DNA from: Paenibacillus sp.
Lineage (GTDB): Bacteria; Bacillota; Bacilli; Paenibacillales; YIM-B00363
Length of the DNA stretch: 32,000 nt
Direction: 5' to 3'
Assembly (NCBI GenBank): GCA_031181325.1
Contig: JAPSKX010000033.1
Span: 231 to 32,230 of the forward strand
Positions 1 to 32,000 of the stretch are shown here, in pieces (the stretch's first letter is position 1; the number at the start of each line of letters is the position of its first letter). The notes below the pieces were generated by a model. It had not been told where the DNA came from. It searched no databases and saw only the letters and a program-made list of their open reading frames with translations. The translations under genes were made by a program, and so were the position numbers.

Positions 1-503
1 GCGGCCGTCTGATGCAGGTTATCGTTGCTGCCGATCGAGATGCCGAGGTGGCGGATCTTGCCCGCTTGCACTTCCTTATCGAGCATCGTCCACAGGTCGT
101 CGTTGTCGAACGCCTCGTCGGAGCCCGAGTGGAACTGGTACAAGTCGATGTAGTCGGTCTGCAAGGCGCGCAGCGAATCCTCCAGCTGCTTCTTCACGTC
201 CGCCGCGGACCACAGCTGATCCCGCTGGAATAAGTCGTTGAAATGATGGCCGAACTTCGTCGCCAGTACCCAATCCTCGCGCCGATCGTTCTTTAGGAAG
301 CCGCCGATGAGCCGCTCCGACAGATGATCGCCGTAGCACTCCGCCGTGTCGATCAGGTTGATCCCCAGCTCCTTCGAGCGGCGCAGTACGGCGTCCGCTT
401 CGGCTTGCGTGTACGTCAGGCCCCATTCGCCGCCGAATTGCCACGTTCCTACGCCGATCACCGATACCTTCAGGTCCGTTCGTCCCAATCTCCGGTATTT
501 CAT
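1..503 (-). CDS. Aldo/keto reductase family oxidoreductase, N-terminal part only (3' end runs off the window)
   Basis: This ORF is not in the supplied track because it has no stop within the window. Hand translation of the reverse strand from the ATG at 503-501 gives MKYRRLGRTDLKVSVIGVGTWQFGGEWG...INLIDTAECYGDH...LATKFGH...DYIDLYQFH, a typical AKR N-terminus. A GGAGGAG Shine-Dalgarno lies at 510-516 on the reverse strand, 6 nt from the ATG. Confidence 0.8.
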   Translation of the reverse strand, partial: MKYRRLGRTDLKVSVIGVGTWQFGGEWGLTYTQAEADAVLRRSKELGINLIDTAECYGDHLSERLIGGFLKNDRREDWVLATKFGHHFNDLFQRDQLWSAADVKKQLEDSLRALQTDYIDLYQFHSGSDEAFDNDDLWTMLDKEVQAGKIRHLGISIGSNDNLHQTA

Positions 504-580
504 CCGATGCTCCTCCTTTTACCGATGCTAACTTTAGTGTACCAAATGTCGGCACCTGTCCACCAATGCGGGGCACCCCC

Positions 581-609
581 TTGAAATCCGTCTCGAAACG
601 TACTATAAT
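581..609 (+). promoter_or_regulatory. Sigma-A type promoter for the tRNA gene
   Basis: TTGAAA (581-586), a 17-nt spacer and TATAAT (604-609). The -10 ends about 10 nt before the tRNA 5' end. Confidence 0.6.
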
Positions 610-619
610 TACTTTCACT

Positions 620-693
620 GCGGGTGTAGTTCAATGGTAGAACGCCAGCTTCCCAAGCTTGAGGCGAGGGTTCGATTCCCTTCACCCGCTCCA
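620..693 (+). tRNA. tRNA-Gly, anticodon CCC, CCA encoded
   Basis: Hand-folded cloverleaf. The acceptor stem is GCGGGTG/CACCCGC, the D arm is GTTC-AATGGTA-GAAC and the anticodon loop is TTCCCAA. The T arm is GAGGG-TTCGATT-CCCTT, and the 3' end is T-CCA. The second pair of the anticodon stem is a C-U mismatch (CCAGC/GCTTG). Confidence 0.9.
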
Positions 694-706
694 TGAGAAC
701 TTTTAA

Positions 707-756
707 GCACACTAACTTTTTGAGCCGCTAAACTCAAACGGAAGGTGTGTTTTTTG
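707..756 (+). terminator. Probable terminator after the tRNA
   Basis: GCACAC (707-712) pairs with GTGTGT (745-750), enclosing an inner TTTGAG/CTCAAA hairpin, and is followed by a T run. The loop is long, so confidence is moderate. Confidence 0.45.
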
Positions 757-927
757 TTATGTCGATTAAATTTTCTGGTAAGGTTTTCATCGCCGGGCAT
801 TCTCATCGAATAGCTGCGTGCTTGGGCTCTGAACGGGAACAGATGAAATCGGAGGAATCGATTTTCGCCGGAATGGTTACCAGACACGAAGTGCATACTG
901 TGGTTAGTATTTAACAGGGGGCACTTT

Positions 928-1380
928 ATGTATAACCAACTGATTTTATGGGGTGTATTCGTTCTTCCTTGGTTTACGCTGCTGCTCATGAAGAACGAGG
1001 ACATTAAACGATATATGCCGGTTGGTTTATTTGCTGTTTTCACAAGTGCCATTATTCTTGAGATCGGCGAGACAGTAAAGTGGTGGGTATATCATGAAAC
1101 AGCGTATCCATTACAAAATATCTCGTACCTATACGGGGCAATCCCTGTGGCAACGATGTGGATAATGAAATTTCTCTACAGAAGGTTTTGGCTGTACGTC
1201 GTTTGCGATTTTTTATTAAACCTCTTCTATACATATGTCTTCGAAAATTATTTCTTAGGAAGCCGAGATATTATTCAATTCGTAAACATGACACCTTTCG
1301 TTGATGTTCTCGCTACATCGGCCCTTGGAATTGTCATATATGGGTTCCATGCATGGCAGGAGGATATATTCAAACGCTAA
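928..1380 (+). CDS. Small multi-pass membrane protein, paralogous to 6099-6683 (resembles proteins annotated as CBO0543 family; from memory)
   Basis: 150-aa ORF with an AGGGGG RBS and about four hydrophobic segments. It shares motifs with the 6099 ORF (W..Y..P, IPVA.M.I, R..WLY). It lies in a visibly AT-richer stretch next to the tRNA. Confidence 0.6.
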   Translation: MYNQLILWGVFVLPWFTLLLMKNEDIKRYMPVGLFAVFTSAIILEIGETVKWWVYHETAYPLQNISYLYGAIPVATMWIMKFLYRRFWLYVVCDFLLNLFYTYVFENYFLGSRDIIQFVNMTPFVDVLATSALGIVIYGFHAWQEDIFKR

Positions 1381-1561
1381 TACCACGCCAAGAAGCCTTG
1401 ACGCGATTGCGATCAGGGCTTCTTTCGTTGTGTCGGTTCGGACCCGCCGGGAAGGAACGGAGACATTCCTTATTTGTCTCCGAATCGGGAAACTTGCGCT
1501 CGCCATCGCCTTCGTCTTCGTCCGGGAAATCGGCGCGGGACGTACCGCCCGCATCGGCGCC

Positions 1562-2464
1562 TTACCTCATATGCCGCGGGCGGAACTGGTTCGGCGACAT
1601 GCCGGTGCCCCGACGAAACTGCCGGGAGAAGTGGCTGACCGAGTGGAAGCCGAGTTCCTCCGCGATGTCGCTCACGGTTTTGTTCGTGCCGACGAGCAGC
1701 TGCTTCGCCTTGTTCAACCGCTGCTCGGTCACGTATTGGCGGGGCGGAATGCCGTATATTTTCGTGAAAATCTTCGTGCATTGGCTCCGGCTTATATTCA
1801 GTTCCTCCGCAATGCGGGTCACCGAGCCGTCCGCGCCGACGAGGCGCATCAGCCGCTCCTCGATGAGATGAGCCGTGTCGGCTTCGTAGATCGTCGTCTC
1901 CCGCTGCCGCGATCCGCTCGCCTGGGCGCCCTCGGCGTGCCGCGCGAAGATGTCCTGCACGATGAGCAGGATGTATGCCTGCAAGGCGAGCTTCCGCTCG
2001 TACGTCAACGTCAATCGCTTCTCCGTCCCTGCCGTCTCATTAGAAGAGTGCAGCAAGCTGTGCTCCATGATCCGTTCGATCTCCCCGACATGCGACCGCA
2101 GCCGGGCGGAGGAATCCGAGGGGCCGTCCGGAAACAACGCGTAATCGGAAGCGCTGAGCCGCCGGCGCATCTCGGAATCGTCGATGTCGAAGTGAATGTT
2201 GAAGAAGGAGAAGACGTCTTCGCCTTCGGACGCGTTCGAGACGTCATGCCGGACGCCCGCCTTGAGCAGCAGCCAGCTGCCGGCGCGCAGTCGAACGTCT
2301 TCGCCGCCCACGGACAGCTTCCCCTCGCCGCTGAGGCCGTACATCAATTCGTATAGATGGTGATGATGCTTCGGGTACGTCCAACCGGCCGGCTTGACGG
2401 CGAAGTGGCAGCCCGTGATCTGCAGCGTGCTCGTTATATTCGGAAAGAGGATGTCCGCATGCAT
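1562..2464 (-). CDS. AraC family transcriptional regulator (cupin sensor plus HTH)
   Basis: 300 aa. The N-terminal cupin-like region reads KHHHHLYELMYGLSGEG. The C-terminus carries a typical AraC double HTH (IAEELNISRSQCTKIFTK...SDIAEELGFHSVSHFSRQFRRGTGMSPNQFR). It is divergent from the GH35 gene. Confidence 0.9.
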   Translation of the reverse strand: MHADILFPNITSTLQITGCHFAVKPAGWTYPKHHHHLYELMYGLSGEGKLSVGGEDVRLRAGSWLLLKAGVRHDVSNASEGEDVFSFFNIHFDIDDSEMRRRLSASDYALFPDGPSDSSARLRSHVGEIERIMEHSLLHSSNETAGTEKRLTLTYERKLALQAYILLIVQDIFARHAEGAQASGSRQRETTIYEADTAHLIEERLMRLVGADGSVTRIAEELNISRSQCTKIFTKIYGIPPRQYVTEQRLNKAKQLLVGTNKTVSDIAEELGFHSVSHFSRQFRRGTGMSPNQFRPRHMR

Positions 2465-2645
2465 GGGATGATCGCTTCCTTATTCGCGTGTAGACTGGTG
2501 GTTTCAGAATCAGTATACCATCCGCGGCCCGGCGCAAAAGGTCAAAAATTCGGACGCTTCGTGGATAGGCAACGGGAGCGGAGAAAGCCATAATGGGAGC
2601 GACGCCGGTCCATCGACGACCGGCATATCGGAGGAGGCAAGCGGC

Positions 2646-4397
2646 ATGGCGACGTTTCATTGCGAAGGATCGAATTTTATGTACGACGGAAAACCGGTCC
2701 GTCTGCTGTCGGGAGCGATGCACTATTTCAGAATCGTACCGGAGTATTGGGCGGACCGGCTGCAAAAATTGAAGGCATGCGGCTTCAACGCCGTTGAAAC
2801 TTATGTTCCATGGAACCTGCACGAGCCGAAACCCGGCCGATTTCGCTTCGACGGATTGGCGGATCTCGAACGGTTCGTTCGAACGGCCGGCGAGCTGGGC
2901 CTGTACGTCATCGTTCGTCCGAGTCCGTACATCTGCGCGGAGTGGGAGTTCGGCGGGCTGCCCTCTTGGCTGCTGGCGGACGACGACGTGCGGCTCCGCT
3001 GCTTCGACGAGAAGTTTCTCGGGCATGTGGACGCGTACTACGACGTGCTGCTGCCGAAGCTGAAGCCGCTGTTATGCACGAACGGCGGACCGATCGTCGC
3101 GCTGCAAATCGAGAACGAGTACGGGAGCTACGGGAACGACGCCCGATACTTGGATTATTTGCGTCAGGCCATGATCCGGCGCGGCATGGACGTGCTCTTG
3201 TTCACGTCCGACGGACCGGAGGATGCGATGCTGCAAGGCGGCACGCTGCCCGGCGCGCTGGCGACGGCGAATTTCGGCTCCGGCGCGAAAGCCGCGTTCG
3301 AGAAATTGCGCGAATACGAGCCGGACGGGCCGCTCATGTGCATGGAGTATTGGAACGGCTGGTTCGACCACTGGGGCGAGGAGCACCATACCCGCGATGC
3401 CGGCGACGTCGTCCGCGCGCTCGAGGACATGCTGGAAGCGGGGGCGTCCGTCAACTTCTACATGTTCCACGGCGGGACGAATTTCGGCTTCTTCAACGGG
3501 GCGAACTGCCAAGCGAAGGACGCCTACGAACCGACCGTCACGAGCTACGATTACGACGTGCTCCTGAGCGAATCCGGGGAGCCGACGGAGAAGTTTTACG
3601 CCGTGCGGGAGGCGATCGGCCGATATGCGAACGTCGCGGAACGTACATTGCCGGAGCCGATCGGCAAGAAGGCGTACGGCCGGGTGGAGATGACCGGCCA
3701 GGCGGAGCTCTTCTCCCATTTGGATCGATTATCGGACGCGGTGCGGCGAACGGCGCCGGAGCCGATGGAGAAGCTGGGGCAGGACTTCGGCTTTATCCTG
3801 TACACGACTCGGATCACCGGACCGAGACCGTCGAAGGAGCTGGTCGTCCAGGATGTGCGGGATCGCGCGCTCGTGTTTCTCGACGGTAAGCTGCATGGCG
3901 TGCTGGAGCGCGGGAAACCGGAGGCGAAGGTGTCTTTCGCGGTGCCGGCGGAGGGAGCGGAGCTCTCGATTCTTGTCGAAAATATGGGGCGGATCAACTA
4001 CGGTCCGTATCTGAGAGATGCGAAAGGGATTACCGAAGGCGTCCGCCACGGCTTTCAATTTCTATACGACTGGTCGATCCGCTGCCTCCCGCTCGAGGAC
4101 TTGTCCCGGCTGGAGTTCGGGCCCGTCCGTCCGCAGACCGCGCCAGCCTTCTACCGAGGAATGCTGCGTACGGGCGATGACGTACAGGACACGTTCCTCC
4201 GGCTGACCGGTTGGACGAAGGGCGTCGTATTCGTGAACGGCTTCAATCTCGGGCGCTATTGGGAGAAGGGGCCGCAACAGACGTTGTACGTGCCGGCGCC
4301 TCTCCTGCGCCCGGGCGACAACGAGATCGTCGTCTTCGAGCTGCACGGGACGAGCGAAGCCGCCGTCTTCTTCGTCGATACGCCGCTCCTCGGGTGA
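2646..4397 (+). CDS. Beta-galactosidase, glycoside hydrolase family 35
   Basis: 583 aa with GH35 signatures: GAMHYFRIVPEYWADRLQKLKACGFNAVETYVPWNLHEP, RPSPYICAEWEFGGLPSWLL and GGPIVALQIENEYGSYG. A strong GGAGGAGG RBS precedes the start. Confidence 0.9.
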   Translation: MATFHCEGSNFMYDGKPVRLLSGAMHYFRIVPEYWADRLQKLKACGFNAVETYVPWNLHEPKPGRFRFDGLADLERFVRTAGELGLYVIVRPSPYICAEWEFGGLPSWLLADDDVRLRCFDEKFLGHVDAYYDVLLPKLKPLLCTNGGPIVALQIENEYGSYGNDARYLDYLRQAMIRRGMDVLLFTSDGPEDAMLQGGTLPGALATANFGSGAKAAFEKLREYEPDGPLMCMEYWNGWFDHWGEEHHTRDAGDVVRALEDMLEAGASVNFYMFHGGTNFGFFNGANCQAKDAYEPTVTSYDYDVLLSESGEPTEKFYAVREAIGRYANVAERTLPEPIGKKAYGRVEMTGQAELFSHLDRLSDAVRRTAPEPMEKLGQDFGFILYTTRITGPRPSKELVVQDVRDRALVFLDGKLHGVLERGKPEAKVSFAVPAEGAELSILVENMGRINYGPYLRDAKGITEGVRHGFQFLYDWSIRCLPLEDLSRLEFGPVRPQTAPAFYRGMLRTGDDVQDTFLRLTGWTKGVVFVNGFNLGRYWEKGPQQTLYVPAPLLRPGDNEIVVFELHGTSEAAVFFVDTPLLG

Positions 4398-4518
4398 CGT
4401 CCGCGAAGAGAGAGGCTTCGCTCCGATTCATTTTGGGCGCTCGGTCCCGGGCGTTCGCACAGCCGCCGCCCCCGTCACTACCGTATATTACAGAAGTACG
4501 GGAGGGGGTGGAGCGATC

Positions 4519-4626
4519 ATGGCAGCAGTAGGTTGCGGCGGCGTAGGCGGCGCATTCACTTCCACGGGAGCGATCTTGGTACTGTTCATTCTGCTCGTTA
4601 TCATTAGCCGTTCGTTCTTGCTCTAA
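4519..4626 (+). CDS. YjcZ-like tiny sporulation/membrane protein (35 aa), copy 1
   Basis: This ORF is below the size cutoff of the track. It encodes MAAVGCGGVGGAFTSTGAILVLFILLVIISRSFLL, a Gly-rich head plus the ILVLFILLVII tail typical of the YjcZ / tiny-TM family. A GGAGGGGG RBS precedes it. A paralogue lies at 5840-5947. Confidence 0.75.
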   Translation: MAAVGCGGVGGAFTSTGAILVLFILLVIISRSFLL

Positions 4627-4644
4627 GCCGAACGAAGGCGAGGA

Positions 4645-4670
4645 AAGGCCTTGGGAATCCCCAAGGCCTT
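4645..4670. terminator. Bidirectional hairpin between convergent genes
   Basis: AAGGCCTTGGG / CCCAAGGCCTT forms an 11-bp perfect stem with a 4-nt loop. It lies between the stop at 4626 (+) and the stop at 4690 (-). Confidence 0.6.
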
Positions 4671-4689
4671 GTTTCGCGTTCGAAGCCCT

Positions 4690-5319
4690 TCACTCGCATG
4701 CGACGCCGTCGCGGTCCCGGTCGAGCTTCGCGCTGTACCCCGGGTCGCCCGCGTACAACGGAGCTTTCCCGGCGACTCGAGCCTCGGCGCAGGAAGCGAA
4801 GTCCGCCTCGCCGCCCGACCGGCCCGCATCGCCCTTCGCTTCGGCCGTCCCGGCCGTCGCCTTCCCGAACGTGAGCGCGGGCTTCTCGACGACGAAGAAG
4901 ACGCGCGTCCCGTCGGGATAATCCTCGAGCCGATGCCCGACCCATGCGCCGGCGCCGCGATTGTCGCCGGAGTCGATATAAGCGACGTTGGCGCCGTCGC
5001 CGCCTTCCTCGCACATCGCCATCGGCCATTCGTCCCGGTCGTACCCTTCGCGCGTATCGATCCCCGCCAGCGACCGCCGGCGGTTCTCGTCCGCGCCGTC
5101 CCGATCGATCGTGCAAACCGCGGACGCGCCTCCGAGCGTTATAGCATCATAGATATGTAAGGCGGTCTCGGGGTAATCGTCGCTAGGGAAGACGAGCAAC
5201 GCATCGTACGCCGCATCCGCCGCGTCGGCAGGCTCTACCGCGGTCGAGGCGCAGCCGCCGACGCCGAGCAGACAGACGAACCCAAGAATTAGGGCGGCAA
5301 TCCGTTTTCGCAGAAGCAT
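4690..5319 (-). CDS. Secreted lipoprotein with a NucA/NucB-type DNA nuclease domain and a C-terminal Excalibur calcium-binding motif
   Basis: 209 aa. The lipobox reads LLGVGGC. The nuclease core ([12 protein letters not shown]...[17 protein letters not shown]...[37 protein letters not shown]) closely recalls B. subtilis NucA/NucB. The C-terminus ends in [10 protein letters not shown], an Excalibur signature. Confidence 0.85.
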
Positions 5320-5417
5320 GCAGTCCCTCCTTCGAAGTACAAAGCATAAGGCGTCGGCCTCATTGTACTATGAATTCCGCTGCCCTGCGATATTATTGCT
5401 GTAAACAAATAACAAAT

Positions 5418-5442
5418 CCCCGCCGGCATCCGCCGGGCGGGG
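5418..5442 (-). terminator. Rho-independent terminator (reverse strand)
   Basis: A CCCCGCCGGC...GCCGGGCGGGG hairpin of 10 bp with one bulge. On the reverse strand it is followed by ATTTGTTATTTGTTT. It lies downstream of the small ORF at 5560-5658. Confidence 0.5.
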
Positions 5443-5559
5443 TCGAGGACGACGACATCGTCCTGGACGGCGTCATCGAGTTTATCGCGTAGCGACGGGA
5501 GTAAGCCCCGTTCGCCGAGCGGCGGGCGGGGCCGGCATTCGTTGCAGCAGCGTTCCCGG

Positions 5560-5658
5560 CTACTCCTTGCCGCTGCGGGTCGAGCCCGGCACGGCGGAAT
5601 CGTGGTTATTTCCCGGCGGCTTGCGCTTCTGCTGCTTCTGCGAGTTTCGATGAGCCAT
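5560..5658 (-). CDS. Hypothetical small basic protein (32 aa), possibly a spore-associated peptide
   Basis: This ORF is not in the track. It encodes MAHRNSQKQQKRKPPGNNHDSAVPGSTRSGKE. A GGGAGG RBS lies about 10 nt upstream, and a terminator lies downstream at 5418-5442. No family was recognised. Confidence 0.35.
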   Translation of the reverse strand: MAHRNSQKQQKRKPPGNNHDSAVPGSTRSGKE

Positions 5659-5839
5659 TCGTATGCGTCCTCCCTTCCGAAGGGGTTGCCACTACACAGT
5701 GCAGTATCCCCCGCGCATCGGGGTCGTATGAGGATGGCCTATCTCGATAACTTTTGGGCGGTCGCCTCCGGGCGCTCGCACAACCATCCTTCTCGTCCCC
5801 TTCGTATAGTACAGAAGAACGCGAGGGGGTGGATCGAAC

Positions 5840-5947
5840 ATGACAGCTGTAGGCTACGGAGTTGGCGGCGGATTCACTTCCGTCGGCGCGATCTTGGTGT
5901 TGTTCATCTTGTTGGTGATCATCAGCCGCGCCGTGCTGGGTTACTAA
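5840..5947 (+). CDS. YjcZ-like tiny sporulation/membrane protein (35 aa), copy 2
   Basis: It encodes MTAVGYGVGGGFTSVGAILVLFILLVIISRAVLGY. The RBS is GAGGGGG. The length and the spacing of the upstream region are the same as for copy 1. Confidence 0.75.
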   Translation: MTAVGYGVGGGFTSVGAILVLFILLVIISRAVLGY

Positions 5948-6098
5948 TCGAATCGGAACCCCGGCGAGGTCCCGCGATGCGTTGCGGGGCCTCTTTCCGT
6001 TTTCGAAGAAGTTGTAAACGGCTGCGGATAGTTCCTCTGTCGGTAGCGAAATCTAGAGGTATCCACAGTATCGCATCGAACGTAAGGAGGAGTCCTGC

Positions 6099-6683
6099 AT
6101 GTCGGACGAGCAGCGGGCGGCGTTGAATGGCCTGAGCGAGAGGGCGGCTACCTTGAAGGAGGATTGGCTCGATTATTGGATATCGTATTCGAATATGAGT
6201 ACGTGGCAATTCTGGGTCAACCTTGCGTTCTTCGTCGTGCCGCTGACCGCGTTGTTCCTCTTCTTGGATCGGAGCAAGGCGTTCCGGATCGGCTTCTTCG
6301 GGTACGGAGTACACTTGTTCACCGGATTTCTGGACGCGTTCGGCACGACGAACGGATATTGGGAGTATCCGTTCAAGTGGTTCCCGTTCCTGACCAACAG
6401 CATCGGTCTGGACGCTTCGCTTATTCCGGTCGCATACATGTTTATATACCAGTGGACCTTGAACCATCGGAAAAATTATTACCTCTACATGATCGCGCTC
6501 AGCGCTGTGTTCGCCTTCGGGATCAAGCCTCTATTGGATGGGCTGGACCTGTTCCAGCGTTTCCGAGGTTTAGCGTTCTGGCATATCTTTATCGTCTATC
6601 TCCTGCTCGGCACGATTCCGAAGTGGTTGACGGACTTCTTCGCCTGGTACCAACACAAGGCGCGGAGACCGGCAAGGGCGTAA
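6099..6683 (+). CDS. Small multi-pass membrane protein, paralogue of 928-1380 (CBO0543-like; from memory)
   Basis: 194 aa with an AAGGAGG RBS. It has hydrophobic segments and shares motifs with the 928 ORF (GYWEYPF..., LIPVAYMFIY, YYLYM). Confidence 0.65.
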   Translation: MSDEQRAALNGLSERAATLKEDWLDYWISYSNMSTWQFWVNLAFFVVPLTALFLFLDRSKAFRIGFFGYGVHLFTGFLDAFGTTNGYWEYPFKWFPFLTNSIGLDASLIPVAYMFIYQWTLNHRKNYYLYMIALSAVFAFGIKPLLDGLDLFQRFRGLAFWHIFIVYLLLGTIPKWLTDFFAWYQHKARRPARA

Positions 6684-6722
6684 ACCGCGGGAGCCGCCCC
6701 GCTCGTCTCTCGGAACGGCCCA

Positions 6723-8408
6723 CTATCCCGAATCCGAGACCGGGCGGGGCGGTTTCGCTCTGGCTTGTTGTTTGTACTCGCTCGGCGTCATCCCGGTGAT
6801 CTTCTTGAATTGCGTACAGAAGTGAGGATAGCTCGAGAAGCCGATCCGCTCGCAGAGCAGCTGACTCTTCAAATCTTCGGCGAGAAGCAGCTGCTTGGCG
6901 CGTTCCATGCGCAGCTTCGTCAAGAAGTCGATGAACGTCTGTCCCGTGTTCAGCTTGAAGAGGTGACTGAAATAGCTGGGGTTCATATGAATGCGCTCCG
7001 CCACCTTGGCGAGCGTAAGATTGTCGTGCAGGTTCCTCTGCATATACTCGATCGCCTTGCCGATGTCTTCGTGCAGCTCGGATCCGGCCGATCCGGCGAC
7101 CGGACGGTCGAGATGTCGCAGCAGCAGCTCCTCGACGCGCTCGTACCATTCGGCTTGGCTGCCGTTGTCGTTCATGCCGCTCCAATCCAGCCGTTCCAGC
7201 GGGACGTCGGCTTTCCTTAACGCGGCGAGCGCCTTGCTCTTCAACAGAGCGGGCTCCGGCTGCGTCTCGGCGACGTACGCCTTCAATATTCGCAAGCCTT
7301 CGAGGCGGGACTCCGCCAGTTGCGACCGCCACTTCGCCGAGATCGCCTCCTCCGCGTCCGGCCAACCGATCATGCGTCGATCCAGCGCCTTAGCTTCGTG
7401 GGCATAAAACAGCGACGCGTTCGAACGATAGAATGCTAAGGAGGAAGCGAGCGCCGCTTCCTTCAACAGCCCGGGCAGCTTGTCGCGACCCTCCGCGACC
7501 GAGCTGATGCCTATGGCGATCTCGACGGTAAAATAGTGCCGGAAGAAGCGCTGCAGCCGCGAGTGGATCCGATGGACGTCGGCGTCGGCCTGCGTCCGGC
7601 TTCCGGAGGCCGGCACCGTCCGCACGGCATAGACGGAGCCGGACGGATCGGGGAGCGCGATCCCGCCGCCGCATTCGGCGACGACCTCCCGGACGGATTG
7701 ATAGATGGAAAACTTGATCAGGGAGACGTCCGAATCCGGATAGCGGGACAGCATGCGGTTCAGCTGCAGCACGTGGACGTGCATCGCCTGCAGCGCATGC
7801 CCTTGCGTCGGCGATCGTTCGGGATGCGGAACGAGCGCCCCCGCGTTCCCGCCGATTCCCGCGAGCGAGCCGTCCCCGAGCAAGTAATTCCAATCCTGCT
7901 CCGGAATATGTCCCCCGCGCCGATAATTTTGCATCATGCTCTGTCGAATTTCCCAGGCATGCCGGCTTAGCAGCTGATCCGCCATGCGCAGGCGGGAATC
8001 GGCCTCGCGCTCCGCCAGAATCGTCCGGCGGCAGTCGAGCAGCATGCGCTTCATATCTTCGAGCGGCACCGGCGTCTTCAGCACGTACGCGAGGGCGCCG
8101 AGATGCAGCGCTTGCTGCGCGTACCCGAAATCTTGATGGGCGGTCAGAATCGCGAAACGGACCGCAGGGAAATCCGTCTTAGCGGTCCGGATCGTGTCGA
8201 GTCCGCTCGGACCCGGCATCGAGATGTCGATCAAGACGAGGTCGGGGCAATAGATCGCGCACTTCTCCAACGCTTGCTTCCCGTTCGTCGCCTCCGCGAC
8301 GAGCTCCATCCCCAAGTCTCTCCACGGAACGTCTTCTCTCAGCATGTTCAGCACCATATACTCGTCGTCCACGATCATGACGCGGATCGCGCGTTCATCG
8401 CCGTTCAT
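6723..8408 (-). CDS. Two-component response regulator, CheY receiver plus AraC-type HTH (YesN-like)
   Basis: The receiver reads IRVMIVDDEYM...DLVLIDISMPGPSG, and the C-terminus carries an AraC HTH (LAKVAERIHMNPSYFSHLFK...ERIGFSSYPHFCTQFKKITGMTPSEYK). I chose the start at ATG 8408 (MNGDERAIRV) because GAGGAGG sits just upstream. The track start at 8447 would lie deep inside the kinase gene. Confidence 0.9.
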   Translation of the reverse strand: MNGDERAIRVMIVDDEYMVLNMLREDVPWRDLGMELVAEATNGKQALEKCAIYCPDLVLIDISMPGPSGLDTIRTAKTDFPAVRFAILTAHQDFGYAQQALHLGALAYVLKTPVPLEDMKRMLLDCRRTILAEREADSRLRMADQLLSRHAWEIRQSMMQNYRRGGHIPEQDWNYLLGDGSLAGIGGNAGALVPHPERSPTQGHALQAMHVHVLQLNRMLSRYPDSDVSLIKFSIYQSVREVVAECGGGIALPDPSGSVYAVRTVPASGSRTQADADVHRIHSRLQRFFRHYFTVEIAIGISSVAEGRDKLPGLLKEAALASSLAFYRSNASLFYAHEAKALDRRMIGWPDAEEAISAKWRSQLAESRLEGLRILKAYVAETQPEPALLKSKALAALRKADVPLERLDWSGMNDNGSQAEWYERVEELLLRHLDRPVAGSAGSELHEDIGKAIEYMQRNLHDNLTLAKVAERIHMNPSYFSHLFKLNTGQTFIDFLTKLRMERAKQLLLAEDLKSQLLCERIGFSSYPHFCTQFKKITGMTPSEYKQQARAKPPRPVSDSG

Positions 8409-10149
8409 GGCGTTCCTCCTCTCTTCGGGCCGGGATGCGAATTTCAACGACCGTTCCGCCGTTCTCCGCGCTGGCGACGCGAAGGCCGAACGCCTCGCCG
8501 AAGTTCAGCTTCAGCCGCTCGTCGATGCTGAACAAGCCTAGATGGTAATACCCCGTCCCCCGCTCCGAAGGCTGCGCGCGGAGCAGCGAGGCGAGCCGTT
8601 CTTCGGAGATGCCGACGCCGTCGTCCGCCACGCGAATGACGACGCTCTCGCCGCTGCGCTCGCCGGTCACGGCGATCGAGCCGAGCTCGCCCTTCGGGAG
8701 GATGCCGTGGAAGATGGCGTTCTCCACGAGCGGCTGCAGCGTAAACTTCGGGATCGGTGCCGACAACGCCGCCTCCTCGACGTCGCAATCGAGCGCGAAC
8801 TGCCCGGGGTACCGCATCTCCATCAGGGACGCGTACCGTCGGACGCCCGTCAGCTCCTCCTCGAAGGCGACGATCTCCTCGACTTTATCCAGATGGAAGT
8901 GGAGCAGGGAGGACAAATTCGTGATCATGCCGTCCACCTCGTCCGTCTTGCCGAGTTTCGCCAAGTAACTGATCGAATTGAGCGTATTGTACAGGAAGTG
9001 AGGCTGGATTTGCGTCTGAAGCACCTTCAGCTCGTACTGCTTCTTCTTCACCTCGATCTGGACGAGCCGCTCCATGAGCTGTTCGACCTTGCCGACCATG
9101 CGGTTGAAGGCGGAGACGACGACGCCGAATTCGTCGCTGCGTACGGCGTCGATTCGCGTGCGGAAGTCGCCTTCGCTCACCTTCTTCATCTGTCGGATCA
9201 AGGAGTGAAGCGGCTTGGAAATATACCTTGCAAGGCTGTACGACACGAACAGGGATAAGAAGAGGCCGGCGACGCCGATCCAGACGGACAGCGTCTTCAT
9301 GAAGCCCGCGGATCGGTCTAACGCCGCTTCGTCGAGCAGCAGCATCACCTGCCAGCCCCATTGATTGTTCCGGGACCTTGTGATCAGGAGGCTTCGTCCG
9401 GCCTCGTCCGTAAGCTGCCAGGAGGCCTGATTGTGCGACAGGGCGTCGGGCGGGAGGCCGCGAATCGAATACGACTTCTCGAATACGTCGTACGAGATAT
9501 ACGGCGAACGGACGGAGATCGGCAGTCCGGTCCGACTGAGCATGAGCAGCGACTCCCGCGAGCTGAAGTCGCGGTCCTCGTACGTCGAGAGGATCGACTC
9601 CAGATCGAGATCCGCGGCCAGCAGCCCGCCGAAGGGGCGCCCTTCGGCCGAAGGCAGCTTGGCGGCGAGCGTCACGGTATAATCCGATACCGGGGAGAAG
9701 TACGGCTCGGTCCAGAGGAAGGAGGACTCGGAGGAGGCGAGATGCTCGTAGAGCGCGCCGATCTGGCTCGGCGGCGCGATCTCCCACAGCAGGCGGGAGG
9801 TGCCGTACACCCGCCCGCCGTCCTTCAAAATATATAAATTCTTAATATTGCGGTTCCATTGCAGCTTATAGGCTTCGAGCCGCGCGATGAGCTCTTCCGA
9901 TTCGGAGGCGTAGAGGCGCTCGTCCCGGGCGATGAACAGCAAGTCCTTCTGTAAGCCCTTCATCAGCTCGTTCACGTAATAATCGGTCCGAACGAGGGTG
10001 TGGTGGGCGTAGGACGCTTGCTGGCTCCGGAATTGATCGGCGATGAAGCGCTGCGAGACGACCCCGAGCAGCAGCACCAAGCAGGACACCGCGCAGAAGC
10101 TGAAGACGAACAGCTTCACAGACAAGCTTCCGAAACGTCTCCTCAGCAT
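8395..10149 (-). CDS. Sensor histidine kinase (YesM-like; two TM segments, HAMP, His_kinase and HATPase regions)
   Basis: The HAMP-like region reads ISKPLHSLIRQMKKVSEGDF. The phosphoacceptor box is QIQPHFLYNTLNSISYL, and the ATPase motifs are LQPLVENAIFHG and DDGVGI. I chose the start at ATG 10149 (MLRRRFGSL) because it follows a GGGAGGGAG RBS. It overlaps the regulator start by 14 nt. Confidence 0.9.
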   Translation of the reverse strand: MLRRRFGSLSVKLFVFSFCAVSCLVLLLGVVSQRFIADQFRSQQASYAHHTLVRTDYYVNELMKGLQKDLLFIARDERLYASESEELIARLEAYKLQWNRNIKNLYILKDGGRVYGTSRLLWEIAPPSQIGALYEHLASSESSFLWTEPYFSPVSDYTVTLAAKLPSAEGRPFGGLLAADLDLESILSTYEDRDFSSRESLLMLSRTGLPISVRSPYISYDVFEKSYSIRGLPPDALSHNQASWQLTDEAGRSLLITRSRNNQWGWQVMLLLDEAALDRSAGFMKTLSVWIGVAGLFLSLFVSYSLARYISKPLHSLIRQMKKVSEGDFRTRIDAVRSDEFGVVVSAFNRMVGKVEQLMERLVQIEVKKKQYELKVLQTQIQPHFLYNTLNSISYLAKLGKTDEVDGMITNLSSLLHFHLDKVEEIVAFEEELTGVRRYASLMEMRYPGQFALDCDVEEAALSAPIPKFTLQPLVENAIFHGILPKGELGSIAVTGERSGESVVIRVADDGVGISEERLASLLRAQPSERGTGYYHLGLFSIDERLKLNFGEAFGLRVASAENGGTVVEIRIPARREEERHERR

Positions 10150-10292
10150 AGCGCTCCCTCCCTTCAATAAGTATAGCATGCGTCCAGGAGAGAGCGTTCG
10201 TCCGAACATCCAAAGATTCCGTACCGTTTGCCAAAGAATCCGAAACCTTTTCCCCCCGAAATCGCATTACAATCAGGTCAACTCAGGGAAAG

Positions 10293-11264
10293 ATGGTGGA
10301 CTCCATGAATTCGATGCCGGCCGAGAGCAATACAGGTATCGCAGCTGTCCGGCGCTTGCCGCCCCGGTGGATCCGGCTCCTCTGGAAGTACAAATTTCGA
10401 TATCTCCTCATCCTGCCGGGCTTGTTGTACATTCTCGTTTTCAAATACGGCTCCTTGTACGGCATCCTGATCGCGTTCCAGGACTTCTCCCCGTTCCGGG
10501 GCGTCCAGGGCAGCGAGTGGGTGGGCCTAAAGTGGTTCCGTGCGTTCTGGGAGAGCCCCGACTTCTGGAAGGTGCTGCGCAACACGTTCGTCATCAGCTT
10601 CATGAAGATCGCCTTCGGCATGACCCCCGACATCGTCGTCGCCTTGCTGCTGAACGAGGTGCGCCGGATGTGGTTCAAGCGGGTGATCCAGACGCTCACG
10701 TACATGCCTCACTTCTTGTCCTGGATCATTATCTACGGCATCGTCCTGGCGTTCCTGTCGCCGACCAACGGCCTGCTCAACTTCGGCTTGAAGGAGCTCG
10801 GCTTCGAGCCGGTTCGCTTCTTGACCTCCAACGACTGGTTCCGATGGATTCTCGTCGGGTCGGACATCTGGAAGGACATCGGCTGGGGCGCGATCATCTA
10901 CCTCGCGGCGCTGACGGCGATCGACCCGCAGCAATACGAAGCGGCCGTCATGGACGGCGCCTCGCGCTGGCGGCAGACGTGGCATATTACGCTGCCCGGC
11001 ATCCGGAGCGTCATCGTGCTGCTGCTTATCTTGAAGCTCGGCAACGTGCTCGACGCAGGGTTTACGCAGGTGTACGCGATGTACAATCCGCTCGTCTACG
11101 ATACGGTCGATATTATCGATACGTGGGTGTACCGCAAGGGCATCGTGGAAAATAACTTCAGCCTCGCCACCGCCGTCGGGCTGTTCAAGTCGGTCGTCGG
11201 CATGCTCTTCGTGCTGACGGCGAACCGCCTGGCGAAAAAATTCGGCGAAAACGGAATCTGGTAA
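10293..11264 (+). CDS. Sugar ABC transporter permease (LplB/YtcP-like)
   Basis: 323 aa with multiple TM segments and the typical N-terminal YLLILPGLLYILVFKYGSLYGILIAFQDF. The exact start codon is uncertain, since there are several in-frame ATGs at 10293-10315. Confidence 0.88.
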   Translation: MVDSMNSMPAESNTGIAAVRRLPPRWIRLLWKYKFRYLLILPGLLYILVFKYGSLYGILIAFQDFSPFRGVQGSEWVGLKWFRAFWESPDFWKVLRNTFVISFMKIAFGMTPDIVVALLLNEVRRMWFKRVIQTLTYMPHFLSWIIIYGIVLAFLSPTNGLLNFGLKELGFEPVRFLTSNDWFRWILVGSDIWKDIGWGAIIYLAALTAIDPQQYEAAVMDGASRWRQTWHITLPGIRSVIVLLLILKLGNVLDAGFTQVYAMYNPLVYDTVDIIDTWVYRKGIVENNFSLATAVGLFKSVVGMLFVLTANRLAKKFGENGIW

Positions 11265-11276
11265 AGGGGGGATTCG

Positions 11277-12143
11277 ATGCGACGTTCGCTCGGGGAGAGA
11301 ATATTCCAACGATTCAACGTTTGCTTGCTGGCCGCGCTGGGCTTCGCCGCCGTGTTTCCGATCTACTATGTGTTCATCGTCTCCATTACCCCCTACATCG
11401 AGCTGGTACGCAACGGCGGCTTTATCGTCGTTCCGAGGGACATTACGTTCCAAGCGTACGGGGAGCTGCTGCAGGATCCGAAGATGACGCGGGCGCTGTT
11501 CAACTCCGTCTATATCACCGTCGTCTCGACGCTGCTCGGGGTCGTCTTGTCCCTGATGCTGGCGTACGGCCTGTCCAACCGGACGATGCCCGGCAGGAAC
11601 GCGGTCCTGCTCTTGCTCTTGATTACGATGCTGTTCCACGGCGGCATGATCCCGCAATACATGCTGATCAAGTGGCTGGGCTTGTTGAACACCTACGCGT
11701 CCTTGATCTTGTCGGGCACCGTCAGCGTCTTCAACGTGTTGATCATGAAGACGTTCATCGAAAATTTGCCGGATAACCTGGAGGAAGCGGCGCTGATCGA
11801 CGGGGCGACGGAGGCCGGGTACTTGGTTAAGATCGTGCTGCCGCTGTCGCTGCCGATCGTCGCGACGGTAGGCTTGTTCTACGCCGTCGCCCACTGGAAC
11901 GCGTTCTTCGAAGCGATTCTATACATTTCGGACGTGAGCAAGCATCCGCTGCAGGCGGTGCTGCGGGAGATGCTCAACGTGCCCGACCCGTCCGAATTCG
12001 AGGGCGATATCAGCCAGCTCGTGCCGACGGAGGCGACGAAGATGGCGGCCGTTATGATCTCGATCGTGCCGGTGCTGCTCATCTATCCGTTCCTGCAGAA
12101 ATATTTCACGAAAGGGGTGTTGCTGGGATCTATCAAAGGTTAG
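11277..12143 (+). CDS. Carbohydrate ABC transporter permease (LplC-like)
   Basis: 288 aa with TM segments and an EAA-loop-like LEEAALIDGATEAGYLVKIVLPL. Confidence 0.9.
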   Translation: MRRSLGERIFQRFNVCLLAALGFAAVFPIYYVFIVSITPYIELVRNGGFIVVPRDITFQAYGELLQDPKMTRALFNSVYITVVSTLLGVVLSLMLAYGLSNRTMPGRNAVLLLLLITMLFHGGMIPQYMLIKWLGLLNTYASLILSGTVSVFNVLIMKTFIENLPDNLEEAALIDGATEAGYLVKIVLPLSLPIVATVGLFYAVAHWNAFFEAILYISDVSKHPLQAVLREMLNVPDPSEFEGDISQLVPTEATKMAAVMISIVPVLLIYPFLQKYFTKGVLLGSIKG

Positions 12144-12214
12144 CGTATAGAGAGAAGCGTTGTCCTGCGGATACGGAATCATGCTGCATTACAGAAGGGG
12201 AGGTTCGGATCGGT

Positions 12215-13843
12215 ATGAATCGGAAAAGGGTGCTTTCCATCGCGCTGGCGACCGCGCTTGTGTTCGTCGTCGCTTGCAGCAACGACGCCGGGGTGAAGGA
12301 AGAGGAGAACGGCGGAGCGCAGACGCCGCCGGCGGAAGGCGCGAAGGACCCGGGCGCGTCGAGCGGGGCGGAGACGCCCGCAGCCGCGCCGGAGGAGCCG
12401 GCGACGATCGAGGTGGAGCGCGGGTTCTCCGTCAGCGTCGATATTCCGCCGCCGGAGCAAGACGTGATCCTGCAGACGATCCGCAAGGACCTGAACATCG
12501 ATCTGAAGTATGCGTTCACGTTCGGCAAGTCGGACGATTGGCGGGCGAAGATGGGCGCTCGCGTCGCGGCGAACGACTTGCCGGAAGCGATTATGTATTT
12601 CAACCTCGGGGATTATCGCAAGGCGCAAGCCGACGGGTACTTGCTCCCGCTGAACGACGTGTTCAACCTCGAGACGATGCCGGCGAATATCAAGTCGTAC
12701 GTTACGGAAGGGATGCTGTACTACATTACCGACCCGAACGGCGAATATCACGGCTTGCCGTCGCGCCCGCCGTCTCTCAGCAACGGTCTCTTCATCCGCA
12801 AGGACTGGCTCGAGAAGCTGGACCTGGCGATGCCGACGACGACCGACGAGCTGAAGGACGTCATGATCGCGTTCGCGAACCGGGATCCCGACGGCAACGG
12901 CAAGAAGGATACGTACGCCTTCTCCGCCAGCGGCTCGTCGATGCAGCAGCAGCTGTGGTGGCAATTCCTGTCCGCCTTCACCGGCGACGTTCGCGGCACG
13001 TATTGGGTAGACGATGCAGGCGCGCTGCGCGGGGGATTGGCGAGCCCCGAGATGCGCCAATACTTGCAATTCATGCATGATCTCATGAAGGAAGGCGCGC
13101 TCGATCCGGATTTCGCGACGAACACGCTGGATCGGGTAACGCAGAAGGTCGAGCAGGGACAGGTCGGCATCTTCTACAACGCCGGTTACCCGACCGCCAT
13201 CGTAGACAACATGAAGACGATCAATCCGAACGCGGACGTCGTCGTGCTGCCTCCGGTGACCGGTCCGGCCGGCCAGGCGTCCAACAACGGCAAGACGATC
13301 GCCCCGAACGGGGTGCTGGGCATTACGGTCAAGCTGAAGGACCAGCCGGAGAAGGTGCGGAAGATCATCGAGCTCGTCGATTGGATGACCGGCGACGTCG
13401 GGGAGGAGCTGCTTACCTTCGGCGCGGAGGGCGTCAGTCATAAGAAGACGAACGGCGTCGTCACGGAATTTATCGCGGGCAAGGAGAGCAACTACCTGGC
13501 CGCGTATTCGCTGGTCGGCACGCCGGCGCTGAAGGAGAAGCCGGAAGCGGTGAAGGTGTTCTATCCGGATCCGTTCCTGTACGAACAGCAGATGATGCTG
13601 CTCGGCGACCGGCCGAAGTACGGCAGCGTCTTCGCGCTCGGTCAGGCGAAGGAGCCGACGGAGCTGGCGGCGGATCTGAACAAATACGCCGGCGAGATGA
13701 TGATGAAGTTCATCTACGGCAACGTCCCGCTGGACGACGCGAACTGGAACGAATATGTAGAAACTTACATGACGACCTACAAAGGGCAAGAGTACCTCGA
13801 CATCGTGACGGCGGAGTTGAAGAAGAACGGCGTCCTGAAATAA
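12215..13843 (+). CDS. Extracellular solute-binding lipoprotein (LplA-like) of the ABC importer
   Basis: 542 aa. The signal peptide has the lipobox LVFVVAC, followed by a low-complexity linker and a large family-1 SBP-type body. The RBS is GGGGAGG. Confidence 0.9.
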   Translation: MNRKRVLSIALATALVFVVACSNDAGVKEEENGGAQTPPAEGAKDPGASSGAETPAAAPEEPATIEVERGFSVSVDIPPPEQDVILQTIRKDLNIDLKYAFTFGKSDDWRAKMGARVAANDLPEAIMYFNLGDYRKAQADGYLLPLNDVFNLETMPANIKSYVTEGMLYYITDPNGEYHGLPSRPPSLSNGLFIRKDWLEKLDLAMPTTTDELKDVMIAFANRDPDGNGKKDTYAFSASGSSMQQQLWWQFLSAFTGDVRGTYWVDDAGALRGGLASPEMRQYLQFMHDLMKEGALDPDFATNTLDRVTQKVEQGQVGIFYNAGYPTAIVDNMKTINPNADVVVLPPVTGPAGQASNNGKTIAPNGVLGITVKLKDQPEKVRKIIELVDWMTGDVGEELLTFGAEGVSHKKTNGVVTEFIAGKESNYLAAYSLVGTPALKEKPEAVKVFYPDPFLYEQQMMLLGDRPKYGSVFALGQAKEPTELAADLNKYAGEMMMKFIYGNVPLDDANWNEYVETYMTTYKGQEYLDIVTAELKKNGVLK

Positions 13844-13916
13844 GGCGCCTCGACCGGAGGGCCGGATCTAGAGCGGAGCGGCCTTCCGAAATACTCTTTA
13901 GATGGGGTGAGTCGTA

Positions 13917-15524
13917 ATGGAGAAGAAGCACGAAGGCGGGGAAACGAAGAACGAGAAGGTCGATCGCAGACGGGTATTGAAAATGCTGGGCGCCACCGGC
14001 GCGGCGATCGTCGCCGGCGGACTGCTGCAAAATCGTCTTGCAAGCGCTTTACCGTCGGTGACGGAGGATGTGTACGGCGATGCCGGCGCGGCCTTGGGCA
14101 AGGGATTCGGTCCCGGAGGCGTGCCGGGGCGGCTGGAGGCGTTGGCGGAGCAGGTCGCGGCGCTGGAAGCGTCGATCGGCGTGCCGAGCGGGTTCCGCCC
14201 GGAGGACGCGGACGTCATCAGCAAGCTGAACAACGAATCCGTCGACCGCGCCGTCAATCTGCGCTGGTACGGCGCGGTCGGAGACGGCGTAACCGACGAT
14301 ATGGCGGCGTGGGACGCGGCGATCGCGGCGGTACCGGCCGGCGGGGCGCTCTTCGTTCCGCCGGGGACGTACTACAGCGCATTAGGCTTCGCGTGCCCCC
14401 GCGGCGACATTACGCTCTTCGGCGCCGGCCCGTCCTCGCATCTCGTCGGCGGGTCGCAGGAGAACACGCTGCTCGTCGGCACCGCGGACCGATCCACCCG
14501 CGTGAAAAACGTGAACGTGCATTCGCTCCGCTTCACCCAGCAGCCCGGCCCGAGCGGCAGCGGCGCGGACAACAATTACGCTGGCGTCAAGATTTGGTAT
14601 TGCGATCGCGCGGCGATCTACAATAACGACTTCGAGAACTGCGACGTCGGCGTCAGCCTCGCCGGGGGCAATCATCTGCTCGGGTTCCCGGGGCGCGTCA
14701 CGTATCGCAATACGGTCGCGATGAACCGGATGCTGAATACGCGGAAGATGGGTATCGAGATCTTTTTCCAGGACCATGCTTTCGTCTACGGCAATCAGAT
14801 GATCAACGAAAATTCGTTCCCGGCGGCGGAGAGCCACGCGATCCGCAATATCGGCTCCCATCATTCCTATATCGTCGCGAACGAAGCCCGTCGCTTCCGC
14901 ACCGGCATCTCCAATCAAGGCGGGCAGTCGAACGGGTACCGGGATTGCCGCAACTATGTCAACGCGCACAACAAGTTCCGCGACGTCGTGAAGGGCATTA
15001 TGGGGACCGTCGGGACGCACGAAGGCCAGGTGTTGTACAACACGCTCGAGAACGTTCGGGATTTCGGCATCGAATACCGCTGGGAGACGCTTAGCGGCAA
15101 CTACGTCGGTTGGGATCAGGTCGACGTCGTCGGCAACCTGATCGCGGCCGACCCGAATTCGACCTCCTCGAGCCGAGCCGCCTCGTTCGGAGGCGGGGCC
15201 CGCCTGACGTACCGAGGGAATCGCTCGCTCGGCTTCGGCGACGGCATGTCGTCGGGCGCGTCCTATCACGTGTTCCTCGATAACATCACGAAGATCGCCG
15301 TCATCGAAGGCAATTATTTCGAGGATGGGTACTACGTCAGCGATACCGATCGCAATCTCGGCGTGCGCGTCCGGAACAACGCGAAGACCGTCGTCTCGCG
15401 CAACAACGTCTTCGTGTCGCCCGTTCCGGACCCGGCCGAGCGGAACAAGCAGGAGTCCGGCTCGGGACAGCTGCTGAAGGGCTTCGCCGGCGTGGCCGAC
15501 ATGAACGATCATCTGCAGCCGTAA
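13917..15524 (+). CDS. Tat-secreted right-handed beta-helix protein (pectate-lyase-superfamily / glycosidase-like)
   Basis: 535 aa with a twin-arginine signal DRRRVLKMLGATGAAIVAGG...ASA. The motif VNLRWYGAVGDGVTDDMAAWDAAIAAVPAGGALFVPPGTYY is typical of Pectate_lyase_3-type beta-helix enzymes. Periodic N/G-rich beta-helix repeats follow. Confidence 0.8.
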   Translation: MEKKHEGGETKNEKVDRRRVLKMLGATGAAIVAGGLLQNRLASALPSVTEDVYGDAGAALGKGFGPGGVPGRLEALAEQVAALEASIGVPSGFRPEDADVISKLNNESVDRAVNLRWYGAVGDGVTDDMAAWDAAIAAVPAGGALFVPPGTYYSALGFACPRGDITLFGAGPSSHLVGGSQENTLLVGTADRSTRVKNVNVHSLRFTQQPGPSGSGADNNYAGVKIWYCDRAAIYNNDFENCDVGVSLAGGNHLLGFPGRVTYRNTVAMNRMLNTRKMGIEIFFQDHAFVYGNQMINENSFPAAESHAIRNIGSHHSYIVANEARRFRTGISNQGGQSNGYRDCRNYVNAHNKFRDVVKGIMGTVGTHEGQVLYNTLENVRDFGIEYRWETLSGNYVGWDQVDVVGNLIAADPNSTSSSRAASFGGGARLTYRGNRSLGFGDGMSSGASYHVFLDNITKIAVIEGNYFEDGYYVSDTDRNLGVRVRNNAKTVVSRNNVFVSPVPDPAERNKQESGSGQLLKGFAGVADMNDHLQP

Positions 15525-15551
15525 CGCGGTTCGACCGCATCCCGCTTGGTT

Positions 15552-15592
15552 ACGAGACGGAGACGGAGACGGAGACGGAGACGGAGACGGAG
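15552..15592. repeat. Hexanucleotide microsatellite (GAGACG), six perfect units plus partial units
   Basis: Read directly: the perfect units are at 15554-15589. They are flanked by the partial ACG and GAG, and run into the GGAGGGA RBS of the next gene. Confidence 0.95.
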
Positions 15593-15599
15593 GGACAAA

Positions 15600-16682
15600 A
15601 TGCAGTATTTCAACACGCAAGCGTATAGGGAAGGATTGGCTCGAACGAACGGCCCGCGACGCTTCGACGCGGCTGCCATCCCGGAGGGCGCGGAGCGGTC
15701 TGCTTGGCAGGGGGCGTTCCGCGCCGCCCTGCGCGAGAGGCTCGGCTTGCACCGCATCGGCGTTGAGCCGGTCGAGCTGTCGCCGCGGCTCGTCGAGACG
15801 ATCGAGCGGGAAGGGTATACGCGGGAGAAGCGGTATATTACGACGGAGCCCGGCGTAGAAATCCCGTTTTATGTGCTGCTGCCTCGCGGCCGCACGGGAC
15901 CGTTCCCGCTCGCGATCGTTCCCCACGGACACGGAAGTCGAGGGAAGGAGACGTACGTCGGCAATTACGCCTCGGAGGAGGAGCGGCGCAGCGGGGAGGA
16001 GGGCGAGCGGGATCTCGCGCTCCAAGCGGTGTCGCACGGCTACGCGGTCATCGCTCCCGACGTGCGCGGGTTCTACGAGATGGGCCGAGAGGAAGATGCG
16101 GGGGCGACGCGCGGCCCCGGCAATTCCTGTGCGCATCTGCAACGCATGGCGCTGATGTACGGACGCACCTTGATCGGGGAGCGGGTGCACGACATGGGGC
16201 GCTTGATCGACTACGCGCTGACGCGTCCGGACATCGACGGCGGGCGCATCGTCATGACGGGCAACTCCGGCGGCGGCACGGTGACGCTGTTCGCCGCGGC
16301 GCTCGACGTGCGCATCGCCGTCGCGGTGCCGGGATCGTACGTATGTACCTTCGAGCAATCCATCGTCCCGATCGAGCATTGTCCGTGCAATCTCGTGCCG
16401 GGCATCTTGGAGCTCGGCGAGATGTACGACATCGCCGGCTTGATCGCGCCGCGTCCGCTGCTCGTCGTGCACGGGGAAGGGGACGACATCTATCCGATCG
16501 CCGGAACGCGACGCGCGTTCGCGGCGATTCAGACCATCTACGCCCGCTGGGGCGCGGCGGGTCGCTGCGAGCTGTTCGTCGGGAACGGCGGGCACCGGTA
16601 CTACAAGGAACGCGTATGGAGCTTCGCGGCGGAAGGGCTGTCGGCGCTTAGCGTCGCGGGAGGGCACGACGATGGGCGGTGA
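15600..16682 (+). CDS. Alpha/beta hydrolase (putative carbohydrate esterase)
   Basis: The start is at ATG 15600 (MQYFNTQAY), 5 nt after GGAGGGA. The track start at 15546 merely translates the microsatellite as poly-Arg. The nucleophile elbow is GNSGGG. There are also HGHG, an acidic HGEGDDIYP and a C-terminal GNGGHRYY. Confidence 0.8.
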   Translation: MQYFNTQAYREGLARTNGPRRFDAAAIPEGAERSAWQGAFRAALRERLGLHRIGVEPVELSPRLVETIEREGYTREKRYITTEPGVEIPFYVLLPRGRTGPFPLAIVPHGHGSRGKETYVGNYASEEERRSGEEGERDLALQAVSHGYAVIAPDVRGFYEMGREEDAGATRGPGNSCAHLQRMALMYGRTLIGERVHDMGRLIDYALTRPDIDGGRIVMTGNSGGGTVTLFAAALDVRIAVAVPGSYVCTFEQSIVPIEHCPCNLVPGILELGEMYDIAGLIAPRPLLVVHGEGDDIYPIAGTRRAFAAIQTIYARWGAAGRCELFVGNGGHRYYKERVWSFAAEGLSALSVAGGHDDGR

Positions 16683-18417
16683 GATCGGGCTGCGCGCGGG
16701 ATTGGCGTCGATGTTCTATTCCGCTCCATGGGGCTACAATCCGCTCGATGCGGCGGCGACGGACACCGCAGTATCGCATATGGCGGTTTCGTGCTGCCGC
16801 CGGGACAGCGCCGCGCTGCAGCTTCTCGTCTGCGCCGAGGACGATCTGCTGCTCGACGTCTCGGGGAACCCGCTGTTATGGAAGGGGGGAGACCGGACCG
16901 TCGTTCGGGCGGCGGTCGAGCTGGAAGGCGCGGCGGAGGCCGGGATTCGGATCGAAACGAAGCTGGTCGGTCTCGTCGAGGATTACGACCGGATTCGCCG
17001 GCCGGATCCGCTGCTCGACGCCGCGTCGATCGAGGTGGAGAAGGGCAGGATTCAGCAGGTGTGGATCGAATGTCATGTAGGCAAGCATACGCCTCCCGGC
17101 GACTATCGCGGCGTCGTTCGCGCGTTCGCGCGGCGCATGTTCGGCGACGAGACGGTTGCCGCTTATTGTACGTTCTCGCTGCGCGTCCACCCGGAGACGC
17201 TGCCGGAGAGCCGCGAGTACAGCTTCTACTTGGATCTATGGCAGCATAACGCCAACATCGCCCGCAAGCACGACGTTCCGCTCTGGTCGGACGACCACCT
17301 CGCGATTATCGATCGGTACATGGAGTCCTTGGTCGCCCTCGGGCAGAAGGCCGTATCGGTCATCGTGTCGGATGCGCCATGGTGCGGACAGCGATCCTAC
17401 CGGGACGGCGAACCGTCCGATCTGTTCGAGTACGGCATCGTCGCGGTGACGAAGGGGCGGGACGGCCGCTTCGAGTACGACTTCTCTGTATTGGAACGAT
17501 ATCTTTCGATGGCGGAGCGGCGGGGCATGGCCGAGGAGATCGAGCTGTTCGGCTTGCTCGGACTGTGGGAATCGCCCGATGCGCCGGCGCTGTACCGCTC
17601 GCTCGTCGAGGGCTATCCCGACGCGATGCGCGTGCGTTATTACGACCGGGCGACCGGCGTCTATCGCTATATCCGCGGGAGGGCGGAGCTGGAAGCGTAC
17701 ATCTCGGCGCTGTACGGCTTCTTCGTCTCGACCGGACGCGCGGCACGAGTCCGCGTGCTGGCGGACGAACCGAGCGACGCGGCGCGGTTGGAGCGGCAGC
17801 TGGCGACGCTTCGCCGATTGGCGCCGAGCTTCCGCTACAAGATCGCGTTGGATCATGCCGAGTTCATCGGCCGGCAGCTGCCGGACGTGACGGATTATGC
17901 GCCGATTCTCGGCTGCGTCGCCCGGCAATACGAGGAGTTGCAAGCATTGAAGCGCAGTATTCCGGGGCGGCTTCTGTTCTACGTGTGCAGCGGTCCGAAG
18001 CGGCCGAATACGTTCTTGTCGTCGCCGCCGATCGAATGTCGGCTGCTGCCGTGGCTTGTCGAAGTATTCGGGTACGACGGCTTCCTCCGATGGTCGTACA
18101 CCGCTTGGCCCGACCGGCCGCTCGAGCGGCCGTACTACCGGCCGACTCGCTGGGAGACGGGGGACCTGTTCCTCGTCTACCCCGGCCGGAACGGCGCGCC
18201 GATATCGAGCTTGCGGTACAAGCGGCTGCAGCGGGGCATTCGCGATTACGAGCTGATGCAGCTGCTGAAGCGGACCGGGCGCGCGGAACTCGTCGCCGAA
18301 GCGCTGCGGCGGGTCATCCGGTACGATCATCCCGTCGAGCTATTGTCGGCGAGCGGCAAGAAGGCGGAGGAGCTGTATAGCTTGAATCCGGAAGACTACG
18401 AGTTGATAAGGAGTTGA
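16672..18417 (+). CDS. DUF4091-like glycoside-hydrolase-related protein (function unknown)
   Basis: 581 aa, overlapping the previous stop by 11 nt. The C-terminal part (GFLRWSYTAWPDRP...GDLFLVYPGRNGAPISSLRYKRLQRGIRDYELMQLL) matches my memory of DUF4091/GH123-like proteins. This is unverified. Confidence 0.65.
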   Translation: MGGEIGLRAGLASMFYSAPWGYNPLDAAATDTAVSHMAVSCCRRDSAALQLLVCAEDDLLLDVSGNPLLWKGGDRTVVRAAVELEGAAEAGIRIETKLVGLVEDYDRIRRPDPLLDAASIEVEKGRIQQVWIECHVGKHTPPGDYRGVVRAFARRMFGDETVAAYCTFSLRVHPETLPESREYSFYLDLWQHNANIARKHDVPLWSDDHLAIIDRYMESLVALGQKAVSVIVSDAPWCGQRSYRDGEPSDLFEYGIVAVTKGRDGRFEYDFSVLERYLSMAERRGMAEEIELFGLLGLWESPDAPALYRSLVEGYPDAMRVRYYDRATGVYRYIRGRAELEAYISALYGFFVSTGRAARVRVLADEPSDAARLERQLATLRRLAPSFRYKIALDHAEFIGRQLPDVTDYAPILGCVARQYEELQALKRSIPGRLLFYVCSGPKRPNTFLSSPPIECRLLPWLVEVFGYDGFLRWSYTAWPDRPLERPYYRPTRWETGDLFLVYPGRNGAPISSLRYKRLQRGIRDYELMQLLKRTGRAELVAEALRRVIRYDHPVELLSASGKKAEELYSLNPEDYELIRS

Positions 18418-18423
18418 TCGCGG

Positions 18424-18597
18424 ATGCCGTTCGCGAATATCGGGATCGGCGGGCTGATTCTCGTGCTGGTGTTGGCCTTGCTCATATTCGGTCCTAAGAA
18501 GCTCCCCGAGCTCGGCCGCGCCTTCGGCCGAACGCTGAGCGAATTCAAGGGAGCGACCCGGGACATGCTCTCCGAGCCCGAAGACGAGAAACGTTAG
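18424..18597 (+). CDS. tatA: Twin-arginine translocase subunit TatA/E
   Basis: This ORF is not in the track (57 aa). It encodes [48 protein letters not shown]..., the canonical TatA TM helix, FGPKKLP hinge and amphipathic helix. Confidence 0.85.
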
Positions 18598-18743
18598 AGT
18601 TCCTGATTAGGCAGTAACGGATGGACGCGGAAAATCCCTAATTTGCCTGCGGCCGGCGCCGCGAATTGTGCTGGACATCCGGCGGAAACGATGTTACCTT
18701 AAGTGTGTATCAAAACCGGATTCGTTATGACATGATGCATTCG

Positions 18744-18816
18744 AACGCGCGTAACTGGCGAAGCGTGGGGAGACCACGAGGGAGCGCGCGGGGATATAGC
18801 CGTACGCCTGGGCGAA
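18744..18816 (+). promoter_or_regulatory. ZTP (ZMP/AICAR-sensing, pfl motif) riboswitch aptamer
   Basis: P1 is CGCGCG (18746-51) paired with CGCGCG (18785-90). The conserved ACTGGCGAA is at 18754-62. The P2 hairpin is CGTGG-GGAGA-CCACG, followed by GGGAGCG. After a linker comes CCGTACGCCTGGGCG, matching the conserved CCGCCUGGGC pseudoknot module. Confidence 0.8.
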
Positions 18817-18860
18817 GTGTTTGACGGAAGGGGATTCCCTTGTCAGACACTTTTTTTTTC
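18817..18860 (+). terminator. Intrinsic terminator (riboswitch expression platform)
   Basis: A 14-bp stem forms between 18817-18832 and 18837-18850 (GTGTTTGAC..AAGGG / CCCTTGTCAGACAC) with a 4-nt loop, followed by nine T. Confidence 0.8.
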
Positions 18861-18883
18861 ATGCACAGAGAGGGGATATGACC

Positions 18884-19534
18884 ATGTTCGCATGGGAGCT
18901 GTTGACGTTCATCGGCACGGTGGCGTTCGCGATGAGCGGCTCGATGTCGGCGATGGAAGAGGAATACGATATCTTGGGCGTGTACGCGCTCGGGCTGGTG
19001 ACGGCGTTCGGCGGCGGCATACTGCGCAATCTCGTCATCGACGCGCCGACGCGCTCCTTGTGGGAGCAGGGCGATCTGCTCGTCACCGCGCTCGTCGCGA
19101 GCTCGGCCGTCTACTTCGCGCCGCGTCTCTGGGCGAACCACGTCCAGAAGTGGGTGTTCTTCGACGCCGTCGGACTCGCCGCCTTCGCCATTCAAGGCGC
19201 GCTGCTCGCCGTCCGGAACGGACTGCCGCTGCCGGCGGTCATCATCGCCGCGCTGCTCACCGGCTGCGGCGGCGGCGTCATCCGCGACATCCTCGCGCGC
19301 CGCAAGCCTCTCGTCTTCCGGGAAGAGGTGTACGGCGCGTGGGCGATGCTCGGCGGCCTCGTCGTGGCGTTGGGCTTCGGCGGAGACGGCTGGCATTCGT
19401 ACGTCTTGTTCGCGGGTCTGCTCGCGCTTCGCATGTGGTCGGTCAAGAAGGGCTGGCAGCTGCCGAAGCGGTCGTTCCGCAGCGGGGCGATCTCCTCGCT
19501 TGCGGAGCGGGAGGCGCAGCAGGTTGCGAACTAG
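18884..19534 (+). CDS. UPF0126 / TRIC-family membrane protein (Pfam Gly_transporter-type repeat protein)
   Basis: MFAWELLTFIGTVAFAMSGSM...GVYALGLVTAFGGGILRNLVID, with an internal repeat ...FFDAVGLAAFAIQGAL...ALLTGCGGGVIRDIL. The start at 18884 lies 8 nt after GAGAGGGG, and the ATG at 18878 is also possible. The track start at 18821 lies inside the terminator. Confidence 0.85.
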   Translation: MFAWELLTFIGTVAFAMSGSMSAMEEEYDILGVYALGLVTAFGGGILRNLVIDAPTRSLWEQGDLLVTALVASSAVYFAPRLWANHVQKWVFFDAVGLAAFAIQGALLAVRNGLPLPAVIIAALLTGCGGGVIRDILARRKPLVFREEVYGAWAMLGGLVVALGFGGDGWHSYVLFAGLLALRMWSVKKGWQLPKRSFRSGAISSLAEREAQQVAN

Positions 19535-19564
19535 TGTTCTGATGGAGCCGCAAAAAAAATAGCC

Positions 19565-19978
19565 CTACAAATACTCGCTCATCTCCGCCGGGATGCCCAA
19601 GCGGACGAGATATTGCTCCGCCGTCTCCCCTTCCCCCGGAGACGTCCCGTGCGACAACAGCTTCAGGGCGAATCGGTTCGCCTGACGTTCGAGCTTGCCG
19701 GGGCGGAACAACGTCTGCCCTTCGATGAAGTAATAGCCGATCCCCTTGTGCAGGCGATCGTGGCCGAGCTCGTGCGCGCAGACGAATCGCTGCCACTCCT
19801 CGGACAAGTTCGAGCCGATCACGATGAATCGTCTGCGCAGTTTCCGGAAATACAGGCCTCTCGTCTCTTCGCCGAGATCGCGGTAACGGACATGGATGCC
19901 GAGCGCCTCCGCGATGCGGAACGGGCAGTTGGTCTTGTAGCGTCTCGTCAGCAAGCGAATCGTATCGTCCATTGGCAT
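19565..19978 (-). CDS. ImmA/IrrE family metallopeptidase (anti-repressor protease)
   Basis: The HEXXH motif is CAHELGHDRLH, in the typical ImmA context (PFRIAEALGIHVRY...FIVIGSNLSEEWQRFV). The start is uncertain: ATG 19978 or 19972 follow AGGGG, and the track's TTG at 20050 would overlap the XRE stop. Confidence 0.8.
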   Translation of the reverse strand: MPMDDTIRLLTRRYKTNCPFRIAEALGIHVRYRDLGEETRGLYFRKLRRRFIVIGSNLSEEWQRFVCAHELGHDRLHKGIGYYFIEGQTLFRPGKLERQANRFALKLLSHGTSPGEGETAEQYLVRLGIPAEMSEYL

Positions 19979-20046
19979 GTCCCCTATAACGTTGCGCCGC
20001 TCTCGATGCAAGCGGCTCTTCCTCCGCCGGAAGCGGCGCCCGGGCG

Positions 20047-20460
20047 TCAACGCTCGGGCGGCTTTTTGCGTTTATTCATCATTTTCGCCTCCCAGAACAA
20101 TCCTGTCAATACGTCCTGCACCCGCTGCTTGTCTTCTTCCGTCAGCGGGACCCCGTCGAACATAATCTCCTCTTCCTCCAGCATCTTCCTCAGATCGCGC
20201 TTGTCCCGGGAAGAAGCCCATTCCGGCGTCTCCTGCGCGCGGATCGGCGAAGGATCCTCCGTGCGCCCGAGCAAATAATCCGACGTCGTATGCAGGAGAT
20301 CCGCGATCTTCGCCAGCGTATCGGCCGGCGGCGTCGCGACGTCCCGTTCGTAATTGGAGAAATTCGCCCGATTCATCCCGAGCCGTTCGGCCATGCCGTC
20401 TTGCGTAAACCCGTGCTTCGCGCGCAGCGCCTTGATTCGTTGCCCCGTCGTCGTTCCCAT
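20047..20460 (-). CDS. XRE-family HTH repressor (ImmR/Xre-like)
   Basis: The N-terminal HTH_3 reads GQRIKALRAKHGFTQDGMAERLGMNRANFSNYERDVATPPADTLAKIADLLHTTSDYLLG. The RBS is GGAGG. It forms an operon with the ImmA-like gene. Confidence 0.9.
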   Translation of the reverse strand: MGTTTGQRIKALRAKHGFTQDGMAERLGMNRANFSNYERDVATPPADTLAKIADLLHTTSDYLLGRTEDPSPIRAQETPEWASSRDKRDLRKMLEEEEIMFDGVPLTEEDKQRVQDVLTGLFWEAKMMNKRKKPPER

Positions 20461-20493
20461 AGCCGCCTCCAGACCGTAAACTACATTTGCACG

Positions 20494-20523
20494 TTGCGTA
20501 AATATGATTTACTGTGCTATAGT
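20494..20523 (+). promoter_or_regulatory. Rightward sigma-A type promoter (towards the sigma-like gene)
   Basis: TTGCGT (20494-99), an 18-nt spacer and an extended -10 TGcTATAGT (20515-23). Confidence 0.55.
20498..20512. promoter_or_regulatory. Operator O1, perfect 6-3-6 inverted repeat GTAAAT-ATG-ATTTAC
   Basis: Read directly. It overlaps the -35 and spacer of the rightward promoter. A degenerate copy GTAAAC-TAC-ATTTGC lies at 20476-20490. Confidence 0.6.
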
Positions 20524-20536
20524 GTCTCTACGAGAA

Positions 20537-20551
20537 GTAAATTTAATTTAC
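20537..20551. promoter_or_regulatory. Operator O2, perfect 6-3-6 inverted repeat GTAAAT-TTA-ATTTAC
   Basis: Read directly. It lies between the two -10 boxes, over both predicted transcription starts. A degenerate copy GTTATT-TTC-ATTTAC lies at 20566-20580. Confidence 0.6.
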
Positions 20552-20555
20552 ACAG

Positions 20556-20584
20556 ATTATACATTGTTATTTTCATTTACGCAA
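20556..20584 (-). promoter_or_regulatory. Leftward sigma-A type promoter (towards the XRE/ImmA operon)
   Basis: On the reverse strand: TTGCGT (20584-79), a 17-nt spacer and TATAAT (20561-56). Confidence 0.6.
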
Positions 20585-20603
20585 CGGGAGGCGGGGTTAT
20601 TTT

Positions 20604-21227
20604 ATGAAATACGAACATGTCGTCGTCGAACAGCTGCGCGGATACGGTCGAATGCTGGCGAGGTTGAAGGTGCTTCAGGCGACCCCGGTCGGGAACGGGA
20701 TGCGGCTCAGTCACGTCAGCGGAGACGATAAGCTGCAGGAGCTGCACCGGAAGCTGAGGGGCATGCCTTCGAAGCTGTATTTAACGAAGCGGGAGCAGGA
20801 AGTAGAGGCGGCCGCGCGCACGTATTTGAAGTCGTACCCGCTCGGCACGAAGGCGCAGCTGCGCGAGGCGAAGCTGCTCATCGGGGAGACGGCGTACGAC
20901 CATGCGCTGCTGCGGGAGCTGACGACCGGCATCCAAGCGGTGCTCGAGGCGCGCGTCGGCACGGCGGAGGGCATCGACGGGGTGCTGGAGCGATTGGCCG
21001 AAATTCAAGATATCGAGCAAGAGAAGGCGCGCATCGACGAAGCGCTTGCCGCGCTGGAAGAGTACAAGGCTACATACAGCCGGCTCCTGCGCCTCCGTTA
21101 TATCGAAGGGAGAGCGGTGGAGGACGTAGCGGACGAGCTGTGCGTCTCGCGGCGCACGTTCGAGCGGTGGCGGCCGCAGGCGGTGCGGGAATACGCGAAC
21201 CTCGTGGGGTTCGGTTACTTAAGTTGA
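20604..21227 (+). CDS. Sigma-70 region-4-containing late-gene activator (Xpf / phage sigma-like)
   Basis: 207 aa with a GGGAGG RBS. The C-terminus YSRLLRLRYIEGRAVEDVADELCVSRRTFERWRPQAVREYANLVG looks like sigma-70 region 4 / DUF1492-type phage regulators. Its position is equivalent to xpf in PBSX. Confidence 0.65.
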   Translation: MKYEHVVVEQLRGYGRMLARLKVLQATPVGNGMRLSHVSGDDKLQELHRKLRGMPSKLYLTKREQEVEAAARTYLKSYPLGTKAQLREAKLLIGETAYDHALLRELTTGIQAVLEARVGTAEGIDGVLERLAEIQDIEQEKARIDEALAALEEYKATYSRLLRLRYIEGRAVEDVADELCVSRRTFERWRPQAVREYANLVGFGYLS

Positions 21228-21232
21228 AGCGG

Positions 21233-21266
21233 GGCGGAGATCCGTTGGGATCTTCGCCTCGTTTTC
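21233..21266 (+). terminator. Intrinsic terminator after the sigma-like gene
   Basis: GGCGGAGATCC / GGATCTTCGCC forms an 11-bp stem (one G-U pair) with loop GTTG, followed by TCGTTTTC. Confidence 0.7.
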
Positions 21267-21309
21267 TATATTGTGGAATTAATGGCGGATGAATGGCGGT
21301 TCGTTGGCG

Positions 21310-21338
21310 TTCCGAGCCCGGTTTTTCCGTGTTACTAT
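21310..21338 (+). promoter_or_regulatory. Candidate promoter of the tail-operon leader
   Basis: Weak -35 TTCCGA (21310-15), a 17-nt spacer and an extended -10 TGtTACTAT (21330-38). It is preceded by a direct repeat AATGGCGG at 21281-88 and 21292-99. This call is speculative. Confidence 0.3.
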
Positions 21339-21367
21339 GATATCGTCAAGACAATAGGCAAGAGCGC

Positions 21368-21404
21368 AAGACGACGGCCGGAAGCGGCGGGTCGTCTTTT
21401 TTTT
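21368..21404 (+). terminator. Strong intrinsic terminator inside the leader, 69 nt upstream of the first tail gene
   Basis: AAGACGAC (21368-75) pairs with GTCGTCTT (21391-98), and 3 further inner GC pairs form. Eight T residues follow. Confidence 0.75.
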
Positions 21405-21472
21405 GCGTGGCTTGACGGAGAGGAGGCGAGGGCGATGCTCGGACACAGTTTGGAAAAGGGGAGGCGGCGACG

Positions 21473-21904
21473 ATGACCGTCGCATGGAACGACCTTCGCG
21501 GTGCGGTGATCGCGCGGCTCGCGGCGAGGCACCCGGACGTCGTCGTCTCGGGCGAGACGGACGAGCCGGCGCCCGCCGAGGCGCGCTGCTTCGTGCGGCT
21601 CGCTTCCGCGGCGCAGGCGCGGCTGACGGGGAACCGGTACCGGCGCACGGCCGCGTTCGAGGTGCGTTACGCGGCGCCGGGGGCGACGCCCGAGGCGCTG
21701 CACGGCATGGCCGAAGCGTTGTACGACGATCTGGAGCGCGTCGAGCTGCCGGGCGACGGTCGGTCGCTGCGCGGCGACGGCCTCGGGCACGAGATCGTCG
21801 AGGGGGCGCTTCGCTTCACGGCGAGCTACGCGTTCGACGTCGTTCGCTCGCGGATCGAGGCGCCGAAGATGGGACGGCTGGAACAGGAGGGGTATCTGGT
21901 ATGA
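21473..21904 (+). CDS. Tail-completion / tail-terminator-like protein (XkdJ position)
   Basis: 143 aa with a GGGGAGG RBS. It lies directly upstream of the small ORF and the sheath gene, as xkdJ does in PBSX. The assignment rests on position and size only. Confidence 0.55.
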   Translation: MTVAWNDLRGAVIARLAARHPDVVVSGETDEPAPAEARCFVRLASAAQARLTGNRYRRTAAFEVRYAAPGATPEALHGMAEALYDDLERVELPGDGRSLRGDGLGHEIVEGALRFTASYAFDVVRSRIEAPKMGRLEQEGYLV

Positions 21905-22080
21905 ACGAGCGGGAGAACGCGGGTGCGCCGGTCTTCGCGAAGGCGCAGCTGCTCGCATCGACACGGTATTCGGGCGTCGAGAAGGACGTCCTGCGCGCGC
22001 TGCTGCCCGACGGGGCGTCGGCGACGCACGAACAGGCGGCGCGGCTGCTGCGCCAATTTCAAAACATGGAGGTTCGATAG
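21901..22080 (+). CDS. Small hypothetical protein (59 aa; XkzB position)
   Basis: MNERENAGAPVFAKAQLLASTRYSGVEKDVLRALLPDGASATHEQAARLLRQFQNMEVR. Its start overlaps the previous stop as ATGA, and it ends 2 nt before the sheath start. It sits within a longer spurious track ORF (21403-22080). Confidence 0.5.
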   Translation: MNERENAGAPVFAKAQLLASTRYSGVEKDVLRALLPDGASATHEQAARLLRQFQNMEVR

Positions 22081-22082
22081 AT

Positions 22083-23399
22083 ATGGCAGGAGGCACATGG
22101 ACGACGCAAAACAAGGTGAGACCGGGGGTCTACGTGAACTTCGACAGCGCGCCGACGACGCTCGGCGCGCTCGGGGAGCGCGGGGTCGCTTCCGTCGCGC
22201 TGCCGCTGAGCTGGGGGGCGCCGCAGACGGTGCTCGCGATTCAGGCGGGCGAGGACGTGAAGGAGCGCCTCGGGTACGATTTGAGCGCGCCGCAGCTGCG
22301 GCTCGTGCGCGAGGCGCTGAAGCGGGCTCGCACGTTGCTGTTGTATCGGCTGAACGCGGGGACGAAAGCCGCGGTCACGCAGGGCGGCCTGACGGCGACC
22401 GCGAAGTACGGCGGCGTCCGGGGGGACGACCTGACGATCGTCGTCCGGACGAACGTCGACGAGGAGACGTTGTTCGACGTCGTGACGTACTTGGACGACG
22501 AGGTCGTCGATACGCAGACGGTCGCCTTGCTTGAGGAGCTCGTCGCTAACGCGTGGGTCGACTTCGGCGGCACCGGCGCGCCGACGACGACGGCCGGCGC
22601 GCGGCTCGTCGGCGGGGCGGACGGCACGGTCGCGAACGGCGACCACACCGCGTACCTCGCGGCGATCGAGCTGCAGGACTTCCAGGCGCTGGCGCTCGTG
22701 TCCGACGACGCGACGCTCAAGGGAATTTACGCGAGCTTCGCGCGACGGCTGCGCGAGGACGAAGGGCGCAAAATCCAAGTCGTCGTTGCGGGATACCCGT
22801 TGGCGGATTACGAAGGCGTCATCAGCGTCAAGAACGGCGTGAAGCTGGCGGGCGGCGCGACGATCCCGGCGAGGGAGGCGACCGTCTGGGTGGCTGCGGC
22901 GACGGCGGCGGCCGGCGCGAACGAGTCGCTTACGTACCGCGCGTACGACGGCGCCGTCGACGTCGACGAGCGGTACCCGAACACGCAGATCGAAGCGGCG
23001 CTGAACGCCGGCGAGTTCGTGTTCGTCCCGAGCCAAGGGCGCGCCGTCGTGGAGCAGGACATTAACTCCTTCACGAGCTTTGGGCCGGGGAAGGGGAAGC
23101 ATTTTCGGAAAAATCGAGCGCTTCGGGTGTTGGACGGGCTCGCGAACGACTGGAAACGCATCTTCGAGACGTATTACATCGGCAAGGCGAACAACGACGC
23201 GGACGGGCGGAACTTGTTCCGGAAGGAATGCGCCAAGGTCGTCGAGTCGTATCAGGGGCTGGGCGCGGTGCAAAACTTCGATGCGCAGACGGATCTGCTC
23301 GTGCTGCCGGGCGCGGAGTCTGACGCGGTCGTCGTGGAGGCGCATATTCAACCGGTCGACGCGATCGAGAAAATTTACATGAAAGTGAAGGTGGGCTAA
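22083..23399 (+). CDS. Contractile phage tail sheath protein (XkdK-like)
   Basis: 438 aa. The N-terminus MAGGTWTTQNKVRPGVYVNF is the hallmark start of PBSX/SPP-type sheath proteins. The size fits. Confidence 0.9.
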   Translation: MAGGTWTTQNKVRPGVYVNFDSAPTTLGALGERGVASVALPLSWGAPQTVLAIQAGEDVKERLGYDLSAPQLRLVREALKRARTLLLYRLNAGTKAAVTQGGLTATAKYGGVRGDDLTIVVRTNVDEETLFDVVTYLDDEVVDTQTVALLEELVANAWVDFGGTGAPTTTAGARLVGGADGTVANGDHTAYLAAIELQDFQALALVSDDATLKGIYASFARRLREDEGRKIQVVVAGYPLADYEGVISVKNGVKLAGGATIPAREATVWVAAATAAAGANESLTYRAYDGAVDVDERYPNTQIEAALNAGEFVFVPSQGRAVVEQDINSFTSFGPGKGKHFRKNRALRVLDGLANDWKRIFETYYIGKANNDADGRNLFRKECAKVVESYQGLGAVQNFDAQTDLLVLPGAESDAVVVEAHIQPVDAIEKIYMKVKVG

Positions 23400-23401
23400 C
23401 G

Positions 23402-23866
23402 ATGGCATACTTGCGAGCGGGCGACACGATTTCCGGCCAAGAGGGGCGCGCGTACGCCACGATCGGCGGAGAGAACCACGAGATGTTCTACGTGAAGAAC
23501 ATTCGGGCGACGGCGGAGAAGCAGAAGGCCGAGGTGAAGACGCTGGGCCGCCGCGGCGTGCAGCATAAGGCGACGGGCTGGAGCGGCACCGGCGAGATGA
23601 CGATCTACTACGTCACGTCGAAGTTCCGGGAACTGATGCTGAAGTACATCAAGGACGGCGTCGACACGTACTTCGACATTACGATCACGAACGAGGACCC
23701 GTCGTCGTCGATCGGCGCGCAGACAGTGACGCTGAAGGGCGTCAACCTGAACGAGGTCGTCATGGCGGCGCTCGACACGGAATCGGAGGCGCTCGAGGAG
23801 GACGTCGCCTTCACGTGGGAAGACATCGACATGTCGGCGACGTTCGTCGATCCGGCGCTGGGATAA
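23402..23866 (+). CDS. Phage tail tube protein (XkdM-like)
   Basis: 154 aa, starting immediately after the sheath gene. DTISGQEGRAYATIGG...EVKTLGRRGVQHKATGWSGTGEMTIYYVTS is typical of XkdM-type tube proteins. Confidence 0.85.
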   Translation: MAYLRAGDTISGQEGRAYATIGGENHEMFYVKNIRATAEKQKAEVKTLGRRGVQHKATGWSGTGEMTIYYVTSKFRELMLKYIKDGVDTYFDITITNEDPSSSIGAQTVTLKGVNLNEVVMAALDTESEALEEDVAFTWEDIDMSATFVDPALG

Positions 23867-23925
23867 ACGGGACAGCGGGCGTGAGGCGAACGGCCTCCCG
23901 CGAACAGGGGTCCGGCGCGTGAATC

Positions 23926-24051
23926 GGAAAAGCGCCCGCTTATTCCCGCTTTAGCCGGGGAAACCGGGCATTGGACGGGAAAACCTCCGTTCTGGTTCGC
24001 CGAATGTCGCGGTTATCGCGAAAATCCGGTGAATGGACTGGAGGTTTTCCC
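23926..24051. repeat. Repeat family copies in the tube-chaperone spacer (core GGRAAANCCTCC and its complement)
   Basis: GGGAAAACCTCC (23977-88) and GGAGGTTTTCCC (24040-51) form a perfect 12-bp inverted repeat. A degenerate copy GGAAAAGCGCCCGCTTAT lies at 23926-43. Confidence 0.8.
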
Positions 24052-24219
24052 TTTCATCTTGCGAAATCCGCCAGATTTTTCCGTTCAGGGGTGTCCGCGA
24101 GTAGCATGATGCGGCAGTTTGTTTTTGCTCAGGTCGTTACTCGCGGGAGTCCGCTGCGCTTCTTTGGGCGCATGCAAGACAACGAGCAGGTACATTCGAA
24201 CCTATGGAGGGTGCATGAA

Positions 24220-24642
24220 ATGAGCGATTTAAGCGTATTTTTCGCGCAAAACGCCGTAGCGGAGACGACGGAAGCCGTCGTCGTCTCCCCGCGGTTCCGC
24301 GATGCGGCGGGGGAGCCGGTCGCGTGGAAGCTCCGCAGCATGACGGAGGAAGAGAACGAGACGTGCCGCAAGGCGGCGACGAAGCATGTGAAAGGCAAGA
24401 ACGGCATGCGCGTGCCGGAGACGAACGCCGACGAATACATGGCGAACCTCGTCGCGGCGAGCGTCGCGTTCCCGAACCTGAAGGACGCCGAGCTGCAGAA
24501 GTCGTACGGCGTCATGGGCGCGGGGCCGCTGCTGAAGAAGATGCTGCTGCCCGGCGAGTATGCGCTGCTCATTCAGAAGGTGCAGGAGCTGAACGGCTTC
24601 GACCGCGACATGAACGAGCTCGTGGATGAGGTAAAAAACTAA
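24220..24642 (+). CDS. Tail assembly chaperone (XkdN-like), 0-frame product
   Basis: The start is ATG 24220 (MSDLSVFFAQNAV...), 8 nt after GGAGGG. The track start at 23971 has no RBS and crosses the repeat-rich spacer. The gene lies between the tube and tape-measure genes. Confidence 0.8.
   Translation: MSDLSVFFAQNAVAETTEAVVVSPRFRDAAGEPVAWKLRSMTEEENETCRKAATKHVKGKNGMRVPETNADEYMANLVAASVAFPNLKDAELQKSYGVMGAGPLLKKMLLPGEYALLIQKVQELNGFDRDMNELVDEVKN
24633..24639 (+). promoter_or_regulatory. Programmed -1 ribosomal frameshift slippery heptamer A-AAA-AAC
   Basis: An X-XXY-YYZ heptamer lies in the 0 frame (GTA AAA AAC TAA) one codon before the stop. It is followed after 7 nt by the hairpin GGAGGGCG (24647-54) / CGCCCTCC (24680-87). 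Confidence 0.7.
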
Positions 24643-24815
24643 TCAAGGAGGGCGACGGGGAGGCGAACTACGCCTACTACGCCCTCCATGAGCTCCGCAT
24701 CCTCCCGCACGAGCTCGTCCGGATGAACCGCTACGAGAAGGCGGCGATCTACGCGATGATCGACGTGCGGGTGGAGAAGGAGAAGCAATCCCGCCGCCGG
24801 CCGAAGAATCGGTGA
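24639..24815 (+). CDS. -1 frame extension of the tail chaperone (XkzA position); expressed as a fusion 24220..24639/24639..24815
   Basis: The -1 frame reads LIKEGDGEANYAYYALHELRILPHELVRMNRYEKAAIYAMIDVRVEKEKQSRRRPKNR* (58 aa). It has no in-frame start codon behind the local AAGGAGG, so frameshifting is the simplest route to expression. Confidence 0.65.
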   Translation, partial: LIKEGDGEANYAYYALHELRILPHELVRMNRYEKAAIYAMIDVRVEKEKQSRRRPKNR

Positions 24816-24844
24816 AGGCGCCCTGGGCCCTACAGTCCGGAGGA

Positions 24845-25028
24845 ATTAGACGGAAATCCTCCCGCTAATGTCGGGGAATGCGGCTTTGCGGCGCACTTAA
24901 ATGGAAATGCTCCTACCAATTACGGGGGAATGCGTCTTTGACAGGTGGAGCGCGCCGATTAAGATGGAGGGTTTCCCGCTAAACTTCGATTTCTGGCGGT
25001 TTGGAGCCGAATTAGTGGGAGGATTTCC
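24845..25028. repeat. Repeat family copies in the chaperone-tape measure spacer
   Basis: There are tandem units of about 45 nt at 24845-88 and 24896-940 with a 51-nt period. Complementary cores lie at 24966-77 (GGAGGGTTTCCC) and 25017-28 (GGGAGGATTTCC). The stretch 24852-69 can pair with 25011-28 over 18 bp, including one G-U. Confidence 0.8.
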
Positions 25029-25082
25029 TTGTAGCAATGAGGAAGCCGAAGGCCGCAGGTGAAGGAAAGGGGGGGAGAGGCT

Positions 25083-27077
25083 ATGGCGGATATATCCTTG
25101 TCGGCGAATGTGCAGGCGATTAACTCGGTTGTTCAACAGTTCGTGAAGTTATCGCAATCGAATCATTTCGTCAATCGCACGATGATCCGTTTCAATCGAA
25201 CGAACATCGACAGCCGGCGGATCATTATTAATTACACGAATGTGCAACAACAATTTATTGCCGGTCAAGCGGAGGCCAAAAAAGCGATAGAAGGTACGAC
25301 CGCAGCGCAGGACAAGCAAAATAAATCCATTAGTTATGCTCAAGAGCTGCTAACAGCCGCTCGAGCAAAATTAAAGGACGCCTTCTCTCCGGAGTCCGTA
25401 TTGGCCGGAGCGGGAAGAGCGCTGGCTGGCCTCGGAGCTCTTGGGGTCGCCGCCGTGCATGGGGCAATGGAACAGGACGCTATGAAGCAAAAGTTCGTAG
25501 CCAAGACCGGTGATGAAACTGTCGGGAGCGCAATGTTCACCATCTTCAAACAGGATGCCCAAGCGAAAGGGCAGAATGTAATGGATGCGGTGAATGGGGC
25601 CTATTCCTTCATGTCGGTGACACATGACGTAGAAGATATAAAAAAATTAAACCGATTTTCGGATCAACTAGCAATGTTCGATCCGACTGGCAAAGGGAAG
25701 CCCGAAGCGGTATCTGCGATTCAGGCGGCCATACGTGGAGATACGACCGGATTAGCCAAGCAATACAACATTTCCGAGGGTCTGCTGAAAGAATATAATA
25801 TCGCTGCACTAGGAAGGGCAGCACCGGGAAGCGCTGAGAGTATGGATACATTTCTAGAACAGTTCGATGAGCTGCTAGAGCGAAGTCGTATGGGAGAGGC
25901 TGCTTATTCAGCGATGCTGGCGTCCCCTGCGAAACAGGCGGAGCAACTCGGGAATCGAGTGCGAAACTCGCTGTCCGACGCGGGAACGGGGGCGCTTGCG
26001 GCAATCGGACCCATGCTCGTCACGTTGAACGAGGCATTCCAAGCAGGCGCGTTCCAACCGTTCTTTGATGCACTCAACATTTCGCTGACCCTTCTCACAT
26101 TTGGTATTTCCGGTGTCGTCAATGCCGCGCTATGGTTGTGGGACGTATTCATGACGACACTGCCGGTCGTTGGACCGATTCTTCTGGGAATCATCGCAAC
26201 ATTTGCGATTTACCGTGGGATCCTGTTTGCGGTAACTGCAGCTCAATGGATTATGAATGCCGCTGTTACTGCATTCCGCGTCATCTCGCTTCTTGCGGCC
26301 GCGGCGCAATGGGGATTTAATTTTGCGATGATCGCTAACCCAATTGGATTAATTATTGCTTTGATCCTCGGCTTGGTCGCAGCGTTATTCGGACTTGCGC
26401 TTTCGTTCCAGCCCGTGCGAGAGATCATGGCGAACACGTTCCGCGCGATCGGCGATATCGTAGTCTTCGTCGCAGGACTCATCATCGATACGATTGCCCT
26501 AATTGTGAATACCATAGTCGATACAATGAACAGCATCCTGGATATCGGAAACGCGATTAACAAAGCAATAGGATGGGCATTCGGAATCGAAGGAATAGTA
26601 GAAGTGAAAATTCCGAACTGGGATGCCTCAGACTTCAAGTCCCAAGTACAGGACGGAATCAAAGGCGCCTCGGACGCGATCGCCGACGGAACGGAAAACT
26701 TTAGCATGGAAAACATGAAAGAAAAGTTCGGATTAAACGGGAATAAGGAGTCTCCCGAAGATGTGCTAGAGCGGTATAAGCCGCCGACACTGCCAACGAA
26801 TCCAGAGCCTGCAACTGTCGGGGCAACGGGCTCTGGATTCTCCGCGGCGCCGCCCGCCCCCGCCCGCGACACCCCCGACCTGCCGGAAGAAAACCTCGTC
26901 ATGATGCGGGATCTGGCGGAACGGGACAGCATCCGCAGCTTCGTGACGATGAATCCGACGGTGCAGGTGACGACGGGCAACATTATGCAGGAGGTCGACG
27001 TGAATACGATGATCGCGAAGATCGAGTCGGCGATGGAGCGGGAGATCGCCATGTCGGCGGAGAGGGCGATCCTATGA
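25083..27077 (+). CDS. Tail tape measure protein (XkdO position)
   Basis: 664 aa from ATG 25083, which follows GGGGGGGAGAGG. The N-terminal half is alpha-helical and Ala/Gln/Lys-rich. The central block is strongly hydrophobic (ALWLWDVFMTTLPVVGPILLGIIATFAIY...LIIALILGLVAALFGLAL), typical of tape measure proteins. Its position also fits. Confidence 0.85.
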   Translation: MADISLSANVQAINSVVQQFVKLSQSNHFVNRTMIRFNRTNIDSRRIIINYTNVQQQFIAGQAEAKKAIEGTTAAQDKQNKSISYAQELLTAARAKLKDAFSPESVLAGAGRALAGLGALGVAAVHGAMEQDAMKQKFVAKTGDETVGSAMFTIFKQDAQAKGQNVMDAVNGAYSFMSVTHDVEDIKKLNRFSDQLAMFDPTGKGKPEAVSAIQAAIRGDTTGLAKQYNISEGLLKEYNIAALGRAAPGSAESMDTFLEQFDELLERSRMGEAAYSAMLASPAKQAEQLGNRVRNSLSDAGTGALAAIGPMLVTLNEAFQAGAFQPFFDALNISLTLLTFGISGVVNAALWLWDVFMTTLPVVGPILLGIIATFAIYRGILFAVTAAQWIMNAAVTAFRVISLLAAAAQWGFNFAMIANPIGLIIALILGLVAALFGLALSFQPVREIMANTFRAIGDIVVFVAGLIIDTIALIVNTIVDTMNSILDIGNAINKAIGWAFGIEGIVEVKIPNWDASDFKSQVQDGIKGASDAIADGTENFSMENMKEKFGLNGNKESPEDVLERYKPPTLPTNPEPATVGATGSGFSAAPPAPARDTPDLPEENLVMMRDLAERDSIRSFVTMNPTVQVTTGNIMQEVDVNTMIAKIESAMEREIAMSAERAIL

Positions 27078-27742
27078 CCGATTACTACCATATGTCGCTG
27101 AGCTTTAACAGGCAAGCGGAAGCGATCATTTTCCCCGTGCTCCCGGCATCGATTGAACTCAAACGCAAGGGGCAAAGCAAGACGTACGACATCGTGGGGC
27201 TCGGCCAAGTGAGCGTTATCCATGCGCGGGAGCTGGCGGAGATCAGCTTCGAAAGCATGTTCCCGGCCGGACAGTTTCCATATCAAAGCGACGTGCGCGA
27301 TCGAGGGCTCGTATATAACGAACCGATCAAATACGTGAATTATATTGCGAAATGGCAAGACAGCAGGCACCCTTGCCGTTTCATTCTTTCGGGGGAGAGG
27401 CTTCAGCTGCCGATCAATCTCCCGGTGAGCATCGAGCAATTCGACCGATGGGAGGAGGGCGGCGCCCCCGGCGACATCCATTTCCGGATCACGCTCAAGG
27501 AGTACGTATTTCATGCGCCGCGCAAGGCGGGTGCGGATCCCGCGACAGCGGCCGCCCGCCCCGACGAGCGGGTCCGGCCGGATACGTATACGATGAAGCC
27601 CGGGGACACGCTCTACGGCATCGCCCGCAAAATCTACGGCGACAGCAACCGTTGGCCCGACATTCAAAAGTTGAACGGCATCACGGACGCGAAGCTTCGC
27701 AGTCTGCCGGTCGGTCTCGTGCTTCGCCTGCCGAAGGAGTGA
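27074..27742 (+). CDS. LysM-domain tail protein (XkdP-like)
   Basis: 222 aa, with its start overlapping the tape-measure stop as ATGA. The C-terminal LysM reads YTMKPGDTLYGIARKIYGDSNRWPDIQKLNGI...LPVGLVLRLP. Confidence 0.85.
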   Translation: MTDYYHMSLSFNRQAEAIIFPVLPASIELKRKGQSKTYDIVGLGQVSVIHARELAEISFESMFPAGQFPYQSDVRDRGLVYNEPIKYVNYIAKWQDSRHPCRFILSGERLQLPINLPVSIEQFDRWEEGGAPGDIHFRITLKEYVFHAPRKAGADPATAAARPDERVRPDTYTMKPGDTLYGIARKIYGDSNRWPDIQKLNGITDAKLRSLPVGLVLRLPKE

Positions 27743-27748
27743 GCGAAG

Positions 27749-28720
27749 ATGCTGGAAGTCTTGCTTGATAAGATTGACGGGACCGTGTGGGACGTCTCGA
27801 CGGTCGTGACGAGCGTGGCCTGGAAGACGAGCCGCATCGGGAAGGCGGGCAGTCTCGATCTTACGTTCGTGCGGAATGCGCTTTTCCAATCGAAGGACTT
27901 TACGGTGGAAAACGGCGACTTGCTCCGCGTGCGCAAGGACGGAGTGAAGTTCTTCTTCGGCTACGTGTTCTCGATTGACCGAAGCGAAGACGACACGGTG
28001 AGGCTTGTCGCATACGATCAGCTGCGGTACCTCATGGCGAACGAGTCCTACGTGTTCAAGAACGCGACGGCGGCCGACGTCATTCAGCGCATCGCGAAAG
28101 ACTTCGAGCTGAAGACGGGCGCGCTCGCGGCGCCTCGCCACCGCATTCCGCAGCTGCTGCAGGACAATAAGAAGCTGATGGACATGATCGTGCGAGCGCT
28201 GGATCTAACCTTGATCGCGGACAAGAAGATTTATGTGCTGTACGACGACTTCGGCGCCTTGACGCTTCGGGATGCAGAGGAGATGACGTTCGATTGGTCG
28301 ATCGGCGAAGGAAGCGGGATGGTCAGCTATTCGCATTCCGCTTCGATCGATTCGGAGACGTACAACCGCGTCAAGCTCGTGCAGGACAACAAGAACACCG
28401 GCAAGCGGGACGTATACATCGCCCAAGACAGCCGGACGATCGACCGGTGGGGGCGGCTGCAGCTGTACGAAGTCGCGGACGAAGGGATGAACCGGGCGCA
28501 GCTGGAGACGTTCGCGATGCAATTGTTGGAATATCGCAATCGGGAAAGCCGGACGTTGAAGGTAGACGCTTTGGGCGACATGAACGTTCGGGCCGGCGGG
28601 TATGCTCACCTCCGCATCGACGCGCTCGGGATCGACCAACGGATGTTGGTCGAGGAGTGCACCCATGAGTTCAACGGGGAAGCGCATCTGATGAAATTGG
28701 ATTTGAAGGTGGTGGACTGA
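27749..28720 (+). CDS. XkdQ/YqbQ-like tail hub protein (gpD / late-control-D-like)
   Basis: 323 aa with an AAGGAG RBS. The size, the position after the LysM protein and MLEVLLDKIDGTVWDVS...VAWKTSRIGKAGSLDLTF fit the XkdQ family. Confidence 0.75.
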   Translation: MLEVLLDKIDGTVWDVSTVVTSVAWKTSRIGKAGSLDLTFVRNALFQSKDFTVENGDLLRVRKDGVKFFFGYVFSIDRSEDDTVRLVAYDQLRYLMANESYVFKNATAADVIQRIAKDFELKTGALAAPRHRIPQLLQDNKKLMDMIVRALDLTLIADKKIYVLYDDFGALTLRDAEEMTFDWSIGEGSGMVSYSHSASIDSETYNRVKLVQDNKNTGKRDVYIAQDSRTIDRWGRLQLYEVADEGMNRAQLETFAMQLLEYRNRESRTLKVDALGDMNVRAGGYAHLRIDALGIDQRMLVEECTHEFNGEAHLMKLDLKVVD

Positions 28721-28721
28721 C

Positions 28722-28985
28722 ATGTCGATCGTGGACAAAATCCGGCGGATCAGCGCCGGCACGACGGAGGCGGGAGATCCCGTCGCGGTACTGCAGGGCA
28801 CGGTGGAAGGAACGAATCCTCTGACGGTGAGGCTGGATCAACGGCTTTCGCTGACGGAGGATTTTTTCGTAATGGGCGCCTCGGTCGCGGAGCGCGGGTT
28901 CGAGCTTGGAGACCGATTGATCCTGCTGCGCGTGCAGGGCGGGCAACGTTTCGTCATCTTGGATAAAACGGGGGAATGGGCATGA
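28722..28985 (+). CDS. Small baseplate spike/plug-like protein (XkdR position, DUF2577-like)
   Basis: 87 aa, tightly coupled, starting 1 nt after the previous stop. The sequence LQGTVEGTNPLTVRLDQRLSLTEDFF fits my memory of DUF2577. Confidence 0.65.
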   Translation: MSIVDKIRRISAGTTEAGDPVAVLQGTVEGTNPLTVRLDQRLSLTEDFFVMGASVAERGFELGDRLILLRVQGGQRFVILDKTGEWA

Positions 28986-29377
28986 TTCCGAAACGAACCG
29001 CTCCGCTGGTGACGAATGTTCCCGATCGGCCGCAGACGAGCCGAACGTATCGGCTGGATCCGGAACGCGGACGGATCGCAGGCATCGTCGACGGTACGGA
29101 CGCGGTGCGGCAATTCGTCTATAAGGCTCTGTCGACCGAGCGATTCGCGCATGCGATTTACAGCGGCGCTTTCGGTCACGAGATCGCGCCTGGACTGGAT
29201 CGCAACATCGCTGTCGCAGAGCTTCCCCGATGGGTCGAAGAAGCTTTGCTCCAAGACGACAGAATTACAGCCATCCGTGATATGGAGCTGAGCGCGGAAG
29301 GCGATCAGATGAACGTTCGCTTCACTGTTGTCTCCGTGTTCGGCGAATGGGAGGAGAGGAGGAACTTCGATGTTTGA
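28982..29377 (+). CDS. Baseplate protein (XkdS position, DUF2634 / gp25-W-like)
   Basis: 131 aa from the ATG that overlaps the previous stop as ATGA; the track gives 28976, which is also possible. The sequence TYRLDPERGRIAGIVDGTDAVRQFVYKALSTERFAHAIYS is typical. Confidence 0.7.
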   Translation: MIPKRTAPLVTNVPDRPQTSRTYRLDPERGRIAGIVDGTDAVRQFVYKALSTERFAHAIYSGAFGHEIAPGLDRNIAVAELPRWVEEALLQDDRITAIRDMELSAEGDQMNVRFTVVSVFGEWEERRNFDV

Positions 29378-30467
29378 AGATCGTACGTTTGAAAATGTTC
29401 TCCGCGACATGCTCACCGCCGTCCCCTCCGAAGTCGACAAACGCGAGGGCAGCGTGTTGTACGACGCGCTTGCGCCGGCGGCGATGCAATTGGCGGGGGC
29501 GTATGCGGAGCTTGATCGCTTATATCGCTTGTCGCATGCGCAGACGTCCAGCGGAGAAGCGCTGCGTCTGCGAGGCGAGGACTTCGGCATACAGCCTCAG
29601 CCGGCCTCGGCGGCGGTGCGGCGCGGCGTATTTTCCGGCGAGAACGGCGTGCCGTTCGAAGTCGAGATCGGGAGCCGATTCGCGGTCGGAGGCTTGATTT
29701 TCGCGGTGCAGGAGAAGGTGGATGCCGGCGTCTTTAAACTTATCTGCGAAACCGCCGGCGCCGCCGGGAACATTCCGTCCGGCGCGATGCTGCCGCTCGA
29801 CTATGTGGACGGTTTGGCGTCGGCGACGATGGACGAAGTTATCGTTCCCGGAGAAGACGAAGAGACGGACGAGGCGTATCGGGCGCGGTTCTTCGCGCAG
29901 GTACGGACGCCGCCGACAAGCGGCAACCGTTCCGCATACCGGAAGTGGGCGCTCGAGGTTCAAGGCGTAGGAGACGCATATGTGCTCCCCGCTTGGGCAG
30001 GTTCGAATACGGTGAAGGTAAGCGTGATCGGCACGGACCGGTTGCCTGCGGGCCCTGGCATCGTGGAAGCGGTGAAGGATTACATCGACCCTCGGACCGG
30101 TCTTGGGGAGGGAATGGGCGAAGGCGCGGCTCCGGCCGGCGCGGTCGTCACTGTCGTTGCGGCGGATGCCGTGCCTGTCGACGTGACGGCGACGATTACG
30201 CTCAACGGGTCGCGGACTTTGGAACAAGTCGTCGCCGATTTCGGGGCCGCGTTGCGAGGTCATCTCGCCGCCGTCGCGGACGACGCCTTCGCACGCTACG
30301 ACGCCGACCGCAGCATCAAGTTTGCGCGGATCGGCACGCTTCTTCTGGATACGCCGGGCGTGGCCGACTATGCGGCAGGCAGCCTGCTCGTGAACGGGGC
30401 GCAGGCGAACGTGCTCGTTCCGCCGGGGGCCGTCGCCGTGAAGAGGACGGTGACGCTGAATGAGTGA
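29370..30467 (+). CDS. Baseplate J-like protein (XkdT-like)
   Basis: 365 aa from ATG 29370, which follows GGAGGAGAGGAGG. MFEDRTFENVLRDMLTAVPSEVDKREGSVLYDALAPAAMQLAGAY...RLRGEDFGI matches baseplate J N-termini. Confidence 0.85.
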   Translation: MFEDRTFENVLRDMLTAVPSEVDKREGSVLYDALAPAAMQLAGAYAELDRLYRLSHAQTSSGEALRLRGEDFGIQPQPASAAVRRGVFSGENGVPFEVEIGSRFAVGGLIFAVQEKVDAGVFKLICETAGAAGNIPSGAMLPLDYVDGLASATMDEVIVPGEDEETDEAYRARFFAQVRTPPTSGNRSAYRKWALEVQGVGDAYVLPAWAGSNTVKVSVIGTDRLPAGPGIVEAVKDYIDPRTGLGEGMGEGAAPAGAVVTVVAADAVPVDVTATITLNGSRTLEQVVADFGAALRGHLAAVADDAFARYDADRSIKFARIGTLLLDTPGVADYAAGSLLVNGAQANVLVPPGAVAVKRTVTLNE

Positions 30468-31041
30468 CTTTCCGATTACGACGCGTAGCGGGACGACTAT
30501 GCTCGCCGAGTTGCCTAGCTTCTATGAGAACGTGCTGGAGATGCGCGTGCTCGTCGAGGCGGGGGGCATTCCATTCGATCGGTTGTGGGACGACGCGGAG
30601 GACGTCTTCCGGCAACGATTCGTCAGCACCGCCACATGGGGCTTGCCGGCGTGGGAAGCGGAGCTCGGCATCGTTCCGCCCGCCGGGCAACCGATCGAGC
30701 AGCGGCGCGCCGTCGTCCGCTCGAAGATGCGCGGCTACGGGAAGTTTACGGGGCGGTTGCTGAAGAGCGTGGCGGAGGCGTATGACAACGGTCAGATCGA
30801 AGTGTCTTTCGACCCGCCTTCGAGTACGTTCACCGTTCGCTTTGTCTCGACGCTTGGCGCGCCGCCGAATATCAGTGACCTCCAACGGGCGACCGAGGAG
30901 ATCGTTCCGGCTCATTTGCTTGTTGCCTACGCATATCGGTATCTATTGGTTGAGCAGCTAGACGGCATGCCGATCAACGACCTCGAAGGTCGTCCGCTGA
31001 CTGACTTTTCGCCGGTCTTACCGGTACTTAAGGAGGAATGA
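30460..31041 (+). CDS. Baseplate wedge / tail-fibre-connector protein (XkdU position, DUF2313-like)
   Basis: 193 aa, overlapping the previous gene by 8 nt. LPSFYENVLEMRVLVEAGGIPFDRLWDDAEDVFRQRFVSTATWGLPAWEAELGI is typical of the YmfQ/XkdU family. Confidence 0.75.
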   Translation: MSDFPITTRSGTTMLAELPSFYENVLEMRVLVEAGGIPFDRLWDDAEDVFRQRFVSTATWGLPAWEAELGIVPPAGQPIEQRRAVVRSKMRGYGKFTGRLLKSVAEAYDNGQIEVSFDPPSSTFTVRFVSTLGAPPNISDLQRATEEIVPAHLLVAYAYRYLLVEQLDGMPINDLEGRPLTDFSPVLPVLKEE

Positions 31042-31044
31042 ACA

Positions 31045-32000
31045 TTGCCTAGCAATACGGAACACCTGGGGCTCGTTAAAATCAATCCGGCCACCGACGG
31101 CAATCAAGCATTTAGTATTGAGACGCATCTTAATGATAACTGGGACAAGCTGGACGCCGAAGCGAAGCGCGTTGCCGAGAAGGTCGATACCGCCCAGCCT
31201 CTGCCGATTAACGTCGTCCCGGGCGTAAACATCGTTGAAGCGTTCGAAAATGCGGTTGCAACATTTGACTCGATGGAAGGCGACGACCTTTTGAATATCC
31301 TGGGTCCGCCTGGAAACTTCGAATCCCTTGACGGTTGGTCATACGCAGGCGCTGCGGTACAACTTACAGCGACATATAAGAGGTCTGGTTCAACTGCTCT
31401 CGCCACCTTTCCAACCGCTTCAGCGCCTTCTTATGTCTACAGGGATTACGACATAAAACTGGATACGGGAAAGAGCTATGTTTTGCTGGCTTGGGCGTAT
31501 ATTGAGGGCGGGACGACTGGGATCGGGAGTCAGCGGGTCACAATTTACGATAAGGGCGATGTGGAAAACAGCCGATATAGTGTAAGCGTTAATGGTTCCA
31601 AACGGGGACAGTGGCAATTGCTGAGGATGAAAATACCGACAGGGAACACGGTCACAACGAACGGTTTCCGCTTACTTGTCGGTGCAGGAAACGTAGGCGA
31701 CAGCACGGTCATTTATGATAGCGTTCGTTTGTACGAAGTAACGAGCGCCCAGGCCGCCGAATTCGACAACTTAACAGAAGCGCAAGCTGATGCCCGGTAC
31801 CCGTATACCGAAGGCTTCGCAGGCGTCTTTAATCCGTATGTCATCGCGCCGGGGAAGAACTTGTTTAACCTTGCGGCGTACGTAAATCATTACGGAGCAA
31901 GTTATTTCACGATGGACGACGCCGTTACACTTCGAATAATAAACTACTTTAGCGCCGTGACATTTCCGATGAAACTAGCTCCGAATACGGAGTACACTGT
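31045..32000 (+). CDS. Tail fibre / receptor-binding protein, N-terminal 318 aa (continues beyond the window)
   Basis: This ORF is not in the track because it has no stop. The TTG start at 31045 lies 8 nt after AAGGAGG. MPSNTEHLGLVKINPATDGNQAFSIETHLNDNWDKLDA is the conserved N-terminus of Firmicute phage tail fibres. A jelly-roll/CBM-like segment follows (GNFESLDGWSYAG...VRLYEV). Confidence 0.75.
   Translation, partial: MPSNTEHLGLVKINPATDGNQAFSIETHLNDNWDKLDAEAKRVAEKVDTAQPLPINVVPGVNIVEAFENAVATFDSMEGDDLLNILGPPGNFESLDGWSYAGAAVQLTATYKRSGSTALATFPTASAPSYVYRDYDIKLDTGKSYVLLAWAYIEGGTTGIGSQRVTIYDKGDVENSRYSVSVNGSKRGQWQLLRMKIPTGNTVTTNGFRLLVGAGNVGDSTVIYDSVRLYEVTSAQAAEFDNLTEAQADARYPYTEGFAGVFNPYVIAPGKNLFNLAAYVNHYGASYFTMDDAVTLRIINYFSAVTFPMKLAPNTEYT

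Follow-up and report, generated by a model that had tools for sequence, protein, structure and literature searches.

The window, by which we mean the whole stretch of 32,000 nucleotides that was analysed, contains on its forward (+) strand a ZTP (ZMP/ZTP, pfl motif) riboswitch aptamer at 18741..18820, an intrinsic terminator at 18814..18859, a ribosome binding site at 18870-18875 and a gene for a TRIC/UPF0126 membrane protein (Pfam Gly_transporter) at 18878..19534. The gene upstream of the aptamer is tatA. The TRIC gene appears to be monocistronic, as the next gene is convergent and lies on the minus strand.

The ZTP aptamer and its downstream gene

The aptamer was identified with Rfam cmscan as a match to RF01750 (ZMP/ZTP), which spans model positions 1-86 of 86 and scores 57.8 bits, the gathering score of the family being 39 (E-value 4.4e-7 for the entire window, 1.9e-8 in a local scan). 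RF01750 is the sole RNA family over threshold at 18741-18820; a low-threshold Rfam scan of 18300-19700 returned nothing besides the ZTP match except a meaningless match to mir-598 (20 bits). P1 is formed by CGCGCG(U) at 18746-18752 and (G)CGCGCG at 18784-18790, with inner P1 pairs between 18755-18756 and 18780-18781. The element ACTGGCGAA lies at 18754-18762, the P2 hairpin CGTGG-GGAGA-CCACG at 18764-18778 (pairing 18764-18768 with 18774-18778) and GGGAGCG at 18780-18786. Further downstream, the P3 core pairs GCC (18799-18801) with GGC (18811-18813), extended to 5 bp reaching 18797-18815 in the Rfam model, and the element CGCCTGGGCG (18805-18814) supplies the CGCC (18805-18808) that forms a 4-bp pseudoknot with GGCG at 18757-18760. 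The window aptamer therefore contains the P1-J1/2-P2 subdomain, the P3 hairpin and the pseudoknot, and the conserved ZTP nucleotides ACUGGCG, GGGAGC and CGCCUGGGC are all intact within 18746-18813. A preliminary description, which had claimed a ZTP aptamer with these elements and proposed RF01750 as the covariance model for checking it, is borne out by the score above threshold and by our reading of the sequence, in which every element that it named sits where it was placed. The window RNA is a bona fide ZTP aptamer.

The ribosome binding site GAGGGG (18870-18875) lies 10 nt past the U-tract and is unsequestered in predicted folds. In-frame ATG codons occur at 18878 (218 aa) and 18884 (216 aa), and the stop codon ends at 19534. 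Translation more likely starts at 18884, since this fits both the spacing to the ribosome binding site and a public 216-aa protein (P0001) that is 100% identical to the window protein. The latter contains two PF03458 repeats (131.3 bits) and matches the TRIC structure 5wuc in the PDB at E 2.3e-30 over residues 5-204. For the prokaryotic TRIC structures 5wuc, 5wtr and 5h35, E-values lie between 2e-30 and 3e-29, and the range over all solved TRIC matches (5wuc, 5wtr, 5h35, 5wuf and 5h36) is 2e-30 to 3e-18. GGG kinks are also visible in the translation, in the motifs FGGGILRN and CGGGVIRD; as defined in the TRIC structure paper, these kinks lie in TM2 and TM5. The succession of terminator, ribosome binding site and two-repeat UPF0126 gene described earlier is thus confirmed by the minimum free energy (MFE) hairpin, the two PF03458 repeats and the homology to TRIC proteins.

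Upstream of the aptamer, no sigma-70 promoter was called in a scan of 18400-19700, and manual reading for a -10 element yielded weak candidates only (CATGAT, 18731-18736). The spacer between tatA and the aptamer folds into no structure beyond that of shuffled sequences (z 0.08) and holds no tatA terminator, so that read-through from tatA is possible. No conserved promoter emerged from an upstream alignment of the three closest loci, and when the two closest relatives were aligned, upstream similarity started at the first base of the aptamer.

Terminator and expression platform

In the MFE fold, the terminator consists of a hairpin at 18814-18853 and a T9 run at 18851-18859. The outer stem of the hairpin has 13 bp and is separated by a bulge of 2 nt from an inner stem of 4 bp, which is closed by the loop GAUU; the predicted energy is about -19 to -21.7 kcal/mol. 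A simple promoter and terminator scan of 18400-19700 called neither type of feature, and the hairpin was missed because of its bulge. The terminator had previously been described as a 14-bp stem plus T9; hairpin and T9 are present, and the 14 bp are only approximate.

The terminator begins 0-3 nt past the P3 core, and it does not overlap the aptamer in a way that would make the two compete. The MFE folds of 18741-18862 and 18797-18862 each contain P3 alongside the complete terminator, and a search for extended pairing of the terminator into P3 or the pseudoknot found that none exists, because its 3' strand runs on as a U-run. This layout bears on the possibility that the RNA acts by classical strand displacement as in Clostridium beijerinckii pfl, where, in the absence of ligand, P3 and the pseudoknot are invaded by the terminator's 3' strand. 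Although this is the best-studied ZTP riboswitch mechanism, and the terminator base (G18814, A18815) does overlap the two outermost P3 pairs of the Rfam model, it is improbable in the window RNA: the overlap is limited to these 2 nt, one of the two pairs is a non-canonical A-G, the U-run that follows has no complementarity to GGGCG, and the abutting layout is kept in 10 of 10 orthologous leaders. Moreover, a near-identical RNA from Paenibacillus antri is classed as non-overlapping in the parts covered of a 2026 preprint (Bushhouse, Fu and Lucks, bioRxiv, doi 10.64898/2026.06.17.733018).

As the terminator does not vie with the aptamer for sequence, steric 'tug-of-war' antitermination is the likely mechanism in the window RNA. 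Tug-of-war regulation is described in this one preprint, which in the parts covered defines it by a spacer of <5 nt and by a terminator that has an energy under roughly -15 kcal/mol and is followed by a U-rich stretch. The spacer of 0-3 nt, the energy of -19 to -21.7 kcal/mol and the T9 run of the window all lie within these limits. According to the same parts of the preprint, this architecture accounts for about 10% of ZTP riboswitches, mainly in Bacilli, and is common in Bacilli and Paenibacillus; of 22 tug-of-war riboswitches tested in Bacillus subtilis, nearly all responded to ligand. Of the ON switch by antitermination that was proposed in the preliminary description, the ON arrangement stands, whereas the classical strand-exchange type is unlikely to apply, the terminator abutting the aptamer and co-folding with P3.

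Conservation of the riboswitch-gene pair

A ZTP riboswitch was found upstream of the orthologous gene in all nine loci with at least 65% protein identity (L001, L002, L081-L084 and L169-L171). The proteins of these loci form one clade in a neighbour-joining tree, while their flanking genes differ and their genomic contexts are unrelated. The riboswitch is missing from seven sister-clade loci (52-61% protein identity), as it is from some 155 loci of more distant homologues. In regular-expression scans for the ZTP core, which covered all 172 fetched loci, convincing cores occurred in the nine orthologous leaders only; weak matches on the + strand at L074, L077 and L136 were negative on recheck with Rfam. 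A metagenome scan for close orthologues yielded only homologues with 30-41% identity, which served as negative controls. Since the sister-clade orthologues lack the riboswitch, ZTP control is a lineage-specific acquisition and not a family-wide trait.

Across the 10 orthologous leaders, 91% of cells are paired, compared to 29-56% in slid controls. Five P1 pairs show compensatory changes on both sides (CG/UA, GC/AU), six pairs are counted in all as changed on both sides, and the covariation score was reached by none of 500 shuffles. The aptamer core, the pseudoknot, P2 and P3 are invariant; P2, P3 and the pseudoknot are uninformative on covariation because they never vary. In 10 of 10 leaders the terminator starts 0-3 nt past GGGC, with energies of -12 to -29 kcal/mol (L082 was read from the alignment), and all nine orthologous leaders keep an equivalent hairpin and U-tract with differing stem sequences. 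The ZTP-TRIC linkage is thus conserved and accompanied by covariation. That the aptamer resembles the class only by chance, or has decayed and lost its function, with the hairpin serving as the tatA terminator, would fit the lack of a detected promoter between tatA and the aptamer and of a separate tatA terminator, but is scarcely credible given the full-length model match (E 4e-7), the intact consensus core nucleotides and the conservation with covariation in nine other ZTP-TRIC genomes, in which a gene other than tatA lies upstream. The conservation data effectively refute it.

Candidate functions and known counterparts

ZMP/ZTP accumulates when 10-formyl-THF is limiting, as is established for the ZTP class. 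The ZTP regulon comprises purine and one-carbon genes, classically glyA, folD, fhs and pfl, and also purH; in the window, the aptamer is followed by a gene for a TRIC/UPF0126 membrane protein, whose link to one-carbon metabolism would be indirect, through glycine-utilisation phenotypes. With the aptamer, the terminator, the gene family and the covarying linkage observed directly, the window element is probably a transcriptional ZTP-class ON riboswitch that controls a single prokaryotic TRIC-family (UPF0126) channel or transporter gene. We infer its ligand response, the steric mechanism in the window RNA, and the transported substrate with its direction as follows. Under limiting 10-formyl-THF, accumulating ZMP/ZTP would bind at 18741-18815 and lock the P1-P2 subdomain to P3 via the pseudoknot. 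The ligand-stabilised fold would then most likely suppress termination sterically, vying for the RNA exit channel of RNA polymerase, since the terminator directly follows P3 and has virtually no nucleotides in common with the aptamer. Without ligand, the hairpin and T9 would end transcription ahead of the TRIC gene. The induced protein would most plausibly move a small one-carbon-related solute over the membrane, with glycine as the best-supported candidate. Glycine can yield 10-formyl-THF via the glycine cleavage system and FolD, and is also a direct purine precursor via PurD.

The Pfam name had been attributed in the preliminary description to an association with glycine riboswitches. This attribution could not be confirmed: the documented basis found is RB-TnSeq fitness data from five Proteobacteria, in which the UPF0126 genes for SO1319, Sama_2463, Psest_1636, AO353_13110 and PGA1_c00920 are specifically needed for glycine utilisation (Price et al.). 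Furthermore, a glycine riboswitch (RF00504) occurs beside homologues in 0 of 72 loci, a sample of the family, at Rfam gathering thresholds. Homologues from Pseudomonas and Photobacterium are about 33-38% identical to the window protein. Glycine uptake by the window protein is plausible. The case for uptake draws on relatives that are ~35% identical, and it conflicts with the K+ activity of an archaeal TRIC.

It is possible, if somewhat doubtful, that the conserved ZTP control marks this TRIC clade as a channel or transporter for a solute of the one-carbon pool (glycine, possibly formate) that is turned on when 10-formyl-THF is short. If true, this would be the first physiological role for prokaryotic TRICs, and 'K+ channel' would not be their native bacterial function. 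Prokaryotic TRIC/UPF0126 proteins have solved structures and K+ conductance in vitro but no agreed physiological role, and high-throughput genetics points instead to glycine. The retention of a ZTP riboswitch with one TRIC clade across changing neighbourhoods provides independent regulatory evidence for a role in folate stress, purine or one-carbon metabolism. Riboswitch-gene pairings have previously revealed the functions of orphan membrane proteins, as for fluoride and CrcB or guanidine and SugE. The present pairing is likewise a useful clue to a poorly understood channel family and makes the question directly testable.

Rather unlikely, in our assessment, is that the riboswitch acts as described and switches on a channel for monovalent cations (K+), which would serve to balance ions, membrane potential or pH in folate or purine stress. 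This reading is consistent with the close homology to solved prokaryotic TRICs, with the K+-selective conductance of archaeal SaTRIC in bilayers (TRIC structure paper), with pore hallmarks in the sequence (GGG kinks, the phenylalanines of AFA and AFAIQG, and the cytoplasmic-lock residues Asp and Arg) and with the NCBI annotation, which names each orthologue a 'trimeric intracellular cation channel family protein'. However, a K+ channel has no known tie to the ZTP regulon, which otherwise consists of purine and one-carbon genes; the genetic data link the family specifically to glycine utilisation, and the authors of the structure paper found no cation-binding site in the pore.

Alternatively, the same riboswitch could control a protein that serves another one-carbon solute or the opposite direction, namely formate uptake or glycine export. 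Export would remove the glycine formed stoichiometrically when GlyA converts serine to 5,10-methylene-THF, pulling the reaction forward, and formate uptake would supply formate-THF ligase. Formate supply belongs to the regulon, which classically has glyA, folD, fhs and pfl among its genes; flow through a channel-like protein would follow the gradient whichever way it points, the single mutation D99A apparently reverses the cation/anion selectivity of SaTRIC, and TRIC topology resembles that of aquaporin and formate channels. We nevertheless consider this unlikely, as there is no direct evidence for formate transport or export, CRISPRi knockdown of yadS in Shewanella left formate tolerance unchanged, and the fitness phenotypes indicate glycine use, implying import.

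The preliminary description had been unsure whether the pairing of a ZTP riboswitch with UPF0126 was already described; no paper combining a ZTP riboswitch with UPF0126, TRIC, COG2860, YeiH or a glycine transporter was found in the literature searched, which did not extend to the gene list of Kim et al. 2015, reportedly a list of ZTP-associated genes. The names UPF0126, TRIC, COG2860, YeiH and glycine transporter are also absent among the first 200 of the 438 files of the Weinberg 2010 supplement, and downstream genes are not discussed in the parts covered of the main text of the tug-of-war preprint. The association of ZTP riboswitches with TRIC/UPF0126 genes thus appears to be undescribed in the searchable literature.

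Like other prokaryotic TRICs (SaTRIC, SsTRIC, CpTRIC and RsTRIC, and YadS and YicG of Escherichia coli), the window protein has ~200 residues and two inverted UPF0126 repeats, and can be aligned over nearly all of its length with the solved TRICs, which have 7 TMs; it shares the GGG kinks in TM2 and TM5. In contrast to the window gene, no characterised TRIC has been reported to be riboswitch-controlled, and the TRIC activity that has been measured is K+ conductance. The UPF0126 proteins involved in glycine utilisation (Price et al.) share the Pfam family and the two-repeat architecture with the window protein, and the glycine transporter role proposed for them would suit a one-carbon regulon. 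They differ in being Proteobacterial, the fetched homologues of this kind being ~33-38% identical to the window protein, and neither a ZTP nor a glycine riboswitch was seen beside the Proteobacterial-type UPF0126 homologues scanned.

At the RNA level, the window element resembles the RF01750 representatives from C. beijerinckii (pfl) and Fusobacterium ulcerans in its P1-J1/2-P2 subdomain, variable linker, P3 hairpin and H-type pseudoknot, in its conserved nucleotides, and in a terminator-based expression platform with ON logic. Contrastingly, the terminator of model ZTP riboswitches invades both P3 and the pseudoknot by strand displacement, whereas that of the window merely abuts P3, and the target in the window is a TRIC/UPF0126 membrane protein and not a purine or folate enzyme. 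The window RNA is otherwise an ordinary, already catalogued member of the ZTP class, as a near-identical sequence from P. antri (VCIW01000009.1:123780-123858), with three differing positions over aptamer and terminator, is contained in Rfam and in the tug-of-war dataset. The gain is incremental, because the RNA class, the architecture and this near-identical sequence were already known. The P. antri leader, whose sequence was taken from Rfam, is listed in that dataset with GAA as its spacer and a terminator energy of -16.9 kcal/mol, and is not among the RNAs named as tested in the parts covered of the preprint; the exact window sequence and the other eight orthologous leaders are absent from the list. 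The ten natural leader variants offer material for working out what such a platform requires of its spacer and terminator. P. antri and the window share the GCC/GGC core of P3, a spacer of at most 3 nt, a U-tract and a terminator energy below -15 kcal/mol, and the window leader is a clear natural instance of the non-overlapping expression platform that was recently described as tug-of-war.

ZTP aptamer, terminator and gene start

The window encodes a ZMP/ZTP riboswitch (Rfam RF01750, pfl motif) at 18741-18820 (+), where the Rfam covariance-model scan of the whole window returned a full-model match of 57.8 bits (E 4.4e-7; gathering score, 39). This bears out the aptamer call of the preliminary description, whose account of the region agrees exactly with the sequence on direct reading; the riboswitch is real and was correctly identified. 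Only one other match in the window, a tRNA, exceeded the curated Rfam thresholds, and a permissive local Rfam scan around the riboswitch yielded no further credible RNA family. On the forward strand, helix P1 pairs 18746-18752 with 18784-18790, with inner pairs between 18755-18756 and 18780-18781, P2 pairs 18764-18768 with 18774-18778 around a GGAGA loop, the P3 core pairs GCC (18799-18801) with GGC (18811-18813), and GGCG (18757-18760) forms a pseudoknot with CGCC (18805-18808).

In the minimum free energy (MFE) fold of 18735-18880, P1, P2 and P3 are followed by a long terminator hairpin at 18814-18853 (+), which consists of a 13-bp stem, a 2-nt bulge, four further base pairs and a GAUU loop, and runs into a T9 run at 18851-18859 (+). 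A simple terminator scan missed this hairpin because of the bulge. The ribosome binding site GAGGGG (18870-18875, +) lies 10 nt past the U-run, followed by two in-frame ATGs at 18878 and 18884 of an open reading frame whose stop codon ends at 19534. Spacing and a 100% identical public protein of 216 aa favour the start at 18884.

Conservation of the riboswitch-gene pairing

Homologous loci were gathered by a one-genome-per-species scan, exact-protein look-ups of database homologues and a metagenome scan. In every locus with a protein at least 65% identical to that of the window, Rfam placed RF01750 directly upstream on the same strand (L001, L002, L081 from Paenibacillus turpanensis, L082, L083 from Paenibacillus sp. 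TRM 82003, L084 and L169-L171), and scores among the ZTP-linked loci ranged from 51.6 to 61.1 bits. In a neighbour-joining tree, the ten ZTP-linked proteins group as a single clade. The element is missing from all seven of the closest outgroup loci (52-61% identity; L003, L004, L085-L088 and L172), and in three of these the gene begins only about 35-42 nt past its upstream neighbour. No ZTP element was detected by Rfam beside more distant homologues (0/56 loci), or by motif scans next to any of the approximately 155 more distant homologue loci. The flanking genes of the riboswitch-TRIC unit vary, and in the aligned two closest relatives, L001 and L002, upstream similarity sets in sharply with the aptamer's first base; riboswitch and gene are therefore inherited as a unit. 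The TRIC gene is a lineage-restricted regulon member.

In the alignment of ten aptamers, the core, pseudoknot, P2 and P3 core are invariant, and compensatory changes occur at five P1 pairs (e.g., CGCGCG/CGCGCG versus UGUGUG/CACACA). Overall, pairing holds in 91% of cells, compared to 29-56% with partners slid, and none of 500 shuffles reached the observed covariation score. A hairpin and U-tract 0-3 nt past GGGC are kept in all ten leaders, with differing stem sequences and hairpin energies of -12 to -29 kcal/mol.

Several other elements were observed in homologue loci. In one sub-branch of the ZTP-linked clade, a gene for a TauE/SafE-family (PF01925) membrane protein follows the TRIC gene at a distance of about 1 kb (L083, L170 and L171), and pheS/pheT also lie downstream of TRIC in L083 and L169, which suggests local synteny; co-regulation by the riboswitch is disfavoured because of the intergenic gaps. 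Two distant homologue loci, from a Christensenella MAG (L064, 2629-2790, -) and a metagenome contig (L138, 837-999, -), contain an M-box Mg2+ riboswitch just upstream of the TRIC gene on the opposite strand, where it controls the divergent neighbour and not TRIC; its double occurrence may reflect synteny or coincidence. Unlinked to the TRIC gene are a c-di-AMP riboswitch before a LysM/CAP gene (L084, 719-849, -), a cobalamin riboswitch before cobalamin-biosynthesis genes (L172, 3223-3409, +) and a TPP riboswitch before thiC (L088, 1358-1467, -).

The TRIC protein and its genomic setting

The gene product contains two PF03458 (Gly_transporter, formerly UPF0126) repeats (131 bits) and can be aligned along almost its entire length to the solved prokaryotic TRIC channels 5wuc, 5wtr and 5h35 (E 2e-30 to 3e-29). 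Both GGG kink motifs of TM2 and TM5, as defined in the TRIC structure paper, are present (FGGGILRN and CGGGVIRD). The preliminary description had traced the Pfam name to glycine riboswitches; the documented basis we found is instead RB-TnSeq, in which glycine utilisation depended specifically on UPF0126 genes in five Proteobacteria, leading to the glycine transporter proposal, and the Rfam scan detected a glycine riboswitch beside none of 72 homologue loci. Against the proposal stands the K+ conductance of archaeal SaTRIC in bilayers.

Control by ZTP fits glycine transport by TRIC, a step inferred from established pathway knowledge: glycine is a purine precursor, and the glycine cleavage system together with FolD regenerates 10-formyl-THF from it. 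Classical members of the ZTP regulon are glyA, folD, fhs, pfl and purH. The evidence is equally compatible with export of glycine, which would draw the GlyA reaction onward, and with movement of formate; the only formate-related data found were negative. Protein function is the weak link of the whole interpretation, and it is possible, though less likely than not, that TRICs of the ZTP-linked clade are channels for one-carbon solutes. Association of a ZTP riboswitch with TRIC/UPF0126 was not found in the literature searched, and this regulon member is probably unreported, although it may be listed already in the key survey (Kim et al. 2015). Its value lies in what it hints about the function of prokaryotic TRIC proteins.

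The TRIC gene appears to be monocistronic, and the next gene (19565-20050) is convergent with it and opens a prophage-like region. This PBSX-like contractile-tail element (19565-30467) comprises an ImmA/IrrE peptidase (19565-20050, -) paired with an XRE repressor (20047-20460, -), a sigma-like regulator (20604-21227), tail terminator (21473-21904), sheath (22083-23399), tube (23402-23866), a 672-aa product without Pfam match that is perhaps the tape measure (25059-27077), a YqbQ-like protein (27749-28720) and baseplate J (29328-30467). Between its regulators and tail genes there are neither capsid nor terminase genes, so the element is possibly a tailocin or a defective prophage. Upstream of the riboswitch, a carbohydrate-utilisation cluster (2646-18597) encodes a GH35 beta-galactosidase (2646-4397), an AraC-type response regulator (6723-8447, -), a histidine kinase (8395-10209, -), an ABC solute-binding protein (12215-13843), an esterase-like alpha/beta-hydrolase (15546-16682), GH123 (16672-18417) and tatA (18424-18597); the stretch from tatA to the riboswitch showed no terminator. 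The 5' end of the hydrolase frame holds 6.5 perfect copies of GAGACG (15554-15592), which would be translated as a run of arginines provided that TTG is the true start; the repeat is perhaps an artefact of start-codon choice or else phase-variable. A tRNA-Gly(CCC) gene (620-693, +) is unrelated to the riboswitch.

Switching mechanism and comparison with known ZTP riboswitches

Model ZTP riboswitches switch by strand displacement: unless ZMP is bound, the terminator's 3' half invades P3 and the pseudoknot. Such a mechanism is improbable here: the terminator overlaps the outermost Rfam P3 pairs only at G18814 and A18815, with one pair non-canonical, the strand following it is the U-run, which lacks complementarity to GGGCG, and the MFE structure accommodates P3 together with the complete terminator, so that strand displacement seems inapplicable to this leader.

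A recent preprint describes a tug-of-war layout, in which a ligand-stabilised fold just upstream of an intrinsic terminator reduces termination, apparently by competing sterically at the RNA exit channel (Bushhouse, Fu and Lucks, bioRxiv 2026, doi 10.64898/2026.06.17.733018). According to its authors, this layout, with a spacer of <5 nt and a terminator below -15 kcal/mol, occurs in ~10% of natural ZTP riboswitches, among them almost every one in Bacilli, with at most four per Paenibacillus genome, and nearly all of 22 examples tested in B. subtilis switched, aided by NusG (Bushhouse, Fu and Lucks, bioRxiv 2026). Spacer and terminator energy of the window's leader fall within these limits. The preprint's tug-of-war list includes three ZTP riboswitches for the Paenibacillus antri genome. 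One of these, the Rfam-derived VCIW01000009.1:123780-123858, matches the window's leader except for three positions over aptamer and terminator combined; the other eight orthologous leaders are absent from the list. Judged by architecture and this near-identity, the leader would most likely act as a tug-of-war ON switch; its riboswitch class and expression-platform type are already catalogued, as is a near-identical sequence.

Follow-up and report, generated by a model that had tools for sequence, protein, structure and literature searches.

Tail-only particles and the Paenibacillus cluster

PBSX of Bacillus subtilis, whose tail is encoded by the xkd genes, carries upstream a repressor, an ImmA-type protein and a sigma-like late regulator, as does the Paenibacillus cluster described here. 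PBSX also encodes terminase, portal, protease and capsid, and the DNA fragments that it packages are 13 kb long. Tail-only killing particles are already known as a kind from diffocin, monocin, the PBSX lineage and the tail-like bacteriocin of Brevibacillus laterosporus. Diffocin is an SOS-induced, headless contractile tail bacteriocin of the R type from the Gram-positive Clostridioides difficile (PMC6088184, PDB 8v3t). The switch that controls Listeria monocin combines a cI-like repressor with a DUF955/ImmA-type metalloprotease and is divergent from the lytic genes (PMC6872733). The Brevibacillus laterosporus locus holds PBSX-like xkdK, xkdN, a tail protein, xkdT, xkdU, a holin and an amidase; a positive control factor of the Xpf type adjoins the sheath gene, and mitomycin C induction, polysheath-like structures and sister-strain killing have been reported for it (PMC9406221). 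Late activators of the Ltr superfamily include RinA, ArpU, LtrA (Sigma70_r4), LtrB (DUF1492) and LtrC (PMC3753634).

The analysis concerned a window of 32,000 nucleotides from a Paenibacillus sp. contig, whose right-hand part holds a contractile tail cluster (Table 1). Its tail genes match PBSX in order and families, including the XkdN frameshift, but none of the genes that separate regulator and terminator gene in PBSX is present. Judged from its genes, the cluster is a credible R-type tailocin locus. We consider it probable that it is a chromosomally fixed, headless derivative of a PBSX/Jimmervirus-type myophage tail module, forming a tailocin locus in three parts. Because an intact tail set with its own switch stands there without head or packaging genes, a tail-only killing particle is the most likely product.

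The known systems resemble the cluster to different degrees. Diffocin shares the sheath, tube, LysM-type protein, gp25-like initiator, baseplate J and fibre (PMC6088184), but the similarity is distant: the sheath of 354 aa (CD1363), against 438 aa in the window, matches with E 1e-13 over the C-terminal half, and the tube with E 1e-9. Monocin has the same three-module design, its modules being switch, tail and lysis, and is likewise chromosomally fixed and vertically inherited (PMC6872733); it differs in being F-type and non-contractile, with tail genes not homologous to those of the window and with early genes lmaD and lmaC unlike an Ltr-type activator. Brevibacillus laterosporus belongs to a related genus of spore-forming Bacillales. 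Its sheath is reported to be only ~22% similar to Brevibacillus phage sheaths (PMC9406221), against 54% identity between the sheath of the window and that of Brevibacillus phage Osiris, which indicates that Brevibacillus laterosporus carries a different tail lineage, as compared through the published description. The closest complete phages are Osiris, Jimmer and Abouo (Jimmervirus, Brevibacillus) and Paenibacillus prophages. They share the order terminator, small ORF, sheath, tube, XkdN and tape measure as well as the frameshift site; unlike the window, they have head and connector genes before the terminator, and replication and lysogeny modules. Compared with the other solved sheaths, DSY3957 (3hxl, E 8e-164) and the Brevibacillus phage proteins stand nearer to that of the window.

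Table 1. Features of the tail cluster, with positions in the window (aa, amino acids; TMP, tape measure protein)
Feature	Position	Strand	Evidence or detail
ImmA-type metalloprotease, putative anti-repressor	19565-19978	-	HELGH motif; Peptidase_M78 E 3.2e-16; phrog_87 metallo-protease
XRE/cI-like repressor, co-oriented with and upstream of ImmA	20047-20460	-	HTH_19/HTH_3; phrog_8/phrog_4; RstR-type repressor
Divergent switch region, four operator-like palindromes	20476-20580		GTAAAT-N3-ATTTAC at 20476, 20498, 20537, 20566
Putative late-gene activator (Ltr superfamily, LtrA/LtrB type)	20604-21227	+	Sigma-region-4-like C-terminal domain; profile and AF2 model
Intrinsic terminator closing the activator gene	21226-21265	+	18-pair stem, then T-run
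Three 7-nt direct repeats, candidate activator binding sites	21282-21310	+	ATGGCGG, ATGGCGG, TTGGCGT; exact 11-nt spacing
Late-promoter core, extended -10 type	21327-21346	+	CCGTGyTAnnATGnTAnnnT; conservation
Promoter-proximal hairpin and T8 terminator, late leader	21368-21404	+	RNAfold hairpin, then eight T
Tail terminator (XkdJ position), 143 aa, first structural gene	21473-21904	+	PF20765 E 7e-18
Conserved small ORF (xkzB position), 59 aa	21901-22080	+	phrog_966 E 5e-12; homologue in Osiris and relatives
Contractile tail sheath, 438 aa	22083-23399	+	Four sheath Pfam domains
Tail tube	23402-23866	+	DUF2001 E 6e-47; PBSX XkdM structure 2guj E 1e-34
Non-coding insert, tube/chaperone junction, MITE-like	23867-24219		Internal inverted repeat; read from sequence
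Tail assembly chaperone, XkdN-type	24220-24642; -1 extension to 24815	+	Phage_TAC_5 E 3e-43
Second non-coding insert	24816-25058		23-nt terminal inverted repeats 24847-24869 / 25011-25033
TMP, 664 aa	25083-27077	+	phrog_1068 E 1e-53; gene call in Logan contig L039
LysM tail protein (XkdP type)	27074-27742	+	LysM; phrog_380 E 2e-56
Baseplate hub protein (XkdQ/YqbQ type)	27749-28720	+	PF24032 YQBQ E 1e-115
DUF2577 protein (XkdR type)	28722-28985	+	PF10844 E 1.6e-13; phrog_579
Sheath initiator (gp25-like, XkdS type)	28976-29377	+	PF10934 E 1e-21
Baseplate J (XkdT type)	29370-30467	+	PF04865 E 2e-58; exact product on L039
Mu gp48-like baseplate wedge (XkdU/YmfQ type)	30460-31041	+	PF10076 E 3e-25; phrog_521 tail protein
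Tail fibre / receptor-binding protein, N-terminal 318 aa in window	31045-32000	+	phrog_13022 E 2e-27; weak CBM_4_9 match

Regulatory region and tail operon

The first-pass annotation had read the cluster as an ImmA/ImmR-type switch followed by a tail operon in the PBSX order. Profile searches recovered every gene it named at the place given, in the order terminator, small ORF, sheath, tube, chaperone, tape measure, LysM, XkdQ/R/S/T/U and fibre. For ImmA the ATG at 19978, and not 20050, is the most likely start; this yields a 137-aa protein, and the orthologues in two related loci (L045, L046) have 135-140 aa. A 30-bp spacing separates ImmA from the adjoining host gene. The operator-like palindrome has four matches in the entire 32 kb, against a chance expectation of 0.35, and all of them fall within the intergenic region of 143 bp. 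The regulatory and switch region contains no LexA box, so control of the SOS type is proposed by analogy only.

The divergent gene had been called a sigma-region-4 protein. The region-4-like domain is present, but in the C-terminal part only: the profile matches are confined to it (Sigma70_ECF 25.8 bits, DUF1492 22.6 bits), and in the AF2 model just residues ~140-200 fit sigma region 4 (rmsd 1.3-2.9 A). Ltr-type late activator is the more fitting name for the protein. Sequence and model together fit membership of that superfamily (PMC3753634). Ltr activators too are small proteins with a sigma-region-4-like or DUF1492 domain, and their genes too lie immediately 5' of a late operon and are followed by a terminator and three 7-nt direct repeats, which the repeats of the cluster match (PMC3753634). 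Unlike them, the window's activator is predicted to drive a tail-only operon instead of terS. P. larvae phage proteins with 45-48% identity to it carry the annotation sigma factor and are sited at the early/late junction. In one prophage (L047) the activator homologue is followed by three small ORFs and then terminase, portal and minor-capsid genes; in phage Bob (L040) it follows the helicase gene at the right-hand end of the linear genome.

Activator and tail genes are exactly 245 bp apart (21228-21472), as first noted, and this gap seems to hold the late cassette: the ATGGCGG repeats and the promoter CCGTGTTACTAT. Phage Bob, L047 and L002 have repeats at this position too, likewise phased at 11 nt but differing in sequence. 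The promoter core matches the window once, where 0.08 matches would be expected, and it always lies directly past the activator gene, in L001, L002, L004-L007, L009-L011, Bob and L047; it is single-copy per locus, apart from two copies in L001, and L003 and L046 have variant copies at this position. A hairpin with a T-run, different in sequence, recurs at the same leader position in L002, L003, the L004 clade, L046 and L047. This late-leader terminator would stop expression of the operon unless read through, and the accessible part of the Ltr description makes no mention of such an extra terminator (PMC3753634).

All 14 structural ORFs are intact, as had been claimed, and of normal length. The tight coupling also claimed is partly borne out: ATGA-type overlaps are real between terminator and 59-aa ORF and between TMP and LysM gene, and overlaps of 8-10 nt join DUF2577 to the sheath initiator, the sheath initiator to Baseplate_J and Baseplate_J to XkdU, but two non-coding inserts interrupt the series. 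The first has no second copy in the window or the compared loci, and the same junction in relatives measures only 4-30 bp; the second is also present in Logan contig L039 and in no other compared locus. Both inserts could lower downstream expression. The chaperone has a canonical -1 slippery site, A_AAA_AAC, at 24633-24639; its -1 extension is conserved in 32 related loci, and both site and extension are kept in relatives and in Osiris. The tail terminator is homologous to the Osiris gene directly 5' of the small ORF and sheath. The window stops inside the fibre gene, and a public contig reaches ~470 bp further, still fibre; in L039 the fibre has at least 475 aa. The fibre N-terminus is conserved in relatives and the remainder diverges. 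GC content is 0.51 in the fibre gene and 0.52-0.53 in the tape measure gene, the latter below its neighbours.

Head genes, flanks and related loci

Osiris carries terS, terL, portal, scaffold, capsid, two adaptors and gp10 directly before the terminator, small ORF and sheath trio, and this 9-kb stretch occupies exactly the place of the window's 245-bp regulatory gap. A search with the Osiris head and connector proteins located them 5' of the terminator in each of 13 related prophage loci and had no match in the window, in L001 or in L003-L011. Profile searches likewise found no head, portal, terminase or head-tail connector genes between the regulator and tail genes, and none of the head, packaging or connector kind in the 19.5 kb left of the cluster; no integrase or replication gene was found. 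The left flank is host DNA, as first described, with a ZTP riboswitch (18741-18820) 5' of a PF03458 membrane protein, and with TatA, GH123, GH35, an ABC sugar transporter and a two-component system.

More than ten Paenibacillus genomes, and Gorillibacterium as well, share the headless layout. ImmA-XRE, activator, terminator and sheath, flanked by host genes, are seen for instance in P. glycinis and Gorillibacterium timonense. Every relative annotated at the right end has one or more fibres, a holin, an endolysin and then host genes; XkdW/XkdX-like ORFs lie between fibre and holin in relatives. Across eight genomes of the P. tyrfis/elgii clade the cluster lies beside the same host gene, the fibre region varies in length, and dN/dS is 0.03-0.13 (sheath, chaperone, XkdQ, Baseplate J), which indicates strong purifying selection. 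Taken with Osiris and the prophages, the headless relatives support the original view of a dedicated tail-only locus and not a DNA-packaging defective prophage.

Competing explanations and a proposed mode of action

Free tails might instead join capsids made elsewhere, by a capsid-only island (cf-PICI-like) or a split PBSX/GTA-like element with distant head genes, giving a DNA-carrying particle and not a bacteriocin. We regard this as unlikely. The tail terminator, a head docking surface, is retained as the first gene; the source contig stops ~1 kb past the window, with the rest of the genome outside the data, and head genes could sit elsewhere under the cluster's activator. P. elgii KM_B45 has both a headless locus (L010) and a related complete prophage (L013), and P. 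humicus keeps a gp10-like connector remnant. Yet the head-joining adaptor and gp10 genes of related phages are absent from the window and ten relatives, the late-promoter core occurs just once per locus, and the arrangement of switch, tail genes and a lysis cassette of their own, at one fixed place among host genes, matches known bacteriocin loci (PMC6872733). It seems equally improbable that the cluster is a functionless remnant of a PBSX-like prophage that lost its head genes recently and has not yet decayed. Such loci do decay, since Paenibacillus sp. UNCCL117 retains the ImmA-XRE-activator trio alone, without tail genes, and both operon inserts are unique to the window's lineage. Intact frames, the conserved frameshift site, and purifying selection with a fixed locus in the best-sampled clade speak against it, and a recent neutral deletion cannot account for one truncation point that several species and two genera have in common while their proteins are 40-66% identical.

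An extracellular contractile injection system of the Afp/PVC/MAC type, delivering a protein toxin into eukaryotic or bacterial cells, is already disfavoured and very improbable. The setting, headless contractile tail genes in a bacterium from soil, would suit it, and the region 3' of the fibre, where cargo genes might lie, is outside the window; but no AAA+ ATPase, Afp16-like tail-cap or toxin gene is present in the window or the annotated parts of relatives, relatives carry holin and endolysin genes, and the proteins fall within the phage XkdK/XkdM/XkdN/YqbQ lineage, with temperate myophages as closest true relatives.

Counting against the R-type tailocin reading, literature searches turned up no experiment that shows such particles, or killing by them, for any Paenibacillus, nor a study of this kind of locus in the bacterial group. 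The novelty first claimed was overstated in view of Listeria monocin and the Brevibacillus laterosporus bacteriocin.

The tailocin would work as follows. The XRE repressor would occupy the four palindromic operators and keep the activator gene silent, until a stress signal leads the co-transcribed metalloprotease to cut it; by likeness to ImmA/ImmR and monocin MpaR, the inducing signal is probably RecA-dependent. The Ltr-type protein may then bind the three phased repeats through its sigma-region-4-like domain and turn on the extended -10 promoter, which lacks a -35. Of the two terminators, the first may shield this promoter from read-through and the second, in its own leader, may keep it tight. 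One long operon would then be expressed, from tail terminator through sheath, tube, frameshifting chaperone, tape measure and baseplate to the fibre, and by analogy with every relative examined we infer that it ends in a holin and an endolysin. Firing of the switch would, we infer, yield DNA-free contractile tails, some 100 nm long by a rule-of-thumb estimate from the 664-aa tape measure. Lysis of the producing cells would release the particles, and the variable fibre may attach them to related strains, which would be killed by puncture of the envelope.

Gene content and edges of the cluster

The stretch from 19565 to 32000 had been described in the first-pass annotation as a headless PBSX-type contractile tail cluster, and each gene identity proposed there was supported when the open reading frames (ORFs) of the window were listed and searched against Pfam and PHROGs profiles. 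A full contractile-tail set is present, with a Pfam or PHROGs match for the terminator, sheath, tube, chaperone, tape measure, hub, gp25-like initiator, baseplate J, wedge and fibre. The tail genes run in the xkdJ-to-xkdV order, as seen from profile searches and a structure match to XkdM. The -1 extension of the chaperone is 58 aa long and is kept in 32 related loci and in the Brevibacillus phage Osiris. ORF listing and profile searches found no integrase, excision or replication genes within 19565-32000.

Features of the window, and positions of the late-promoter cassette in related loci
Feature	Position	Strand	Remarks
Host genes	left 19.5 kb		GH35, AraC-type two-component system, ABC sugar transporter, GH123, TatA
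ZTP (pfl) riboswitch	18741-18820		57.8 bits, directly 5' of PF03458 gene
PF03458 "glycine transporter"/UPF0126 membrane protein	18821-19534		adjoins immA 3' end
ImmA/Peptidase_M78	19565-19978	-	HELGH; profile search
XRE repressor	20047-20460	-	profile search
Activator, 207 aa	20604-21227	+	C-terminus resembles sigma region 4/DUF1492; profile search
Terminator after activator gene	21226-21265
Repeats ATGGCGG, ATGGCGG, TTGGCGT	21282, 21293, 21304		pattern search
Leader hairpin with eight T	21368-21404
Tail shaft genes	after 245-bp gap		PF20765 tail terminator (143 aa), 59-aa phrog_966 ORF, sheath, tube
XkdN-type chaperone, -1 frameshift site	24633-24639		canonical A_AAA_AAC
Distal genes, in order			tape measure, LysM/XkdP, YqbQ/XkdQ, DUF2577, gp25-like sheath initiator, Baseplate J, Mu-gp48/XkdU
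Fibre	starts 31045		continues past window end
Cassette, P. glycinis (L001)	1988 and 2260
Cassette, P. humicus (L002)	1669
Cassette, Paenibacillus locus L003	1777
Cassette, Paenibacillus locus L004	2058
Cassette, locus L046	6817
Cassette, phage Bob (L040)	4676
Cassette, prophage L047	6658

The DNA to the left of the cluster had been taken for host DNA, and these 19.5 kb do carry host genes; head or packaging genes were not found there, nor by PHROGs among the unannotated ORFs. The PF03458 gene marks the left boundary of the element, with a gap of 30 bp between this host gene and the ImmA gene. Two stretches of the flank are low in GC (0.53-0.55, at 1-2400 and 5500-6700), several of the ORFs in them have no Pfam or PHROGs match, and a tRNA-Gly(CCC) gene lies at 620-693 inside a low-GC stretch. 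Both stretches could have been acquired horizontally as a patch of their own, with no relation to the tail cluster.

On the right, public Logan contigs (7.9 kb and 1 kb) added 470 bp beyond the window, all fibre, and an identical XkdU protein lies on an NCBI contig of only 33,017 bp, which makes a break in the assembly at this point probable. After the fibre gene or genes, P. glycinis, P. ginsengihumi and P. oleatilyticus have small ORFs, then a Phage_holin_4_1 holin gene and one for an endolysin (GH25, Amidase_3 or glucosaminidase); in the first two species, host genes come after the lysis cassette. A metagenomic relative (XkdU 69% identical) carries a 930-aa fibre, XkdW-like and XkdX ORFs, a holin, GH25 and then UxaC. 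Among the annotated downstream genes of four relatives there were no head genes. Holin and endolysin genes follow the fibre in loci L001, L003, L004-L011 and L043, and the window ends before that point; by analogy with these relatives, its fibre would likewise be followed by lysis genes.

Two lineage-specific non-coding inserts interrupt the operon, at 23867-24219 (tube/chaperone junction) and 24816-25058 (chaperone/tape-measure junction). The second has 23-nt terminal inverted repeats (24847-24869 and 25011-25033) and, inside them, a direct repeat of 16 nt. At the tube/chaperone junction relatives have only 4-30 bp, and extra ORFs stand at the insert junctions in other loci and in phage Osiris; both junctions appear to be insertion hot spots. 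No other copies of either insert were found in the window or the fetched loci, apart from that of the second insert in locus L039, and the two could not be classed as a repeat family. No Rfam family matched the inserts.

Missing head genes and the layout in related genomes

Osiris carries, in this order, terS, terL, portal, minor head, scaffold, capsid, two adaptors and HK97-gp10, and directly after them come homologues of the window's terminator, small ORF and sheath. This 9-kb head block is replaced in the window by the activator gene and the 245-bp regulatory gap. That head and packaging genes are missing between the regulator and the tail genes had been noted before, and it was borne out: the gap is non-coding and no head homologues were found. 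PHROGs and tblastn searches of the window found no capsid, portal, terminase or connector genes on the left side or at the start of the operon.

The Osiris head and connector proteins, together with connector proteins of two related prophage loci, were searched by tblastn against 38 related loci; in the scan of genome contigs for relatives, the best match had 66% identity. Thirteen loci turned out to be true prophages, with adaptor, gp10, scaffold, capsid or portal homologues 5' of the terminator (one of them is the second locus of P. elgii KM_B45), which indicates that the search is able to detect head genes where they are present. The same tblastn search found no head or connector homologues in the window, in P. 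glycinis or P. ginsengihumi, or in the loci of P. tyrfis, P. elgii, P. tianmuensis, P. oleatilyticus and MZ04-78.2, and P. humicus kept only a gp10-like remnant. As these loci compare, the headless state is a shared and precise truncation at the head-tail boundary. The P. humicus remnant resembles an HK97-gp10 connector and lies at 1887-2177 of its locus, between the activator and sheath genes. No PF20765-type terminator match was recognisable in that headless cluster, and its truncation point seems to differ from that of the other headless loci.

Comparison across related genomes, as the first-pass annotation had proposed, showed that the headless layout recurs in Paenibacillus and Gorillibacterium. 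Gorillibacterium timonense, of another genus, has the identical layout of host genes, ImmA, XRE, divergent activator, PF20765 terminator, small ORF, sheath, tube, chaperone and tape measure. In the P. tyrfis/elgii clade, eight genomes have the cluster beside one and the same host gene (94-100% identity), which comes after the holin and lysin genes. Pairwise dN/dS in this clade was 0.03-0.13 for sheath, chaperone, XkdQ and Baseplate J, and the fibre region from XkdU to holin varied from about 2 to 7 kb. Within this region, loci L004, L006, L007 and L011 have two tandem fibre genes of ~850 aa with an XkdW-like ORF between them, and L005, L009 and L010 have a single shorter fibre set; this is variation of a fibre cassette at an otherwise syntenic locus. 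A fixed locus, low dN/dS and a variable fibre are signatures of an element that has been domesticated and is maintained while its specificity module diversifies, and are not those of a decaying prophage.

GC content is high, 0.59-0.69 over most of the cluster, and the window is Paenibacillus-like. GC falls to 0.51-0.53 at 25001-27000 and 31001-32000, in the tape-measure and fibre genes. XkdQ shows allelic replacement in the P. tyrfis clade, with dS of about 1.7 for some pairs versus ~0.25 for others. Together, the low-GC genes and the XkdQ contrast point to module exchange by recombination.

Loss of the cluster also occurs, as Paenibacillus sp. UNCCL117 (L045, 4856-6663) keeps only the ImmA, XRE and activator trio between host genes. 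Its activator is 58% identical, and neither the late-promoter core nor tail genes follow the trio, which would be what decay has left of a tailocin locus or else a switch put to new use.

The predicted switch, activator and late promoter

The left end of the cluster has the ImmR/ImmA layout: a gene for an HEXXH protease (Peptidase_M78/DUF955) directly 3' of an XRE-HTH repressor gene, both divergent from the controlled genes. Four operator-like palindromes, GTAAAT-N3-ATTTAC, are confined to 20476-20580 in the 143-bp divergent region, and none was found elsewhere in the 32 kb (0.35 expected). The ImmA-type protease would cleave the XRE repressor on a RecA/SOS or other signal, as in ImmA/ImmR and monocin MpaR; the MpaR/ImmA-type switch of monocin serves as the model for this SOS link (PMC6872733), which is drawn here by analogy. 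No LexA box was found in the switch region, and matches across the window were no more than chance. One perfect GAAC-N4-GTTC core was seen at 19527-19540, beyond the 3' end of immA, and was put down to chance. P. glycinis has two tandem copies of the late promoter, separated by a terminator, and both copies have a perfect LexA-type GAAC-N4-GTTC box at the -35 position (GAACTTATGTTC and GAACATACGTTC; L001, 1975-1986 and 2245-2258). In P. glycinis, unlike in the window, the late promoter may therefore be repressed directly by the SOS system. In the P. tyrfis clade a 126-aa minus-strand ORF without a family match lies 5' of the activator gene; it is a candidate for the activator's repressor, and its sequence looks like an antisense artefact.

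The activator had been called sigma-like, which holds for region 4 in its C-terminal part; assignment as a whole sigma factor is unsupported. Only the C-terminal part matched Sigma70_ECF (25.8 bits, cut-off 21.1) and DUF1492 (22.6 bits, cut-off 21.5), and in the AlphaFold model (pLDDT 80) the last ~60 residues match sigma region 4 with an rmsd of 1.3-2.9 A. No profile match, to sigma region 2 or otherwise, was found in residues 1-110, and the whole fold compared poorly with ECF sigmas (E > 0.08, rmsd ~20 A). A bona fide sigma factor of the ECF or group 4-5 kind was therefore set aside, since region 4 alone is supported.

According to PMC3753634, genes of the Ltr superfamily lie just 5' of the late operon and are followed by a terminator, the binding sites are three direct repeats of 7 nt, and the members include LtrA (Sigma70_r4) and LtrB (DUF1492). 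The window likewise has a Sigma70_r4/DUF1492 protein immediately 5' of the late operon, a terminator after its gene, and 7-nt repeats distal to the gene and 5' of the late promoter. Judged from sequence and the predicted structure, the activator and its downstream features fit this superfamily of late activators. The closest homologue, P0002, is 85% identical, and those in P. larvae phages are 45-48% identical. In phage Bob the homologue follows the helicase gene and is found where the linear genome ends on the right; in prophage L047 three small ORFs and then terminase, portal and minor-capsid genes lie downstream of it.

The features after the activator gene form a cassette (21226-21404 in the window) made up of a terminator, ~3-4 locus-specific repeats phased by 11 nt, an invariant core, a leader and, mostly, a second terminator. 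It is common to headless clusters and true phages or prophages, 3' of activator homologues (except in L045, without core). The core, CCGTGyTAnnATGnTAnnnT, is of the extended -10 type and lies 3' of the repeats; the window cassette combines the ATGGCGG repeats with CCGTGTTACTAT. The core occurs once per locus (twice in P. glycinis), always directly after the activator gene, in activator-bearing tailocin-like loci, phage Bob and prophage L047, with close variants in L003 and L046. Repeats of other sequence with the same 11-nt phasing are found in P. humicus, phage Bob and L047. The core is followed by a short leader, which is also conserved. Most loci then have a hairpin rich in GC and ending in a T-run, 25-60 nt downstream of the predicted start site (near 21346-21350 in the window); its position is kept, and its sequence differs between loci. 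No Rfam family matched the leader. We read the cassette as a putative activator-dependent late promoter with a leader terminator.

This terminator may act as a simple attenuator, or Q-like antitermination may be directed at it. In its arrangement the cassette is similar to lambda Q-pR'-tR'. If it also worked that way, Ltr protein bound at the repeats would make RNA polymerase terminator-resistant, and without it the late promoter would yield a short terminated RNA. We consider this mechanism, drawn from the lambda analogy, rather unlikely. If it were true, at least this Ltr branch would be processive antiterminators, and the tailocin would gain a two-lock safety on a lethal operon. The promoter-proximal terminator offers a lead, open to testing, on how late genes are controlled in phages of Gram-positive bacteria.

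Relation to known tailocins

Tailocins are particles that kill within a narrow spectrum, and a swap of the fibre can re-target them. To our knowledge the Gram-positive examples are few: diffocin, monocin, PBSX and one from Brevibacillus. PBSX carries head and packaging genes (xtmA/B, xkdE/F/G) and has small DNA-filled heads. Its tail order is shared by the window, in which these head and packaging genes are not present between the regulator and the tail genes. The tail belongs to the PBSX/XkdK-XkdM lineage (tube versus XkdM, E 1e-34; sheath versus DSY3957, E 8e-164). By sheath, the closest complete phages are the Brevibacillus myophages Osiris, Jimmer and Abouo (54% identity). Diffocin is only distantly related. 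The three-module design of monocin and diffocin is common to the window cluster. An extracellular contractile injection system of the Afp/PVC/MAC type was also considered and rejected, as AAA+ ATPase, tail cap and toxin cargo genes were found neither in the window nor among the annotated genes of its relatives. The tailocin interpretation stands as a reading of the genome, and the cluster quite probably encodes a functional R-type tailocin.

The claim of novelty was overstated. Literature searches found no paper on a Paenibacillus tailocin. The kind is already known: Brevibacillus laterosporus has a partly characterised PBSX-like tail bacteriocin with an Xpf-type regulator, whose sheath is much more divergent (PMC9406221). 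A 2026 preprint reports a computational screen of Paenibacillales for phage-tail-like elements.

Together with its relatives, this locus points to a headless tail system that is conserved across Paenibacillus and Gorillibacterium and that selection maintains. The control circuit of the system is compact and easily read, running from repressor and protease to the Ltr activator and the late promoter. The system also shows, as a clean natural example, how a myophage is reduced to a tailocin precisely where head and tail meet. P. larvae phages share the activator, and the system would be a tractable chassis for bacteriocins engineered to act on Paenibacillaceae such as the relatives of P. larvae, a pathogen of bees.
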